Source: Alphaproteobacteria bacterium
GTDB lineage: Bacteria; Pseudomonadota; Alphaproteobacteria; UBA828
Direction of reading: 5' to 3'
Length of the DNA: 64,000 bases
Assembly: GCA_965221125.1 (NCBI GenBank)
Contig: CBDCRW010000007.1
Coordinates: 1 to 64,000, forward strand
The position numbers and the translations under genes were made by a program. Below the pieces are notes generated by a model. The model ran no database searches, had not been told where the DNA came from, and worked only from the letters and a program-made list of their open reading frames with translations. Positions 1 through 64,000 of this stretch are shown piece by piece (the first letter of the stretch is position 1; every line of letters starts with the position of its first letter).

Positions 1-365
1 AGCTGGGGACCTTCGAGACTGAGGCCGAAGCCGCCGCCTGCCTCGCCTTCGCCAAGCTGCGGCCCGACCAGGTCGAGTTCCTCTCCAACGTGCCGCTGAT
101 GGCGCTGCCGCCGGCATGAGTGCGGCCTTGCCCCAGACAGATGCCGTGGGCCAGGTCGTTCGGCAACTTCCCGATCCAGGATCGGCGTCGGCGCCGCGGC
201 GGCCGTGCGGTCCGCGGGGCCCTCGGGAAGCCGGCCACCGCCGGATCAGGCCGCAGGCGAGAGGGAAGGGAGAGCTTGAAGGAGGGTGAACGGAGGAGGT
301 CGCGAGAGAGCGGTCCGATCCGTTCGTCAACCATCGTCAGAACTCGCACGTGAAGGAGCACGAAG

Positions 366-815
366 ATGAGTTTCGGACTGAACCGCGCAGAAGTCATTGG
401 CCGCCTGGGTGCGGACGTCACCATCAACAGCCTCGCCTCCGGCGGGCGCGTCGCCAACATGAGCATCGCCACCGACGAGTCGTACATCGACAGGCGTGCA
501 GGCGGCGAGCGGATCGACAAGACAGAGTGGCATCGCGTCGTCACCTTCCAGGACGGGCTGATCGATATGCTGGCGAAGCACGCGAAGAAGGGCCGGCTGA
601 TCTACGTCTCGGGCAAGATGCAGACCAGGAAGTGGCGCAAGGACGGCGAGGACTCGGATCGGTTTTCGACCGAGATCCTGCTCGTTCCCGGTGGGCGCGT
701 GCAGCTTTTGGACAAGCCTGCCGGCACCAACGGCAACGGCGCCGCGCCGGCCAACGGTGAGGACGCGCCGGCGGCCGCGAACGGCGAAAATTCGGGCCAG
801 CCGTTCCCATTCTAA
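366..815 (+). CDS. ssb: Single-stranded DNA-binding protein (mobile-element type)
   Basis: NRAEVIGRLGAD, TEWHRVV and VSGKMQTRKW OB-fold motifs; C-terminal PF; SD GAAGGAG upstream. Confidence 0.92.
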   Translation: MSFGLNRAEVIGRLGADVTINSLASGGRVANMSIATDESYIDRRAGGERIDKTEWHRVVTFQDGLIDMLAKHAKKGRLIYVSGKMQTRKWRKDGEDSDRFSTEILLVPGGRVQLLDKPAGTNGNGAAPANGEDAPAAANGENSGQPFPF

Positions 816-836
816 GGGGAAGTTAGGTAGAAATGT

Positions 837-876
837 AAAGCTCGCAGGGGTAACACCTTGCGGGCTTTCATTTTTT
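837..876 (+). terminator. Probable intrinsic terminator after ssb, supplied by the island end
   Basis: AAAGCTCGCAGG...CCTTGCGGGCTTT hairpin followed by CATTTTTT. Confidence 0.6.
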
Positions 877-951
877 GTTGAATTTCATGATTGACACGTT
901 TGGAGTCGCAATTCTAGGTAAGCCGGAACAAGGCAAGAGCGTAAACTTTCG

Positions 952-2196
952 ATGCCCGAGAGCGTCCGCAGAATCAGACTTCCCGGCGGCGAGACGCTCC
1001 CCGCCCTGGTCGAGCCCGGCTCGGCCCCCGCGCCCGAGCCGATACGGTATGCGGTCTCCATTCTCAGAAACGCCGGCCGCGCCGAGAACACGATCGAGGC
1101 GCACATGCGCGCGATCGCGGCGGCCCGGGTGTGGGCGCACTCGAACGGGCTCTCCCTCGAAGCACGCATGGCCACGGGCGCCGGTCTGGAGCTGCGGGAG
1201 GTCGAGAGTCTTTCCCATGCGCTGAAGACCGCCCGGGTTCCGGATCGGACCGAGCGTCCCCACCAAGCCAATGTCCTGCCGCTTTCCAGATCGGGCAAGG
1301 AGCTTCATCGGCACCTTCCCCACGACTGCGATGAGATGCTGGACCCCCAGACCGGAGCCAACCGTGTGCGGTCCGTCGCTGCCTATCTCGACTGGCTTGC
1401 AAGCCACAGCCGTGCCGCCGGATCGCAGCAGCTCCTTCGCGACACCGTCAAGGCTCTGACCGCCCGGGCGAAGGTGGGCGCGCGTCAACCGTCCGAGCCC
1501 AGGAAGGGCCTGTCGCCGGAACAGCGCGACCGGCTGTTCGCCGTCATCGATCCGTCCTCGCCGGAAAACCCGTTCCGGAGCGAGGCGGTTCGCTATCGCA
1601 ACCTTGCCGTTGTTGCCTGCCTTGACGAGACCGGCATGCGCAGGGGCGAGCTTTGCGGCCTGAAGATCCCGGACATCGACTTCAGGAAACTGACGATCTC
1701 GATCCATCGGCGCCCTCCGGACCCCCGGGACCCTCGTCGGCAGAAGCCGAAGACCAAGTCCGGCGCACGGCCCGTGCCGATCAGGCCGGAGCTGGCGGAC
1801 ATCCTCTTCGCCTACCTGTCGGATTGGCGCCGGACCGAACCCGGCGCCCGGATGCACGCCTATGTCTTCGTGTCCCATGCAGGAATCAGGCCGGGAGCGC
1901 CGTTGACCCCGAGAAGCGTGGGCAACGTCTTCGCTGCGCTCGAAAGCGTTCTCGGCTTCCGTCTCCATCCTCACCTGTTGCGCCACACCTGGAACGACAG
2001 GTTCTCGGCCGCGATCGACGGCAGGGCGGAGCGTGGCGATCGCACCCCCGAGGCGAGCGAGGAGCGCATCCGCAACTTCCTGATGGGATGGAGTCCGGAT
2101 TCGAAGATGGCGGCGGTCTACACGCACCGTCACGTCGAACGGGCGGCCGAGGCCGCCCTGAGAGGCATGCACCAGGGATTGTTCGAGGGTGAGTAG
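952..2196 (+). CDS. Tyrosine recombinase (GinA-like), 414 aa
   Basis: TGMRRGEL, KTK, HLLRH, LMGW and VYTH catalytic motifs. Confidence 0.9.
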   Translation: MPESVRRIRLPGGETLPALVEPGSAPAPEPIRYAVSILRNAGRAENTIEAHMRAIAAARVWAHSNGLSLEARMATGAGLELREVESLSHALKTARVPDRTERPHQANVLPLSRSGKELHRHLPHDCDEMLDPQTGANRVRSVAAYLDWLASHSRAAGSQQLLRDTVKALTARAKVGARQPSEPRKGLSPEQRDRLFAVIDPSSPENPFRSEAVRYRNLAVVACLDETGMRRGELCGLKIPDIDFRKLTISIHRRPPDPRDPRRQKPKTKSGARPVPIRPELADILFAYLSDWRRTEPGARMHAYVFVSHAGIRPGAPLTPRSVGNVFAALESVLGFRLHPHLLRHTWNDRFSAAIDGRAERGDRTPEASEERIRNFLMGWSPDSKMAAVYTHRHVERAAEAALRGMHQGLFEGE

Positions 2197-3676
2197 TCCG
2201 GGCGGATTGCAGCCTGCCGGCGCTCCGCGAGAGCGCGGCATCCATGCGGGATTCGATTCCGGCGGCGACGTCTGGAAGATCGTGCTGGAGAAGGGCGTGA
2301 CCCGCATCTCCTTCAAGCCGATACGAGATCATTGGGGCGCCGGGCACGCCGACAACGTCAAGCAGGCTGCCCTTGCCTACATGGAAGATCGCTCCCCCGA
2401 CACCGTGTTGGGGGGCGTCCAGGCCCTCGCAAGAATGGCGCGGGATGTCCCGGTCGGCGCCACCATCTCTGCGGCGGCTCTCATGGACTACCGGTCGCTG
2501 CTCGCTCGCGAGCAACTGCACTATCTGGGCCACGTCGCGGCGTTCCTGAAGTTCTGGGTCGCACGCGGCTACGCCGGGGTCGACCGCGACGTGCTGCAGT
2601 TCTTCAGCAGCATCAAGATACCCGGGAACGTCAAGGGCGCCGCCGTCCGCACGCACCACCCCACGAAGGGTCCCTTCACCGATGTGGAGTTGCAGAGCAT
2701 CACCCTTGCGGCACGCGAGGCGTATGGCGAGGGCCGCGTGAGCAGGCAGGACTTCGGCATTCTTCTCACGCTGACCGCAACGGGGGCCCGGCCCGGCCAG
2801 CTGTCGATGCTGACTTGTGGCGATCTGGTTCCGCCTGCACCGGGATCGGCCGCATCTCGCCTCCTGGTGCCGTCTCTCAAGAAGAGGACGCCGAAGCGCC
2901 TCACGCGCGAGCGGGTCATCCCTGGCGAGCTTGCCGTTCTGCTTAGGGAACTCGTCGAGGAGCGATCCCGCGACGAGCGCTTCCGGGGCATTCCGGTCGA
3001 CCGGCGTCCGATCTTTGCCGTCGAGGCGACCGCCTTCGCATCGCTCGCGGAGGCACACATCGGCAGGGGCGGTGCCGGCCGCGCTCTGAGGCGCATCCAG
3101 AGCGCGCTCGGCCTTCGGTCGGCGCGCACTGCCGCTCCGATCAACCTGGCGCCCCGGCGGTTCCGGAGCACTCTCGGGACGCGTGCTGCCGATGTGGGTC
3201 ACCCTCCTGTTCTGATCGCTCACCTTCTCGATCACACCGACCTCCAGCACGTCGGCGTGTATGTGGAGTCGCGCGGCTCGATCCAGGACCGCATGGACGC
3301 CGCCCTTCATGGCCGGGCGGAGCCGCTGGCCGGGCTGTTCAGGGGCACGATCGTTGCGGGCGAGGTCGAATCCGGCGCCGGGGAAGCGCCGTCGCGTCGC
3401 GTTGCGTCCGCCGCCGGCGGAGGCGTGGGAACCTGCGCGGGCCCGCGCAGCTGTGTCCGTCTGGCGCCGCTTGCATGCTACACCTGCGCCGCGTTCCGTC
3501 CCTGGCGTGACGCGCCTCACGAGGATCTGCTGCAGTCCCTGGTCGAGGAGCGCAGGACGCTTCTCGCGGACGGGATCTCCCCGCAGGTGGCCGCCGCCAA
3601 CGACGCAACCATCATGGCCGTCGCGGAGGTCGCCGATCGTTGCCGCGCGATGCGGACGGGGGTGGCTCATGGCTGA
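2189..3676 (+). CDS. Tyrosine recombinase-like protein (GinB-like), 495 aa
   Basis: TGARPGQL, RRFRSTLGT, LLDH and GVYV motifs; Cys-rich C-terminus (CYTC); overlaps upstream stop. Confidence 0.85.
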   Translation: MSSPGGLQPAGAPRERGIHAGFDSGGDVWKIVLEKGVTRISFKPIRDHWGAGHADNVKQAALAYMEDRSPDTVLGGVQALARMARDVPVGATISAAALMDYRSLLAREQLHYLGHVAAFLKFWVARGYAGVDRDVLQFFSSIKIPGNVKGAAVRTHHPTKGPFTDVELQSITLAAREAYGEGRVSRQDFGILLTLTATGARPGQLSMLTCGDLVPPAPGSAASRLLVPSLKKRTPKRLTRERVIPGELAVLLRELVEERSRDERFRGIPVDRRPIFAVEATAFASLAEAHIGRGGAGRALRRIQSALGLRSARTAAPINLAPRRFRSTLGTRAADVGHPPVLIAHLLDHTDLQHVGVYVESRGSIQDRMDAALHGRAEPLAGLFRGTIVAGEVESGAGEAPSRRVASAAGGGVGTCAGPRSCVRLAPLACYTCAAFRPWRDAPHEDLLQSLVEERRTLLADGISPQVAAANDATIMAVAEVADRCRAMRTGVAHG

Positions 3677-5723
3677 GCTCGCGCTCTTCCGGCCGGCGGA
3701 GGCGCTCGATGCCGAAGCGAGGCTCGCCGAGTTCATCCGTCATGCGCGCGACGACCTCACGGTGTTCGGCGCCGAGCTCGACTGGGACGCGCCGAGATGG
3801 GAGCTGCGCGGAGTTGCCACTGTGTCGGGCCGCAGCAAGAGCGTGCTTCGCCTCAACTGGGGTCATCCCCTGAAGAAAGCGCCAAGGTCGATCGAGCACT
3901 ACGCGCCGTTCGGCGCCCGCAACGCCGACTTCTTCAAGGCGTACCTGCGCTACAGGTATGGTCTTGCCCCACAGATGGCCCCTCAGCTGATGCTCTCGGC
4001 GATGCGGCATCTCGACAAGACTCTCGCCGAAGCTGGCAAATCGATTGCCGACGCGCGGCCCGACGACTTCAACGCCGCCGCCGCGGCCTCTCGCTCTGCT
4101 TACAGCCGCCACACTGCGTATCGCGTCGGCCTGCAGCTTCAAGCGATCGCCGGCTTTCTCGACCATCACGGCCTCGTCGCGCGGCCTCTCGTCTGGACCT
4201 GCCCCATCAGGCGGCCGACGAGCTTCGATCGCATCGGCGTCGAACGCGAGCGGGCTCGGGCCCGGAAACTTCCCTCGGAACGCGCGCTTGCCGCGCTCGG
4301 AGAGGCATACCGCCGCGCCGAGCATCCAATGGACGTGATTGCCGCTTCCGCATACGCCCTTCTCCTGGTGACGCACAGCCGCATCTCCGAGCTGCACCGG
4401 CTCGACGCCTACGATTGCGAAGTGGAGGCCGTCGAGAGCGGCAAGGACCGCTACGGCCTGCGCTGGTATCCGTCGAAGGGCGGCGAGCCCGAGACGCGCT
4501 GGATCCCGAGCGCGTTCGTGCCGCTGGCGAGGGACGCGCTGAAGCGCATTCGAGACGTCACCGAGCCCGCCCGCGCGCTTGCGCGCAGGTACATGGCCGG
4601 CGAGGACATCCTCCCGGGCGACGCCCCGGACGATCCTCTCGCCCGCGAGGGCTACATCAGCATGAGGAGTCTCGGAACGGCCGCCGATCCGAGGACCGTG
4701 CTTGTCGCGCTGCGCAGAAACGGATTCGATGTTCGCGCGGACCACGCAACACAGCTGGGCGTCAAGCTCGCAATGAACGCCAAGCTTTATCTCCGCGCGC
4801 CGATCGAAGAAGGCTTTCGGGCGGAGCTCCCGCAAGGCTTCCCGCTGGCCGATCCCAGATCCGGCCTCGGATACGACCGCGCGCTGCTCGTACGCACCGC
4901 TGACATGGCCCGGCAATCGTGCACTCTCTTCTGGCGCCTTTCCTGCGTCTCGACCAGCGAGATCAAGAACACCATGAACGGGAGAGACTGCACGAGCGAT
5001 CAAAAGGCTGGATTGTTCGGCCGTCTCGGGCTGGTGGACGACGATGGCGAGACCGTCCGCATCACGCCTCACCAGCTGCGCCACTACATGACCACGCTGG
5101 CGAACGAGGGGAACCTGTCGCAGCTCGACATCGCGAGATGGGCGGGCCGCAAGGACATCCGGCACAACGCGTACTACGACCACGAAACCGCCGATTCCCT
5201 CGTCTCCAAGGCGCGCTCTCTCGGCGGGGACATCTTCGGCAGCCCGATGACGGCAACCCCTCAGCGGCCGGTGACCCCGCGGCAGCTGATCGAGGGCAGT
5301 CTCGCCGGGGTGCATCTGACGCGTTACGGCGCCTGCCTGCACGACTTTGCGGCGTCGCCCTGCCCGATGTACCGGGACTGCCTGAACTGCGTCGAGCACG
5401 CCTGCGTCAAGGGAGACGAGCGCGCCGAGCGCGCCCTGCGCGACCGCCTAGCCGTCATCCAGAAAGCTGTCGCGTCCGCGGAAGAGGCCGCAGCTATCGG
5501 CGAAGGCAACTCGGAGATCTGGCTCTCCCGCAAGAGGACCGAGCTTGCGCGCCTGCGCGAGCTCGTCGCCCTGATCGACGACGCGGCGATCGCGCCGGGC
5601 GCCGTCCTGAGGCTCGACGGCGCGGCACGCTATGCGATCGGCGGCGACGGGGCCGGTTCGGCGAAAGCCCTGCCCGGCCCCGGCCCGGCTCCCGATTCCT
5701 TACCCCGGCTACGGAAACCGTGA
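3669..5723 (+). CDS. Tyrosine recombinase (GinC-like), 684 aa
   Basis: Start re-called at the ATG overlapping the previous stop (ATGGCTGA); HSRISEL, HQLRHY, WAGR, YYDH motifs; C-terminal GACLHDF..PC...DCLNC. Confidence 0.85.
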   Translation: MAELALFRPAEALDAEARLAEFIRHARDDLTVFGAELDWDAPRWELRGVATVSGRSKSVLRLNWGHPLKKAPRSIEHYAPFGARNADFFKAYLRYRYGLAPQMAPQLMLSAMRHLDKTLAEAGKSIADARPDDFNAAAAASRSAYSRHTAYRVGLQLQAIAGFLDHHGLVARPLVWTCPIRRPTSFDRIGVERERARARKLPSERALAALGEAYRRAEHPMDVIAASAYALLLVTHSRISELHRLDAYDCEVEAVESGKDRYGLRWYPSKGGEPETRWIPSAFVPLARDALKRIRDVTEPARALARRYMAGEDILPGDAPDDPLAREGYISMRSLGTAADPRTVLVALRRNGFDVRADHATQLGVKLAMNAKLYLRAPIEEGFRAELPQGFPLADPRSGLGYDRALLVRTADMARQSCTLFWRLSCVSTSEIKNTMNGRDCTSDQKAGLFGRLGLVDDDGETVRITPHQLRHYMTTLANEGNLSQLDIARWAGRKDIRHNAYYDHETADSLVSKARSLGGDIFGSPMTATPQRPVTPRQLIEGSLAGVHLTRYGACLHDFAASPCPMYRDCLNCVEHACVKGDERAERALRDRLAVIQKAVASAEEAAAIGEGNSEIWLSRKRTELARLRELVALIDDAAIAPGAVLRLDGAARYAIGGDGAGSAKALPGPGPAPDSLPRLRKP

Positions 5724-5724
5724 C

Positions 5725-6144
5725 ATGGCCCGGCACCTCACCGAGACCAACGTCGAAACGCTCGCCAGGACCATCGGCACGCTCGAGGTGGCCACGTGGG
5801 GCGCGGTCGTGAGGCTGGCGCGGCGACGGCTCGGCCACGCCTACTCGCGCCAGGCGCTGTCCAGGCATGAACGGATAAGGACGGCGCTCGCGGCCCGCAG
5901 GGAGCAACTCAGGGGCAGCGGGGCGGGGCGGCGGCCGAGACCGAAGACCGACACCGAAGCGGCCCTCCTCGAGCGCATCGATTCCCTGGAAGCGGACCTC
6001 TGCCGGCTTCGCGCCGAGAACGAGGCGATGATGACCCGGTTCGCCGTCTGGGCCTACAACACGCACGTTCTCGGCATTCCCGACCATCGGCTGGACGCTC
6101 CGCTTCAGCCGGTCGATCGAGAATATAGCGAGCATGACGCATGA
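5725..6144 (+). CDS. Small GinD-like accessory protein with coiled coil, 139 aa
   Basis: Starts 1 nt after the third recombinase; YSRQAL motif, coiled coil and WAYN motif. Confidence 0.7.
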   Translation: MARHLTETNVETLARTIGTLEVATWGAVVRLARRRLGHAYSRQALSRHERIRTALAARREQLRGSGAGRRPRPKTDTEAALLERIDSLEADLCRLRAENEAMMTRFAVWAYNTHVLGIPDHRLDAPLQPVDREYSEHDA

Positions 6145-6680
6145 GCAGGGGCAGCGGCGCGGAACGCGGCCGGCAGGCGGTGCTGCGCCTGCGCGAAGAG
6201 ATCGACGCGCGCGAGGCGGCCGGCGAGACCTTGCCCATGAACGGCCGGGCTCTCCATCTGGCGAAGATCTGCCAGCTGGTCGGGGTTGGCCGGTCGACGG
6301 TGACGCAGAACCCGTCCTTCCGCGCCATGCTCAAGGACTACGCCGGCCGGAAGGGCGTGGCCTTCTCCGCCAGAGGATCGCCGCCCTCCGTGCACGACCG
6401 CCAGACCACGGGAGCTGTCGAGGCGCCGGGCGACGCCGGCGGGGAGGCCATGGTGCCGGCCTCCCGCCTGCGCGAGGAACAGCGGCGCAGCGCGGCCGCC
6501 GAGCGCCGCGTCAGCGAGCTGGTCGCCAGGAACGCGGCGCTCATCGCCCGCCTGAGGCGCTATGAGGCTACCGATCAAGCGCTGATCGCCGCCGGTCGCC
6601 GCTACAGGCCCAGGCCGCCGGAGAAAGAGAACTCCGGCCCCGGACAGAGCCGCCTTCAGCTCGACGAGACGTCCGAATGA
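6141..6680 (+). CDS. Hypothetical HTH plus coiled-coil protein, 179 aa
   Basis: ATGA overlaps at both ends; HTH-like LAKICQLVGVGRSTV. Confidence 0.7.
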   Translation: MSRGSGAERGRQAVLRLREEIDAREAAGETLPMNGRALHLAKICQLVGVGRSTVTQNPSFRAMLKDYAGRKGVAFSARGSPPSVHDRQTTGAVEAPGDAGGEAMVPASRLREEQRRSAAAERRVSELVARNAALIARLRRYEATDQALIAAGRRYRPRPPEKENSGPGQSRLQLDETSE

Positions 6681-8656
6681 GCCGGCCGGGCGCAGCCGCC
6701 CGTGCCGCCGTCGAGGCCCCGATGCCGCGAAGGCCCGGCGCGCTCGCGGCGTACCTTGCCGAGGACCGGGACTTCCGCGGCATCGGCCCCGCGAAGGCCG
6801 CTGCCCTGGCAGCCGCATTCGGCGACGGCCTGCGTAACGCGCTCGACCGGAAACATCCCGAGGTCACCGCCATCCTCGGCGAGGAAACCGCCACCAACGC
6901 GTTCGCGGCCTACGAGTTGAAGAGCCCCGAGATCGAGCTTCTCGACTGGCTGGAAAGCCGGGGGGTCGCCCCCGCTGTCGGGACGCGTACCGCGATCAGG
7001 ATCGCCCGCTGCTGGGGCCATGACGGCATCGACGCCCTGAAGGACAATCCCTACCTCCTCGCGAGCTTCCTGCCCTGGCCTGCAACCGACAGGGTCTGCC
7101 GCGCTCTCGGCGTCGCGCCCGACGATCCCCGCCGCGCCGTCGCCGCCGTCGAGGCCACCCTCTACCGCCGCCTCGACCGGAACCATACATGGACGTCCCG
7201 CGCCTCGGCAGAGGCCGGGGCCGCGAAGCTGCTCACCGGCGTAGCGGCTCCGGACGGCAGCCCTGCCGGACCCTGGGCGGTCGAGAGCGCCGTCGAAGCC
7301 GGCGGCGCCGAGCCCTTCGAGGACGGCGTTCAGCCCATGGGCGCGGCCGCCATGGAGGCCTTCCTTGCCGAAGAGCTCGCACGCTTCGCCGCCGAAGTTC
7401 CGGCGTCCGACCTGGCCTTGCCAGCTGTTGCCGGCGAGGAGATCGGGCACGCCGTTGACGAGTATGAACGCCGCCGGCCGCACCGCCTCACGGGCCCGCA
7501 GAAAGCCGCCATCGCGGGCGCCTTCCGGCACCGGCTGTCGGTGCTGGGCGGCTATGCCGGCTCCGGCAAGACCACGTCCCTGCGCGGCATCTGCGAGCTG
7601 GCGGAACGCTTCGGCCGCGACACCGTGCTCATCGCGCTCTCGGGCCGCGCGGCGCAGCGCATGGCCCAATCGGCGGGGCGCCCCGCGATGACGATCGCCC
7701 GCTTCCTCAAGGAGACCTCCGGCGGCGCGGGTGCGCGCTTGCATGCAGGCAACATCGTCATCGTCGACGAGGCGTCCATGGTCGACCTTCCCCTGCTCTG
7801 GCAGGTGGTGAGACGCATCGGGGACGCCTCCCTCGTTCTCGTCGGCGATCCCGCGCAGCTTCCGCCCATCGGCTTCGGCCTGACCTTCCACGTGCTCATC
7901 GAACATCCCGCCATCCCGAAGACCGTCCTCGACCGCGTGATGCGTCAATCGGCCGAGACCGGGATACCGGTCGTGGCCGAGGCCATTCGCAACGGCCGCC
8001 GCCCGGAGCTCGGCCCCTTCCGCGGCCTGGCGCCGGGGGTGACGTTCATCGACGCCGCCCCGGAGGAGGCGTTCGACGTCATCTTCGATGCCGGCGCGCG
8101 GCTCGCCAAGAACGGATTGCGCCGGGGCGACGCTCAGATCGTCGCGCCGGTCAACGCAGGACCGGCGGGCATCCTCGCCATCAACCGCCGGTTCCACGAA
8201 CTGCGGATGCAGGGCAGCGCCCATACCCCCCGTCTCGTTCCCGGCCGTGCCGACATCGCCGAAGGCGATCCCGTCATCTGGACCCGCAACGACTACGAGC
8301 GCGACCTCATGAACGGCTCCACCGGCCGTATCGTCGAAGCGCACCGGGACCATGCGACGGCGGTCATCGACAGCCAGGAGCACCGGCTGGGCGCCGCCGA
8401 CGCCACCAACATCGAGCTCGCCTACGCGATCTCCGTGCACAAGGCGCAGGGCTCGCAGTGGCCCCTGGTGATCGTGCCCGTCTACCGGTCCAGGATCCTC
8501 GACAGAACGCTGATCTACACCGCGGCCACGCGGGCCTCGGAGCAGGTCGTCTTCGTCGGAGACCGAAACGTCTTCGACGCTGCCGTCGCAACGGCGCCAA
8601 GGAATCTGAAGCGCGACATCACCCTGGCGTCGCGCTTGAGATCGATCGGGCAATGA
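6677..8656 (+). CDS. RecD2/TraA-like SF1B helicase, 659 aa
   Basis: HhH FRGIGPAKA; NPY; Walker A GYAGSGKT; IVDEASM; VGDPAQLPPI; AYAISVHKAQGSQW; LIYTAATRA. Confidence 0.92.
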   Translation: MSRPGAAARAAVEAPMPRRPGALAAYLAEDRDFRGIGPAKAAALAAAFGDGLRNALDRKHPEVTAILGEETATNAFAAYELKSPEIELLDWLESRGVAPAVGTRTAIRIARCWGHDGIDALKDNPYLLASFLPWPATDRVCRALGVAPDDPRRAVAAVEATLYRRLDRNHTWTSRASAEAGAAKLLTGVAAPDGSPAGPWAVESAVEAGGAEPFEDGVQPMGAAAMEAFLAEELARFAAEVPASDLALPAVAGEEIGHAVDEYERRRPHRLTGPQKAAIAGAFRHRLSVLGGYAGSGKTTSLRGICELAERFGRDTVLIALSGRAAQRMAQSAGRPAMTIARFLKETSGGAGARLHAGNIVIVDEASMVDLPLLWQVVRRIGDASLVLVGDPAQLPPIGFGLTFHVLIEHPAIPKTVLDRVMRQSAETGIPVVAEAIRNGRRPELGPFRGLAPGVTFIDAAPEEAFDVIFDAGARLAKNGLRRGDAQIVAPVNAGPAGILAINRRFHELRMQGSAHTPRLVPGRADIAEGDPVIWTRNDYERDLMNGSTGRIVEAHRDHATAVIDSQEHRLGAADATNIELAYAISVHKAQGSQWPLVIVPVYRSRILDRTLIYTAATRASEQVVFVGDRNVFDAAVATAPRNLKRDITLASRLRSIGQ

Positions 8657-8960
8657 CCTCGTTCAGCGACACCCGCCTGCCGGCTGGCCCCATCGCGCCC
8701 TGATCGCCCCCATCCCGCGCCCCCCTGATCAAAACTGCGCCCTGGCGGCTTCCAATGCCGGCGCACGCCCGGCCGCAGCCGGCCTCTCGTCGCGTGCGAT
8801 CCGTGAAGCCGTCGGCTACCTGTCGGCCACCGGGGCGCCGGGCCTGGCAGAGGTGGAGAGTGGCTGGAGGAGGATGAACGGAGAAGGGCGGGGAGAGAGA
8901 TCCCCCGGCCCGCTTCGTTCCGCAACCATCGTCAGAAACTCGGATGAACAGGAGACGATC

Positions 8961-9380
8961 ATGAGCTTCGGGATGAACAGGGCTGAGCTCATCGGACGCT
9001 TGGGCGCCGATGCGACCATCACCAATCTCACGTCCGGCGGGCGCGTCGCCAATATGAGCGTGGCGACCGACGAGGGGTACATCGACAAGACCGGCGAGCG
9101 CGTCGATCGCGTGGAATGGCACAAGGCGGTGACCTTCCAGGACGGGCTCATCGGCATGCTCGAAAAGCACGCGAAGAAGGGTCGCCTGGTCTACGTCAGC
9201 GGCAAGCTCCAGACGCGCAGGTGGCGGAAGGAGGGCGAGGACAGCGACCGCTTCTCCACCGAGATCCTGCTGGTGCCCGGTTCGCGGATCCAGTTCCTCG
9301 AGCGCACCAACGGCACCGCCGCCACCCAGGACGACCGCCGGCCGGCAGAAGCCGGCCATGCCTCCGATTCGCCGTTCTAG
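8961..9380 (+). CDS. ssb: Single-stranded DNA-binding protein, second paralog (island cargo), 139 aa
   Basis: Close paralog of 366-815; SD AGGAG before ATG 8961; ends DSPF. Confidence 0.9.
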   Translation: MSFGMNRAELIGRLGADATITNLTSGGRVANMSVATDEGYIDKTGERVDRVEWHKAVTFQDGLIGMLEKHAKKGRLVYVSGKLQTRRWRKEGEDSDRFSTEILLVPGSRIQFLERTNGTAATQDDRRPAEAGHASDSPF

Positions 9381-9470
9381 GAGCATGATCGCCGTCTACT
9401 CCCGATCGGGCCGGCGCTTCGCGCGTCGGCCCGTCCTTCCTGGCCTCGCATCGGGTGCCGACGACAAAAG

Positions 9471-9519
9471 TGTAAACAATGTCGCCCATATCGGGCCAAT
9501 CTCGGCGGCATTGTTTACA
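9471..9519. repeat. Palindrome near the island right end
   Basis: TGTAAACAATGTCGCC-N17-GGCGGCATTGTTTACA, 15/16 complementary. Confidence 0.8.
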
Positions 9520-9777
9520 AGAGATCCGCACGGAAGGGCACCGGAACACCAAAAGATCGTTGTGAATCAAACCACTCACTCAAACGTTACACGGTCCAAC
9601 TTCCCATAACCATTCTAAGCTGCCCATCCTCGCAGCGGGTGACCTCCCGCCCGCTCCCCGAGGGGCCGTGTTCCGCGTCATCTGCCGCGCGGAGCACGGC
9701 CCCTTCCCCTTCAACCCTCGCGCAAGGCAGGCGCCCTCCGGGCGCCGCCGCGCGCCCCTTTCATGGGAAGTCCCGCC

Positions 9778-10077
9778 ATGTCCGGCTACAGCCTCACCGC
9801 CGACGACATCGCCTTCCGCTCATGCGGCGATGACGAGTGGCTCGTCGTTGCAGACGGCGAGACCGTTGGCACCGTCATGAAGCGGCCCGCCTATACCACC
9901 CCGGATCACGGGGTCTTCTACGTGCACCTCTACGACGATGCCGCAGGACCCGTGGCAGTCGAGGATGCGCGCGCCGTGCGCGCGACAGTGGCCGAGCTGC
10001 TCGTCGACCGTGATCTTGCGCCCGCGATGCCGATGGTGCATCCCGCCTGGCGGGCGCAGCAGCACATGGCCGCCTGA
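9778..10077 (+). CDS. Hypothetical protein, 99 aa
   Basis: Protein-like composition, GC3-rich codons, collinear with neighbours. Confidence 0.6.
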   Translation: MSGYSLTADDIAFRSCGDDEWLVVADGETVGTVMKRPAYTTPDHGVFYVHLYDDAAGPVAVEDARAVRATVAELLVDRDLAPAMPMVHPAWRAQQHMAA

Positions 10078-10290
10078 CAGTACCACCACCGTCCTCCGGC
10101 ACCCTGGGGGCCGCGCCTGCGCCGATGACCGGCGCGTGCGCGTGCCCCCGTTTCCATGCAGCACGACCAGAGCCCCGTCCCGCCGGGCAGCGGCGCGGGT
10201 GCGCGGCGCGCCTCCCCGCCGCCCGCGCGCCGCCGAGAGCCCGAGACCGGCCGGAACGCGGGCACTCTCTGGACGGAGCGGGGGAGCCCC

Positions 10291-11472
10291 ATGAACGCCA
10301 CCCGGATCGCCAAGGCCCTCGGCGAGCGCGCCGAGGAGGTCTGCCGCGCCTACCTGCCCCACGGGCGCAGGCAGGGCAGGTACTGGACCGCCGGCGACAT
10401 TCACGGTGCCCGCGGGCGCTCGCTCTTCGTCCGTCTCACGCCTCCCGGCGTCCCCGGCAAGTGGACCGACTCCGCCGAGGGAACCCATGGCGATCTCCTC
10501 GACCTCATCCGCCACCGCATGGGCGACGTGCCGCTCCGCGACGCCATGGCCGAGGCCCGCGCCTTCCTCGCCTTGCCGGCTGTGCCGGCAGCGGCCTCGG
10601 ACGGGGCCTACGACTCCAGCGAGGCGGCGCGCCGCCTTTGGCGGCGCTGCCGCGCCATCGACGGCACGCATGCCGAGGCGTACCTCAGGGCCCGTGCCAT
10701 CCACCGCTGCCGCTTCCCCGCGCTGCGCTTCCACCCGGAACTCTTCTACCGCGACGGCGGCGGCATGCGTCGCCTGCCGGCCCTCGTCGCCGCCGTCACC
10801 GCCGACGCGGGGAAACACCCCGGTCCGGAGGAACACTCCGGTCCAGGCGAGCAGACCGCTCACGGCGCCATCGTCGGCGTGCATCGGACATGGCTCGATC
10901 CCAGACATCCCGCGAAGGCAGACGTGTCGTTCCCGCGCAAGGCGCTCGGCCGTGTCCACGGCCATGCCGTCCGCTTTGGCGACCCCAGCACCGGCACGCT
11001 GCTGGTGGGGGAGGGCATCGAGACGATGCTCTCCATCGTTACCGCCGTGCCGACCGTCACCGCCGCTGCCGCGCTCTCGGCCGGTGGGCTCGGTGCCTTC
11101 ACGCCGCCAACGGGCATCGCCCGTCTCGTCGTGGTCTGCGACAACGACGAGGCGGGCGAGCGCGCTGCGCTTCGACTGCGTCGGCGATGTTTTGCTCTGC
11201 GCATCGAGTGCGCCGTCATCGTCTCCCAGACCGGCGACTTCAACGAAGACATTGTGACCCTTGGTCCGCATGCCCTGGCCGCACGCATCGCGCCCCTGGT
11301 CTGCACCGGCGGGACCGTGCCCGCGGGCAACAAAGAAACAGAGGAGGCCTTGCGTGCCGAAATGGAAGCCTCTTCCGTCGTGTCCTCCAATTCTGTCACG
11401 CGTGCTCGCACCAGCAACCCTCCGGGTCCTCCGGTCGCTCCGCTCCCTGCGGCCTGGCCCAAGGAACTGTAA
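10291..11472 (+). CDS. Toprim-domain primase-like protein (plasmid/ICE backbone type)
   Basis: GKWTD..GTHGDLLDLI; GVHRTWL; LLVGEGIETMLS; VVCDNDEAG; GDFNED; SD GGGGAG before ATG 10291. Confidence 0.82.
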   Translation: MNATRIAKALGERAEEVCRAYLPHGRRQGRYWTAGDIHGARGRSLFVRLTPPGVPGKWTDSAEGTHGDLLDLIRHRMGDVPLRDAMAEARAFLALPAVPAAASDGAYDSSEAARRLWRRCRAIDGTHAEAYLRARAIHRCRFPALRFHPELFYRDGGGMRRLPALVAAVTADAGKHPGPEEHSGPGEQTAHGAIVGVHRTWLDPRHPAKADVSFPRKALGRVHGHAVRFGDPSTGTLLVGEGIETMLSIVTAVPTVTAAAALSAGGLGAFTPPTGIARLVVVCDNDEAGERAALRLRRRCFALRIECAVIVSQTGDFNEDIVTLGPHALAARIAPLVCTGGTVPAGNKETEEALRAEMEASSVVSSNSVTRARTSNPPGPPVAPLPAAWPKEL

Positions 11473-11862
11473 GGGCGGGCCGTGAAGTTCGGCGACCGTG
11501 AAGATGGCTTGCGTGTAATCGCCAACCGCCTCGTCTCGCAGCGCGCCGGCCCCTCGCGCGGGGCCGCCGCGTCACGCTGCACCGCTTCAAATCCATTCGC
11601 GGAACCATTCATAGCGGCGCCTAGACGCCGGGCAGGCCCAAGCGGGCCCGCCCGGCCCGGCGCCGCAATGACCACTGGAATGGATTTGCTGCGGAGCACC
11701 GTTCCCACCGGCACGTCGGCGCCATCTTCCGCACCATCGCCGAACTTCCGCACCACCCCGCCCAACAGTTCCTAAGGCCAGGTGCTGACACTGCGCGCGC
11801 GTGAAGAAGGAGGACACCACGACGGGGCACAGGGTCCCGGTGGATGAACAAGGGAGATCGTC

Positions 11863-12777
11863 ATGATCGACACCGCAACCGCTACCGCGTCTGCAACTGC
11901 CACCGTTTGCGAGAGCATGGCCCTCTACGGCGCCGCACCGGAGCGCGGCGAGCTCGACAGCCGCGTCGTCTGGGACGAAGACGATGCCATCGATGCACTG
12001 AGCGAGGCCATCCGCGTCATCGTGGACGGCGTCACCGTCGACGGCACCCAGATGGCCGACGAGCGCGAGCCCCTGATGTGGGGCTTCACCAACATGCTGC
12101 ACAGCCAGGTGCAGAGGCTCGACCGTGCCGTCGACCGCATCACTCCCGAGATGCGCGACCTCGAGAAGGCGCAGGATGGATCGGAGGTGAAGGCGTGGGA
12201 GCTGCAGACCCTCACCGACCGGGCGCAGAGCCTCGGCGACAGGCGCGATGCCTTCGAGAAGATGCGCGACATCGCAGCCGATGCCTACCGTGCTGAGACC
12301 GGCGACACATGGCGCCCGCGCCACGGCTCGCACACGAGCCGCACCGGAACGCTCACCTCTGCCGCCATCGATGCCCGCGACTTCCGCAGAGCCCGCAAGG
12401 ACCGCGAGACCCGGGCGCATCTGCCCGAGGGCACCCTGGTCGCGATCACCGGCGGCAAGACCGTCGCCGACGCCGACACGGTCTGGAGCACGCTCGACAT
12501 GGCCCGCGCGAAGCACGGCGACATGGTGCTGGTCCACGGCGGCGGCCCCGGCGTCGAGAAGATCGCAGCGAGCTGGGCCGAGGCCAGAGGCGTCAATCAG
12601 GTCGTCTGCCGCCCCGACTGGAACGCCCACGGCAAGGCCGCGCCCTTCCGCCGCAACGACGACCTGCTCAACCTGCTGCCCAAGGGCGTCATCGCATTCC
12701 CCGGTAGCGGAATCACCGGCAACCTCGTCGACAAGGCGAAGCGCTTGGGCATTCCCGTGATGGTCGTACCGGTCTGA
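11863..12777 (+). CDS. DUF2493/SLOG-family protein, 304 aa
   Basis: VAITGG, LVHGG, GKAAPFRRND, IAFPGSGITGNL motifs; usual neighbour of the toprim gene. Confidence 0.8.
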   Translation: MIDTATATASATATVCESMALYGAAPERGELDSRVVWDEDDAIDALSEAIRVIVDGVTVDGTQMADEREPLMWGFTNMLHSQVQRLDRAVDRITPEMRDLEKAQDGSEVKAWELQTLTDRAQSLGDRRDAFEKMRDIAADAYRAETGDTWRPRHGSHTSRTGTLTSAAIDARDFRRARKDRETRAHLPEGTLVAITGGKTVADADTVWSTLDMARAKHGDMVLVHGGGPGVEKIAASWAEARGVNQVVCRPDWNAHGKAAPFRRNDDLLNLLPKGVIAFPGSGITGNLVDKAKRLGIPVMVVPV

Positions 12778-14057
12778 TCGGCGCCCGCGACAGATACAGC
12801 GGTCGGTGCCTCACGGCACCGGCCGCGTTCTGCGTTTTCACGACGGCTGTCAATGCGCGCAGTCCGGTGCACCCGACCGCCGGTATCCGTATCGGCCACC
12901 GGTGTGCGCCCTCGATGGCCGGTGCCGCCGCGCTTCGCGCAGGCGGCGCTCGCGCTCTCTGCGGTCGCTGGCCATCCCACATCACTCCGAGCCCCGCGTC
13001 CGGCTCGGCGCTGCGCGCCATCGCCGGACGCTCGTCTCGCTGCAGAGAGACACACCGCGACTCAGTACGCGAAGTCAGAACCGCGGTCGAGCCGCGCGCC
13101 GCCATCGCCGGCCTTTGCAGCGGCGCGCGCATGGACTGCGCGCGCTCGCGCTTGTGCCGATGACGATGATCGCGGCGATGAAGATGGCGATGGTGCGCCG
13201 TCGACCGCCGCCGCCGACATCGTGCCGCAACTCACCTTCGACCCATGGACTGCAAGTCCCATGCGCGTGCTCGGCGTCAGCGCCGTCGCCGAAGACGACG
13301 AGCGCCTCCGCGGTTCGACGGACATTGGTGCCGTCGCGCCTGAACGGCCCGACGTCACCACGTCCGACACTCGTGACGATCATGGTGATCGGTCCACTGC
13401 GCCGACCATGATCGCTTGCCTCATTTCTACCGCATCTCCGAACGCCGCCAAGTCTGCGAGAACATGCGCCTGCACGAGCTCGGCAGATCGATCCCCGCGT
13501 GCATCCCGAGCCGTGCCGAGCGCACCGGAATCGCCACACACGGACAACACAAGTCGCCAATTGTGTTCTACATAACGCGTGCCATAAGAAATTCCGCGTA
13601 TGCTCTGCGAAATACGCCCGAATTCCCGGATTCCTGGCCTCACCGTGCCTCCTGCGCCCCCTAAGTGGCTGGGCCTGATAGCTTTTCTGCGGACCCCTGG
13701 ACCTGTCTTACGCCTTGAGGCGTTTTTTGCTCTCACACCTGACGCACCCCTAGGTGCAGTGCTACCTCGTGCCCGCTCCAGTACTCGGAGCTACGCTGGG
13801 GCCCTCAGGACTACGGCAATTGCGGCAAATTGGATGCCGGGAAAGCGCAACGCTTAAGCAATGCGATTGCTAACTCGTTGAAACTAAAGAGTCGACGGAA
13901 TCGTGCATCTCAACTGCAATCTGTAGCGAATTCCCTACCTCTAAATCGGGCCACGCGGGCATCTCTCCGCTTGTCTCTCCATGGCAGCCTCACCATCTCT
14001 ACAATTGGAACGCCATGGCAACATTCTGGACAGTCCCAAAACTGGAGGAGCGAGACC

Positions 14058-14435
14058 ATGACCGAGAATTCTGACACCAGCACCGGCGATCATGAGATTG
14101 CGCGCGTCAAGGGTCCGCTCGCCCGCAAGTCCCACAGCATCAGGTTCTCCGACGCCGAGTGGTTGACGATCCAGGCGCAGGCCGAGGAACGGGAGATGAT
14201 GCCCGGCGAGTACGTCCGCCATGCAGCGCTGAGCCTGGGTGCCGGTGCGCCCGGCGCGACCACCGCGGAGATCCCTCCCGGTCTCGTCAGGCTGATCGAG
14301 ACCACCTACCGCGCCGCCTACTTCGTCTCTACCGTCAAGCACAACGAAATGCTCCGCGATGGAAAGGGCGAGGAGGTCGACAGCGTGATCAAGCAAGGAA
14401 GGCTCGCCCAAGCCCACATACTGCGCGGCGAGTGA
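14058..14435 (+). CDS. Ribbon-helix-helix/MobC-like DNA-binding protein, 125 aa
   Basis: SHSIRFSDAEWLTIQAQAEEREMMPGEYVRHAAL pattern; SD GGAGGAG. Confidence 0.6.
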   Translation: MTENSDTSTGDHEIARVKGPLARKSHSIRFSDAEWLTIQAQAEEREMMPGEYVRHAALSLGAGAPGATTAEIPPGLVRLIETTYRAAYFVSTVKHNEMLRDGKGEEVDSVIKQGRLAQAHILRGE

Positions 14436-14518
14436 GCGCGCGGAAACCTTGTGGCGAGGTTGGTCAGATGCGATTGAGATCTGGCTGGGCACGGTGAGGA
14501 CGGGTAACCCGTTGCTGT

Positions 14519-15928
14519 TCAGAACTGCCGCACGAAGCGAAGCTCTCCGCGCGTCCGCTCGTAGTCGTAGAGCTGCGCGTTGGTCTCCCGCTCCTCGTTA
14601 ACCACCACCAGCTCGGGGCTGAAGCCCATCAGCGTGAAGGCGCGGTTGTGAACGGAGAGCCGCAGGCTCCGTGTGCGGTCCGACCGATCCTCGCCGGTCG
14701 GCGTGTGCGGGAACCACTCGTCCTCGAAGTCCGTCCAGCGCACCTCGCCGCCGCCGCCAACCGTGAAGCCCAGCGGCAGGATCACGGTGATCCCCGCCCC
14801 GATCCAGCGGCTGCTGTTGCGCTCCCGCTCCCTCTCGGGGCGCTCCTGGCCGTAGCCGCCGGAAAGGTCTGCCCGCACCGTCGGCGTCACCACCCAGGAT
14901 CCCCTGACCGATGCGTCCATGATCGGCCCGTCCAGCCAGGGGCGGTTACGGTAGCGCCGATCGTGCCAGGACGTCTGGGTGAACGCCGTCACCCGCGAGC
15001 TGACGCGATGGGCCACCTCAAGGCGCGCGCCCAGCTCGCGGTTGTCCGGCGCGGTGCTTGCCCAGCGCTGCCGCGCGCTCGCCAGCAGGCTTCCTTCCGT
15101 ACGTTCGTCCACCAGCCAGCGCGGGCCGAGATGCGTGGAGAGGAACAGTTGATCGAACTCCGAGCCCCCGTACTCACGGCGCGCTGCTTCGCCGCCGGCA
15201 CGGAGCCGCCAGCGTTCCGCCAGCGGCACCTGGTACTCCGCACCGCCCCACACCGAGACGCCGACGCCTGAGGTGGTCAGTTCTTCCGCGTCGCGCTCGA
15301 AGGGCAGGCCGAAGATGTAGATAGTCCGCTCCTCGGAGCCAGCGCCGATGTTGGTGTCCGGCGCCAAGGCCACGCCTGCGCTGAAGCTCCAGCGCCCGCG
15401 CGACCTGATCTCATTGAGGAAGAGGTTGACGTTGGCGGCCACTTCGTCGGGCACGCCGCCGGCCAGCACCGCCTCGAAGTGGCGCACGGCGAGTTCGTCC
15501 TCGCCCTTGAGGAAGAAGGCGCGGGCCAGCTCCAGCCGCACCCGCACCAGCCCAGGCGCCTCGACCAGCATGGCGTGGAATGCGGCGATGGCCTCGTTCA
15601 GCAGGATCTCACGTTCATCGTCGGAGCGGCCGGAGCGTTGGGATGCCTCCAGCGAGGCCAGGCCGTAGAGGAAGAGCGTGTTGGCCTCGACCCGCTCCTG
15701 CTTGAGCAGGGGGCGCAAGACGACGATCGCCTCCTCGAAGCGGCCGGCATTCAACAGCGCTTGAGCCTGATCGACGCTGATGGAGCCCGGCTCCCTCGTC
15801 GCCTCCGTGGATGGAGATGCTGTGCGCGACGGTGACACGGGCGGCTCTTGGCCCACGCCCCAGGCCGACGGGACCACCAGGAGGCAGATCGTGAGCGCCA
15901 GAAAGCGGCGGAAACGAGCGGGGAGCAT
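14519..15928 (-). CDS. Slam-like surface lipoprotein assembly modifier (TPR plus DUF560 beta-barrel), copy 1
   Basis: Signal peptide; TPR RVRLELARAFF; barrel start ALAPDTNI; terminal F; directly downstream of a lipoprotein. Confidence 0.85.
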   Translation of the reverse strand: MLPARFRRFLALTICLLVVPSAWGVGQEPPVSPSRTASPSTEATREPGSISVDQAQALLNAGRFEEAIVVLRPLLKQERVEANTLFLYGLASLEASQRSGRSDDEREILLNEAIAAFHAMLVEAPGLVRVRLELARAFFLKGEDELAVRHFEAVLAGGVPDEVAANVNLFLNEIRSRGRWSFSAGVALAPDTNIGAGSEERTIYIFGLPFERDAEELTTSGVGVSVWGGAEYQVPLAERWRLRAGGEAARREYGGSEFDQLFLSTHLGPRWLVDERTEGSLLASARQRWASTAPDNRELGARLEVAHRVSSRVTAFTQTSWHDRRYRNRPWLDGPIMDASVRGSWVVTPTVRADLSGGYGQERPERERERNSSRWIGAGITVILPLGFTVGGGGEVRWTDFEDEWFPHTPTGEDRSDRTRSLRLSVHNRAFTLMGFSPELVVVNEERETNAQLYDYERTRGELRFVRQF

Positions 15929-16005
15929 CGTGCGGGGCCTCGGGTCGGGAAGCGAGTCGAAATGGGCAAGGAGGACAACCGGGGGGAGTCGGTCTGGCGG
16001 ACCCC

Positions 16006-16039
16006 AACAAGAAGGGGAGGCGACCGAAGCCGCCTCCCC
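16006..16039 (-). terminator. Intrinsic terminator/attenuator between lipoprotein 1 and Slam 1
   Basis: Minus strand GGGGAGGCGGC-TTCG-GTCGCCTCCCC followed by TTCTTGTT. Confidence 0.75.
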
Positions 16040-16064
16040 CACAACAACAAGTTCAGAAGTGCGG

Positions 16065-17606
16065 TTACTCGTCGAGGTGTGCACCGAACGCACCGACCAT
16101 ACGACCAACGACGGTATCGACCGTCATGTGGGTCGCCATGAATTGGCCCGTGGCCACTGTGGGCACATTGTTGTCGCCTTCCCCGCGGAGACCGCCCGAC
16201 CACGACCCGTCTACCGCTCCATTGACTCCGCCGATAGTCCAGACCACGGCGTTGGACGCAGTATCGCCAGAATTATCGCTAGTGGTGTTGAACGCGCCCG
16301 TCCCATCAGTAAAGGTCGTCGCGCCGAGCGCAACGCTCCAGTCCATCATCTCACCGCCGGCCATGAAGTTCTCGACCATCCCGGAGATCGTTCCGTTAGC
16401 AGCCTCGTCGCCGAAATCGGCGGTCAAGGTCGCGTCGGCCGTCCAGTGGCCACCGGAGGCGGTGGAGATGCTCGGGTTGATGGCGTACTTGCCGGCCGCC
16501 GAGCCCTTGTAGGTGGCCTTGCCGCCCAGTGGGGTGAAGTTGGTCGCGATGGCCGGCCCCAATGTGGCTTCATCACCGGTGAGGTCCGTCACGCCGTGGA
16601 ACACGCCAGCCTCGACATCATCGGCAGTGCCCTTGTTCAGCCACCAGCCGAAATAGGCGAAGGACGGGTCGACCATCATGGCCATGGCGCCGGAATCAGG
16701 ATCGAAAATCCATGTTGAGCCCTCGAGCCTCACCGCTCCGTCGCCTGCATCGTGGGAGACGCAAGCGTTTGCCGCCGCGGCAGCGCACCGGTACTCGCCG
16801 GCAGCCCCGTTGAAGGTGCCGCGGATCATCACATCGACTGCATCGTCATCCGCACCGGCGTCCGGGGCGTGGTCCTTCTTGCCGGTGTGCATGAAATCCG
16901 ATGCCATAATCTTGGACCGGTTATCCGCAGCGAGAAGTGCGGTGTTGGGCAAGTTCCCGTTACCGTCGAGATCATACACGGTATCGAAGGCAACCGGCTT
17001 CGGCGCCGCGATGTCGGTATAGACAACCACAGTGCTGCTGGTACCGGGATTGGTGGCGGCGTCGGCAGCGTTAGCGTCGGTGAGCATCGTACCCTGCCAC
17101 ATGCCCAGCATCGGCTCCGCGGACTTCATCACATCGTCGCGGCCAACGCCGGGAACCAAGCCGTCGCCCGTGGCCGTGACCCCAGCCATGCCGCCACCGT
17201 GTACGTCGGTAACAGCGTTGGAGGCTGCAATCGTGACCGACAAGGTATCGGTGTCGCCCATGCCGCCGAACAGCGCCATGGCGTCCTTGGCGGCGGCCTC
17301 AGCGGCAGCCTTGTCCTCGGCGTCCTGCGCGTCGTCGATCTGCTTCTGAAGATCGGCCACCTGCTGCGTGAGGTTGGCCACGCTGCCGGTCAGGTCGTCG
17401 ATGTCGATCGGATCCAGCCCAAGTTCCGCCCGCAGGGTATTGATCTGCTCCTGAAGCGCGGCGATCTGCTCGGCCGGTGTCTCCATCTCCATGCCGTCCG
17501 TCGCCGGTGGATCGTCGCTGTCATGGGTGCAGCCGTACATGACGGCAGTCAGTGCGACGATCGAGACCGCCGCCAGCAAGCTGCGAGTCAGCTTCGTCTT
17601 CTTCAT
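16065..17606 (-). CDS. Surface lipoprotein 1 (TbpB-like C-terminal barrel, Slam-substrate type), 513 aa
   Basis: Lipoprotein signal ending AVMYG-C; short coiled coil; FGWWL, ATYKGSAAGKY, LTADFG and terminal GAFGA. Confidence 0.85.
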   Translation of the reverse strand: MKKTKLTRSLLAAVSIVALTAVMYGCTHDSDDPPATDGMEMETPAEQIAALQEQINTLRAELGLDPIDIDDLTGSVANLTQQVADLQKQIDDAQDAEDKAAAEAAAKDAMALFGGMGDTDTLSVTIAASNAVTDVHGGGMAGVTATGDGLVPGVGRDDVMKSAEPMLGMWQGTMLTDANAADAATNPGTSSTVVVYTDIAAPKPVAFDTVYDLDGNGNLPNTALLAADNRSKIMASDFMHTGKKDHAPDAGADDDAVDVMIRGTFNGAAGEYRCAAAAANACVSHDAGDGAVRLEGSTWIFDPDSGAMAMMVDPSFAYFGWWLNKGTADDVEAGVFHGVTDLTGDEATLGPAIATNFTPLGGKATYKGSAAGKYAINPSISTASGGHWTADATLTADFGDEAANGTISGMVENFMAGGEMMDWSVALGATTFTDGTGAFNTTSDNSGDTASNAVVWTIGGVNGAVDGSWSGGLRGEGDNNVPTVATGQFMATHMTVDTVVGRMVGAFGAHLDE

Positions 17607-17613
17607 GGCTTCG

Positions 17614-17693
17614 AGGCTCTCCTTTTCTACAGGTACGTGTAGCGTTTGTTCTAATTCTGACGTCAGAGCTACGCTATGCTACGATTCTGTACG
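17614..17693 (+). promoter_or_regulatory. attL-like site: core plus arm-type repeats
   Basis: Core 17614-17625; GCTACG/GCTACG/TGTACG at 17668, 17678 and 17688 (10-bp period). Confidence 0.7.
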
Positions 17694-17960
17694 TTGTTTC
17701 CGTTAGCTAGGTAGAACCCTCGCTCTTGACGAGACGACAATCCTACGCTCCAATACGCAGGAGTTTGATGTCGCGGGCGTCCGCAGTGATGACGGTAATT
17801 TTGGCCATTCCGACCGATCCCGAATTTTCCCGCCGCGAGGCGGCGGAAGCCCGGAATCCGAACTCGTTCCGTCGTCAGGTGACGGTGAGACGCGGCTGCG
17901 GAATCAGCGACCCGCCGATGACCCCGGCCAGCAGGGCGGCGCGTAATGGGGAGATAGCCG

Positions 17961-19181
17961 ATGCCCAAGCGAAGTGAACTCTCGATCTCCAAGCGCACCG
18001 TCGACATGCTCGCCGTCGAGGGCAAGGACACCACCTTCTGGGACAGGGAGCTGCCCGGCTTCGGTGTCAGGGTCTACCCCTCGGGCAGCAAGATCTACAT
18101 CGTGCAGTCCCGCGGGCCGGTGGGCATCAAGCGCGTGTCCCTCGGACGCCACGGCGACGTCACGCCCGAGCAGGCGCGCAAGAAGGCTTCTGCGGCCATC
18201 ACCCGTATCAAGAAGGGCGAGGACCCGGTGGCGAGGCCCCTCCCTGCGCTCACAGTCGCCCAACTGGCCGAGCGCTATCTGGAGGCCCATGTGATGGTGC
18301 ACTGCAACGCCCACACGCAAGGCATCTACAAGGGCTCGCTCAGGAACCACATCCTGCCGGCGCTGGGCACGCTGCCTCTGGACAAGGTGGGACGTGCCGA
18401 GGTGGCGGCGCTGCACTACGAACTGCGGGAGACGCCGCGTGCCGCGAACCGGGCGCTGATGGTGCTGTCGAAGATGTTCTCGTTGGCCGAGGCGTGGGGT
18501 GTCGGGCCACGAGACGGCAACCCCTGCCGGTTCGTGCAGCGCTACAAGGAGGGACGGCGCGAGCGCTTCCTGACCGAGGACGAGTACCGCAGGGTGGGCG
18601 AGGCGCTGTGCGAGCTTGAGGCCGAGGGCCCGGTGTCGGCGCGGGCTGCGGCGGCGCTGCGGCTTCTGATGCTGACGGGATGCCGGCTGGGGGAGATACA
18701 GACGCTCAGGTGGAGCGACATCGACCGCAAGGCAGGCGAGATTCGCCTGCGCGATGCGAAGACCGGAGCACGCATGGTGCCGCTGACGCCCGCCGTGCTG
18801 GAGGTCCTGGCGGGGATCAAGCGGGTGAGGCGCAGCCCCTGGGTGATCACGGGGAGCAAGCCCAACCGCCACCTGGCGACGCTGACCAGCCACTGGCACC
18901 GGGTGCGCGAGAAGGCAGAGGTCGAGGACGTGCGCATTCATGACCTGCGTCACAGCTTTGCGTCTCGCGCCCTGGCCCTCGGTCTTCAGCTGCCGATGAT
19001 CGGCCGTCTTCTCGGCCACACGGACGTGAGCAGCACGGCGCGGTACGCGCATCTGTCGCAGGAGGCCGAGAAGGTGGCTGCCGCCCGCGTGGGCGGCAGC
19101 ATCGAAGACGACATCCTGCGCATGGAGAGCGCCGCCGCCCATGCCGGCGCCGACGGCATGACGCCGGTCGAGGCGGCGTAG
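17961..19181 (+). CDS. Tyrosine integrase with N-terminal arm-binding (DUF4102-type) domain, 406 aa
   Basis: FWDRELPGFGVRV; LTGCRLGEI; DAKTG; HDLRHSFAS; LLGH; TARYAH. Confidence 0.93.
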   Translation: MPKRSELSISKRTVDMLAVEGKDTTFWDRELPGFGVRVYPSGSKIYIVQSRGPVGIKRVSLGRHGDVTPEQARKKASAAITRIKKGEDPVARPLPALTVAQLAERYLEAHVMVHCNAHTQGIYKGSLRNHILPALGTLPLDKVGRAEVAALHYELRETPRAANRALMVLSKMFSLAEAWGVGPRDGNPCRFVQRYKEGRRERFLTEDEYRRVGEALCELEAEGPVSARAAAALRLLMLTGCRLGEIQTLRWSDIDRKAGEIRLRDAKTGARMVPLTPAVLEVLAGIKRVRRSPWVITGSKPNRHLATLTSHWHRVREKAEVEDVRIHDLRHSFASRALALGLQLPMIGRLLGHTDVSSTARYAHLSQEAEKVAAARVGGSIEDDILRMESAAAHAGADGMTPVEAA

Positions 19182-19192
19182 GAGAACGGGAC

Positions 19193-20362
19193 ATGCCGCG
19201 ACTGAAGAAGAGATCGCTGTCCAACCGGGTGGTCGACGCGTTGACCCCAGAGGACAAGGAGATCATGTGCTGGGACCGGGACCTGCCGGGCTTCGGGGTG
19301 CGGGTCTATCCCAACGGGTCCAAGACCTACGTGGTCCAGCGCAGGGGCCGGCGCGGCTCGAAGCGGATCGCCGTCGGCCGCCACGGCACCCTGTCCGTGG
19401 ACGAGGCCCGCCGGCAGGCGGCCGTGATCCTCACCCGCATGGAGACCGGCGGCGAGCCGGGGGCGAAGCCGGACCCGGACGAAGGGCCGACGGTGGCGGA
19501 GCTGGCGGAGCGCTACCTCCGCGAGCACGTGGCGGTTCACTGCAAGCCGGCCACCGCCCTGGGCTACCGCCGGACGATCGAGCGGAACATCCTGCCGAGG
19601 CTGGGCAAGCTGCCGATCACCGAACTCGACCGCACGCACGTTGCCGAGCTCCAGTATCGCCTGCGCAAGAGGCCGACGGCGGCGAACGACGCCGTTGGCG
19701 CGCTGTCCCGGATGCTGAACCGTGCGCAGGCGTGGGGGCTGCTGCCGGGCGGCAGCAACCCCTGCCGCTTCGTGAAGCCCTACCGGACGCGGCGGCCCGA
19801 GCGCTTCCTGACCGAAGACGAGTTCCGCCGTCTCGGTCAGACCCTGGACGATCTGGAAGCCGAGGGCCGGCTACCCATCCACGTCGCGGCGGCGTTCCGG
19901 CTGCTGACGCTGACGGGGTGCCGGTCGGGCGAGGTGCTGACGCTGCGCTGGAGTGACGTGGCGCTGGAGCGGAACGAGATCAGGTTGGCCGATAGCAAGA
20001 CCGGTCCCCGGATCGTTCCGCTGTCGCCTGCGGCGGCGCGTGTGCTGGCCGGGCTGCCGCGTCTCGCGGGCAACCCCTGGGTGATCGCAGGCCCGGAGCC
20101 GGGCGAGCGGCAGATGCAGCTCACCTATTACTGGTACAAGGTGAGAGAGCACGCCGGTCTCGACGACGTGCGGATTCATGACCTGCGTCACAGCTTCGCG
20201 TCGCGCGCCCTGGCGCTGGGCCATGACCTCACGATGATCGGCAAGCTTCTCGGGCACAGGAAGCTGCAGAGCACCGCGCGGTACGCGCACCTGGCGCGGG
20301 ACTCGGTGAAGGAGTCCGCTGCCCTGGTGGCGGCCAGCATCGCCGCCGATATCATGCCGTGA
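19193..20362 (+). CDS. Second tandem tyrosine integrase, 389 aa
   Basis: Same motif set (LTGCRSGEV, HDLRHSFAS, LLGH, TARYAH); starts 11 nt after the first integrase. Confidence 0.93.
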   Translation: MPRLKKRSLSNRVVDALTPEDKEIMCWDRDLPGFGVRVYPNGSKTYVVQRRGRRGSKRIAVGRHGTLSVDEARRQAAVILTRMETGGEPGAKPDPDEGPTVAELAERYLREHVAVHCKPATALGYRRTIERNILPRLGKLPITELDRTHVAELQYRLRKRPTAANDAVGALSRMLNRAQAWGLLPGGSNPCRFVKPYRTRRPERFLTEDEFRRLGQTLDDLEAEGRLPIHVAAAFRLLTLTGCRSGEVLTLRWSDVALERNEIRLADSKTGPRIVPLSPAAARVLAGLPRLAGNPWVIAGPEPGERQMQLTYYWYKVREHAGLDDVRIHDLRHSFASRALALGHDLTMIGKLLGHRKLQSTARYAHLARDSVKESAALVAASIAADIMP

Positions 20363-20430
20363 GAGTGGCTCGATCCTCCCGCCTGACGATCACCGGCCCG
20401 CCCCGACCATTGGCGTGATGCGGGCGAGAT

Positions 20431-20458
20431 TTGACATGAGTTAGCGCCACACGCTAAT
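20431..20458 (+). promoter_or_regulatory. higBA promoter/operator
   Basis: TTGACA at 20431 followed by palindrome TTAGCG-N5-CGCTAA (20441-20457). Confidence 0.6.
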
Positions 20459-20479
20459 AGCGTGGTGCGGCCATCGGGA

Positions 20480-20761
20480 ATGATCAAGAGCTACAGAAAC
20501 GCCGACACGGAAGCGGTCGCGAGGCGGGAGCGTCTGAGGCGTCTGCCCGCCGACCTTCAGCGGCGCGCACAGGCGAAGCTGATGATGCTGAACAGCGCGA
20601 GGACCCTGAACGATCTGCGTGTGCCTCCGGGGAACCGGCTGGAAGCGCTGTCGGGGGACCGAAGGGGCCAGTACAGCATTCGGATCAACGATCGCTGGCG
20701 GATCTGCTTTTCGTGGAGGCAGGGAGACGCATACGACGTTGAGATGGTGGACTATCACTGA
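20480..20761 (+). CDS. higB: HigB (RelE/ParE family) toxin
   Basis: MIKSY...[33 protein letters not shown]...VDYH. Confidence 0.92.
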
Positions 20762-20796
20762 AGTCGTGACGGGCGCGACGGGAAGGACGCAGGCAG

Positions 20797-21123
20797 ATGG
20801 GAACATCGACACGGAAACAGGGCTGCAAGCTGCGCCCCATCCATCCCGGCGAAATACTCAATGAGGAGTTCCTGGTTCCGCTGAAGCTCACTCAGTATCG
20901 GCTGGCGCGGTCGGTCGGTGTCGACCCCCGCCGCATCCACGCCATCGTGCGCGGCGAGCGCTCCATCTCGGCTGAGACGGCTTTGCTGTTCTCGCGCTTC
21001 TTCGGGAACTCGGCGGAGTTCTGGATGGGTCTGCAAAGCCAGTACGATCTGGAGCGGGAACAGGATCGTCTAGCCGACAGACTTGGGAAGGTGGCGGTGT
21101 ACGGCGCTCGTCCCGTGGCCTGA
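20797..21123 (+). CDS. higA: HigA antitoxin
   Basis: PIHPGEILNEEFL, HTH, FWMGLQSQYDL. Confidence 0.92.
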   Translation: MGTSTRKQGCKLRPIHPGEILNEEFLVPLKLTQYRLARSVGVDPRRIHAIVRGERSISAETALLFSRFFGNSAEFWMGLQSQYDLEREQDRLADRLGKVAVYGARPVA

Positions 21124-21324
21124 GCAATCGGTGGCGGGCTCGGTCGCCGAACGGTGTCTGGAGTGGCGCGGATCGCCGATAATGCTACGCGCCGCCCGCC
21201 CCTCTCCAAGCTGTTCTTCGCCGACGGCGGGGAGGGAGACATTCGAGCCGTGGACACACCCGCGTTCGCCAGGTTTCCATGTGGGCGAGTGAGCCCCACG
21301 ATATAAGACTGCCGAAAGAACGCC

Positions 21325-22203
21325 ATGGGTTCCGTTGCCGACAAGATCGCAAGGAAGATTCTCACGTCCCGCGGCTCGAAGGTCGTCGATCTGGCGGGTT
21401 GGCAGGAGGGCAGGAAGATGGCCCTCGAAGCCGGTTTCGGTGGCGAGGGCCCGGTCCCCGACAAGTTCGCGGACCTTGACCCGTGCCACGGCATCTACGC
21501 GATGGCGGAGAACATCGTCTCCCTCATGGCCGAATCGATTTCCGGGATGAGAGAGGCGAAGGGCTTCGTCAGGATCGTCGGCGACGCCGAGGACGAATAC
21601 CTGCCGTCCGGGCCGCCGATGAGTCCGCTGACCGCCAGCTATTTCACGATGTGGGCGTTCTTCGACGTCCAGTTCGGGAGCAGCCGGGAGACCATGGGCA
21701 ACTGCATCCTGCGGATCGCGCCCGAGTTCGATTGCCCGTCCTGGCTGATCGACGCCATTGAGCGGATGCAGCACTCGAGGATGGGCTTCTACGTCCATTG
21801 CGGCAGCGAGGGCGAGGGGGTCCTGCTGCGCGAGGTCGGCACGCGGGAGATGGTCTCCTGCACGGTTCCCGCCGGCTATGCCGGCCGCGAGGGGGAGGTC
21901 TGGTTCGTGCGTGTGCTTCCACCGCCCAACAGCCTGTGCCGCCGGCATATCGTGTTCAACACGCCCTACGTCTTCCGGGACTGGCCCGAACAAGCCTTTG
22001 TCGACTATCTTGAGCGCGAGCTCGCGCGGATGATGGCAAAGAAGCCGCCCAGGACGGATGACCCGCACGGTCATCTGATGAAGTACGGTCCGGGTCCCAA
22101 CCACTGGAACGAATACGTCTTCTGCGCGTATGTCGGTCATCGGCACGAGGCGATCTTTCTGACCGGCATCCCGGACATGCGGCAGAGTCTTCCCCATGCC
22201 TAG
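21325..22203 (+). CDS. Hypothetical protein, 292 aa
   Basis: Strong coding bias and globular composition; no family recognised. Confidence 0.75.
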   Translation: MGSVADKIARKILTSRGSKVVDLAGWQEGRKMALEAGFGGEGPVPDKFADLDPCHGIYAMAENIVSLMAESISGMREAKGFVRIVGDAEDEYLPSGPPMSPLTASYFTMWAFFDVQFGSSRETMGNCILRIAPEFDCPSWLIDAIERMQHSRMGFYVHCGSEGEGVLLREVGTREMVSCTVPAGYAGREGEVWFVRVLPPPNSLCRRHIVFNTPYVFRDWPEQAFVDYLERELARMMAKKPPRTDDPHGHLMKYGPGPNHWNEYVFCAYVGHRHEAIFLTGIPDMRQSLPHA

Positions 22204-22267
22204 ACCGATCCGTAGTCCAGCCATCAGGTATCGACAGCAAGTTTGGGTGCGCATCGGGAAGGCCTTT

Positions 22268-22434
22268 GCGCGCCCTGGCGCTGGGCCATGACCTCACGAT
22301 GATCGGCAAGCTTCTCGGGCACAGGAAGCTGCAGAGCACCGCGCGGTACGCGCACCTGGCGCGGGACTCGGTGAAGGAGTCAGCGGCGCTGGTGGCGGCC
22401 AGCATCGCCGCCGATATCATGCCGTGAGAGTGGC
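22268..22434 (+). pseudogene. Duplicated 3' end of integrase 2 (direct repeat of 20203-20369)
   Basis: 167-bp near-identical copy encoding RALALGHDLTMIGKLLGH...ADIMP*, with 3 synonymous differences seen. Confidence 0.88.
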
Positions 22435-24331
22435 CGGACCGACCGTCAAGGCCGCATCGGCATCGACGAGGGATAACTGGCCGGTGGTCCGTATCGCCGA
22501 TGACTGGACTCCTACGCTGGCGAAGGGGCTCGCCGCGCTGAACAACCGCGACCTCACGGTCATGGTGAACTGGCTCTCGGTGCCGAAGCCGCGGCCCACG
22601 CGCAAGGCCGACATGATCGCGGCCATCGAGGGCCGTCTCAGCGGGGCCTCGCTTGGCCTCCTGTGGGACGGTCTCGACGAGGTTCAACGACTGGCGGTGG
22701 GCGAGGCGCTGCACGATGCCGAGGGCTTCGATGCCGCGCGGTTCGAGGCCAAGTACGACGCTTTTCCTGCGGGCTTCGACGGGATCGGCGCCCCCGGTGC
22801 ATTGCCCTTACGCCTCTTTCTTCATTTCCGCGGCGGTCACGTGGGCTCGGCACCGTTCATCCCGCCCGATCTGGCGGAGCGCCTGCGTGCGTTCGTGCCC
22901 GCGCCACCCGAGGCGACGCTCGCTGGCGAGGACGAGCTGCCGGAGGCGATAGACCGGCGACGGCGCGGCTACGTGCCCAAGGGAGAAGAGCCGACATTCG
23001 ACCGCGTCGCGCTGGTTCGGCGCGACATGGAGCGCGCGGCGCAGAGGGACCTGGTCGCCGTGCTGCGCCTGATCGATCTCGGCCGGGTTGCGGTGAGCGC
23101 GAAGACGCGGCGGGCCTCGGCGGCCTCGGCGGCGGCCATCGCCGGGGAGCTGGATGGGGGCGACTTCTACGACCTTGCCGAGAAGCGGGAGAGCTGGGAG
23201 CAGGCGGTCGGCCCCATCAAGGCGCACGCCTGGCCGTGGCTGGTGCAGGCGGGCAAGCTGGCCGAGCTCAGGGGCTCGAAGCTGGCGCTGACGAAGAAGG
23301 GCCATGCAGCGCTGGGCGCGCCAGCAGCGGAGACGTTGCGCCACCTCTGGCAACGCTGGATCAGGAACGACCTGCTCGACGAGTTCAGCCGCATCGACGC
23401 CATCAAGGGCCAGAGCCGCGGCAAGGGCAAGCGCGCGCTGACTGCGGTCTCGACGCGCCGCCCGGTGGTGGCCGAGGCGCTGGAGCAATGTCCGTTGGGC
23501 CGCTGGGTACGCTTCGACGAGTTCTCGCGCTTCATGCAGGCGGCGTCCTTCGATTTCGGTATCACGCGCGATCCGTGGAAGCTCTACCTCTTCGATTCTC
23601 ACTACGACAGCCTTGGCTATGACGGTTGTCACGGCTGGAACATCCTGCAGGGCCGCTATCTTCTGTGCGTGTTGTTCGAGTACGCCGCGACGCTGGGCCT
23701 GATCGACGTCGCCTACATCCACCCCAAGGGAGCGCGGGTGGATTTCACGGGGCTGCCGGGGAGCGACGAGCTGGCCTGGCTCAGCCGCTATGACGGGCTG
23801 CAGTATTTCCGACTGAACGCGCTCGGCGCCTACTGTCTGGGGCTCGCCGATACGTACGAGCCGGGCGCGTTTCTGGAGCGCACGTCCCTGACGGTCTTTC
23901 CCGACCTGAGGGTGTGCGCCGGCGGGGCATTGTCGGCGGACGAGAGGCTGATGCTGGAGACGTTCGCGGAGGCCGAGGCGGAGGGCGTCTGGCGCCTGGC
24001 GCGCGACAGGACGCTGGCGGCCTTCGAGAGCGGGCACGATGGCGACGGCCTGCGCGCTTTTCTGGCGGCACGGGACGAGCAGCCCCTGCCCGAGAGGGTC
24101 GAGGGCTTCCTGCGCAACGTCGAGCGCGGCGCGGATGCGCTCAAGGCGCGCGGCACGGCGCTGTTGATCGAGTGCGTCGACGAAGATGTTGCGGCGAGAA
24201 TTGCGGGCGACGAGCGCCTGGCGAAGCTCTGCCTGCGCGCGGGGAAAAAGCACCTGGTGGTCCAGACGAGGGCCGAGGCGGCGTTCCGCAAGGCCGTTCG
24301 CGACCTCGGCTTCGGCATTCGCAGTGCATGA
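22424..24331 (+). CDS. Helicase-associated (XPB/Helicase_C_3-like) domain protein; true start probably slightly downstream
   Basis: C-terminal VWRLARDRTLAAFESG..LRAFL...PLPERVEGFL; no Walker motifs. Confidence 0.65.
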   Translation: MRVAGPTVKAASASTRDNWPVVRIADDWTPTLAKGLAALNNRDLTVMVNWLSVPKPRPTRKADMIAAIEGRLSGASLGLLWDGLDEVQRLAVGEALHDAEGFDAARFEAKYDAFPAGFDGIGAPGALPLRLFLHFRGGHVGSAPFIPPDLAERLRAFVPAPPEATLAGEDELPEAIDRRRRGYVPKGEEPTFDRVALVRRDMERAAQRDLVAVLRLIDLGRVAVSAKTRRASAASAAAIAGELDGGDFYDLAEKRESWEQAVGPIKAHAWPWLVQAGKLAELRGSKLALTKKGHAALGAPAAETLRHLWQRWIRNDLLDEFSRIDAIKGQSRGKGKRALTAVSTRRPVVAEALEQCPLGRWVRFDEFSRFMQAASFDFGITRDPWKLYLFDSHYDSLGYDGCHGWNILQGRYLLCVLFEYAATLGLIDVAYIHPKGARVDFTGLPGSDELAWLSRYDGLQYFRLNALGAYCLGLADTYEPGAFLERTSLTVFPDLRVCAGGALSADERLMLETFAEAEAEGVWRLARDRTLAAFESGHDGDGLRAFLAARDEQPLPERVEGFLRNVERGADALKARGTALLIECVDEDVAARIAGDERLAKLCLRAGKKHLVVQTRAEAAFRKAVRDLGFGIRSA

Positions 24332-24578
24332 GCGGCGGATCGGTGTCCTCATTCTGCGCGCCGGTGGCCGACGCCATCGGCACCCATGCCGGGCCTGAAC
24401 AGATCGGCCGGAGGGAAGCTCGGTGATGCGGTGTCGCCTCTGCGCCGGCACCGGTAAGATCGTCCTGCTCGCCGCGCTGATGGCCGGAATGGGAGCGAGA
24501 ATATGACCGGCTCCGCTCAACGCGGCGTGAGGCGGTGTCGAGCCCTCGCCAGGTCCAGCGAGGGGACGGCGGCTCGCG

Positions 24579-25646
24579 TTAGTCTGCGTTCTCCAGCCGC
24601 GCGATCAGCTCGTCGCCCGTGGCGCAGTCGATGATCCACTCGCCGACGTCGGTCAGCCGCCCCGGCTCCCCGATCCCGGCCAACAGTGCGGCGGCGCGCT
24701 CGGCGATGTCATCGCCGAACTTCCGCTCGGTGAGGCGCCGCAACAGCAGGCGTTCATGTTCGACGCCCTCGGCGCGGCCCAACTCGACGCCCTCGGCACG
24801 ACCCTTCTCGACGCCCTCGGCGCGGCCCTGCTCACGGTCGGCTTCACGCCACGCGCGAACACGGTCCTGGACCGGCGTCCGCATCTCTCCTTCTTCAGGA
24901 ATCCGTTCCATCTCCTCGAACTCCTCGATCAAAGCGCCTGCGGCGCCCTGCCCGGCAAGCAAAGTGAACCAGTCATAAAGCGTCCGGCGCAACTGCCGGT
25001 GCTCGGCGCCGCGAAGGGCGGAGAACGCCTCACGCAGCGTCGCGTATCCCTCACTATACGACGACATCCGCTCGATGCCGACCACAAGTGAGAGCACGTC
25101 GACTGGTGCGGAATCTCCGGCTTCAACCCGGCCAACGTCAAGCGTCACGTAGCCCGAGCCGGCATACGTCGGCACGGAGGCGATGCGACTTGGGGGACGG
25201 GCCTCCGGTGCAACCAGCTCCTCGACGCTCGCCGCAGCCGTCCACGGAGACTTCCCGTTGTACAGCACCACGGGGAGCACCGGCGGCAGACGGTCGGACG
25301 CGCCGAAGCGGCGATCCGCCCAGAGCCCGCGATAGAGCAGGTCCACGTAGGTCCGAACCCGCAGCGCCATCAGGTGGTCCACCGCAGACTGGAACTCGAT
25401 CAGCACGAAGAGGTAGGCCCAATCGTCCTCGCCGCCGTCGCGCAGGCGCACGCGCCAGATCAGGTCGCTCAGGTGGCGGTGCAGGGTCTCGTCGATGCGC
25501 TCGGTGGGCACCGGCTCCAGGGTCTCGGGGTCGAAGGCCGCGATCCACGCCGGGCCGTCGTCGATCATGCCCTCGACGAAGCGGAGCAGGTGCTCGACGG
25601 AAATCCTGTGGGAGAAGATCGACTTGTAGCACTCGTCGTAGCGCAT
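24579..25646 (-). CDS. Rpn-family (YhgA-like/Transposase_31) PD-(D/E)XK nuclease, copy 1
   Basis: D..YKSIFSH, SDLIWRV, LIEFQS, LPPVLPVVLYNG, C-terminal GRAEGVE repeats. Confidence 0.88.
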   Translation of the reverse strand: MRYDECYKSIFSHRISVEHLLRFVEGMIDDGPAWIAAFDPETLEPVPTERIDETLHRHLSDLIWRVRLRDGGEDDWAYLFVLIEFQSAVDHLMALRVRTYVDLLYRGLWADRRFGASDRLPPVLPVVLYNGKSPWTAAASVEELVAPEARPPSRIASVPTYAGSGYVTLDVGRVEAGDSAPVDVLSLVVGIERMSSYSEGYATLREAFSALRGAEHRQLRRTLYDWFTLLAGQGAAGALIEEFEEMERIPEEGEMRTPVQDRVRAWREADREQGRAEGVEKGRAEGVELGRAEGVEHERLLLRRLTERKFGDDIAERAAALLAGIGEPGRLTDVGEWIIDCATGDELIARLENAD

Positions 25647-26278
25647 GGCCGCGTCCTCTTCGGGGCGGCCGCGTGCTCATGCTGCAACCGTCGCCGGCGA
25701 TGGTATCCGAGGGCGTGCTGGGAGGCCAGAATCCCGTGGCGCGGAGGGTCGTCAAAGAGGGCCGGGTGAGCAGGGCAAATGAGCGCTGCGATCATGGACG
25801 TGGCAGACGCGCGCAGCATGTGCCGACCTTATCCAATTGCGCCGCTACGTGGCGCGCCCAGATGGCGGTTTTCGCCGTCGCGGCCGCGTGCACTCCGGAA
25901 GCCGCCGTCATCAAAACCGCGGCATGGCGGCGGAGAATACGCGCTCCGCTGCCGCCTCGTGCGGGGTCGAGCGGGCGCGCGCCGGCCGCGACCAAACAGT
26001 TGAGGACGACGAAAAAATTGTTGGGGCCATCGGAGCCGGGCTGCTGCTGCGCCGCTCACGGTGGGTGCGCCGACACCTTTATATGCCTGCGCCCCATCGA
26101 TGTGCCGGCGGCGCTCAAAGTACGGCGATTCGGGCGATCCGGATTGCCGATGCGGGCGCAGCCCTTGAGGACGCCGCGCGGGAACCCCACGATGATTACG
26201 TGGTGGCGGGACATGAAGTGCCGATGCCCATTGCACGCTGTAGCCCCAAGCCGTTGTCTGGCGTGCTGAATTTCGGGC

Positions 26279-26601
26279 TTGCAAAGGCTGCGGAATTGTG
26301 GCGAGAATTCGCTTCAGCACGTTGAGCGGCACGGAGGATGACGCGGTGACGTGCAGGGAGGCTGCAACGACGGGGGCGGAAGCCCCGGACAGGATCGGGA
26401 ACGCAGCATGGTTCATCGCCGCATGGGTCGGGTATTCGGCCTGCCGAGGCACATCTCATGAGTGGACAAGATTGGGGTGATGTGGTGAAGTTCATGGGCT
26501 ATGGACAGTTGCCGAGTCGTCAGGTACGTTGACGGCCGAATTGATGAACCCAGCGAGGCCTCTTGGCGAGGCCTCTTCAAGCAGAGGAGAGCCTCGGAGC
26601 C
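26279..26601 (+). promoter_or_regulatory. Conserved promoter and long structured leader of lipoprotein 2
   Basis: TTGCAA-N18-GAGAAT (26279-26308); block-wise homology to 57356-57642 (-); SD inside AGAGGAGAGCCT (26583-26594). Confidence 0.65.
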
Positions 26602-29046
26602 ATGAAGAAGACGAAGCTGACTCGCAGTTTGATGGCGGCGGTCTCGATCGTTGCCCTTTCGGCCGTCATGTACGGCTGCTCGAACGGCCACAGCGATGCC
26701 GACCTGGACGCGGCAGCGGAAAAGGCGAAGATGGAGGCCGAACAGGCCCAGATGGACCTCGACGCGGCGGTCGATGCGACGGAAGCGGCCCGTATGGCTG
26801 TCGCCGGTCTTTCCGACGCGTCCACGGACGCGGAGATCATGGCCGCACGGATGGCGGTCACGGAAGCGCAGCAGGCCGCAGCGGAGCTGGCCGACGATCA
26901 CAGTCTGCACGCGTCGATTACTCAGATCGACACTGACCTGCAAGCCATAGAGATGGCTCGGGCGAATGCCGACCAGCAGCAGATGGTGGCCGACCAGACC
27001 CAGGCGGTGAATAACGCTTTGGGTGCGGCGAGGATGGCTGTCGAAGCTCTGGATCGGGCCGGGGCGACTGACGAAGCCGTCGCAGCTGCGAGGGGCTTGG
27101 TCATGGCCGCCCAGGATGCCCTGGATGCCGCGACGGCGTTGTCTGACGAGCAGCGTTCGGGCTTGGCCGGGATGATCATGGCCGTTTCCGGCACGCTCCA
27201 GGGGATCGAAGAGTACCGTGCTTCCGAACCGGGGCAGCTGGCGGTGGCCGAGGCAGCGGTTGAAGCGGCCCAAATGATGGTGGATGCACTGACCGACGAT
27301 TCCACGCCTGAGGAAGTGGGGGCTGCACACGCTGCTCTGCAGAGGGCGAAGCAGGCGGTTGCGGCTGCCGAGAACCTCGACGAAAACGTGCGCGCGCGCT
27401 TGCACGGTCAGATCGCCGATCTGGAAATGGAGCTCGGCGACACCGAGACGGATGTGGCGAATCTCAGGAGCGCGCAAGACGCGATCAATGCAGCGCAGGC
27501 TGCCGTCGACGCCTTGGGCGACGAAGCCACTTCGGAGGCTGCGAACGCCGCCAACGCTCTTGTCGCTGCCGCGCGCACTGCATTGGCCAATCTGAGTGAT
27601 GAGGACGCCGCTCGGTTGGAGAGCCAGGTCGCGGCCTTGGAGATGGAGATTTCAGGCATTCAGTCTGAGATAGCGAACCGGGGTATGGTGGCCGCAGCGA
27701 CCAAGGAGGCGGGCACCAAGGAGATGGCCATCGCGGCGGAGGCCGAACAGATGGCCGACGCCGGTCTCGGTGGCAGTGACCACGTGAACGCGGACGGTAC
27801 TGATGGCAATGCGGATGATCCGTATGGTTTGGACATCACACGCGATCGCGACGGCACGGAGATCAAGATCACTGACCATGGCATGATGGGCGACGACGAT
27901 CCGAAGTTCATGCAGACCATGGACTTGGGCGGCGGAACCACCATGCATGTCCGTGAGTTGGAAGCGGACGATGATGGCAACGTCGTGTCGGAGGTTGTGA
28001 TCGTCAGCACCACCATCGAAGCGCCGAAGGCGGTGGCGTTCGCGGAATTCGAAGTTCACGCCGCTGATGGTACAGTAACGATGCCCCAAGCGCTTAACGT
28101 CAGACAAGATGGCGTAGCGGTGGACGCAGATAATCCTGCTGATTCGCGCGATCTCGGCGCCGCCTTGAGCGGAGGCACCGAAGCCGACGCAGCCATTCTT
28201 GCGTTGGTCAAGTCTAGTAGCTTTGTCACGGTCAATCCGGCGGAGACCGAGTTGACCTTCAAGATGGATGACGCAACAACCGACGACGAGGACGAAGCCT
28301 TTGAAGGTGCTGGTACCTACAACGGCGCGATGGGAACATACAGGTGCGCCGGTACGGCCGTGTGCACGGTCACACTTGATGCGGAAGGCATGATCACCGC
28401 CATGAGCGATGGCTGGATCTTCACTCCCGCCGAGGGTGCCACCTCTGACCAGCCGGACTATAACTTCCTGCACTACGGGTTCTGGCTGAAGCGGACGATG
28501 GCAGACGGGGCGACCGCATACGACGAGGTCGAGACCTTTGCCGGTTCGTCGGTCAATGCGAGCGTTGATGTCAGTGCAGTCAGAGGCACAGCGACCTACG
28601 ATGGCCACGCTACGGGCGTGTACGTGCACAGCGTGAGCAACCCGGACGGCACACGCGCATCGGCCACCTCCGGTCACTTCATGGCAGACGCCATGTTGAA
28701 GGCGTATTTCGGGCAGATGCCGGTTTCCGACACGGACACAACGGGTACGATCGCGCCGAACAAGCTGTGGACCGTCTCCGGCACCATTAGCGACTTCGAG
28801 TTGTCCGGTGAAGAGCAGAATAAATGGTCGGTGAACTTGAAGGAAGCCGACTATGAGACCACCAATTCCACTGGAGTGTTCGCGGGCGATGCCGAGGGCG
28901 GGGGAGAATCGGGTTCATACAATGGAACCTTCCACGGCGCGGCGGACGCCGATAACCAGCCCCACAGCGTGGTTGGTGAGTTCAACGCCAACTTCAGCAA
29001 CGGCTCGGTGGCTGGTGCCTTCGGGGCGACGAAGGACGACGAGTAG
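26602..29046 (+). CDS. Surface lipoprotein 2 (Ala-rich coiled-coil stalk plus TbpB-like barrel), 814 aa
   Basis: Same MKKTKLTRSL..AVMYG-C signal as lipoprotein 1; YGFWL, ATYDGHATGVY and terminal GAFGA. Confidence 0.87.
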   Translation: MKKTKLTRSLMAAVSIVALSAVMYGCSNGHSDADLDAAAEKAKMEAEQAQMDLDAAVDATEAARMAVAGLSDASTDAEIMAARMAVTEAQQAAAELADDHSLHASITQIDTDLQAIEMARANADQQQMVADQTQAVNNALGAARMAVEALDRAGATDEAVAAARGLVMAAQDALDAATALSDEQRSGLAGMIMAVSGTLQGIEEYRASEPGQLAVAEAAVEAAQMMVDALTDDSTPEEVGAAHAALQRAKQAVAAAENLDENVRARLHGQIADLEMELGDTETDVANLRSAQDAINAAQAAVDALGDEATSEAANAANALVAAARTALANLSDEDAARLESQVAALEMEISGIQSEIANRGMVAAATKEAGTKEMAIAAEAEQMADAGLGGSDHVNADGTDGNADDPYGLDITRDRDGTEIKITDHGMMGDDDPKFMQTMDLGGGTTMHVRELEADDDGNVVSEVVIVSTTIEAPKAVAFAEFEVHAADGTVTMPQALNVRQDGVAVDADNPADSRDLGAALSGGTEADAAILALVKSSSFVTVNPAETELTFKMDDATTDDEDEAFEGAGTYNGAMGTYRCAGTAVCTVTLDAEGMITAMSDGWIFTPAEGATSDQPDYNFLHYGFWLKRTMADGATAYDEVETFAGSSVNASVDVSAVRGTATYDGHATGVYVHSVSNPDGTRASATSGHFMADAMLKAYFGQMPVSDTDTTGTIAPNKLWTVSGTISDFELSGEEQNKWSVNLKEADYETTNSTGVFAGDAEGGGESGSYNGTFHGAADADNQPHSVVGEFNANFSNGSVAGAFGATKDDE

Positions 29047-29107
29047 AGCAATCATCAGGTTCGAGGCTTTTCGATGAAAACCTGATCCTCTGCTTCAAGA
29101 CTACTTT

Positions 29108-29138
29108 AGGGGGTGGCCGGATTGCCGCCCCCTTTTTT
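29108..29138 (+). terminator. Intrinsic terminator/attenuator between lipoprotein 2 and Slam 2
   Basis: AGGGGGTGGC-CGGATT-GCCGCCCCCT then TTTTT. Confidence 0.75.
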
Positions 29139-29155
29139 CCGTTCGCCGACCACCA

Positions 29156-30607
29156 ATGCGAGTATCGGCCGTGTCCACCAGCTTTGCCCGTCAGGCGCCC
29201 GCGATGTGGACGCCGCTTGTTGTCCTCACCGTAGCGATCGCCATTTGCCTGGCATTCGCGTCACCGTCCTGGAGCGCGGAGCATGATTCCGAGTTGCTGC
29301 CGCCCTCCACCCCCACTGCGGAAGCGCCTGCCGCAGCCGACACCGCCACCGAGGCGCAAGCGAAGGCGCTGATTGACGCGGGCCGCTTCGGCGAGGCTTT
29401 CGCGGTCCTGCAGCCGCTGCTCTCGGGCGACGCCGTGGACCCCAACACGCTGTTCCTCTACGGCCTCGCGGCGCTTGAAGCCTCGCAGCAGCAGGGCCGC
29501 ACGGACGATCAGCGCGAGTTGCTGCTCAACGAGGCCATCGGCGCCTTCCACACCATGCTGCTTGCGCAGCCCGGCCTTGTGCGGGTGCGCCTGGAGCTGG
29601 CTCGCGCATTCTTTTTCAAGGGCGAGGACGATCTCGCGAGGCGCCACTTCGAGGCGGTGCTGGCGGGCGAGCCGCCTGAGGCGGTGGCCGCCAACGTGCG
29701 CGGCTTCCTGGCCGCGATGCAGGCGCGCAACCGCTGGAGCTTCAGCCTGGGCGCGGCGCTGGCGCCCGATACGAACATCGGCGCGGATTCCGAGGAGCGC
29801 ACCATCTACATCTTCGGCCTGCCCTTCGAGCGGGACGCGGAGGAGCTGACCACGTCCGGCGTCGGCGTCTCGGTGTGGGGTGGGGCGGAGTACCAGGTGC
29901 CGGTGGCGGTGCGGCTGAGACTGCGCGCCGGCGGCGAGGCGGCGCGGCGGGAGTACGGGGGCTCGGAGTTCGATCAGCTCTATCTCGCCACCCATCTGGG
30001 CCCGCGCTGGCTGATTGACCAGAACACGGAGGGGAGCCTGCTGGCGAGCGCACGGCAGCGCTGGACGGGCACGGTGCCGGACAATCGGGAGCTCGGTGCA
30101 CGTGTTGAGGTGGCCCACCGGGTGAGCACGCAGGTGACGGCGTTCGGGCGGGCCTCGCTGCACGAGCGGCGCTACCGGGACCGGGCCTGGCTGGACGGGC
30201 CGATCGTGGATGCGTCGCTCAGGGGGGTGTGGACAGTGACGCCGACGGTGCGGGCGAACCTCTCAGGGGGCTACGGCCGTGAGCGGCCGGAGAGCGAGCC
30301 CTATCGCAACCGCAGCCGGTGGCTCGGGATCGGTGTCGACGTGATCCTGCCGCTTGGCTTCACGGTGGGCGCGGGCGGCGAGGTGCGCTGGACGGATTTC
30401 GCGGGGGAGTGGCCGCCCCATACGCCGGCAGGCGAGGACCGGGCGGACCGCACGCGGAGCCTCCGGCTTTCCGTTCACAACCGGGCGTTCACCGTGTATG
30501 GCTTCAGCCCCGAGCTCGTGGTGGTGAACGAGGAGCGGGAGACCAATGCGCAGCTCTACGACTACGAGCGCACGCACGGTGAGCTTCGCTTCGTGCGCCA
30601 GTTCTGA
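29156..30607 (+). CDS. Slam-like surface lipoprotein assembly modifier, copy 2
   Basis: Diverged paralog of 14519-15928 with the same TPR and barrel motifs and the ELRFVRQF terminus. Confidence 0.85.
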   Translation: MRVSAVSTSFARQAPAMWTPLVVLTVAIAICLAFASPSWSAEHDSELLPPSTPTAEAPAAADTATEAQAKALIDAGRFGEAFAVLQPLLSGDAVDPNTLFLYGLAALEASQQQGRTDDQRELLLNEAIGAFHTMLLAQPGLVRVRLELARAFFFKGEDDLARRHFEAVLAGEPPEAVAANVRGFLAAMQARNRWSFSLGAALAPDTNIGADSEERTIYIFGLPFERDAEELTTSGVGVSVWGGAEYQVPVAVRLRLRAGGEAARREYGGSEFDQLYLATHLGPRWLIDQNTEGSLLASARQRWTGTVPDNRELGARVEVAHRVSTQVTAFGRASLHERRYRDRAWLDGPIVDASLRGVWTVTPTVRANLSGGYGRERPESEPYRNRSRWLGIGVDVILPLGFTVGAGGEVRWTDFAGEWPPHTPAGEDRADRTRSLRLSVHNRAFTVYGFSPELVVVNEERETNAQLYDYERTHGELRFVRQF

Positions 30608-30783
30608 CGGGGCGGAAGAGCGAGGGAGTGGTGTTCCCGACGTGGCCATGCGCTGTGCTGGCGGGCGCCCGCACTTGCCGGAGTTATGCGAACGCCGGCA
30701 CAGTTGCCGCCGGCCGACGGGTTCGACGCGCAAGTCTGCGGAGATCATCGAGGACGGCTGTGTTTGCCGAAGGAGGATCGATC

Positions 30784-31140
30784 ATGAAACGCTTGCTCGC
30801 GATGGGCGCCGCCGTGTGCGCTCTGGGCCCCATCGCCGACAAAACGGGCGGTCAGGAGGCTGCCAGCGTGCATCTTGAGGCCGGCTACCAGCACTTCCTC
30901 GTCGGCGGAGCGAGCCTGGGCACCGACGAGGCCACCTTTGCGTGCCGGATCACTCCTACGGTGTCCTGATAGCACCCTGATGGCGCGCGGGGATACGATG
31001 TGCTGCCGTTCGTCACGCTGGAGGCCGAAGTGACGGTGGGCGTCGTCGACGGCGATCCGATGATCGAACCCCCTCTCGGCGACATCCCGGTCGAGGCCCG
31101 GACCGAGTACGGCCTGGCCGCGTTCGCCGTGTCCTGCTTT
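30784..31140 (+). pseudogene. Degraded outer-membrane beta-barrel/porin-like gene
   Basis: SD AGGAGG; signal-like MKRLLAMGAAV; in-frame TGA TAG at 30967-30972, then the frame continues GYDVLPFVTLEAEV. Confidence 0.4.
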
Positions 31141-32271
31141 TCTCACCCGGGATCGCGCTCCCATGAAGGGCAGGCGGGCCGGCAGGCGCCCGCCCGGTTG
31201 CGCGGGCGCCCCTTGGTGAGGTTCGCGAGAGGCCGGTCCGGGGCCGGGGCGGGTTTCGCTCTCGCATGCGCGCTGGCCGTTTCCGTCCTGCTGCCGGGCG
31301 CGGCCGCCTCCGATGAGACGGGCCGGCAGGATATCGCGGCACCCCTGCGCATGGTGAACCTGAACCCGTTTCACCTGCTGTACGGCGTGCCGGCTTCGAC
31401 CGGCGCCCGCGTGATGCCGGAAGGCTCGTGGGAGCTTACCGCATCGCTGGACATGGCATCGCACCTGCGCGCGGGCGGCTCGGGTACGGAGCGCGTGCTG
31501 ATTGACGGTGAGACGTGGCGGCAGGGTCTGGCGCTGCGTCACGGACTTGGCGGCGGCTGGGAGCTTCTGGCGGATCTGCCGGCAGTTTCGCACACCGGCG
31601 GCGTCTTCGACGGGTTCATCGAGGGCTGGCACGACGCCTTCGGCCTGCCGCAAGGGGACCGGGACCGCGCGCCGAGGGACCGGCTTGCGCTGTTCTACGC
31701 CGACGGCGGCGGGACCCGTCTCGATATCGACAGCGACGTCCACTCCCTCGGGGACGCGAGCGTGGGGGTGGGCTACGCCCTGCCGTCGCCGCCGTTCTCG
31801 AACGACGGCATGGTCGTACGCGCCATGGTCAAGCTGCCGAGCGGCGACGAGGATGCGCTTGCGGGCTCGGGGGGATATTCGGCATCGGCCTGGGCGGAGA
31901 CCTCGGGCGCATTTGCGGGCTCTGCCGGCTCCCGCAACTGGCTCTATGCCGCGACGCTGGGCGTTCTCGCGGGCGAGGCGCCGGAGAGCCTTTCGGCGAT
32001 CGGCGGCCGGTTGATCGTCTTCGGTCGCTTTGGCGTGACCTGGCGGGCGCTGGAAGACGTTCACCTCAAGGCACAGATCGACGTTCACTCCTCGCCCTAC
32101 GGCGCCTCCGCTCTGGCGCCGCTCTCCGATGCGGCGGTCATGCTGGGCCTGGGTGGGACGTTGAGGATCACGGACCATATGGCGCTCGACGTCGCGATCA
32201 CCGAAGACGACGGCACCTGGCATGCTGCCCCCGACATCGGCCTCCATGCTGCCTTGCGGTGGAGATTGTAG
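31000..32271 (+). CDS. DUF3187-like outer-membrane protein (true start probably near 31215)
   Basis: Signal-like FALACALAVSVLLPGAAA; NLNPFHLLYG; GGVFDGFIEGWHDAFGLPQG; VKLPSGD; terminal WRL. Confidence 0.7.
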   Translation: MLPFVTLEAEVTVGVVDGDPMIEPPLGDIPVEARTEYGLAAFAVSCFSHPGSRSHEGQAGRQAPARLRGRPLVRFARGRSGAGAGFALACALAVSVLLPGAAASDETGRQDIAAPLRMVNLNPFHLLYGVPASTGARVMPEGSWELTASLDMASHLRAGGSGTERVLIDGETWRQGLALRHGLGGGWELLADLPAVSHTGGVFDGFIEGWHDAFGLPQGDRDRAPRDRLALFYADGGGTRLDIDSDVHSLGDASVGVGYALPSPPFSNDGMVVRAMVKLPSGDEDALAGSGGYSASAWAETSGAFAGSAGSRNWLYAATLGVLAGEAPESLSAIGGRLIVFGRFGVTWRALEDVHLKAQIDVHSSPYGASALAPLSDAAVMLGLGGTLRITDHMALDVAITEDDGTWHAAPDIGLHAALRWRL

Positions 32272-32384
32272 GTGATCGCGAGCGTTGCCGTCGCCGGGAC
32301 CGCCCGTGGTGCTCGCCAGGGTTCCGCCGTCGCCGGCGGACTTCGGAGGCCGACATCGGCCTGGCCTGGCTGGACCACCTCGAC

Positions 32385-32500
32385 GATCCGGGCATCGTGG
32401 TGCTTCTCACGGGCGACGGCGCAGGCTACTGCGGTGGCGCAGGCTTTCACGCTGCACTTGAACGTCTTCACGCGCGGGGCTGGCGTGTCGAGATGGGGCT
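32385..32500 (+). pseudogene. NYN-domain gene fragment
   Basis: GIVVLLTGDGAGY..GAGFHAALERLHARGWRVE with no proper start or end. Confidence 0.5.
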
Positions 32501-33650
32501 TGGGCCCAGGCGGGATGTTAAATGACTGATTTAACGTCATACTTCCTAGTATAGCCCCGAGCGACGCAGAATCCGACGCACTCATTCCGGCACCTCTTGG
32601 CTACGCCCTGCTACGAGACGTCGTAGCAGACAGCCCCCTGCGCGTGCCTGAGCGTAGTGCTGTCGTAGGTGGGCAGCGGGCTGCGTCAGGTGTGAGAGCA
32701 AAAAACGCCTCAAGGCGTAAGACAGGTCCAGGGGTCCGCAGAAAAGCTATCAGGCCCAGCCACTTAGGGGGCGCAGGAGGCACGGTGAGGCCAGGAATCC
32801 GGGAATTCGGGCGTATTTCGCAGAGCATACGCGGAATTTCTTATGGCACGCGTTATGTAGAACACAATTGGCGACTTGTGTTGTCCGTGTGTGGCGATTC
32901 CGGTGCGCTCGGCACGGCTCGGGATGCACGCGGGGATCGATCTGCCGAGCTCGTGCAGGCGCATGTTCTCGCAGACTTGGCGGCGTTCGGAGATGCGGTA
33001 GAAATGAGGCAAGCGATCATGGTCGGCGCAGTGGACCGATCACCATGATCGTCACGAGTGTCGGACGTGGTGACGTCGGGCCGTTCAGGCGCGACGGCAC
33101 CAATGTCCGTCGAACCGCGGAGGCGCTCGTCGTCTTCGGCGACGGCGCTGACGCCGAGCACGCGCATGGGACTTGCAGTCCATGGGTCGAAGGTGAGTTG
33201 CGGCACGATGTCGGCGGCGGCGGTCGACGGCGCACCATCGCCATCTTCATCGCCGCGATCATCGTCATCGGCACAAGCGCGAGCGCGCGCAGTCCATGCG
33301 CGCGCCGCTGCAAAGGCCGGCGATGGCGGCGCGCGGCTCGACCGCGGTTCTGACTTCGCGTACTGAGTCGCGGTGTGTCTCTCTGCAGCGAGACGAGCGT
33401 CCGGCGATGGCGCGCAGCGCCGAGCCGGACGCGGGGCTCGGAGTGATGTGGGATGGCCAGCGACCGCAGAGAGCGCGAGCGCCGCCTGCGCGAAGCGCGG
33501 CGGCACCGGCCATCGAGGGCGCACACCGGTGGCCGATACGGATACCGGCGGTCGGGTGCACCGGACTGCGCGCATTGACAGCCGTCGTGAAAACGCAGAA
33601 CGCGGCCGGTGCCGTGAGGCACCGACCGCTGTATCTGTCGCGGGCGCCGA

Positions 33651-34565
33651 TCAGACCGGTACGACCATCACGGGAATGCCCAAGCGCTTCGCCTTGTCGA
33701 CGAGGTTGCCGGTGATTCCGCTACCGGGGAATGCGATGACGCCCTTGGGCAGCAGGTTGAGCAGGTCGTCGTTGCGGCGGAAGGGCGCGGCCTTGCCGTG
33801 GGCGTTCCAGTCGGGGCGGCAGACGACCTGATTGACGCCTCTGGCCTCGGCCCAGCTCGCTGCGATCTTCTCGACGCCGGGGCCGCCGCCGTGGACCAGC
33901 ACCATGTCGCCGTGCTTCGCGCGGGCCATGTCGAGCGTGCTCCAGACCGTGTCGGCGTCGGCGACGGTCTTGCCGCCGGTGATCGCGACCAGGGTGCCCT
34001 CGGGCAGATGCGCCCGGGTCTCGCGGTCCTTGCGGGCTCTGCGGAAGTCGCGGGCATCGATGGCGGCAGAGGTGAGCGTTCCGGTGCGGCTCGTGTGCGA
34101 GCCGTGGCGCGGGCGCCATGTGTCGCCGGTCTCAGCACGGTAGGCATCGGCTGCGATGTCGCGCATCTTCTCGAAGGCATCGCGCCTGTCGCCGAGGCTC
34201 TGCGCCCGGTCGGTGAGGGTCTGCAGCTCCCACGCCTTCACCTCCGATCCATCCTGCGCCTTCTCGAGGTCGCGCATCTCGGGAGTGATGCGGTCGACGG
34301 CACGGTCGAGCCTCTGCACCTGGCTGTGCAGCATGTTGGTGAAGCCCCACATCAGGGGCTCGCGCTCGTCGGCCATCTGGGTGCCGTCGACGGTGACGCC
34401 GTCCACGATGACGCGGATGGCCTCGCTCAGTGCATCGATGGCATCGTCTTCGTCCCAGACGACGCGGCTGTCGAGCTCGCCGCGCTCCGGTGCGGCGCCG
34501 TAGAGGGCCATGCTCTCGCAAACGGTGGCAGTTGCAGACGCGGTAGCGGTTGCGGTGTCGATCAT
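33651..34565 (-). CDS. DUF2493/SLOG-family protein (repeat copy 2)
   Basis: Identical translation to 11863-12777. Confidence 0.8.
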   Translation of the reverse strand: MIDTATATASATATVCESMALYGAAPERGELDSRVVWDEDDAIDALSEAIRVIVDGVTVDGTQMADEREPLMWGFTNMLHSQVQRLDRAVDRITPEMRDLEKAQDGSEVKAWELQTLTDRAQSLGDRRDAFEKMRDIAADAYRAETGDTWRPRHGSHTSRTGTLTSAAIDARDFRRARKDRETRAHLPEGTLVAITGGKTVADADTVWSTLDMARAKHGDMVLVHGGGPGVEKIAASWAEARGVNQVVCRPDWNAHGKAAPFRRNDDLLNLLPKGVIAFPGSGITGNLVDKAKRLGIPVMVVPV

Positions 34566-34955
34566 GACGATCTCCCTTGTTCATCCACCGGGACCCTGTG
34601 CCCCGTCGTGGTGTCCTCCTTCTTCACGCGCGCGCAGTGTCAGCACCTGGCCTTAGGAACTGTTGGGCGGGGTGGTGCGGAAGTTCGGCGATGGTGCGGA
34701 AGATGGCGCCGACGTGCCGGTGGGAACGGTGCTCCGCAGCAAATCCATTCCAGTGGTCATTGCGGCGCCGGGCCGGGCGGGCCCGCTTGGGCCTGCCCGG
34801 CGTCTAGGCGCCGCTATGAATGGTTCCGCGAATGGATTTGAAGCGGTGCAGCGTGACGCGGCGGCCCCGCGCGAGGGGCCGGCGCGCTGCGAGACGAGGC
34901 GGTTGGCGATTACACGCAAGCCATCTTCACGGTCGCCGAACTTCACGGCCCGCCC

Positions 34956-36137
34956 TTACAGTTCCTTGGGCCAGGCCGCAGGGAGCGGAGCGACCGGAGG
35001 ACCCGGAGGGTTGCTGGTGCGAGCACGCGTGACAGAATTGGAGGACACGACGGAAGAGGCTTCCATTTCGGCACGCAAGGCCTCCTCTGTTTCTTTGTTG
35101 CCCGCGGGCACGGTCCCGCCGGTGCAGACCAGGGGCGCGATGCGTGCGGCCAGGGCATGCGGACCAAGGGTCACAATGTCTTCGTTGAAGTCGCCGGTCT
35201 GGGAGACGATGACGGCGCACTCGATGCGCAGAGCAAAACATCGCCGACGCAGTCGAAGCGCAGCGCGCTCGCCCGCCTCGTCGTTGTCGCAGACCACGAC
35301 GAGACGGGCGATGCCCGTTGGCGGCGTGAAGGCACCGAGCCCACCGGCCGAGAGCGCGGCAGCGGCGGTGACGGTCGGCACGGCGGTAACGATGGAGAGC
35401 ATCGTCTCGATGCCCTCCCCCACCAGCAGCGTGCCGGTGCTGGGGTCGCCAAAGCGGACGGCATGGCCGTGGACACGGCCGAGCGCCTTGCGCGGGAACG
35501 ACACGTCTGCCTTCGCGGGATGTCTGGGATCGAGCCATGTCCGATGCACGCCGACGATGGCGCCGTGAGCGGTCTGCTCGCCTGGACCGGAGTGTTCCTC
35601 CGGACCGGGGTGTTTCCCCGCGTCGGCGGTGACGGCGGCGACGAGGGCCGGCAGGCGACGCATGCCGCCGCCGTCGCGGTAGAAGAGTTCCGGGTGGAAG
35701 CGCAGCGCGGGGAAGCGGCAGCGGTGGATGGCACGGGCCCTGAGGTACGCCTCGGCATGCGTGCCGTCGATGGCGCGGCAGCGCCGCCAAAGGCGGCGCG
35801 CCGCCTCGCTGGAGTCGTAGGCCCCGTCCGAGGCCGCTGCCGGCACAGCCGGCAAGGCGAGGAAGGCGCGGGCCTCGGCCATGGCGTCGCGGAGCGGCAC
35901 GTCGCCCATGCGGTGGCGGATGAGGTCGAGGAGATCGCCATGGGTTCCCTCGGCGGAGTCGGTCCACTTGCCGGGGACGCCGGGAGGCGTGAGACGGACG
36001 AAGAGCGAGCGCCCGCGGGCACCGTGAATGTCGCCGGCGGTCCAGTACCTGCCCTGCCTGCGCCCGTGGGGCAGGTAGGCGCGGCAGACCTCCTCGGCGC
36101 GCTCGCCGAGGGCCTTGGCGATCCGGGTGGCGTTCAT
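34956..36137 (-). CDS. Toprim-domain primase-like protein (repeat copy 2)
   Basis: Identical translation to 10291-11472. Confidence 0.82.
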   Translation of the reverse strand: MNATRIAKALGERAEEVCRAYLPHGRRQGRYWTAGDIHGARGRSLFVRLTPPGVPGKWTDSAEGTHGDLLDLIRHRMGDVPLRDAMAEARAFLALPAVPAAASDGAYDSSEAARRLWRRCRAIDGTHAEAYLRARAIHRCRFPALRFHPELFYRDGGGMRRLPALVAAVTADAGKHPGPEEHSGPGEQTAHGAIVGVHRTWLDPRHPAKADVSFPRKALGRVHGHAVRFGDPSTGTLLVGEGIETMLSIVTAVPTVTAAAALSAGGLGAFTPPTGIARLVVVCDNDEAGERAALRLRRRCFALRIECAVIVSQTGDFNEDIVTLGPHALAARIAPLVCTGGTVPAGNKETEEALRAEMEASSVVSSNSVTRARTSNPPGPPVAPLPAAWPKEL

Positions 36138-36350
36138 GGGGCTCCCCCGCTCCGTCCAGAGAGTGCCCGCGTTCCGGCCGGTCTCGGGCTCTCGGCGGCG
36201 CGCGGGCGGCGGGGAGGCGCGCCGCGCACCCGCGCCGCTGCCCGGCGGGACGGGGCTCTGGTCGTGCTGCATGGAAACGGGGGCACGCGCACGCGCCGGT
36301 CATCGGCGCAGGCGCGGCCCCCAGGGTGCCGGAGGACGGTGGTGGTACTG

Positions 36351-36650
36351 TCAGGCGGCCATGTGCTGCTGCGCCCGCCAGGCGGGATGCACCATCGGCA
36401 TCGCGGGCGCAAGATCACGGTCGACGAGCAGCTCGGCCACTGTCGCGCGCACGGCGCGCGCATCCTCGACTGCCACGGGTCCTGCGGCATCGTCGTAGAG
36501 GTGCACGTAGAAGACCCCGTGATCCGGGGTGGTATAGGCGGGCCGCTTCATGACGGTGCCAACGGTCTCGCCGTCTGCAACGACGAGCCACTCGTCATCG
36601 CCGCATGAGCGGAAGGCGATGTCGTCGGCGGTGAGGCTGTAGCCGGACAT
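36351..36650 (-). CDS. Hypothetical protein (repeat copy 2)
   Basis: Identical translation to 9778-10077. Confidence 0.6.
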   Translation of the reverse strand: MSGYSLTADDIAFRSCGDDEWLVVADGETVGTVMKRPAYTTPDHGVFYVHLYDDAAGPVAVEDARAVRATVAELLVDRDLAPAMPMVHPAWRAQQHMAA

Positions 36651-37187
36651 GGCGGGACTTCCCATGAAAGGGGCGCGCGGCGGCGCCCGGAGGGCGCCTG
36701 CCTTGCGCGAGGGTTGAAGGGGAAGGGGCCGTGCTCCGCGCGGCAGATGACGCGGAACACGGCCCCTCGGGGAGCGGGCGGGAGGTCACCCGCTGCGAGG
36801 ATGGGCAGCTTAGAATGGTTATGGGAAGTTGGACCGTGTAACGTTTGAGTGAGTGGTTTGATTCACAACGATCTTTTGGTGTTCCGGTGCCCTTCCGTGC
36901 GGATCTCTTGTAAACAATGCCGCCGAGATTGGCCCGATATGGGCGACATTGTTTACACTTTTGTCGTCGGCACCCGATGCGAGGCCAGGAAGGACGGGCC
37001 GACGCGCGAAGTGCCGAATCTCACGAAAGTAGCCACCCAATCTCAGGCAAAGTAGCCACCGAATCTCATCGAAAGTAGCCACCCAGTCTCACCAAAGTAG
37101 CCACCCCCTCGGGGCGGCGGCTTTTGGAGCGACTCAGAGCGCCGTCCTACCCGTCGGATTTCGCGATTCATCCGAGGGGGGGCTGGG

Positions 37188-38723
37188 ATGGCACGGGGAA
37201 GGCTGCCGATGAGAAAGGTGAAGAAGGTTCTTGGGTTCCATTTCGAGGAGGGACGTAGCGCCCGCGCGATCGCAACCCACTGCGGTATGGCGCGTCGCTC
37301 GGTGGCGTCGGTCTTGGAGCGCTTCGCGGCATCTGGTCTGAGTTGGCCGGAAGCCGGCGACATGGCCGACGAGGCGCTGGAGGCGACACTGTTTCCGGCG
37401 CCCACGCAAGCCGCGCCGCAGCAGCAGGAGGTGGACTGGGCGAAGGTCGAGACGGACCTGTCCGAGCCGGGCGTGACCCTGAAACTACTGTGGGAGGAAT
37501 GGCGCGAGACCCATCCCGGCGGCATGAGCTATCCGACCTGGTGCCGCCGCTTCCGCGAGTGGCGGCCGCGCCGGGACGCGACGATGCGCCAGAACCGCCG
37601 TCCCGGCGAGAGGCTGTTCGTCGATTACGCCGGCATGACGATCCCGATCATGATCGACGGGGGCGAGCACGAGGCGCAGGTGTTCGTGGCCTCGATGGGC
37701 GTCTCGGGGCGGCTCTACGCCGAGGCGACGCTCAGCCAGAAGATCGAGGACTGGTGCGCCTCGCACGTGCGCTGCTTCGAGGATATGGGCTGCGTGCCGC
37801 AGGTCGTGGTGCCCGACAACATCAAGCCGGCGGTGATCAAGCCCTCGCGCTACGAGCCGGTCCTCAACGAGACCTACGCCGATCTGCTCGACCACTATGA
37901 CGTTCGGGGCTTCCCGGCGCGCGTGAAGAAGCCGCGCGACAAGGCCCTGGTCGAGAACGGCGTGCTCCAGGGCGAGCGCTGGATCCTGGCGCCCCTGCGC
38001 AAGCGCGTCTTCCATGACCTGGCGTCGGCAAACCGGGAGATCGGCGAGCAGGTCAGGAAGATCAACAGCCGGCCCTATGCCGACGGCACCGGCGAGAACC
38101 GCTACGGCCGCTTCGAGAGCGTCGACCTCCCCCACATGAAGCCGCTGCCGAAGCGGCGGTGGCAACGCACGGTATGGCGCAAGAACACGGTCCACCGCGA
38201 TTATCACATCGCCATCGATTACCACTTCTACTCGGTGCCTCACGAGCTCATCGGCAAGGAGGTCGACGTCCGCCTGCGCGACAACCTGATCGATGTCTTC
38301 GTTCGGGGCCGGCACGTCGCCAGCCATATCCGCAGCTCAGCCAGGGGCCGCGCCACCACCGTCGAAGAGCACAAACCGAAGGCGCACCAACGCGCCGGCG
38401 TCGAGGCCACCCGCGCCCACCTGGAGAAGAGCGCGCGCGATATCGGGCCCCATGTCCACGCCTACGTCGTCGTGCTCATGAAGCGGCAGAACAATCCGGA
38501 GTTCGGCTTCCGTGCCTGCTACGGCGTCCTCCGGCTGGCCAAAAGCTACGAGCAGGACCGCTTCGACGGCGCCTGCCGCTACGCGCTCGAGCTCGGCACG
38601 CGGAGCTACCGCGGGCTCGAGAACATCCTGCGCACCGGCGCCGACCGCGTCGACGCCGAGCAGGAACCCGACACCATGCCCATCGATCATTCCAACATCA
38701 GAGGACCGGAGGCCTACCGATGA
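37188..38723 (+). CDS. istA: IS21 transposase IstA
   Basis: LFVDYAG, VPDNIK, PRDKALVE, HFYSVP, HSNIRG motifs. Confidence 0.95.
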   Translation: MARGRLPMRKVKKVLGFHFEEGRSARAIATHCGMARRSVASVLERFAASGLSWPEAGDMADEALEATLFPAPTQAAPQQQEVDWAKVETDLSEPGVTLKLLWEEWRETHPGGMSYPTWCRRFREWRPRRDATMRQNRRPGERLFVDYAGMTIPIMIDGGEHEAQVFVASMGVSGRLYAEATLSQKIEDWCASHVRCFEDMGCVPQVVVPDNIKPAVIKPSRYEPVLNETYADLLDHYDVRGFPARVKKPRDKALVENGVLQGERWILAPLRKRVFHDLASANREIGEQVRKINSRPYADGTGENRYGRFESVDLPHMKPLPKRRWQRTVWRKNTVHRDYHIAIDYHFYSVPHELIGKEVDVRLRDNLIDVFVRGRHVASHIRSSARGRATTVEEHKPKAHQRAGVEATRAHLEKSARDIGPHVHAYVVVLMKRQNNPEFGFRACYGVLRLAKSYEQDRFDGACRYALELGTRSYRGLENILRTGADRVDAEQEPDTMPIDHSNIRGPEAYR

Positions 38724-39481
38724 CCGAAAACCCCGTCTCCCACCCGCTGGCCGAGCGCATCGCCTCGCTGCGCCTGCCAGGCATGCACGCCGCCTTCCTC
38801 GAGCAGGTGGCGCGCAACGATCTCGGCGACATGCCCTTCGAGGATCGGCTCGCGCTGCTGATCGACCGCGAGATCGCAGAGCGCCGTTCCAGGGCCCTGC
38901 AGCGGCGCCTCAAGAGGGCACAGCTGCGCCATCAGGACGCCTGCTTCGAGGATATCAACCTGAGCCGCCCGCGCGGCCTCGACCGCAGCCTCGTGCTCGG
39001 CCTCGCAGACTGCGCCTGGGTCCGCAACGGCGCCAACATCCTGGTCACGGGTCCGTGCGGCACGGGCAAGAGTTGGATCTCGTGCGCCCTCGGCCACAAG
39101 GCGTGCCTCGAGGGTCACATCGCCCAGTACCACCGCGTGCCCAGGCTACTCACCGAGCTGCGCATCGCCCATGGCGAGGGCACGATCCCGAAGCTCTACC
39201 GCGATCTCGCCCGCATCGCGGTGCTGATCCTTGACGATTGGGGCATCGCGCCCATCGATGCGGCTCGCGCGCGCGATCTCCTCGAAATCCTCGACGACCG
39301 CTTCGGCCGGCGCTCGGTGATCGTCACCAGCCAGTTGCCCGTGGCCGACTGGCACCGCCAGCTCAACGACCCCACCGTCGCTGACGCCATCCTCGACCGC
39401 CTCGTCCACGGCGCCATCCGCATCGAGCTGCACGGCACGTCCATGCGCATCGACGACGCTGCCGCCGGAACAAAGGCATGA
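38720..39481 (+). CDS. istB: IS21 helper ATPase IstB
   Basis: ATGA overlap; GPCGTGKS; LILDDWG; TSQLP; ADAILDRLVH. Confidence 0.95.
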   Translation: MTENPVSHPLAERIASLRLPGMHAAFLEQVARNDLGDMPFEDRLALLIDREIAERRSRALQRRLKRAQLRHQDACFEDINLSRPRGLDRSLVLGLADCAWVRNGANILVTGPCGTGKSWISCALGHKACLEGHIAQYHRVPRLLTELRIAHGEGTIPKLYRDLARIAVLILDDWGIAPIDAARARDLLEILDDRFGRRSVIVTSQLPVADWHRQLNDPTVADAILDRLVHGAIRIELHGTSMRIDDAAAGTKA

Positions 39482-39862
39482 GCGCGACTACAGAGCGCCG
39501 CGCTGCGCGCGGCGCGAACGTCGCTCCGCTCCGGGGCGTCGGAGAGGCGGGGCCGGTGGTGCCAGGCATGGTGCGCGCGCGCCGCCAGACTCGTGAGGGG
39601 TCTCACGCGTCGCGCGCGCACCATGCTCCACCGCCTTGCCACTGTGCCTTCGGCGGTGGTACCGATCACGGAGAACTCGCGGAAGGAGAACCGCTGACAA
39701 CAACGTAACCGCGTCGCTTCGCTCCGGGGTGGCTACTTTGCTGAGATTGAGTGGCTACTTTGGATGAGATTCGCCGGCTACTTCGGGTGAGATTCACCGG
39801 CTACATTGGTGAGACTGGGCACGAAGCGCCGGCCCGATCGGGAGTAGACGGCGATCATGCTC

Positions 39863-40282
39863 CTAGAACGGCGAATCGGAGGCATGGCCGGCTTCTGCCG
39901 GCCGGCGGTCGTCCTGGGTGGCGGCGGTGCCGTTGGTGCGCTCGAGGAACTGGATCCGCGAACCGGGCACCAGCAGGATCTCGGTGGAGAAGCGGTCGCT
40001 GTCCTCGCCCTCCTTCCGCCACCTGCGCGTCTGGAGCTTGCCGCTGACGTAGACCAGGCGACCCTTCTTCGCGTGCTTTTCGAGCATGCCGATGAGCCCG
40101 TCCTGGAAGGTCACCGCCTTGTGCCATTCCACGCGATCGACGCGCTCGCCGGTCTTGTCGATGTACCCCTCGTCGGTCGCCACGCTCATATTGGCGACGC
40201 GCCCGCCGGACGTGAGATTGGTGATGGTCGCATCGGCGCCCAAGCGTCCGATGAGCTCAGCCCTGTTCATCCCGAAGCTCAT
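39863..40282 (-). CDS. ssb: SSB paralog 2 (repeat copy 2)
   Basis: Identical translation to 8961-9380. Confidence 0.9.
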   Translation of the reverse strand: MSFGMNRAELIGRLGADATITNLTSGGRVANMSVATDEGYIDKTGERVDRVEWHKAVTFQDGLIGMLEKHAKKGRLVYVSGKLQTRRWRKEGEDSDRFSTEILLVPGSRIQFLERTNGTAATQDDRRPAEAGHASDSPF

Positions 40283-40586
40283 GATCGTCTCCTGTTCATC
40301 CGAGTTTCTGACGATGGTTGCGGAACGAAGCGGGCCGGGGGATCTCTCTCCCCGCCCTTCTCCGTTCATCCTCCTCCAGCCACTCTCCACCTCTGCCAGG
40401 CCCGGCGCCCCGGTGGCCGACAGGTAGCCGACGGCTTCACGGATCGCACGCGACGAGAGGCCGGCTGCGGCCGGGCGTGCGCCGGCATTGGAAGCCGCCA
40501 GGGCGCAGTTTTGATCAGGGGGGCGCGGGATGGGGGCGATCAGGGCGCGATGGGGCCAGCCGGCAGGCGGGTGTCGCTGAACGAGG

Positions 40587-42566
40587 TCATTGCCCGATCG
40601 ATCTCAAGCGCGACGCCAGGGTGATGTCGCGCTTCAGATTCCTTGGCGCCGTTGCGACGGCAGCGTCGAAGACGTTTCGGTCTCCGACGAAGACGACCTG
40701 CTCCGAGGCCCGCGTGGCCGCGGTGTAGATCAGCGTTCTGTCGAGGATCCTGGACCGGTAGACGGGCACGATCACCAGGGGCCACTGCGAGCCCTGCGCC
40801 TTGTGCACGGAGATCGCGTAGGCGAGCTCGATGTTGGTGGCGTCGGCGGCGCCCAGCCGGTGCTCCTGGCTGTCGATGACCGCCGTCGCATGGTCCCGGT
40901 GCGCTTCGACGATACGGCCGGTGGAGCCGTTCATGAGGTCGCGCTCGTAGTCGTTGCGGGTCCAGATGACGGGATCGCCTTCGGCGATGTCGGCACGGCC
41001 GGGAACGAGACGGGGGGTATGGGCGCTGCCCTGCATCCGCAGTTCGTGGAACCGGCGGTTGATGGCGAGGATGCCCGCCGGTCCTGCGTTGACCGGCGCG
41101 ACGATCTGAGCGTCGCCCCGGCGCAATCCGTTCTTGGCGAGCCGCGCGCCGGCATCGAAGATGACGTCGAACGCCTCCTCCGGGGCGGCGTCGATGAACG
41201 TCACCCCCGGCGCCAGGCCGCGGAAGGGGCCGAGCTCCGGGCGGCGGCCGTTGCGAATGGCCTCGGCCACGACCGGTATCCCGGTCTCGGCCGATTGACG
41301 CATCACGCGGTCGAGGACGGTCTTCGGGATGGCGGGATGTTCGATGAGCACGTGGAAGGTCAGGCCGAAGCCGATGGGCGGAAGCTGCGCGGGATCGCCG
41401 ACGAGAACGAGGGAGGCGTCCCCGATGCGTCTCACCACCTGCCAGAGCAGGGGAAGGTCGACCATGGACGCCTCGTCGACGATGACGATGTTGCCTGCAT
41501 GCAAGCGCGCACCCGCGCCGCCGGAGGTCTCCTTGAGGAAGCGGGCGATCGTCATCGCGGGGCGCCCCGCCGATTGGGCCATGCGCTGCGCCGCGCGGCC
41601 CGAGAGCGCGATGAGCACGGTGTCGCGGCCGAAGCGTTCCGCCAGCTCGCAGATGCCGCGCAGGGACGTGGTCTTGCCGGAGCCGGCATAGCCGCCCAGC
41701 ACCGACAGCCGGTGCCGGAAGGCGCCCGCGATGGCGGCTTTCTGCGGGCCCGTGAGGCGGTGCGGCCGGCGGCGTTCATACTCGTCAACGGCGTGCCCGA
41801 TCTCCTCGCCGGCAACAGCTGGCAAGGCCAGGTCGGACGCCGGAACTTCGGCGGCGAAGCGTGCGAGCTCTTCGGCAAGGAAGGCCTCCATGGCGGCCGC
41901 GCCCATGGGCTGAACGCCGTCCTCGAAGGGCTCGGCGCCGCCGGCTTCGACGGCGCTCTCGACCGCCCAGGGTCCGGCAGGGCTGCCGTCCGGAGCCGCT
42001 ACGCCGGTGAGCAGCTTCGCGGCCCCGGCCTCTGCCGAGGCGCGGGACGTCCATGTATGGTTCCGGTCGAGGCGGCGGTAGAGGGTGGCCTCGACGGCGG
42101 CGACGGCGCGGCGGGGATCGTCGGGCGCGACGCCGAGAGCGCGGCAGACCCTGTCGGTTGCAGGCCAGGGCAGGAAGCTCGCGAGGAGGTAGGGATTGTC
42201 CTTCAGGGCGTCGATGCCGTCATGGCCCCAGCAGCGGGCGATCCTGATCGCGGTACGCGTCCCGACAGCGGGGGCGACCCCCCGGCTTTCCAGCCAGTCG
42301 AGAAGCTCGATCTCGGGGCTCTTCAACTCGTAGGCCGCGAACGCGTTGGTGGCGGTTTCCTCGCCGAGGATGGCGGTGACCTCGGGATGTTTCCGGTCGA
42401 GCGCGTTACGCAGGCCGTCGCCGAATGCGGCTGCCAGGGCAGCGGCCTTCGCGGGGCCGATGCCGCGGAAGTCCCGGTCCTCGGCAAGGTACGCCGCGAG
42501 CGCGCCGGGCCTTCGCGGCATCGGGGCCTCGACGGCGGCACGGGCGGCTGCGCCCGGCCGGCTCAT
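40587..42566 (-). CDS. RecD2-like helicase (repeat copy 2)
   Basis: Identical translation to 6677-8656. Confidence 0.92.
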   Translation of the reverse strand: MSRPGAAARAAVEAPMPRRPGALAAYLAEDRDFRGIGPAKAAALAAAFGDGLRNALDRKHPEVTAILGEETATNAFAAYELKSPEIELLDWLESRGVAPAVGTRTAIRIARCWGHDGIDALKDNPYLLASFLPWPATDRVCRALGVAPDDPRRAVAAVEATLYRRLDRNHTWTSRASAEAGAAKLLTGVAAPDGSPAGPWAVESAVEAGGAEPFEDGVQPMGAAAMEAFLAEELARFAAEVPASDLALPAVAGEEIGHAVDEYERRRPHRLTGPQKAAIAGAFRHRLSVLGGYAGSGKTTSLRGICELAERFGRDTVLIALSGRAAQRMAQSAGRPAMTIARFLKETSGGAGARLHAGNIVIVDEASMVDLPLLWQVVRRIGDASLVLVGDPAQLPPIGFGLTFHVLIEHPAIPKTVLDRVMRQSAETGIPVVAEAIRNGRRPELGPFRGLAPGVTFIDAAPEEAFDVIFDAGARLAKNGLRRGDAQIVAPVNAGPAGILAINRRFHELRMQGSAHTPRLVPGRADIAEGDPVIWTRNDYERDLMNGSTGRIVEAHRDHATAVIDSQEHRLGAADATNIELAYAISVHKAQGSQWPLVIVPVYRSRILDRTLIYTAATRASEQVVFVGDRNVFDAAVATAPRNLKRDITLASRLRSIGQ

Positions 42567-43102
42567 TCGGACGTCTCGTCGAGCTGAAGGCGGCTCTGTC
42601 CGGGGCCGGAGTTCTCTTTCTCCGGCGGCCTGGGCCTGTAGCGGCGACCGGCGGCGATCAGCGCTTGATCGGTAGCCTCATAGCGCCTCAGGCGGGCGAT
42701 GAGCGCCGCGTTCCTGGCGACCAGCTCGCTGACGCGGCGCTCGGCGGCCGCGCTGCGCCGCTGTTCCTCGCGCAGGCGGGAGGCCGGCACCATGGCCTCC
42801 CCGCCGGCGTCGCCCGGCGCCTCGACAGCTCCCGTGGTCTGGCGGTCGTGCACGGAGGGCGGCGATCCTCTGGCGGAGAAGGCCACGCCCTTCCGGCCGG
42901 CGTAGTCCTTGAGCATGGCGCGGAAGGACGGGTTCTGCGTCACCGTCGACCGGCCAACCCCGACCAGCTGGCAGATCTTCGCCAGATGGAGAGCCCGGCC
43001 GTTCATGGGCAAGGTCTCGCCGGCCGCCTCGCGCGCGTCGATCTCTTCGCGCAGGCGCAGCACCGCCTGCCGGCCGCGTTCCGCGCCGCTGCCCCTGCTC
43101 AT
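42563..43102 (-). CDS. Hypothetical HTH/coiled-coil protein (repeat copy 2)
   Basis: Identical translation to 6141-6680. Confidence 0.7.
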   Translation of the reverse strand: MSRGSGAERGRQAVLRLREEIDAREAAGETLPMNGRALHLAKICQLVGVGRSTVTQNPSFRAMLKDYAGRKGVAFSARGSPPSVHDRQTTGAVEAPGDAGGEAMVPASRLREEQRRSAAAERRVSELVARNAALIARLRRYEATDQALIAAGRRYRPRPPEKENSGPGQSRLQLDETSE

Positions 43103-43518
43103 GCGTCATGCTCGCTATATTCTCGATCGACCGGCTGAAGCGGAGCGTCCAGCCGATGGTCGGGAATGCCGAGAACGTGCGTGTTGTAGGCCCAGACGGC
43201 GAACCGGGTCATCATCGCCTCGTTCTCGGCGCGAAGCCGGCAGAGGTCCGCTTCCAGGGAATCGATGCGCTCGAGGAGGGCCGCTTCGGTGTCGGTCTTC
43301 GGTCTCGGCCGCCGCCCCGCCCCGCTGCCCCTGAGTTGCTCCCTGCGGGCCGCGAGCGCCGTCCTTATCCGTTCATGCCTGGACAGCGCCTGGCGCGAGT
43401 AGGCGTGGCCGAGCCGTCGCCGCGCCAGCCTCACGACCGCGCCCCACGTGGCCACCTCGAGCGTGCCGATGGTCCTGGCGAGCGTTTCGACGTTGGTCTC
43501 GGTGAGGTGCCGGGCCAT
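43099..43518 (-). CDS. GinD-like protein (repeat copy 2)
   Basis: Identical translation to 5725-6144. Confidence 0.7.
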   Translation of the reverse strand: MARHLTETNVETLARTIGTLEVATWGAVVRLARRRLGHAYSRQALSRHERIRTALAARREQLRGSGAGRRPRPKTDTEAALLERIDSLEADLCRLRAENEAMMTRFAVWAYNTHVLGIPDHRLDAPLQPVDREYSEHDA

Positions 43519-43519
43519 G

Positions 43520-45574
43520 TCACGGTTTCCGTAGCCGGGGTAAGGAATCGGGAGCCGGGCCGGGGCCGGGCAGGGCTTTCGCCGAACCGGCCCCGTCGCC
43601 GCCGATCGCATAGCGTGCCGCGCCGTCGAGCCTCAGGACGGCGCCCGGCGCGATCGCCGCGTCGTCGATCAGGGCGACGAGCTCGCGCAGGCGCGCAAGC
43701 TCGGTCCTCTTGCGGGAGAGCCAGATCTCCGAGTTGCCTTCGCCGATAGCTGCGGCCTCTTCCGCGGACGCGACAGCTTTCTGGATGACGGCTAGGCGGT
43801 CGCGCAGGGCGCGCTCGGCGCGCTCGTCTCCCTTGACGCAGGCGTGCTCGACGCAGTTCAGGCAGTCCCGGTACATCGGGCAGGGCGACGCCGCAAAGTC
43901 GTGCAGGCAGGCGCCGTAACGCGTCAGATGCACCCCGGCGAGACTGCCCTCGATCAGCTGCCGCGGGGTCACCGGCCGCTGAGGGGTTGCCGTCATCGGG
44001 CTGCCGAAGATGTCCCCGCCGAGAGAGCGCGCCTTGGAGACGAGGGAATCGGCGGTTTCGTGGTCGTAGTACGCGTTGTGCCGGATGTCCTTGCGGCCCG
44101 CCCATCTCGCGATGTCGAGCTGCGACAGGTTCCCCTCGTTCGCCAGCGTGGTCATGTAGTGGCGCAGCTGGTGAGGCGTGATGCGGACGGTCTCGCCATC
44201 GTCGTCCACCAGCCCGAGACGGCCGAACAATCCAGCCTTTTGATCGCTCGTGCAGTCTCTCCCGTTCATGGTGTTCTTGATCTCGCTGGTCGAGACGCAG
44301 GAAAGGCGCCAGAAGAGAGTGCACGATTGCCGGGCCATGTCAGCGGTGCGTACGAGCAGCGCGCGGTCGTATCCGAGGCCGGATCTGGGATCGGCCAGCG
44401 GGAAGCCTTGCGGGAGCTCCGCCCGAAAGCCTTCTTCGATCGGCGCGCGGAGATAAAGCTTGGCGTTCATTGCGAGCTTGACGCCCAGCTGTGTTGCGTG
44501 GTCCGCGCGAACATCGAATCCGTTTCTGCGCAGCGCGACAAGCACGGTCCTCGGATCGGCGGCCGTTCCGAGACTCCTCATGCTGATGTAGCCCTCGCGG
44601 GCGAGAGGATCGTCCGGGGCGTCGCCCGGGAGGATGTCCTCGCCGGCCATGTACCTGCGCGCAAGCGCGCGGGCGGGCTCGGTGACGTCTCGAATGCGCT
44701 TCAGCGCGTCCCTCGCCAGCGGCACGAACGCGCTCGGGATCCAGCGCGTCTCGGGCTCGCCGCCCTTCGACGGATACCAGCGCAGGCCGTAGCGGTCCTT
44801 GCCGCTCTCGACGGCCTCCACTTCGCAATCGTAGGCGTCGAGCCGGTGCAGCTCGGAGATGCGGCTGTGCGTCACCAGGAGAAGGGCGTATGCGGAAGCG
44901 GCAATCACGTCCATTGGATGCTCGGCGCGGCGGTATGCCTCTCCGAGCGCGGCAAGCGCGCGTTCCGAGGGAAGTTTCCGGGCCCGAGCCCGCTCGCGTT
45001 CGACGCCGATGCGATCGAAGCTCGTCGGCCGCCTGATGGGGCAGGTCCAGACGAGAGGCCGCGCGACGAGGCCGTGATGGTCGAGAAAGCCGGCGATCGC
45101 TTGAAGCTGCAGGCCGACGCGATACGCAGTGTGGCGGCTGTAAGCAGAGCGAGAGGCCGCGGCGGCGGCGTTGAAGTCGTCGGGCCGCGCGTCGGCAATC
45201 GATTTGCCAGCTTCGGCGAGAGTCTTGTCGAGATGCCGCATCGCCGAGAGCATCAGCTGAGGGGCCATCTGTGGGGCAAGACCATACCTGTAGCGCAGGT
45301 ACGCCTTGAAGAAGTCGGCGTTGCGGGCGCCGAACGGCGCGTAGTGCTCGATCGACCTTGGCGCTTTCTTCAGGGGATGACCCCAGTTGAGGCGAAGCAC
45401 GCTCTTGCTGCGGCCCGACACAGTGGCAACTCCGCGCAGCTCCCATCTCGGCGCGTCCCAGTCGAGCTCGGCGCCGAACACCGTGAGGTCGTCGCGCGCA
45501 TGACGGATGAACTCGGCGAGCCTCGCTTCGGCATCGAGCGCCTCCGCCGGCCGGAAGAGCGCGAGCTCAGCCAT
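43520..45574 (-). CDS. Tyrosine recombinase GinC-like (repeat copy 2)
   Basis: Identical translation to 3669-5723. Confidence 0.85.
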   Translation of the reverse strand: MAELALFRPAEALDAEARLAEFIRHARDDLTVFGAELDWDAPRWELRGVATVSGRSKSVLRLNWGHPLKKAPRSIEHYAPFGARNADFFKAYLRYRYGLAPQMAPQLMLSAMRHLDKTLAEAGKSIADARPDDFNAAAAASRSAYSRHTAYRVGLQLQAIAGFLDHHGLVARPLVWTCPIRRPTSFDRIGVERERARARKLPSERALAALGEAYRRAEHPMDVIAASAYALLLVTHSRISELHRLDAYDCEVEAVESGKDRYGLRWYPSKGGEPETRWIPSAFVPLARDALKRIRDVTEPARALARRYMAGEDILPGDAPDDPLAREGYISMRSLGTAADPRTVLVALRRNGFDVRADHATQLGVKLAMNAKLYLRAPIEEGFRAELPQGFPLADPRSGLGYDRALLVRTADMARQSCTLFWRLSCVSTSEIKNTMNGRDCTSDQKAGLFGRLGLVDDDGETVRITPHQLRHYMTTLANEGNLSQLDIARWAGRKDIRHNAYYDHETADSLVSKARSLGGDIFGSPMTATPQRPVTPRQLIEGSLAGVHLTRYGACLHDFAASPCPMYRDCLNCVEHACVKGDERAERALRDRLAVIQKAVASAEEAAAIGEGNSEIWLSRKRTELARLRELVALIDDAAIAPGAVLRLDGAARYAIGGDGAGSAKALPGPGPAPDSLPRLRKP

Positions 45575-47054
45575 GAGCCACCCCCGTCCGCATCGCGCGG
45601 CAACGATCGGCGACCTCCGCGACGGCCATGATGGTTGCGTCGTTGGCGGCGGCCACCTGCGGGGAGATCCCGTCCGCGAGAAGCGTCCTGCGCTCCTCGA
45701 CCAGGGACTGCAGCAGATCCTCGTGAGGCGCGTCACGCCAGGGACGGAACGCGGCGCAGGTGTAGCATGCAAGCGGCGCCAGACGGACACAGCTGCGCGG
45801 GCCCGCGCAGGTTCCCACGCCTCCGCCGGCGGCGGACGCAACGCGACGCGACGGCGCTTCCCCGGCGCCGGATTCGACCTCGCCCGCAACGATCGTGCCC
45901 CTGAACAGCCCGGCCAGCGGCTCCGCCCGGCCATGAAGGGCGGCGTCCATGCGGTCCTGGATCGAGCCGCGCGACTCCACATACACGCCGACGTGCTGGA
46001 GGTCGGTGTGATCGAGAAGGTGAGCGATCAGAACAGGAGGGTGACCCACATCGGCAGCACGCGTCCCGAGAGTGCTCCGGAACCGCCGGGGCGCCAGGTT
46101 GATCGGAGCGGCAGTGCGCGCCGACCGAAGGCCGAGCGCGCTCTGGATGCGCCTCAGAGCGCGGCCGGCACCGCCCCTGCCGATGTGTGCCTCCGCGAGC
46201 GATGCGAAGGCGGTCGCCTCGACGGCAAAGATCGGACGCCGGTCGACCGGAATGCCCCGGAAGCGCTCGTCGCGGGATCGCTCCTCGACGAGTTCCCTAA
46301 GCAGAACGGCAAGCTCGCCAGGGATGACCCGCTCGCGCGTGAGGCGCTTCGGCGTCCTCTTCTTGAGAGACGGCACCAGGAGGCGAGATGCGGCCGATCC
46401 CGGTGCAGGCGGAACCAGATCGCCACAAGTCAGCATCGACAGCTGGCCGGGCCGGGCCCCCGTTGCGGTCAGCGTGAGAAGAATGCCGAAGTCCTGCCTG
46501 CTCACGCGGCCCTCGCCATACGCCTCGCGTGCCGCAAGGGTGATGCTCTGCAACTCCACATCGGTGAAGGGACCCTTCGTGGGGTGGTGCGTGCGGACGG
46601 CGGCGCCCTTGACGTTCCCGGGTATCTTGATGCTGCTGAAGAACTGCAGCACGTCGCGGTCGACCCCGGCGTAGCCGCGTGCGACCCAGAACTTCAGGAA
46701 CGCCGCGACGTGGCCCAGATAGTGCAGTTGCTCGCGAGCGAGCAGCGACCGGTAGTCCATGAGAGCCGCCGCAGAGATGGTGGCGCCGACCGGGACATCC
46801 CGCGCCATTCTTGCGAGGGCCTGGACGCCCCCCAACACGGTGTCGGGGGAGCGATCTTCCATGTAGGCAAGGGCAGCCTGCTTGACGTTGTCGGCGTGCC
46901 CGGCGCCCCAATGATCTCGTATCGGCTTGAAGGAGATGCGGGTCACGCCCTTCTCCAGCACGATCTTCCAGACGTCGCCGCCGGAATCGAATCCCGCATG
47001 GATGCCGCGCTCTCGCGGAGCGCCGGCAGGCTGCAATCCGCCCGGACTACTCAC
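45567..47054 (-). CDS. Tyrosine recombinase GinB-like (repeat copy 2)
   Basis: Identical translation to 2189-3676. Confidence 0.85.
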   Translation of the reverse strand: MSSPGGLQPAGAPRERGIHAGFDSGGDVWKIVLEKGVTRISFKPIRDHWGAGHADNVKQAALAYMEDRSPDTVLGGVQALARMARDVPVGATISAAALMDYRSLLAREQLHYLGHVAAFLKFWVARGYAGVDRDVLQFFSSIKIPGNVKGAAVRTHHPTKGPFTDVELQSITLAAREAYGEGRVSRQDFGILLTLTATGARPGQLSMLTCGDLVPPAPGSAASRLLVPSLKKRTPKRLTRERVIPGELAVLLRELVEERSRDERFRGIPVDRRPIFAVEATAFASLAEAHIGRGGAGRALRRIQSALGLRSARTAAPINLAPRRFRSTLGTRAADVGHPPVLIAHLLDHTDLQHVGVYVESRGSIQDRMDAALHGRAEPLAGLFRGTIVAGEVESGAGEAPSRRVASAAGGGVGTCAGPRSCVRLAPLACYTCAAFRPWRDAPHEDLLQSLVEERRTLLADGISPQVAAANDATIMAVAEVADRCRAMRTGVAHG

Positions 47055-48291
47055 CCTCGAACAATCCCTGGTGCATGCCTCTCAGGGCGGCCTCGGCCGC
47101 CCGTTCGACGTGACGGTGCGTGTAGACCGCCGCCATCTTCGAATCCGGACTCCATCCCATCAGGAAGTTGCGGATGCGCTCCTCGCTCGCCTCGGGGGTG
47201 CGATCGCCACGCTCCGCCCTGCCGTCGATCGCGGCCGAGAACCTGTCGTTCCAGGTGTGGCGCAACAGGTGAGGATGGAGACGGAAGCCGAGAACGCTTT
47301 CGAGCGCAGCGAAGACGTTGCCCACGCTTCTCGGGGTCAACGGCGCTCCCGGCCTGATTCCTGCATGGGACACGAAGACATAGGCGTGCATCCGGGCGCC
47401 GGGTTCGGTCCGGCGCCAATCCGACAGGTAGGCGAAGAGGATGTCCGCCAGCTCCGGCCTGATCGGCACGGGCCGTGCGCCGGACTTGGTCTTCGGCTTC
47501 TGCCGACGAGGGTCCCGGGGGTCCGGAGGGCGCCGATGGATCGAGATCGTCAGTTTCCTGAAGTCGATGTCCGGGATCTTCAGGCCGCAAAGCTCGCCCC
47601 TGCGCATGCCGGTCTCGTCAAGGCAGGCAACAACGGCAAGGTTGCGATAGCGAACCGCCTCGCTCCGGAACGGGTTTTCCGGCGAGGACGGATCGATGAC
47701 GGCGAACAGCCGGTCGCGCTGTTCCGGCGACAGGCCCTTCCTGGGCTCGGACGGTTGACGCGCGCCCACCTTCGCCCGGGCGGTCAGAGCCTTGACGGTG
47801 TCGCGAAGGAGCTGCTGCGATCCGGCGGCACGGCTGTGGCTTGCAAGCCAGTCGAGATAGGCAGCGACGGACCGCACACGGTTGGCTCCGGTCTGGGGGT
47901 CCAGCATCTCATCGCAGTCGTGGGGAAGGTGCCGATGAAGCTCCTTGCCCGATCTGGAAAGCGGCAGGACATTGGCTTGGTGGGGACGCTCGGTCCGATC
48001 CGGAACCCGGGCGGTCTTCAGCGCATGGGAAAGACTCTCGACCTCCCGCAGCTCCAGACCGGCGCCCGTGGCCATGCGTGCTTCGAGGGAGAGCCCGTTC
48101 GAGTGCGCCCACACCCGGGCCGCCGCGATCGCGCGCATGTGCGCCTCGATCGTGTTCTCGGCGCGGCCGGCGTTTCTGAGAATGGAGACCGCATACCGTA
48201 TCGGCTCGGGCGCGGGGGCCGAGCCGGGCTCGACCAGGGCGGGGAGCGTCTCGCCGCCGGGAAGTCTGATTCTGCGGACGCTCTCGGGCAT
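47047..48291 (-). CDS. Tyrosine recombinase GinA-like (repeat copy 2)
   Basis: Identical translation to 952-2196. Confidence 0.9.
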   Translation of the reverse strand: MPESVRRIRLPGGETLPALVEPGSAPAPEPIRYAVSILRNAGRAENTIEAHMRAIAAARVWAHSNGLSLEARMATGAGLELREVESLSHALKTARVPDRTERPHQANVLPLSRSGKELHRHLPHDCDEMLDPQTGANRVRSVAAYLDWLASHSRAAGSQQLLRDTVKALTARAKVGARQPSEPRKGLSPEQRDRLFAVIDPSSPENPFRSEAVRYRNLAVVACLDETGMRRGELCGLKIPDIDFRKLTISIHRRPPDPRDPRRQKPKTKSGARPVPIRPELADILFAYLSDWRRTEPGARMHAYVFVSHAGIRPGAPLTPRSVGNVFAALESVLGFRLHPHLLRHTWNDRFSAAIDGRAERGDRTPEASEERIRNFLMGWSPDSKMAAVYTHRHVERAAEAALRGMHQGLFEGE

Positions 48292-48427
48292 CGAAAGTTT
48301 ACGCTCTTGCCTTGTTCCGGCTTACCTAGAATTGCGACTCCAAACGTGTCAATCATGAAATTCAACAAAAAATGAAAGCCCGCAAGGTGTTACCCCTGCG
48401 AGCTTTACATTTCTACCTAACTTCCCC

Positions 48428-48877
48428 TTAGAATGGGAACGGCTGGCCCGAATTTTCGCCGTTCGCGGCCGCCGGCGCGTCCTCACCGTTGGCCGGCGCG
48501 GCGCCGTTGCCGTTGGTGCCGGCAGGCTTGTCCAAAAGCTGCACGCGCCCACCGGGAACGAGCAGGATCTCGGTCGAAAACCGATCCGAGTCCTCGCCGT
48601 CCTTGCGCCACTTCCTGGTCTGCATCTTGCCCGAGACGTAGATCAGCCGGCCCTTCTTCGCGTGCTTCGCCAGCATATCGATCAGCCCGTCCTGGAAGGT
48701 GACGACGCGATGCCACTCTGTCTTGTCGATCCGCTCGCCGCCTGCACGCCTGTCGATGTACGACTCGTCGGTGGCGATGCTCATGTTGGCGACGCGCCCG
48801 CCGGAGGCGAGGCTGTTGATGGTGACGTCCGCACCCAGGCGGCCAATGACTTCTGCGCGGTTCAGTCCGAAACTCAT
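48428..48877 (-). CDS. ssb: SSB paralog 1 (repeat copy 2)
   Basis: Identical translation to 366-815. Confidence 0.92.
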   Translation of the reverse strand: MSFGLNRAEVIGRLGADVTINSLASGGRVANMSIATDESYIDRRAGGERIDKTEWHRVVTFQDGLIDMLAKHAKKGRLIYVSGKMQTRKWRKDGEDSDRFSTEILLVPGGRVQLLDKPAGTNGNGAAPANGEDAPAAANGENSGQPFPF

Positions 48878-49123
48878 CTTCGTGCTCCTTCACGTGCGAG
48901 TTCTGACGATGGTTGACGAACGGATCGGACCGCTCTCTCGCGACCTCCTCCGTTCACCCTCCTTCAAGCTCTCCCTTCCCTCTCGCCTGCGGCCTGATCC
49001 GGCGGTGGCCGGCTTCCCGAGGGCCCCGCGGACCGCACGGCCGCCGCGGCGCCGACGCCGATCCTGGATCGGGAAGTTGCCGAACGACCTGGCCCACGGC
49101 ATCTGTCTGGGGCAAGGCCGCAC

Positions 49124-49930
49124 TCATGCCGGCGGCAGCGCCATCAGCGGCACGTTGGAGAGGAACTCGACCTGGTCGGGCCGCAGCTTGGCGAAGGCGA
49201 GGCAGGCGGCGGCTTCGGCCTCAGTCTCGAAGGTCCCCAGCTCCCGCGAGGTCTGCAGCTCGATCACGGTGATCTGCGGCGGCCAGAGCGCCGCCAGGTG
49301 ACGCTCGGGCGCGCGGGAGTTGGACCGATATGCGCAGTGCTCACAGCGGGCCGCACCACCGGTGCGGACTCCACAATCCACACACGCGCCCCGCGCGCGC
49401 CTCGCGGCATAGCGTCTCTTCCCGACGGCGCTCCTTTGCTCGGGGGAGACGCGCTCCTTCTCCAGCGTGAGGCAGCGGCCGCAGCGCGACAGGCCCCCGA
49501 CCGTGGGCTGCGTGCAGCGTACGCAGCGGCCGACAGCGCGCCGCGCGTCATAGCGCCGGCGGTCGCGTGCGCGCCGTGTCTCGCGGCATGGCTCGCAGAC
49601 GGAGCGGCCCTCCTCCGGCCGACGGCGGCCGCAGGATGTACACAGCCCTGCCTCCTTCCACGCCCTCCGCCGCCGCCTGTCGCCGGCGCGGTCGGCTCTG
49701 CGGCAGCGCTCCGGATCGCGGCCGCCGTACTGCTTGCCCTCAGCGCGGGCCTTGGCCCGGCGGGCGCGGTCGGCGGCGCGGCGTTTCTCGGCACAGCCGG
49801 TGCACATCTTGAGGCCAGGCTCGGAAGGAAGCCGACCGCAGCGGGTGCACCGGCCGCTGGCGATGCGCGCGGCGTGGCGCTGGCGGAGGCGTCGATCCCG
49901 CGCCTTCTTCACCGGGTCCTTGAGCGGCAT
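49124..49930 (-). CDS. Arg-rich protein with four paired-CxxC repeats, 268 aa (its 3' end also appears at 1-119 on +)
   Basis: CTRC..CTGC, CTSC..CEPC, CVRC..CGRC and CVDC..CEHC repeats. Confidence 0.65.
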   Translation of the reverse strand: MPLKDPVKKARDRRLRQRHAARIASGRCTRCGRLPSEPGLKMCTGCAEKRRAADRARRAKARAEGKQYGGRDPERCRRADRAGDRRRRRAWKEAGLCTSCGRRRPEEGRSVCEPCRETRRARDRRRYDARRAVGRCVRCTQPTVGGLSRCGRCLTLEKERVSPEQRSAVGKRRYAARRARGACVDCGVRTGGAARCEHCAYRSNSRAPERHLAALWPPQITVIELQTSRELGTFETEAEAAACLAFAKLRPDQVEFLSNVPLMALPPA

Positions 49931-49945
49931 GGCCGGCCACCCCTG

Positions 49946-50269
49946 TCAGCGCGCGTAGCGGGTGGTCAGCAAGCCTGTGGCTTGGGTCCCCCACATCTGC
50001 ACGCCGGAGCGAGCCAGCTTGACCCCCGTGCAGACGATGATTTCGTTGGGCGCAGGCCGCATCTCCCGGACCGCTTTGCGCGAAACGATCTTCCTGCGCG
50101 GCTTGCCCCGGCCCTTCGTCCTGGGCCGCTCCGCCTGGACAGGCTCGATCTCGCCGTTGGGATGGGAGCGGTACTTCTCGACCACGTAGCGCTCGTCGTC
50201 GAGGCCTCTGCCGAACAGGTGCACCAGAAAGGTCTGCGCGTCGCGATGGAATATTCGGTCGGTCCGCAT
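49946..50269 (-). CDS. Hypothetical protein, 107 aa
   Basis: SD GGGGAGG before ATG 50269; collinear with the downstream gene. Confidence 0.5.
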   Translation of the reverse strand: MRTDRIFHRDAQTFLVHLFGRGLDDERYVVEKYRSHPNGEIEPVQAERPRTKGRGKPRRKIVSRKAVREMRPAPNEIIVCTGVKLARSGVQMWGTQATGLLTTRYAR

Positions 50270-50619
50270 CTTGCCGCCTCCCCCGGTGAAGGTTGCCGAC
50301 GGCGAGGACACGCTCCGCAGCGCCGCCCCCGCCGCCCCGGTTCCGGCCGGGCTCTCGCTCATGGCGACGTGCCGGCGGCGGAGGGGCGGGCGGCGCGCTG
50401 GGGTGGCGGAAGCCCCCGTTTCATCGTCCGGGGACGCTGGAGGCGGGGGAAGAGGCGTGGGCCGGTGATAGCTGCAGATCGTGCGCTGGGCCACGGTGCT
50501 GGAAGAGATGTTCGCCGAGGACGAGCGCAACGCCGCCGGGGAAGGCCGCCAGGACCCCGGTTGCAGGTCCCGTCGTCCGCGCGGCAGCGCACGGACGGCG
50601 GGCAACGCCCGGCGGAGGG

Positions 50620-53881
<3,262 letters not shown>

Positions 53882-54171
53882 ACCCTGGAAACGGGGTCAG
53901 CCGCGACTATGCGGCGCCACGTATGGGCAAAGGACCACACGGCATGCGGTTCTTATGGTCGAGCCGAACGCACCACGCCTTCGGCGCGCAGCGCAGGCGC
54001 AGATCGCACAGCCGCGAAGGTCGCCTACGGCAGGCGCGCTGCCGATCCATGTCTCGGCCCATGGCGCTCGATCACCGCTGGGGCCGGGGAAACGCACGTG
54101 CCCCGACACTGGTCCCCTGGTCCCCCGCATGCACGGTGCTGCCGGCAGGCGCGTCCCCGCCGGCAAGATAC

Positions 54172-55221
54172 TCACGGCTCGGTCCATCCCGCCCGGTGCC
54201 TGGCCGCGCCGCCGAAGAAGGCGAGGCACGCCCGCGCCAGCGATCTCTGCCTCCCCTCCTCCGTGAGCACGGCAAGGAAGCTCCTGCCAGTCTCGACGAA
54301 GCCGCCCGCCTGCATCACCAGAGTGTCGGCCTCCACATGCCGTCCAATCAGATGACGCCAGCCGAGCACGAGGCCGCGGCCGGCAACGGCCGCTTCAAGC
54401 GCCTGGGCATGACTCTCGACGACTTCGTACCGGGGGGCCGGGGCCGGACGACCCACGGCCTCGAACCAGCGCTCCCAGGACGCTCCGCTCTCGCCAGGCC
54501 CCGCGAGATCGAGAAGGGTCAGACCGTCCCAGCCCGCCGCAGGTCCGTCCAGAACCTGGGCATGGGCGGCGGCGTAGCCGGGAGAGCAGAAGGCGCCAAC
54601 GGCTCCCCTGGCAACCGTCACGCAGTGCCTGGGTGCGGCAGTCTCCGCGTCCCAGGTGAGCATGATGTCGGCGGCGGGCTCGGACGGCGCCGGCGCTGCT
54701 GCGTTTGTGTGGGCGAGGATGCGGATTCGGACGTCATCTCCAAGCGCAGCTTTCAGCGCCTCATAGCGCTGCATCGCGAAGAGATGGGACAACTCGCCCG
54801 GACAGGCGATCGCTACCTCCGTCCCGTCCTCGCCGGAGTGTTCCGCAATCTCCGCAGCCCCGCCATGGAGAGCGTCGAGAGCCAGAAGGACGGCCTTGTG
54901 AAAGCGAAGCCCCGCATCGGTCAGACTCACCCCGATCCGGGAGCGCTCGAACAGCCGTGCCGAGAGCTGGCCCTCCAGTCGCGCAATGAGGCGGCTGATC
55001 GCCGACTGCGAGGTGCCGAGCTCACGCGCCGCAAGGGAGAAGCTGCCGTGCCGTACCGCGCTCTCGAAGGCGATCAGGGCGCTCATCGACGGAACACTGT
55101 AAGGACTGCGATCGCTCAAGGGCGCGCGGGCGCGGCCAGAGCGCACGTTCCCGTCCTCGCGCTGCTCCACATGGCGCGGCTCTCCGCTCCTGGCCATGCA
55201 TCCCTCCCCGGCACGTATCAC
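54172..55221 (-). CDS. LysR-family regulator (GcvA-like); start uncertain, probably downstream
   Basis: ALIAFESAVRHGSFSLAARELGTSQSAISR...LE; LFER. Confidence 0.85.
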   Translation of the reverse strand: MIRAGEGCMARSGEPRHVEQREDGNVRSGRARAPLSDRSPYSVPSMSALIAFESAVRHGSFSLAARELGTSQSAISRLIARLEGQLSARLFERSRIGVSLTDAGLRFHKAVLLALDALHGGAAEIAEHSGEDGTEVAIACPGELSHLFAMQRYEALKAALGDDVRIRILAHTNAAAPAPSEPAADIMLTWDAETAAPRHCVTVARGAVGAFCSPGYAAAHAQVLDGPAAGWDGLTLLDLAGPGESGASWERWFEAVGRPAPAPRYEVVESHAQALEAAVAGRGLVLGWRHLIGRHVEADTLVMQAGGFVETGRSFLAVLTEEGRQRSLARACLAFFGGAARHRAGWTEP

Positions 55222-55283
55222 CGCGTGAGCCCGGTCTCCGCAGCCGCCAGGCGCTCAGGCCGCGAGAACCCCGCCGGGCCGCC

Positions 55284-55730
55284 TCACTCCGCCTGGGCCA
55301 GCGCCACGCGCTTCGTCAGCGTCACCACGTTGCGCCCGTCCTGCCGCCGGTAAGCCAACGTATCCATCGTCTTGTGCACGAGATAGATGCCGAGACCGCC
55401 CTTGGCGCGCTCGTCGAGCGAGGCTCCTAGGTCCGGCGCTGGCGCCTGCGAAGAGTCGAACACCGTGCCGTCGTCTGCGATCTCGACCGCCAGCGCTCCG
55501 CCCTCAAGGTGGAGGACGAGCTTGATCCGATGCTCCCCATCGTCGTCGTAGCCGTAGCTGATCGTATTGGTCAGAAGCTTGTCGACCGCCAGATTGACCT
55601 CAAAGGCAATCTCTGTCGCCAGCCCATGCCTCGCGCAGAACGCGTCGATGTTCTCGGCGGCGATGGCGATATTCCGCAGATCGCTGACCAGCGAGAGCTC
55701 GAGAACGTCGTCGGTACCGGCCGCAGTCAT
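55284..55730 (-). CDS. RsbW-like anti-sigma/HATPase_c_2 protein
   Basis: LLTNTISYG, IADDG, GGLGIYLV and GRN boxes. Confidence 0.85.
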   Translation of the reverse strand: MTAAGTDDVLELSLVSDLRNIAIAAENIDAFCARHGLATEIAFEVNLAVDKLLTNTISYGYDDDGEHRIKLVLHLEGGALAVEIADDGTVFDSSQAPAPDLGASLDERAKGGLGIYLVHKTMDTLAYRRQDGRNVVTLTKRVALAQAE

Positions 55731-55793
55731 TTGCCGAACGCCCCACGCCCGCCCCGTGCAGCACGCGTCCGCCGCTTGCGTCTCCGGCGGCCG

Positions 55794-56069
55794 CTACGGC
55801 TTGGCGGGCTCGATAATGATGCGGCCGCGGCCACGTCTGAGAAGATAGCCGCCGCGCGGGATAGCCAGCGTGCCCTGCTGCACAAGCGGCCAGAGCGTGT
55901 CGACGATCAGGGTTGCACTCTCGTCCGGCGCCGACCCCGCAGCCGCCGGCTGCGCGGAAAGCCACTCCGCGAAGGCGCGTTCTGCGATATCGTCGCCGAT
56001 AGACTTGCGCAACGCATCGAGTTTTCTGCGTTGCCCCTTCGTTAGAACGGATTCGTCGATTGCGGACAT
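55794..56069 (-). CDS. Hypothetical protein, 91 aa
   Basis: SD AAGGAG before ATG 56069; protein-like sequence. Confidence 0.65.
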   Translation of the reverse strand: MSAIDESVLTKGQRRKLDALRKSIGDDIAERAFAEWLSAQPAAAGSAPDESATLIVDTLWPLVQQGTLAIPRGGYLLRRGRGRIIIEPAKP

Positions 56070-56191
56070 CCGAAATTGCTCCTTCGAAGGCTGAAATGCC
56101 GACGGCGCTATATAGCAGTTACAGGGAACAGTGCGAACCCGAGCGATCTGCCGGACCGGTCGGGTCGACATGCCCCGCCTGCGTAACGCGT

Positions 56192-56515
56192 CTACACCGC
56201 GTCAGGCACCTCAGCTCGAGGGTCGAGATCGGCTCGCGTCGGCAGAAGACGGATCGTATCGCCCCTCTCGTTGTCGGCGTAGACGAGATCGTAATGTGCC
56301 TGAAGATTGAGCCAGAACTCCGGCTCGACACTGAACCAGTGTCCGAAGCGAAGCGCCGTGTCGCCGGTGATCGAGCGCCTGCCGTTGATAATCTGGCTGA
56401 CCCGGTTGGCCGGCACATCGATCTGGCGCGCGAACTCCGTCGGTGTGATGCCGACTTCCGCAAGCTCTTCCTTCAATATCCGGCCGGGATGGACGCTGCG
56501 TCTCAGCACGGGCAC
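56192..56515 (-). CDS. higA: HigA antitoxin (second pair)
   Basis: VHPGRILKEEL, HTH, FWLNLQAHYDL; GTG start inferred. Confidence 0.9.
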   Translation of the reverse strand: MPVLRRSVHPGRILKEELAEVGITPTEFARQIDVPANRVSQIINGRRSITGDTALRFGHWFSVEPEFWLNLQAHYDLVYADNERGDTIRLLPTRADLDPRAEVPDAV

Positions 56516-56522
56516 TCCCCTC

Positions 56523-56810
56523 TCACGAGTGATAGTCCACCATCTCGACATTGCTCGGACCCGACTGACCCTCCGGCCACTCGAAACAGACGCGCCACTG
56601 TCGGTTGACGCGAATGGAATACTGTCCCTTCCGGTCTCCCCCCAGGGCCTCCAACCGATTGCTCGGCAAGTTTCTCAGTGTGCCAAGCGACGGTGCGGCG
56701 TTCAGGATCGCGAGACGTCTGACCGCTTGTTGCTCAAAGCCCCGGAACTCCCGCACCGCTCGGCCGCTGGCGAATCTCTCCGTCTTCTTGTCCCTGTAGC
56801 CGAGGATCAT
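56523..56810 (-). CDS. higB: HigB toxin (second pair)
   Basis: PSNRLEALGGDRKGQYSIRVNRQWRVCF...VDYH. Confidence 0.9.
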   Translation of the reverse strand: MILGYRDKKTERFASGRAVREFRGFEQQAVRRLAILNAAPSLGTLRNLPSNRLEALGGDRKGQYSIRVNRQWRVCFEWPEGQSGPSNVEMVDYHS

Positions 56811-57196
56811 CAACAGACAACATAGCCCGATGACGATGTACGTCAAGCGTAGTTGGCGGCAATGACGCTCCGGACTGGAGACGCCGAGAGGCTTCAAAGG
56901 GGCCGGCCGTATCTGGCTGCAGCGGCCGCGCGGACCTGCGGGTGTTGAACGCCACGGTTATGGCGCTCATGCTGTCGCCGCCGAAGTCTGAAACCATGCA
57001 GGCGGCCGTGGCCGTGTCGGCGACCACGACGGGTTCTGCCTCAGCCGGTCAGGCGAGTACCGGACGCACTCGGCGGAGACCGTCACCGGCCTGCGCCGCC
57101 CCGCCGACGGGATCGAAAATCGCCTCCCGGCGGGCCTATTTGATTCCGGTTTCGGGGGCGACGGCGACGGGCTCGCGCAGCGTTTCGGCCCGAGTC

Positions 57197-57367
57197 GCTA
57201 CGGGTCGCTACGCAGGGCTACGCTGGAGTTGGAATTCACTCGCTTCCGGAGTGATTACGGCGGGCGGTTTCAGGGTCAGTCGGAAAGGGCTGATTCGAGA
57301 GCTAAGCGGCTGTATCGATTTAGAGAACCGAGGGTGTAGCTTCTGTCCTACGTCCAGGCTCTCCTTT
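57197..57367 (+). promoter_or_regulatory. attR-like site: arm-type repeats plus core
   Basis: GCTACG at 57197, 57207 and 57217 (10-bp period); core 57356-57367. Confidence 0.7.
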
Positions 57368-57642
57368 GCATCTAGGAGGCCTCGGCCGAGGCCTCGCTGG
57401 GTTCAACAAGTCGGCCGTCAACGTACCTGACGACTCGGCAACTGTCCATAGCCCTTAAACTTCACCACACCGGCGCCCGCTTGTCTACATCGCAAAAGCG
57501 GCCATGAGCCATGAAGCGATCCCAAGCCGTCATGGGGACTCCGCCCCTTGTCGCTGCTGCCTCCCTGCACATCCGCAGACCTCCTTGCGTCACGCGCGAT
57601 GTGCTGAGCCGAATTCTCGCCACAATTCCGCGCCCTTTGCAA
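57356..57642 (-). promoter_or_regulatory. Orphaned promoter, leader and SD of lipoprotein 1
   Basis: Homologous to 26279-26594 including TTGCAA-N18-GAGAAT; homology stops exactly after AAAGGAGAGCCT and no start codon follows. Confidence 0.75.
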
Positions 57643-57905
57643 GCCCGAAATTCGGCCGAATTTCAACTTGCCGAACAAAGCCTTACAGCCATGCCCCCCG
57701 CGCCCCTCGCCGCTCCCGGCCCCTCGCAGGAACGCGGCCTGCAGCAACCGACCGGGCCGGCCTTCGCACGGAACGCGAGGCTTCCGGTCAAACTGCCGAC
57801 GCCAGACGCCGTATCAGGGCTGCCAGCATGACGGCATCGGCATCCTCGGCGGAGTCGCGACGGTGCGCGTGGTGGAGCCAGCGACGAGCCCGCCGCAGCC
57901 CTCGA

Positions 57906-59995
57906 CAGGAACATTTTTTAGTCATGGCTGAGAGGGCGGGATGACCGAGAGCGGGCAGGCTTGGGCCGATGAAGGTCCTGGCCGAGCTTGGCTGGGCGGC
58001 TGCATGGGGTCCGCGGGGGCCGGTAGGGCTCGGTTTTCGGGCTCGCCGGGCAAAGCGATCCCGCCGCGCCGTTCGACGGCGCGTCCCGTCGCGCTCTGCG
58101 ACGCGGTTACGCCCGCAGGATCATGCAGCGGGCGCGATCAGGATCGCGTCGAGAGCCTCCTGGGCGCGGGCGGCATAATGCCGGTTGGCCTCGGGCAGGA
58201 AGCGGAAGCGCCCGTCGCAGCGCACGATGGCGATGGCCGCGTTGGTCAGGCAGGAGAGATTGCGCGGCAGGTGGCGCACGTACGCCCGGCAGCGGTCTTC
58301 GTCATAGGTGAAGTCGCGCACGTAGTGCAGCCGGTTCTCGATGTGCCAGTGATTGCGGACCAGAGCCAGAAGCTCCTCGGGCCCGGCGCGGTCTGCGCCG
58401 AGCGAGGTCAGGCTCCAGGTCACCTCGACGCTGCGCTCGCCGGTCTTGAGGATCTCGCGCTCGCGTTCGATGCGCATCGCCTGGCGGCGTCCGTGAAGGT
58501 TGGCGTAGCCGTCCCATTCGGCAGCGGAGAGGTCGACGACGGCGCAGCGGCGGCGCTCGATGCGGCCATGGCCCTTGTCGACGGTTTCGTGCCAGGGCGC
58601 GTCGGAGAAGTCGATCGCCTTGAGGTCTTCGAGGATGGTCTCCTGATTGTCCTTCACCGCGGTGACCACGTAGTCGGCGCGACGCCCGAGCAGGCAGCGC
58701 GCGGTCTCGTGCTGGGCGTGCATCGCATCGAGGGTGACGGTCCGGCCTGCGAGGTCGAGACTGCTGGAGAGTTCGCGCACGGCGGGGATCTCGTTGCTCT
58801 TTCTATCGACCTCGACCTGTCCCAGGACCATGCCGGTCTTGTGCACCAGCGCCGCGACCATCATGCGCCGCCCGTCTTCGGTCTGCTTCGAGGCGCCGCG
58901 CAGGTCCTTTCCGTCCATGGCGACCGGGGCGTGCGCGCCGTCGTGCTGGCCGGTCCACCGGCCGATGGCGTTGTCCAGCGTCTCCGGCGGCAGGGCGGCG
59001 AGGATGTTGTGGAAGGTGGTGATCGCGGGCGCGGTGTAGCGCTTCTTCGAAGGGCTCCAGAACGCGCCGACCGCCTCGAGCTGCTCCTGCGAGAGCAGGG
59101 CGGCGAACTGGGCGAAGGCTGTCGAGCCCCGGTAGCCGGCAAGGCGGGCGGCGACGGCAACCGCCAGCACGGTCTTCAAGGGATAGCGCTTGCCCCGGGC
59201 ATGGCGGCACTCGGGCACCTCGCCCAGGCACTCGAACAGGCTGCGCAGCCGGGGCGCCGTCATCGGCTCGCTGTGTTGCTCGGCGTTCCAGTTCGCCGGG
59301 ATCTCGGCCCGGCTCAGCGCTTCGGCGGCGCCATCGCTAAGTTCGAACACGAAGACCTCCTTGGGCTGGCCGTGGTGGCGCCAGCGCGGAGCAGCTCCGG
59401 GGTCACGGGCAAAGCCGCGCGTCATCCCCAGCGAGCGCCAGTTCGACGCGCGGTAGCAGGTGCCGGCGAAGCGCGCGGGATCGACGAAGGTCTCGGCCAG
59501 GAGCGCCGGGTATCCATGCACCGCCTGGGTGTCCGCAGACAGCCGCCGCAGGCTCAGCCCCAGAACCCGCGAGGCCAGGTTGGGAACCCGCTCAGGCGTC
59601 AGGATCACGAAGCGCGAGTTGTTCGCGATCAGATGCAGGCGCCGGAACTGCTGCTCCGCCGACCAGCCGATCCAGCGGTCGCGCGCGGCCAGCTTGAACG
59701 CGCCCGGCTGCCAGCCGATCAGGGCGAGCCAGGTCTCGCCATGCACCGCGACATGGCGCAGCCCCTTGCCGACGACGCCGTGGAATCGCAGGTAGTGGTG
59801 CTCCTCCACCAGCCGGTCCCAGCGCCGGTGCTCCCGCGCGCCCCAGGTCGGGCGCACCGTGACCGCACGCAGATCAATGGACGAATCCAGGCCCGGCAAC
59901 GTCGCCATGGCCGCTACACTGCCACAGCGAAAACGAAATGACCAGCGCCGCGATCACCTCACGCCGCTCGCCGGGCGGACAAAAAACGAGCCCTG
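57906..59995 (-). mobile_element. ISAs1-family element, 2090 bp
   Basis: 10-bp TSD CAGCCCTCGA (57896-57905, 59996-60005); ends CAGGAACATTTTTT / CAGGGCTCGTTTTTT. Confidence 0.78.
58121..59908 (-). CDS. ISAs1 transposase with N-terminal DUF4338 (DruA-like) domain, 595 aa
   Basis: N-term HHYL, RDRWIGW, NNSRFVIL, NLASRVL, ETFVD, GTCYRASNW; C-term AMDGKDLRG, NEIP, TLDAMH, VKDNQ, HGRIERR, RNHWHIENRLHYVRD..EDRCR. Confidence 0.88.
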   Translation of the reverse strand: MATLPGLDSSIDLRAVTVRPTWGAREHRRWDRLVEEHHYLRFHGVVGKGLRHVAVHGETWLALIGWQPGAFKLAARDRWIGWSAEQQFRRLHLIANNSRFVILTPERVPNLASRVLGLSLRRLSADTQAVHGYPALLAETFVDPARFAGTCYRASNWRSLGMTRGFARDPGAAPRWRHHGQPKEVFVFELSDGAAEALSRAEIPANWNAEQHSEPMTAPRLRSLFECLGEVPECRHARGKRYPLKTVLAVAVAARLAGYRGSTAFAQFAALLSQEQLEAVGAFWSPSKKRYTAPAITTFHNILAALPPETLDNAIGRWTGQHDGAHAPVAMDGKDLRGASKQTEDGRRMMVAALVHKTGMVLGQVEVDRKSNEIPAVRELSSSLDLAGRTVTLDAMHAQHETARCLLGRRADYVVTAVKDNQETILEDLKAIDFSDAPWHETVDKGHGRIERRRCAVVDLSAAEWDGYANLHGRRQAMRIEREREILKTGERSVEVTWSLTSLGADRAGPEELLALVRNHWHIENRLHYVRDFTYDEDRCRAYVRHLPRNLSCLTNAAIAIVRCDGRFRFLPEANRHYAARAQEALDAILIAPAA

Positions 59996-60346
59996 CAGCC
60001 CTCGATGTGAAGGTCGACACTCAGTTAAATATGGAACAGGAGCGGGAGACATGAGAGCTGCCCGACCGGGGGGAATTCGGCGGTTTGAGGGGCTTTTTCG
60101 GCCTCCGGCGGACTCCTTGATGACGGTAGATTCCGGTGATTCCAGGGCTGCGACGGCGAAAACCGCCAACAGAGCGCACCACGATACGGAACGGATTTTG
60201 ACCGCGGACGCCTCCGAGTGTGATCGGCACATGGCCTTGCCGGGAGGCAGCGCGCCGCGCGCTCGTGGTATCCCGCCAGCCCCTCCGCTACTATCCTGGC
60301 CGACGGTTGCAGCATGAGCACGCGGCTGCCCGAAGAGGATGCGGCC

Positions 60347-61378
60347 ATGCGGCATGACGAAGCCTTCAAAGCCATTTTCTCCCACAAGATTTCGGTCGAG
60401 CATCTGCTCCGCTTCCTCGCCGGCACGATCGACGACGGGCCGGACTGGATCGCGGCCTTCGACCCCGAGACCCTGGAGCCGGTGCCCACCGAGCGCATCG
60501 ACGAGACCCTGCACCGCCACCTCAGCGACCTGGTCTGGCGCATGCGCCGGCGCGACGGCGGCGAAGAGGATTGGGCCTACCTCTTCGTGCTGATCGAGCT
60601 CCAGTCGTCGGTGGATCATCTGATGGCGTTCAGGGTTCGCACCTATGTCGACCTGCTCTATCGCGGGCTCCTGGCGGGCCGCCGCTTCGGCGCCTCGGAC
60701 CGTCTGCCGCCGGTGCTCCCCGTCGTGCTGTACAACGGTAAATCTCCGTGGACGGCGGTGGCGAGCGTGGAGGAGTTGGTTGCGCCGGCGGTCCGCCCCT
60801 CAGGCCCCGTGGCCCCAGTGCCCTTCTACGCCGGCGCGACGTACGTGACGCTTGACGTCGGCCGGGTCGAGGCCGGAGACTCGCCACCGGACGATGTGCT
60901 CTCTCTCGTGATCGGCATCGAGCGGATGTCATCTTATAGTGAGGGATACGCGACGCTGCGTGAGGCGTTCTCTGTCTTGCGCGGCGCCGAGCACCGGGAG
61001 TTGCGCCGGACGTTTCATGCTTGGTTCACCATGCTTGCCGGGCAGGGCGCCGGAGGCGCTGCAATCGAGGAGTTCGAGGAGATGGAACGGATTCCTGCAG
61101 AAGGAGAGATGCGGACGCCGGTCCAGGACCGCGTGCGCGCATGGCAGGAGGCAGAACGCGAGCAGGGACGCGCGGAGGGCATCGAGCAGGGCATCGAGCA
61201 GGAACGCGCCTTGCTGCGACGCCTCATCGAACGCAAGTTCGGTGCGGAGGTCGCCGAGCGCGCTGCGCCCCTGCTGGCCGGGACCGGGGAGCCGGAGCGG
61301 CTGGCCGACGTCGGCGAATGGATCATCGACTGCGCCTCGGGCGACGAGCTGATCGCGCGGCTGGAGCGCGCAGGCTAA
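60347..61378 (+). CDS. Rpn-family PD-(D/E)XK nuclease, copy 2
   Basis: Diverged paralog of 24579-25646 with the same motifs; alternative start at 60314. Confidence 0.88.
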   Translation: MRHDEAFKAIFSHKISVEHLLRFLAGTIDDGPDWIAAFDPETLEPVPTERIDETLHRHLSDLVWRMRRRDGGEEDWAYLFVLIELQSSVDHLMAFRVRTYVDLLYRGLLAGRRFGASDRLPPVLPVVLYNGKSPWTAVASVEELVAPAVRPSGPVAPVPFYAGATYVTLDVGRVEAGDSPPDDVLSLVIGIERMSSYSEGYATLREAFSVLRGAEHRELRRTFHAWFTMLAGQGAGGAAIEEFEEMERIPAEGEMRTPVQDRVRAWQEAEREQGRAEGIEQGIEQERALLRRLIERKFGAEVAERAAPLLAGTGEPERLADVGEWIIDCASGDELIARLERAG

Positions 61379-61549
61379 AGAGTGCTTCCGCCCCCTCGCG
61401 CGAAGTCGAGAGGGGGCGATGCCGCCTCGCGCTGCGCCGCCCGAAAGCGCTCCTGCTCTCTCTCCCATTCAGGCCATGTGCGCGTGCTCTCGCCGGTCCC
61501 CCGGCAGAAGTGGCACGTTTCCGCGCGATAGCCAGAGGGAACGGACCTG

Positions 61550-62572
61550 ATGAAGTTCCAGCGAGTAATGATCGTCGCCATGGCGGGAGCGGTGCTGACG
61601 CTCAATGGATGTATCGGTGGGCATGAGGATGAAGCCGGACCGCTGCCACCGGTCGAAATCCCCGCGCTCACGCCCGAGCCCCAACCGTTCCAGACCGGGA
61701 CGTCCTTCTCCGATGGCGTACTCAGTATCAGTGTGCCGACCTCTGACGGCCGGATCCGCACCCTCGATACCGTCCGACATTTGGAAGGAACGTGGGGACG
61801 ATTTCTCCCTCGTCCCGTCCAACCCAATCATTCCAACCGTGAATGGATACTGGTGGACAATCACTACGACGGTCGGGTGTTCCTCTACGCCCTCGTCTCA
61901 TGGGACAACGCCGACCCAACCGATTACCTTGCGGCGGGATGGTGGCTGATCTACCCGCCGGATGTCCCCGTTTGGGCGTTCGAGGCCGCCACTCGCGGGG
62001 TCTTTCTCGATGGCCCGGAACTCGATCCGGCCAACCCGCCCGACCTCCCTCTCGCGGGCACGGCTACCTATGTCGGTGGGATGGGCGGTCTATACACGTA
62101 CAACTATGGACGGGCGTGGAGCGACTTGGCCGGGTCCACGGAGGTCACGGAGTTTGCGGGGCCAGTCTCGTTGACCGCCGACTTCGATGGGAACCGCCTC
62201 ACCGGGTGCCTTGGATGTCCTGGGCCGATCGAAACCGCACCCGGTCGCCATCTCGCTCCAGCCGTGCCGTGGGGGGCGGACGATCCGGCGGCGTTGCCGG
62301 CCGAGTACGATGTGCGCTTTGAAGCCTCGATTGGCGCAGGCGGGGCCTTCGAGGATACCACCGTCACCGTGGCGCATCCCGACCGCACCATCGTGAGCAG
62401 CGCTGGGACGTGGCGAGGACAGTTCTCAAACGTGCCGGATGTGGATGGCAATCCCCGCCGTGTAGTCGGCTCGAGCGATGTGCTGTTCGCCGAAGACGAC
62501 GGCTCGCATGGGCGCTTTACGGGCATCTTCGACGCGCTGACACCCGCGACGGTCACGCCACCTGAGCGTTAG
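61550..62572 (+). CDS. Lipoprotein with TbpB-like barrel (third Slam-substrate candidate), 340 aa
   Basis: Lipobox LTLNG-C; YLAAGWWL, GTATYVG, VSLTADFD motifs. Confidence 0.7.
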   Translation: MKFQRVMIVAMAGAVLTLNGCIGGHEDEAGPLPPVEIPALTPEPQPFQTGTSFSDGVLSISVPTSDGRIRTLDTVRHLEGTWGRFLPRPVQPNHSNREWILVDNHYDGRVFLYALVSWDNADPTDYLAAGWWLIYPPDVPVWAFEAATRGVFLDGPELDPANPPDLPLAGTATYVGGMGGLYTYNYGRAWSDLAGSTEVTEFAGPVSLTADFDGNRLTGCLGCPGPIETAPGRHLAPAVPWGADDPAALPAEYDVRFEASIGAGGAFEDTTVTVAHPDRTIVSSAGTWRGQFSNVPDVDGNPRRVVGSSDVLFAEDDGSHGRFTGIFDALTPATVTPPER

Positions 62573-62689
62573 ATCTGGCCAACGCCCTGCCGCCATCAGG
62601 CCGGCGAGCAGGACGATCCAGCCGGTGCCGGCGCAGAGGCGGCACCGCATCACCAAGCGCCGTCCCGGCCCAGCAGACTGCTCAGGCAG

Positions 62690-62767
62690 TGCGCTCTTCA
62701 GGGAGTTGCATCCCGGAGCGGTCGACGGGAAGGATGGCCAGTCGGGATGCTGCCAGACCCACGTCAT
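62690..62767 (-). pseudogene. Remnant N-terminus of a Fic/DUF4172-like gene
   Basis: MTWVWQHPDWPSF, then similarity is lost. Confidence 0.4.
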
Positions 62768-62816
62768 GGGCGATAGAAGCGCCGCCTGTCGCTCGTTCCA
62801 GGCGCGCTCCCCGGCA

Positions 62817-64000
62817 TCACGCAGGCCCGCTCCGGTCACTCCCGCCCGGCATGATATCGGCGAAGATGCTGGCAGCCACCAGGGCCGCGGATTCCTTCAC
62901 CGAGTCCCGCGCCAGGTGCGCATACCGCGAGGTGGTCTGTATCTTGCGGTGACCCAGAAGCTTGCCGATCATCGTGAGGTCCTCGCCAAGCGCCAGGGCG
63001 CGCGACGCGAAGCTGTGACGCAGGTCATGAAGCCGCACGTCGTCGAGATCGGCGCGCTCCCTCACGCGATACCAGTAGTAGGCAATGTGCTTCTGCCGCT
63101 CGCCGGTCTCACGGCCCGCGATCACCCAGGGGTTGTCCGCAAGGCGCGGCAGCCCGGCCAGAACACGCGCCGCCGCCGGCGACAGCGGCACGATGCGAGG
63201 ACCGGTCTTGGAGTCGCGAAGCTGGATCTCGTTCCGGTGCAGCGCCACGTCGTCCCAGAGAAGCGTCAGCACCTCGCCGGACCGGCATCCGGTCAGCATC
63301 AGGAGCTTGATCGCCGCAGCCGCGTGAACCGGAACCCGGCCCTCGGCCTCGAGATCTTCCAGGGCCTGACCGAGACGGCGGAACTCGTCCTCGGTCAGAA
63401 AGCGCTCCAGCCGTCTCGTCGGGTTGCGCGTCACGAAGCGGCAGGGGTTGCTGCCGGCAGGCAGCAGGCCCCACGCCTCCGCCCGGTTCAGCATCCGCGA
63501 CAGCGCGCCCACCGTGTCGTTCGCAGCCACCGGCGTCTTGCGCAGGCGGTAGTGGAGCTCGGCAACGTGCTTGCGGTCGAGCTCGGCGATCGGCACCTTG
63601 CCCAGCTTCGGCAGGATGTGCCGCTCGATCGATTGCCTGTAGCCCTTGACCGTGTTCGGCTTGCAGCGAACCGCCACGTGCTCGCGGAGGTATCTATCCG
63701 CAAGCTCGGCTACCGTCGGCCCGCCGGCTGCGTCCCGCCCGGCCCCCGGCTCATCGCCCGCCTCGATGCGGGTGAGAACCACGGCGCCCTCCTGGCGCGC
63801 CTCGTCGGCAGAGATCACCCCGTGCCGGCCGATCGAGATCCGCTTCAGGCCCCGCGGGCCCTTGCGCTGCACCATATAGCTCTTGCACCCGTTGGGATAG
63901 ACCCGGACCCCGAAGCCCGGAAGCTCCCGGTCCCAGCACATGAACTCCTTCTCACCGGGCGTCAGTGCGTCGACCACCCGGTTGGACAGCGATCTCTTTT
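62817..64000 (-). CDS. Tyrosine integrase (paralog of 19193-20362); start just beyond the window edge
   Basis: KRSLSNRVVDALTP at the window edge; LTGCRSGEV, HDLRHSFAS, LLGH, TSRYAH. Confidence 0.93.
   Translation of the reverse strand, partial: KRSLSNRVVDALTPGEKEFMCWDRELPGFGVRVYPNGCKSYMVQRKGPRGLKRISIGRHGVISADEARQEGAVVLTRIEAGDEPGAGRDAAGGPTVAELADRYLREHVAVRCKPNTVKGYRQSIERHILPKLGKVPIAELDRKHVAELHYRLRKTPVAANDTVGALSRMLNRAEAWGLLPAGSNPCRFVTRNPTRRLERFLTEDEFRRLGQALEDLEAEGRVPVHAAAAIKLLMLTGCRSGEVLTLLWDDVALHRNEIQLRDSKTGPRIVPLSPAAARVLAGLPRLADNPWVIAGRETGERQKHIAYYWYRVRERADLDDVRLHDLRHSFASRALALGEDLTMIGKLLGHRKIQTTSRYAHLARDSVKESAALVAASIFADIMPGGSDRSGPA

Follow-up and report, generated by a model that had tools for sequence, protein, structure and literature searches.

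Integrative islands are a kind of element that is already known. A described case is SpyCIM1 at mutL, an island that is reported to lie at the 5′ end of the gene and to block its transcription (PMC4689407). The stretch of DNA analysed here (the window, 64,000 nt) is the first 64 kb of contig C7 of an alphaproteobacterial genome, and probably harbours an integrated genomic island of 39,730 bp (17626-57355, island 1) that was inserted by a tyrosine integrase as one member of a nested family. The features of the window and of its immediate right border are the following.

1-13750: left arm of the inverted repeat, cargo of the outer island (element 2); contains ssb, a 9-kb multicopy recombinase-trio-like element, a Toprim/DUF7146 primase-like gene and a YspA-SLOG gene
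14519-16108, minus: Slam 1, surface lipoprotein assembly modifier (PF04575, E 9e-23)
16065-17606, minus: lipoprotein 1, intact 513-aa ORF with signal peptide MKKTKLTRSLLAAVSIVALTAVMYGC
17614-17625, plus: site S1, crossover core, left junction (N/gene) of island 1
17626-17960: N arm, integrase-proximal att arm
17961-19181, plus: IntA1, P4-type tyrosine integrase (Arm-DNA-bind_3 and Phage_integrase)
19193-20362, plus: IntB1, paralogous integrase (Arm-DNA-bind_3 and Phage_integrase; 54% identity to IntA1)
20462-20761, plus: HigB-like toxin
20797-21123, plus: HTH antitoxin-like gene
22266-22427, plus: remnant of an IntB C-terminus, 52-53 aa (22268-22434 is 98% identical to 20203-20369)
22424-24331, plus: 635-aa protein with a Helicase_C_3 domain
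24579-25646, minus: YhgA/Rpn-like (Transposase_31) gene adjoining the internal leader; paralogue at 60314-61378
26265-26585, plus: leader P2, upstream half of the internal target of island 1, with two GAGGCCTC palindromes and a hairpin with the core (z -2.7)
26586-26594, plus: site S2, core GGAGAGCCT, unoccupied internal target (leader/gene)
26602-29046, plus: lipoprotein 2, island 1 cargo
29156-30607, plus: Slam 2, island 1 cargo (PF04575, E 4e-17)
31000-32271, plus: DUF3187 protein
32678-56897: right arm of the inverted repeat and rest of the island 1 cargo
37017-39818, plus: IS21-family insertion (IstA- and IstB-like), right arm only
50620-51522: LysR, in island 1 cargo
51467-53881: catalase-peroxidase, in island 1 cargo
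54172-55221: LysR, in island 1 cargo
55284-55730: RsbW-like kinase, in island 1 cargo
56192-56897, minus: HigA and HigB, in island 1 cargo
56898-57355: Z arm, distal att arm
57356-57367, plus: site S3, crossover core, right junction (leader/Z) of island 1
57368-57660, minus: leader P3, orphan leader, upstream half of the internal target of the outer island
57906-59995, minus: IS4-like insertion, DDE transposase with a DruA-like N-terminus
60314-61378, plus: YhgA/Rpn-like gene of the outer-island cassette
62817-63977, minus: IntB2 of the outer island
C7:64032-65258: IntA2 of the outer island, just past the window end
C7:65642: site S4 (N/lipoprotein 3), just past the window end

The 12-mer AGGCTCTCCTTT, which the first-pass annotation had singled out as a direct repeat, occurs exactly twice in the window (S1 and S3, both on the plus strand), whereas 0 copies are expected from 100 dinucleotide-preserving shuffles. 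The site-specific, integrase-bearing island 17626-57355 has this repeat as its crossover core (GGAGAGCCT plus 1-3 nt). Located in the 5′ untranslated regions of lipoprotein genes linked to Slam, the core overlaps an SD-like GGAG; at lipoprotein 1 it ends 7 nt upstream of the ATG, and the ORF is intact, with a leader of the family type 39.7 kb away, as had been proposed. The claim that the joined outer flanks rebuild a complete leader and start of the lipoprotein 2 type also held. Against lipoprotein 2, complementarity is 90% for the 5′ end of lipoprotein 1 (17529-17628, paired with the gene start at 26580-26679) and 88% for the orphan leader (57388-57488, paired with the leader at 26462-26562), and the 44-nt leader block given in the first-pass annotation is present in both leaders (26496-26539, plus; 57411-57454, minus) with 0 mismatches. 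The Atlas clusters nearest to lipoprotein 1 carry TbpB_B_D, with scores of 0.86-0.88 that serve as a lead only.

The left repeat is bordered by two complete integrase genes, in both of which the catalytic R, K, HxxR, H and Y are conserved; the third integrase counted initially is the short C-terminal remnant of IntB. GCTACAC beside the core together with two or three CGTAG(C/G) motifs phased at 10 nt was found in the N arms (S1 and S4) and in the Z arm, and such phased repeats were absent from all five leader regions examined. Counted from the core, the N arm has GCTACAC at -18 and two CGTAGC spaced by 10 nt at -58 and -48, and the Z arm has GCTACAC at +16 and three CGTAGC with the same spacing at +134, +144 and +154. 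The N arm is 92-95% conserved in contigs of two other genomes (G018:C9, G015:C86 and G015:C7), and the Z arm is identical in contig C4 as far as the core. Both arms would bind the arm domains of the integrases, and IntA and IntB would catalyse the exchange. If sites are written as upstream/downstream, with P for leader, G for gene and N and Z for the island arms, integration of an island whose ends are joined as N/Z into a target P/G would yield N/G at 17614-17625 and P/Z at 57356-57367. The insertion would replace the P leader by the N arm before lipoprotein 1 and Slam 1 and would place P3 before the Z-end genes (higBA and others).

The junction types observed fit this scheme. Seven family sites were found in the genome: two N/G (S1, S4), three P/G (S2, S5, S6), two P/Z (S3, S7) and 0 N/Z. 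In the fetched loci of relatives, 23 distinct sites comprised N/G (eight, plus one with a variant N), P/G (seven) and P/Z (four, plus three with a variant Z), and again 0 N/Z. Exact-pattern matching across 185,579 species genomes returned 0 N/Z junctions versus 7 P/Z junctions. Neither an excised circle nor N/Z was seen in any collection searched, although the blank carries little weight for the metagenome collection, where just one N/G site of this family occurs. Less in keeping with the scheme, the S5, S6 and S7 leaders directly adjoin other IntA-IntB pairs; S5 and S6 are read here, after site 1621024 of genome G004, as N-equivalent arms of a subfamily, and partner Z ends for them were not found in this genome.

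These counts bear on a shufflon-like alternative, in which 9-kb IntA-IntB cassettes (17626-26585 and 57368-65641), with inverted cores and one outward leader, flip between flanking genes (lipoprotein 1 or 2) and no 40-kb integration occurs. Core polarity indeed alternates (+ - + - + -) along the reverse-complemented C4 followed by C7, and cassettes (95%) are far better conserved than flanks. On either side of the cassette is a lipoprotein-Slam operon, the two being divergent and forming inverted repeats over their first 100 nt, and the surroundings of the orthologous e cassette in G018:C8 are alike. However, a flip of a Z-flanked cassette would yield the N/Z junction, which is missing from the seven sites here, from the 23 in relatives and from the genome scan. 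Furthermore, phased arm repeats are restricted to N and Z, the sites of G004 form the nested brackets predicted by insertions, and the contigs examined, though contigs drop rare variants, have no strand-changing joint. Flipping cassettes are thus an improbable explanation. Exchange between paralogous lipoprotein 5′ ends by homologous recombination or gene conversion, with no integrase acting at a defined core, is more improbable still. In 15 of the 20 other genomes of the genus, a conserved stretch of about 95 nt (core plus signal peptide) occurs in many copies each. The mature lipoprotein parts differ at loci that are otherwise orthologous, the breakpoint lying close to where the signal peptide ends; homologous exchange thus does take place downstream of the core. 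Yet gene and Z flanks, like leader and N flanks, share just the 9-12-nt core, too short for RecA-type exchange, and the breakpoint falls in the same few bases at all P/Z and N/G sites of several species.

Island 1 reads, in order, N arm, IntA, IntB, accessory genes, Rpn-like gene, P2 followed by lipoprotein 2, Slam 2, DUF3187, about 22 kb of cargo, and Z arm. Lipoprotein 2 and Slam 2 are therefore the island's own complete and unoccupied internal target, of opposite polarity, and the "intact" comparison gene of the first-pass annotation is island cargo; the interrupted operon is itself part of a second copy of the element. Members of this family each bring a fresh copy of the target and hence insert into one another like Russian dolls. 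The operon formed by P3 and lipoprotein 1-Slam 1 is the corresponding internal target of the second, inverted copy. That copy extends leftwards from N at C7:65641 as far as 57368, resumes at 17613 and continues to 1, and probably crosses into C4, to a Z end at C4:10784; this outer island in turn lies between P7 and lipoprotein 3. Nesting of island 1 in the internal target of an inverted copy explains the giant inverted repeat: between 1-13750 and 32678-49242 there are 3 mismatches in 13.75 kb, and the right arm has a 2.8-kb IS that the left arm lacks. The repeat, 13.75 kb of which lies in the window, probably has a full length of 21.9 kb, the left arm probably continuing into C4 as far as the Z end. 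C4 begins with the reverse complement of window 1-2662 (C4:1-2662), and the C4-C7 join, on which the outer island depends, rests on this 2,662-nt overlap, which lies partly in a 5-copy repeat. C4:1-10785 matches window 46581-57365 with 0 mismatches; identity breaks off within the 12-mer, C4 having another leader from there on, so that the core links a single Z end to two different leaders. Identity between the two islands is just 80-87% across the cassette and Slam parts but near-complete over the ~22 kb of cargo, a discrepancy that requires an extra event, either recent conversion or exchange. The IS4-like insertion of the outer cassette has 11 further copies in the genome, and G018 and G015 both lack it in their orthologous cassette.

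The position of the window at a contig start, the head-to-head overlap of C4 and C7, the 6.8-kb overlap of C5 and C7 and inverted-repeat arms longer than many reads could all point to chimeric junctions and an assembly artefact. This is extremely improbable, considering that the arms differ by an IS and 3 substitutions, that N/G and P/Z junctions with 92-96% identical flanks are present in the independent assemblies G018 and G015, and that the N/G junction at lipoprotein 1 is bridged with 0 differences (17594-18136) by one Logan contig, X2, which may originate from the source sample. The same nested architecture was observed in the complete single-contig genome G004, with sites at 1532214(+) P/Z, 1559823(-) N/G, 1567794(+) P/Z, 1584370(-) P/G, 1596779(+) N/G, 1617309(-) P/Z and 1621024(+) P′/G. 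Read as brackets, these sites alternate and pair up properly, which makes three nested islands, each with IntA-IntB next to its N end and a Slam gene next to its G end.

Orthologous targets differ between species in being occupied or empty, with the cassettes themselves 95% identical. The P3 leader, P/Z here, is joined directly to a lipoprotein gene (P/G, 55/55 nt identical) in three other species (G018:C8, G015:C89 and G005:C3), and P2, P/G here, is P/Z in G018:C9, G015:C18 and G015:C14. The first-pass annotation had set against its own reading the finding, in relatives, of the sequence from 17626 onwards upstream of the lipoprotein gene. Such relatives exist; their loci are further N/G sites of the island family and not a native promoter region. 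One of them, G015:C86, has the N/G junction in front of the Slam 1 orthologue, which indicates that the junction is old and stable, and the insertion of island 1 may accordingly be old and fixed.

Whether island 1 also operates as a switch is a separate question. The hypothetical excision-controlled switch, compatible with the insertion of a nested island preferred here, supposes that island 1 excises and reintegrates often, and that lipoprotein 1 and Slam 1 are silent when it is integrated and driven from P3 after excision. Its geometry fits, with nothing broken in the ORF, the SD-like core or Slam 1 and with a complete family-type leader at the other junction; IntA and IntB are both intact, the differing occupancy of orthologous targets agrees with it, and SpyCIM1 at mutL is a precedent for an island that blocks transcription. 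On the other hand, the leader was supposed to carry a promoter, and no sigma-70-like site was found in P2 or P3, nor in N; no promoter is identified in P and none is excluded in N. The supposed silence of lipoprotein 1 is not supported either, and purifying selection acts on it and on Slam 1: dN/dS is 0.23-0.31 for lipoprotein 1 against lipoprotein 3 and for Slam 1 against its orthologue (0.23 with that of G015:C86), similar to the integrase. Such selection would suit genes used at least part-time, but is equally explained if N holds a promoter. Active excision likewise found no support: the N/Z junction is missing from every collection searched, no informative joint appeared among the contigs examined, and the ORFs scanned contain no excisionase-like gene. 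The shared junction of G015:C86 points to long residence, two secondary insertions (the IS21 element and the 9-kb trio-like element) lie within the island, and there is a toxin-antitoxin pair at either end. A frequently excising switch is therefore doubtful. In conclusion, the excision and promoter switch is a hypothesis, and what stands of the initial reading is the site-specific insertion of an integrase element in a 5′ untranslated region.

The 12-mer AGGCTCTCCTTT occurs in the window only at 17614-17625 and 57356-57367, both times on the + strand (0 copies expected, 100 shuffles). In minus-strand reading, the left copy stands 7 nt 5′ of the ATG (17606) of an ORF for a 513-aa lipoprotein (lipoprotein 1), and a gene for a surface lipoprotein assembly modifier (Slam, PF04575) comes after this ORF; ahead of the right copy is a leader corresponding to that of the second lipoprotein gene of the window (lipoprotein 2). 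Segment 57388-57488 is 88% complementary to 26462-26562, and 17529-17628 is 90% complementary to 26580-26679. The first-pass annotation had described a 12-mer directly repeated at these two positions, with outer flanks that together align with the leader and start of lipoprotein 2, and this description is correct. The gene with the lipobox-Cys signal peptide adjoins the PF04575 gene in the same orientation; by gene content the pair would be a Slam-dependent surface lipoprotein operon, with surface display predicted. All five lipoproteins of the family have a common signal peptide (MKKTKLTRSL...C) and a C-terminus of the G(A/G)FGA type. Atlas neighbours of lipoprotein 1 are TbpB_B_D-like (scores 0.86-0.88), which is taken as a lead only.

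In the genome, the 9-mer GGAGAGCCT stands in the context of the family at seven sites, each written here as what lies upstream/downstream of the core, taken in the core's own polarity. The letter P denotes a leader that contains one GAGGCCTC palindrome or two, N the arm that adjoins the integrase gene IntA, Z the outer end of a 22-kb arm and G a lipoprotein gene; C7 is the contig that begins with the window, and C2 to C6 are other contigs of the same genome.

Core sites of the island family in the genome (site, position, strand, junction)
S1, C7:17622, minus strand, N/lipoprotein 1
S2, C7:26586, plus strand, P/lipoprotein 2
S3, C7:57364, minus strand, P/Z
S4, C7:65642, plus strand, N/lipoprotein 3
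S5, C7:70719, minus strand, P/lipoprotein 4
S6, C5:8818, minus strand, P/lipoprotein 5
S7, C4:10784, minus strand, P/Z

The directly repeated core comprises 12 nt (2 copies, 0 expected) in island 1, the element between S1 and S3, and 11 nt are common to S4 and S7, the ends of a second island. Counted from the core, the N arm at S1 carries GCTACAC at -18 and CGTAGC at -58 and -48, the N arm at S4 has the same GCTACAC with three phased CGTAG(C/G), and the Z arm has GCTACAC at +16 and CGTAGC at +134, +144 and +154. These arm repeats are absent from all five P regions examined; the genome-wide density of the CGTAGC hexamer is 0.88 per kb. In the lambda/P4 paradigm, with its arm-type sites, attP recombines with attB to give attL and attR. 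Judged by their repeats, N and Z resemble the arms on either side of an attP core. If P/G were the attB and N/Z the attP, integration would yield N/G and P/Z, exactly the junctions observed. Scans of the window returned 0 tRNAs and nothing from Rfam; by these scans the target belongs to no known RNA gene family.

Within the genus, 20 other genomes were searched, and 15 of them hold several copies of the conserved block made up of core and signal peptide; many of the matches start exactly at the core. The loci fetched from relatives contained 23 distinct sites.

Junction classes at the relatives' loci
N/G: 8, plus 1 with a variant N
P/G: 7
P/Z: 4, plus 3 with a variant Z
N/Z: 0

The leader at S3 (P3), which faces Z in the present genome, is joined at 55/55 nt to a lipoprotein gene in three relatives (G018:C8, G015:C89 and G005:C3), an unoccupied target whose downstream lipoprotein is not an orthologue of lipoprotein 1 past the signal peptide. 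Conversely, the leader at S2 (P2) is joined to lipoprotein 2 here and to Z ends in G018:C9, G015:C18 and G015:C14. In G018 and G015 the 9-kb cassettes of the order N-IntA-IntB-...-Rpn-P show 95% identity, although their targets differ in occupancy. The initial proposal that an integrase element had been inserted between lipoprotein 1 and its leader is well supported by the N/G and P/Z junctions and by the occupancy in relatives, and it extends to a family of self-nesting islands with lipoprotein-gene leaders as their target.

The N/Z junction of an excised circle (attP) was found in none of the relatives, species genomes or metagenomes, collections of assemblies and contigs from which rare forms are lost. 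When 185,579 species, with one genome each, were scanned for exact patterns, 0 N/Z and 7 P/Z appeared. A metagenome scan gave 0 N/Z, a count that is uninformative given that the lineage is barely represented in that collection and the control found only 1 N/G there. The sequencing runs listed for the stretch included no RNA run. Logan contigs from four runs of one sample, containing 82-93% of the window words, were compared over 13001-33000. One 543-nt contig bridges the N/G junction; the joints listed have sides of 20-35 nt unrelated to the cores and were treated as spurious. Among the joints listed for this sample and interval, none connects S1 with S2, which bears neither way on excision or inversion. 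Megablast of the plasmid database with the 9-kb cassette gave no match. The matching genomes are MAGs of Alphaproteobacteria or Rhodospirillales, and partial matches to the stretch come from sponge and marine metagenomes.

One further locus of a relative (L031, G015:C86) differs within the lipoprotein gene itself. Its orthologous N arm with signal peptide (94%) and Slam 1 (92%) bracket a dissimilar mature lipoprotein part, and 893-3706 of this locus has no nucleotide similarity to window 15867-17515 in that part. Because similarity is missing just there, between orthologous flanks, the comparison suggests that the mature domain was replaced cassette-like, with the end of the conserved signal-peptide block as the breakpoint.

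The genome comprises 4.58 Mb in 7 contigs, the window being the first 64 kb of C7, and 1-13750 is a near-perfect inverted copy of 32678-49242 (3 mismatches), with an extra 2.8-kb IS21-family element (37017-39818) in the right arm only. Contig C4 starts as the reverse complement of window 1-2662 and continues as an exact copy of 46581-57365 (0 mismatches in 10,785 nt), an identity that stops within the 12-mer and gives way to a different leader. Most simply, C4 would join the start of C7, as argued by the sequence overlap, the exclusion of other contig ends and a contiguous homologue in G018:C9; each arm would therefore be ~21.9 kb long and end exactly at a core. The assembly is evidently broken at, and partly redundant around, the island repeats.

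Along the joined contigs, with C4 reverse-complemented, polarity alternates: S7(+), S1(-), S2(+), S3(-), S4(+), S5(-). When P/Z(+)...N/G(+) and N/G(-)...P/Z(-) are paired as brackets, the order reads S7( S1[ S2 ]S3 )S4. Read in this way, island 1 spans S1 to S3 (17626-57355), encloses the free target S2 of opposite polarity, and itself occupies an opposite-polarity target within island 2 (S7 to S4). The layout of island 2 matches that of island 1: N, IntA2 and IntB2 (C7:62817-65258), an Rpn-like gene, then P3 with lipoprotein 1, Slam 1, the arm and Z. In the complete genome of a relative (G004), seven sites from 1,532,214 to 1,621,024 form ( [ ( target ) ] ), with an IntA-IntB pair adjoining each N end and a Slam gene downstream of each G end; by its site order, this genome is an independent replicate of the nested architecture. 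The IntA-adjacent arm of the outermost G004 island is P-like, which we take as the probable explanation, by analogy, of the S5 and S6 leaders abutting IntA-IntB pairs; for the islands at S5 and S6, no partner Z ends turned up in the present genome.

A model of invertible promoter cassettes, favoured at first, was dropped after the junction census and the bracket test on G004. No segment was found in an inverted variant between the same flanks, and no N/Z, among the Logan contigs, the relatives and G004, as a shufflon would have produced.

Islands 1 and 2 are 80-87% identical in their cassette and Slam parts, whereas their ~22 kb of cargo is near-identical and includes the same 9-kb multicopy insertion. 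The near-identity begins at the core and ends just past a terminator-like hairpin at 13750/32678. This pattern calls for some recent event, conversion or exchange, that involved both inverted arms.

The two integrases, IntA (406 aa) and IntB (389 aa), each possess an arm-DNA-binding domain and all catalytic residues (Arm-DNA-bind_3 and Phage_integrase in IntA1 and IntB1), and the residues R, K, HxxR, H and Y do not vary among all 7 aligned family members. IntA1 and IntB1 lie at one end of island 1, as in tyrosine-integrase genomic islands. Their pairing may point to a heteromeric integrase. No excisionase was recognised by Pfam on the ORFs scanned or among small high-GC3 ORFs, several ORFs being without a family. 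Neither type IV secretion genes nor a relaxase, as an ICE would carry, were found by Pfam on the ORFs scanned; the same gene scan gave a NikA-like match below the cut-off (E 2e-4) and a RecD2/TraI-type helicase located inside the 9-kb trio-like insertion. HigB-type toxin-antitoxin pairs lie near both island ends.

Several features of the surrounding genome were recorded alongside. Tandem IntA-IntB pairs of the P4 type lie at C7:17961-20359, 62850-65252 and 71004-72922, C5:9079-11459, and C4:11790-14187 and 213530-215947; more distant integrase pairs are at C7:305711-307954, C4:444538-446798, C2:4465-6788, C3:9169-11378 and C6:236283-238523. In the pair at C7:71004-72922 the second integrase gene is split by an insertion: IntB of the S5 island is interrupted by ~4.4 kb (C7:77381-78070 and 72254-72940, locus L001). 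Near it lie Slam 3 (79403-80947, minus strand) and then a 350-aa gene that is an 82% nt paralogue of window 61550-62572. A YhgA/Rpn-like (Transposase_31) gene adjoins the internal leader in both cassettes (24579-25646, minus strand; 60314-61378, plus strand; 80% aa identity) and is also present in the G004 and G005 cassettes. Contig ends overlap at 100% identity between C4:1-2662 and C7:1-2662 (reverse complement) and between C5:1-6811 and C7:82394-89204.

The ~9-kb element is present in at least 5 copies of 98.7-100% identity (window 281-9656 and 39822-48962; C2:27821-37166; C4:642530-651777; C5:57110-65960) and is missing from the orthologous arm in G018:C9. Two clear and one weak tyrosine-recombinase ORFs follow in a row (952-2196, 2189-3676, 3261-5723), with the RecD2/TraI-type helicase at 6677-8656 and flanking ssb paralogues (366-815, 8853-9380); in its make-up the element resembles an active one of the recombinase-in-trio type. 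A 2.09-kb IS (57906-59995), whose 595-aa transposase combines a DruA-like N-terminal region with DDE_Tnp_1, has 11 further genome copies (99.6-100%) and is absent from the orthologous cassette of G018 and G015.

With regard to expression, the geometry of an excisable switch of the SpyCI, skin or comK-prophage type is present, as integration parts the lipoprotein 1 gene from a family-type leader. Promoter and terminator scans, which cover sigma-70-type promoters only, found no sigma-70-like site on the relevant strands of N, P2 and P3 with Z. The dN/dS ratio is 0.23 between Slam 1 and its orthologue in G015:C86 and 0.31 between lipoproteins 1 and 3, all of them behind N arms; at such values (0.23-0.31) the genes behind N arms are kept by selection. 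For IntA1 and IntA2 the ratio is 0.26. In the predicted fold of the P leader RNA, the second GAGGCCTC pairs with the core and the SD (z -2.7 for P2, -4.9 for P3/Z; hairpins at 26555-26600 and 57345-57400, minus strand), and the N/G leader lacks this fold (z +0.7). The pairing could equally reflect an inverted repeat at the DNA level. An excision-controlled switch remains a reasonable hypothesis.

A more ambitious reading, which as a whole we consider unlikely, is that the islands form a last-in-first-out stack for the replacement of surface antigens. An incoming island would cut the resident lipoprotein-Slam operon off from its leader and bring in a pair of its own, placed behind a leader that is equivalent and again a target. 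A nested archive of silenced surface-protein operons would accumulate, to be re-exposed from last to first by successive excisions. The exchanges would be the work of a conserved heteromeric IntA-IntB recombinase, and the pairing of GAGGCCTC with core and SD in the P leader would add translational control that is missing from the N arm.

If the insertion reading is true, one alphaproteobacterial genus harbours a mobile island family whose specialised target is the conserved 5′ untranslated region of surface lipoprotein genes linked to Slam. An island carrying a copy of its own target would thereby invite recursive nesting, a mechanical rule for the origin of large inverted repeats and of 100-kb lipoprotein/Slam/integrase clusters. 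It would also offer a testable route for the replacement, and perhaps the reversible masking, of surface proteins and their dedicated exporter by horizontal transfer, and the possibly heteromeric IntA-IntB system would be of biochemical interest. A limited literature search found nothing on Slam together with an integrase, or on islands of the present kind.

As in P4-type integrase islands, the integrase genes lie at one end, a short identical core is directly repeated at both junctions, phased repeats occur in both element arms, and targets are empty or occupied across related genomes. Unlike those islands, the present ones target not a tRNA gene but the 5′ untranslated region in a family of multicopy lipoprotein genes, have two paralogous integrases that are always paired, carry a second, functional-looking target copy of inverted polarity, and contain no recognised excisionase. 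The R64 shufflon, Mycoplasma pulmonis vsa/HvsR and Campylobacter fetus sap are multiple-inversion systems for surface proteins, and with them the locus has in common many variable surface-protein genes with a common 5′ end, alternating site orientation and recombinase genes within the locus. However, N/Z, which is expected of free inversion, was never seen here, and the pattern fits insertions.

According to the available parts of the cited reports, SpyCI islands of Streptococcus pyogenes lie at the 5′ end of mutL and were proposed as a reversible switch, for which excision and the restoration of transcription were measured (PMC4689407, PMC3430984). In both cases an island at the 5′ end of a gene parts it and the downstream genes from upstream transcription, here by geometry alone; the present island differs from SpyCI, as described there, in that it brings, as a replacement, an operon equivalent in kind to the interrupted one. 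Nesting of one site-specific element in a defined site of another is described, in the portions available, for Tn1806 in ICEs of the ICESa2603 family (PMC12942858) and for IMEs in S. suis ICEs (PMC7168690). By comparison with these accounts, host and guest belong here to the same family; because the internal site copies the family's own chromosomal target, the nesting is recursive, with two levels here and three in G004, and yields large inverted repeats. The tripartite ICEs of Mesorhizobium, as far as the accessible text describes them, are likewise alphaproteobacterial and have interleaved integrase-dependent att sites, the present gene order therefore being, in both, the product of successive recombinations (PMC5882170). 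ICE3 is conjugative and relies on three distinct integrases with one att site apiece (PMC5882170). Here, one core is common to all sites, the same IntA-IntB pair recurs in every island and the ORFs scanned included no conjugation genes. On the strength of these partial sources, the island family appears to be a variation on known site-specific islands and nested integration (PMC12942858, PMC7168690) that resembles the SpyCI-type switches (PMC4689407).

Follow-up and report, generated by a model that had tools for sequence, protein, structure and literature searches.

The window, which is the whole stretch of 64,000 nucleotides analysed here, contains two lipoprotein genes, each adjoined by a gene for a Slam protein, the outer-membrane translocon of the type 11 secretion system (T11SS). 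LP1 (16065-17606, minus strand) is an intact ORF encoding a lipoprotein of 513 aa whose leader is now absent, and it is accompanied by Slam1 (14519-16108, minus strand; PF04575, E 9e-23). LP2 (26602-29046, plus strand) encodes a lipoprotein of 814 aa, as counted from the ATG at 26602, and is followed by Slam2 (29156-30607, plus strand; PF04575). There are only three Slam genes in this genome (G000), none of them directly downstream of the other lipoprotein genes LP3, LP4, and LP5. LP1 and LP2 have in common the signal peptide MKKTKLTRSLLAA.SIVAL.AVMYGC with its lipobox cysteine, which, read by eye, is conserved in 20 distinct LP ORFs from relatives. Their first 28 residues are 86% identical, while elsewhere the identity is just ~31% over the last ~250 residues, in agreement with an earlier note on this DNA that had described a shared signal peptide and different bodies. 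The structure model of the last 270 aa of LP1 (pLDDT 73.6) gave TbpB (3hol, E 7e-5), fHbp, NHBA (TM 0.62 on target), and PmSLP as top Foldseek matches with a probability of 1.00, followed by HpuA (probability 0.97–0.99), with modest TM-scores on the query (0.33–0.42). The handle and the 8-stranded barrel are both present in this model and, as modelled, the lipoproteins fold like TbpB/fHbp, which are known Slam cargo. In attention to their signal peptide, predicted fold and Slam neighbour, LP1 and LP2 are candidate Slam-dependent surface lipoproteins.

Upstream of LP2, Rpn1 (24579-25646, minus strand) encodes a YhgA/Rpn-like PD-(D/E)XK protein, which matched PF04754 with 62 bits (cut-off 21) and NCBIfam TIGR01784 with 26.8 bits, below the cut-off of 52.1. 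Next to it lies the non-coding leader L1 (25647-26582, plus strand), with two GAGGCCTC palindromes at 26555-26575 and a conserved TTGCAA-N18-GAGAAT block at 26279-26308. The 955-nt spacer between Rpn and LP2 was searched for ORFs and none was convincing; its last ~320 nt are conserved among leaders. Since prediction did not call any sigma-70 promoter at the leader, the promoter implied by the label promoter-leader must be regarded as putative.

Immediately after L1, at 26583-26594 (plus strand), is the sequence AGAGGAGAGCCT (core S2), an 11/12 copy of the 12-nt core AAAGGAGAGCCT, of which two exact copies were found in the minus strand at 17614-17625 (S1) and 57356-57367 (S3). Three core matches were thus observed vs. 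0.12 in shuffles, and none of the 100 shuffles reached three. The core search bore out the one-base difference that had been pointed out previously, as did the strands the inverted orientation of S2 with respect to both flanking cores. S1 and S3 are direct repeats at both ends of 39.7 kb of DNA (17626-57355), hereafter element 1: S1 forms the junction between arm A1 and LP1 at the integrase-side end, and S3 that between the leader L2 and the B end at the far end. S2 is the sole intact leader-core-lipoprotein site in the genome, and we read it as a free landing pad. In addition, the 100-nt stretch from the core through the signal peptide is a 90% inverted repeat.

Element 1 starts with arm A1 (17626-17960), which has GCGTAG repeats near 17669-17683 and near 17743-17747, followed by a tandem pair of integrase genes in the plus strand. 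IntA1 (17961-19181) is a P4-type tyrosine integrase and IntB1 (19193-20362) is its paralogue (54% identical), both with an Arm-DNA-binding domain (PF13356). Their PF00589 matches had E values of 1e-26 and 1e-23, and the catalytic R-K-HxxR-H-Y residues are present in both; the motifs LTGCR, DAKTG/DSKTG, HDLRHS, LLGH, and ARYAH were found in all seven of the aligned IntA/IntB sequences. Next is an insert (20370-22434, plus strand) delimited by a duplicated 167-nt stretch from the 3′ end of intB1; it carries a HigB-like toxin (20462-20761), an HTH protein (20797-21123) and an ORF of 292 aa. A 635-aa ORF with a Helicase_C_3 domain (22424-24331, plus strand) is kept in the homologous modules of G004 and G011, and the Rpn1, L1, LP2, and Slam2 locus comes after it. 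Profile matches and core positions confirmed that this locus is intact and lies inside the element, as the earlier note had proposed. Slam2 is followed by a DUF3187 protein (31000-32271, plus strand), an order shared by the homologous elements of G004 and G011. The B-proximal part (32678-57355) encodes, in this order, a SLOG protein, a primase, a Mu-like IS (37017-39818), a ~9.3-kb multi-recombinase element (39819-49242), LysR, KatG, LysR, a HATPase_c_2 protein and a HigA/HigB pair, and has GCGTAG repeats near 57198-57222. GCGTAG/CGTAG repeats with ~10-nt spacing are present on arms A1, A2, and B, while only 0.04% of the 175-nt windows of contig C7 have four or more such words.

Parts of a probable second element flank the first one. 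The left arm (1-13750), with the ~9.3-kb multi-recombinase element, a DUF7146/Toprim primase and a SLOG protein, is identical, inverted, to 32678-49242 minus one IS, and we read it as the B-proximal part of an outer element (element 2). At the other side, beyond S3, are the leader L2 of this outer element (57368-57905, minus strand), parted from Rpn2 by an IS (57906-59995, minus strand) that has at least 11 copies in the genome and is missing at this place in G015, then Rpn2 itself (60314-61378, plus strand; 80% identical to Rpn1) and IntB2 (62847-64000, minus strand). IntA2, arm A2, core S4 and LP3 are found just outside the window, at C7 64035-67172.

The comparison with relatives indicates that this is a genus-wide system and not a one-off insertion. 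Matches were found in 14 of 20 congeneric genomes and in none of 20 genomes of other genera, and in those 14 the DNA breakpoints pile up at both core edges; integrase elements at this RBS do occur elsewhere in the genus. Of 67 matches in genomes other than G000, 20 on the lipoprotein side begin at query positions 319-321, which is the left core edge, 16 on the leader side end at 331-338, just beyond the right core edge, and six span the leader and the lipoprotein start. A census of what lies upstream of the lipoprotein homologues, as had been suggested, revealed that 27 of 38 distinct LP 5′ ends face an integrase arm in place of the full leader. A two-palindrome leader was present in 11 of the 38; 18 had no palindrome, 16 of them with a divergent IntA (70–100% identical) less than 900 nt away, and the other nine had one palindrome and an IntA of 62–65% identity. 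All 12 distinct B ends among the loci compared were joined to a leader, and so were 8 of the 10 matches in metagenomes; of the remaining two, one lay at a contig start and the other was unrelated. In two MAGs of other genera, lipoproteins whose signal peptides are unrelated have the same core at their RBS, next to an IntA of 71–72% identity. The L2 leader runs unbroken into a lipoprotein start in the sister genomes G015 (contig C89) and G018 (contig C8). Since the lipoprotein body differs there after the lipobox, these are unoccupied sibling sites and not a strict orthologous empty site. The unbroken L2 leaders, along with the cores in direct orientation, the two integrases and the GCGTAG arms, uphold the earlier view of an integrase element inserted at an RBS with a replacement locus on board. 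An attP (A-core-B) junction was found neither in G000 nor in any compared locus of the relatives or the metagenome matches (12 and 8 B ends, respectively), and no excised circle or re-joined empty site was seen for element 1. Logan contigs, which are a weak witness (four runs of one sample), did not contain joints at the cores. For the second junction class, no partner ends were found.

Two readings had been offered for the carried site, namely a landing pad for the next element or a one-base immunity variant. The homologous carried sites hold further elements in G004, G011, G015, G018 and metagenome contigs, which agrees with the former. B ends were found next to an L1-type leader with the same AGAGGAGAGCC core twice in G015 and also in G018, and elements likewise occupy AGA cores in G004 and G011. 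The immunity variant was therefore rejected, because this leader with its AGA core holds an element in both of these sister genomes, G015 and G018. The landing pad is further backed by nesting. In G004, on a single contig, seven sites make a perfect balanced three-level nest with alternating orientation and gene content matching each side: 1,532,214(+) leader-core-B, 1,559,823(−) A-core-LP, 1,567,794(+) leader-core-B, 1,584,370(−) intact, 1,596,780(+) A-core-LP, 1,617,309(−) leader-core-B, and 1,639,760(+) A-core-LP. In G000 the order is L3-core-B(+), A1-core-LP1(−), L1-core-LP2(+, intact), L2-core-B(−), and A2-core-LP3(+), which is a two-level nest provided that the reverse complement of contig C4 continues C7. 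Such a two-deep nest would account for the 22-kb perfect inverted repeat of this genome. It must be noted that strict nesting fails in G011, where 3–4 outer sites have no pairing, and that one A-core-LP site in G005 (159 kb examined) and one L-core-B site in G014 (80 kb) had no partner.

Taken together, the junctions and nests, the sites seen filled or empty in relatives, the features of the integrases and the fold of the lipoproteins are best explained, with high probability in our opinion, by a family of integrase islands that target an RBS core, separate the leader from its gene, carry a locus of their own and nest, element 1 being one such site-specific integrative island. Each member of the family would carry, at one end, a tandem pair of P4-type tyrosine integrases (IntA and IntB), and would have an attachment site with a ~10–12-nt core, (A/G)AGGAGAGCCT, with GCGTAG-repeat arms on either side. 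The chromosomal target would be the same core, acting as the RBS of a Slam-dependent surface-lipoprotein operon between the ~320-nt conserved leader and the start codon. Integration, which we infer is catalysed by IntA and IntB, would yield leader-core-B and A-core-LP junctions, and the resident LP-Slam operon would therefore be parted from its leader. The complete Rpn/leader/core/LP/Slam locus carried by the element, inverted and near its integrase end, would become the sole leader-linked lipoprotein operon and the sole free target for the next element, so that repeated insertion would give nests of alternating orientation. Here, element 1 would have entered the carried site (L2-core-LP1-Slam1) of its sibling element 2, which would in turn part the leader L3, on contig C4, from LP3. 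The disconnected lipoprotein genes would presumably be silent. Leaderless LP genes are nonetheless intact ORFs, all 27 evaluable genes being 493–1369 aa long, so that they might be transcribed from some other start, and this would weaken the claim of disconnection. The proposal that each insertion installs a new variant is mostly supported: in 10 replaced/carried lipoprotein pairs the identity ranged from the signal peptide only up to 100%, and the pairs that are near-identical, such as those of G018:C8 (100%) and LP3/LP1 (70%), speak against it.

A first alternative is that the ~9-kb module between the inverted S1 and S2 cores (arm, IntA, IntB, Rpn, leader) is mainly an invertible promoter cassette, flipped by IntA/IntB so that a single leader drives either LP1-Slam1 or LP2-Slam2, like fim or Vpma-type switches, with the integration junctions as by-products. 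Inversion coupling the L1 leader to LP1, as the earlier note had anticipated, is indeed geometrically possible. S1(−) and S2(+) flank both the leader and the recombinase genes, and the tandem tyrosine recombinase pair resembles, by analogy, FimB/FimE. Moreover, two G011 units have the module opposite to element 1 with respect to LP-Slam-DUF3187-SLOG, and in G014 a 4-kb module (leader, IntB, and IntA) is placed between two divergent LP-Slam operons. However, the L-core-B junctions, the conserved B ends and the balanced nests of G000 and G004 are impossible by inversion, and the arm-type repeats, present at the A and the B side alike, are as expected of an attP rather than of an invertase site. 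The second orientation was absent from the Logan contigs, weak as their testimony is, and one homologous inversion between inverted sibling copies in an IS-rich region would also yield the G011 pattern. We consider a programmed switch improbable.

The second alternative bears on the assembly. Mixed strains or a wrongly joined repeat could have produced the 22-kb perfect inverted repeat, the contig that begins within it and the second copy of the B end on C4 as artefacts of assembly or binning, in which case there would be one element and no nest here. G000 is a metagenome-assembled genome (MAG; 92% complete, 5.8% contamination) from a sample that holds related strains, and the two-level nest could therefore be a strain chimera. 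In line with this, contig C7 begins with the window, C4:1-10785 matches window positions 46581-57365 with 100% identity, the two arms differ at just three positions plus one IS, the runs contain variant contigs of 95–99% identity, and the C4-C7 join rests on a 2662-nt overlap within a 5-copy repeat. Nevertheless, the Mu-like IS is present in one arm only, no other contig partner exists for positions 13751 or 32677, and the mirrored order (HATPase, LysR, primase, and SLOG at both sides) is also found, with lower identity, in the single contig of G004. We consider an artefact very improbable and, even if true, it would only affect the nest depth here, while the finding itself stands.

The third alternative, already disfavoured and of almost negligible probability, regards the lipoprotein gene as cargo placed at the end of each island and the core as just a conserved family RBS. 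LP genes do adjoin integrase pairs in 25 of 38 cases, and the RBS and signal peptide are conserved family-wide. However, dozens of copies lose homology precisely at an edge of the core, leaders stop at that core and then run into conserved B ends, unbroken leader-core-LP versions exist, and a 98%-identical integrase module has three different lipoprotein neighbours (in G000, G015, and G018, the integrases being compared with IntA1/IntB1).

The RBS-targeting island family would represent a new island logic, in which insertion takes place in the region where translation of a surface-protein operon starts, and the element replaces what it disconnects and renews the landing pad inside its own cargo. 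It predicts recursive alternating nests with one leader-linked lipoprotein at a time, and offers a concrete, testable route by which host-associated bacteria may exchange one Slam/T11SS-exported surface protein for another through horizontal transfer, with the older versions still preserved intact. It would also explain odd assemblies with giant perfect inverted repeats, contig breaks at these loci and leaderless LP genes beside integrase pairs, and the short core with paired integrases would be a compact natural landing-pad system suited to in vitro study. More speculatively, and with considerable doubt, the stack might constitute an antigenic-variation memory, encoded by mobile elements, for Slam/T11SS cargo in uncultured marine or sponge-associated Alphaproteobacteria. 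The innermost LP operon alone would be leader-linked and older ones archived intact, and these could regain a leader by excision of the inner element or by IntA/IntB core-to-core inversion of the leader module, with the tandem integrases splitting integration and switching between them and incoming siblings being steered into the carried site of the resident.

Several known systems share some of these traits. P4/lambda-type islands include some that are reported to target gene 5′ ends such as that of dusA (PMC8409611). The elements described here are like them in the Arm-binding tyrosine integrase at one end, the duplicated short core, the flanking arm repeats and the insertion in a 5′ region, and differ in having two paralogous tandem integrases. 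In addition, as the target is the RBS itself, the resident gene would lose its leader instead of being restored. Slam/type 11 loci have been described as a PF04575 gene beside a lipoprotein gene with TbpB-like cargo (PMC5449769; bioRxiv 10.1101/2024.09.26.615229), and the C-terminal part of the cargo modelled here likewise folds as the handle and 8-stranded barrel of TbpB/fHbp/HpuA. In both texts T11SS genes only statistically co-occur with transposases and mobile islands, the word integrase has 0 occurrences and no RBS-targeting element is described. In the GInt, SE, and RIT elements, at least two tyrosine recombinase genes share an operon at the element end, with three integrases and a small protein in GInt and intA-tfp-intB plus srap in SE (PMC5385486 and PMC10214605). 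Unlike GInt/SE as there depicted, IntA/IntB are adjacent P4-like paralogues with arm-binding domains and lack a tfp/srap/ginD-like partner; by description, the ~9.3-kb multi-copy element of the arms is a candidate closer relative of these families. In mycoplasmas, Vpma/Xer1 provides lipoprotein variation at a single expression site by a tyrosine recombinase (PMC2268961). The likeness to that account lies in many lipoprotein genes with a common 5′ region, a recombination site just 5′ of the coding sequence and one promoter-linked gene at a time, but in that case a single chromosomal recombinase acts by inversion among resident genes, while here the genes arrive on 30–40-kb mobile islands, each with an integrase pair of its own, and insertions are the rearrangements documented. 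Finally, in dif-targeting IMEX arrays, SCCmec composites, Tn7 at attTn7 and integron cassettes, insertion leaves a usable target and elements accumulate at one locus, and in integrons the position relative to one promoter decides expression. These target-regenerating systems form the new target at the element-chromosome junction and give head-to-tail arrays. In contrast, the target would here be inside the cargo, as a working operon start, and orientation would alternate at each level; with this internal, inverted second copy of the target locus (leader, core, and gene), siblings would nest rather than line up in tandem.

The genome (G000) consisted of seven contigs, 4.58 Mb in total and with a G+C content of 68-69%, and the window opens contig C7. 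Every feature listed in the earlier note was confirmed where it had been placed. Slam1, a T11SS outer-membrane translocon, and lipoprotein LP1 (14519-17606, minus strand) are followed by the core AAAGGAGAGCCT (17614-17625, minus strand), a 335-nt arm A1 (17626-17960), the tandem tyrosine integrases IntA1 and IntB1 (17961-20362), an inserted HigB/HTH pair (20370-22434), a Helicase_C_3 ORF (22424-24331) and Rpn1 (24579-25646, minus strand). The non-coding Rpn1-LP2 spacer of 955 nt (25647-26582) leads to the core variant AGAGGAGAGCCT (26583-26594, plus strand) and to LP2, Slam2 and a DUF3187 gene (26602-32271). A block at 32678-57355 contains SLOG, primase, a Mu-like IS, a multi-recombinase element of ~9.3 kb, LysR, KatG, LysR, an HATPase_c_2 protein and HigA/HigB, and ends at the third core copy (57356-57367, minus strand), to the right of which lie leader L2, an IS, Rpn2 and a second integrase pair. 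Together with its 11/12 copy, the core gave three matches versus 0.12 expected by chance. No family matches were obtained in Pfam or NCBIfam for LP2, a 292-aa ORF or an 820-aa ORF.

Whole-genome scans revealed five lipoprotein genes in G000 (LP1 to LP5) with near-identical ribosome-binding site (RBS) and signal peptide, and among them the leader was found upstream of LP2 only. At LP1 and LP3, a GCTACG/GCGTAG-rich arm abuts the core, and beyond it lies a divergent integrase pair. Upstream of LP4 and LP5, ~19 nt of leader are left, with one GAGGCCTC palindrome among them, and the integrase pair (63% identity) is farther off. Leaders L2 (C7) and L3 (C4:10776) stop at the core and are continued by one common B end, the island end far from the integrases. 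The junctions in G000 were of three types: leader-core-lipoprotein (LcLP), leader-core-B end (LcB) and integrase-side arm A-core-lipoprotein (AcLP). GCGTAG repeats with a spacing of ~10 nt occur on the A and B arms, at a density found in 0.04% of C7 windows; catalytic residues are complete, and arm-binding domains present, in each member of a pair. As read from the sequence, arms, repeats and junctions correspond to an attP that has been divided into attL and attR. LP4 and LP5 are members of a second junction class, in which the break is inside the proximal GAGGCCTC palindrome, and a search for the partner (far) ends of this class found none. Further tandem tyrosine-integrase pairs, 34-40% identical to IntA1/IntB1, were located in G000 at C2:4465-6788, C3:9169-11378, C6:236283-238523, C7:305711-307954 and C4:444538-446798; in this organism, islands apparently often come with their integrases in pairs.

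The distribution of the islands was explored with a 436-nt probe comprising leader, core (probe positions 319-330) and LP2 start. Sixteen candidates per genome were scored, so that the resulting site lists are lower bounds. The probe matched 14 of 20 congeneric genomes versus none of 20 genomes of other genera; integrase elements at this RBS thus recur in relatives and are not the one-off insertion against which the earlier note had set its proposal. Among the matches listed, 67 were outside G000: 20 lipoprotein-side matches begin at probe positions 319-321, 16 leader-side matches stop at 331-338, 11 begin at 301-304, corresponding to the second junction class, and six span the whole probe. 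These breakpoints indicate that the islands are a family with crossover inside the core. The upstream tally of leader versus integrase arm that the earlier note had suggested gave the full leader at 11 of 38 distinct lipoprotein 5' ends and not at the other 27; the leader was absent at 18 (with IntA at most 900 nt away in 16 of these) and present in the one-palindrome form, with an IntA of 62-65% identity, at nine. IntA1/IntB1-like modules (98% identical) adjoin three different lipoproteins in G000 and in relatives G015 and G018. In two MAGs outside the genus, an IntA 71-72% identical adjoins lipoprotein genes whose RBS core is the same and whose signal peptides are unrelated, which makes the core, rather than signal-peptide DNA, look like the target. 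Remoter tandem integrase pairs (54-60% identity) were found without a lipoprotein in MAGs labelled as other phyla.

The islands are nested. In relative G004, a single contig holds seven sites of the first class, in which the break is at the core, in the order LcB(+), AcLP(-), LcB(+), intact(-), AcLP(+), LcB(-), AcLP(+). They make up a balanced nest of three levels whose orientation alternates. The gene order at each level matches that of element 1 (17626-57355), namely A, IntA, IntB, Helicase_C_3, Rpn, leader, core, LP, Slam, DUF3187, SLOG, primase, HATPase, HigB, B. In G000, the first 10,785 nt of contig C4 match window positions 46581-57365 exactly, after which the contig enters leader L3, and C7:1-2662 is the exact reverse complement of C4:1-2662. 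If C4 continues C7, the order would be L3cB(+), A1cLP1(-), L1cLP2(+, intact), L2cB(-), A2cLP3(+), a two-level nest. Element 1 would occupy the carried site L2-core-LP1 of its sibling, element 2, and both would have a common identical 22-kb B-proximal part, seen as a perfect inverted repeat because the carried site is inverted. Because the C4-C7 join falls within a repeat of five copies and the MAG comes from a sample with related strains, the depth of the nest in G000 is one that we infer, while the architecture itself is real, as the single contig of G004 shows. Given that join, all sites in G000 satisfy strict nesting, as do all those of G004. The outer sites of G011 did not, even with 190 kb more DNA on the left, and G005 and G014 each had one site without a partner within the fetched DNA. 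Site-specific inversion between the LP1 core and the carried core may occur. The misfitting G011 sites could have arisen through flips of this type or, alternatively, through a single homologous inversion between sibling copies in inverted orientation, in a region rich in ISs. An artefact in which an invertible middle segment yields a palindromic contig was set aside, given that no contig had the required other flank and that an IS is present in one arm alone.

In G015:C89 and G018:C8, an L2-type leader runs unbroken through the core into the lipoprotein start, and the IS beside L2 is likewise absent. L1-type leaders (96-99% identical, with the same AGA core) are joined to B ends twice in G015 and also in G018, so the carried site serves as a target, as the earlier note had proposed in calling it a landing pad. 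Its alternative, a one-base immunity variant, is ruled out by these occupied sites and by the filled AGA cores of G004 and G011.

All 12 distinct B ends in the sequences compared were joined to a leader. The exact 31-nt B-end/core word had no matches in metagenome contigs, and a degenerate B-end motif matched 10 (eight leader-joined, one at a contig start and one unrelated); no A-core-B junction was found among the 12 B ends or the 10 motif matches. Logan contigs of X13-X16 (one sample), aligned to window positions 13400-33000, end at the shared signal-peptide/core sequence; the 10 joints listed had a shorter side of 20-35 letters, with none at a core. These contigs are weak witnesses on excision, inversion and the arm boundaries alike. 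Inspection by eye of the spacer and B-proximal ORFs revealed none that resembled an excisionase.

The leader (26279-26582) and its homologues in G004, G005, G011, G014 and G018 have several conserved blocks, including a promoter-like TTGCAA-N18-GAGAAT ~300 nt upstream of the core, a GGGGCGGA.GCCCC hairpin, CTATGGACA...CCGAGTCGTC and two GAGGCCTC palindromes, the proximal of which could pair with the GGAGAG RBS. Possibly the leader is a cis-regulatory 5' UTR not described before. Rfam gave no matches on 25600-26700 (E up to 1), no promoter was called by the sigma-70 scan, sigma-70 and terminator scans being negative or at chance level, and RNAalifold on 14-15 leaders gave weak, alignment-dependent stems. 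In G011:C2, near 677,100-677,250 (L047), a decayed leader has approximately six tandem copies of the GAGGCCTC unit and a mutated core.

The lipoproteins have in common the signal peptide, the lipobox and a C-terminal region of ~270 residues. The model of this region in LP1 (pLDDT 73.6) matched TbpB, fHbp, NHBA, PmSLP and HpuA, all Slam cargo, in structure comparison, and fits the eight-stranded-barrel rule for Slam cargo stated in PMC5449769. With LP1 and LP2 as queries, sequence searches of the PDB found no matches. The earlier claim that integration installs a new variant held for most of 10 replaced/carried pairs, which are very different, but not for LP3/LP1 (70% identical) or the G018:C8 pair (100%). 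The ORFs were intact in all 27 evaluable lipoprotein genes, leaderless ones included. In addition, an ORF of 340 aa (61550-62572) whose signal resembles that of a lipoprotein (…LTLNGC) was located in the element 2 module, between Rpn2 and IntB2; a paralogue, 82% alike, is beside Slam3 (C7:78303-79339).

Other mobile elements were observed nearby. The ~9.3-kb element, within which C7 and C4 both begin, has five copies with 98.7-100% identity (window 281-9656 and 39819-49242, C2:27821-37166, C4:642530-651777 and C5:57110-65960), encodes two Phage_integrase-domain ORFs (414 and 495 aa), the 820-aa ORF and a RecD-like helicase, has diverged direct repeats of ~180 nt 8.6 kb apart, and may be a GInt/RIT-like mobile element. 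The 2.8-kb Mu-like IS (37017-39818), with a 511-aa ORF bearing a Mu-transposase C-terminal domain and imperfect terminal inverted repeats of ~104 nt, has a second copy (100%) at C3:6368-9178 and sits in one of two otherwise identical 22-kb arms. A duplicate (98%) of the final 167 nt of intB1 (20203-20369) lies 2 kb downstream at 22268-22434, so that the two copies flank the HigB/HTH pair and the 292-aa ORF; the same arrangement at relatives' loci L056, L057 and L061, together with the insert-free G015 locus L055, suggests a small second element targeting the intB 3' end. The 2.09-kb IS at 57906-59995, whose 595-aa product combines a DruA-like N-terminal region (PF14236) with a DDE_Tnp_1 transposase, has at least 11 copies (99.6-100% identity) on five of the seven contigs.

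With respect to known systems, no description of integrase elements at Slam/lipoprotein ribosome-binding sites was found in the literature searched, and a T11SS survey (bioRxiv 10.1101/2024.09.26.615229) noted only co-occurrence with transposases. GInt and SE elements, as described in PMC5385486 and PMC10214605, have gene sets that differ from that of this island. Its parts, P4-type integrases, att cores with arm repeats and Slam loci, are ordinary. The arrangement is unusual: the island targets an RBS, severs the resident operon from its leader and has aboard an inverted, working duplicate of the locus that it targets, so that sibling islands nest.
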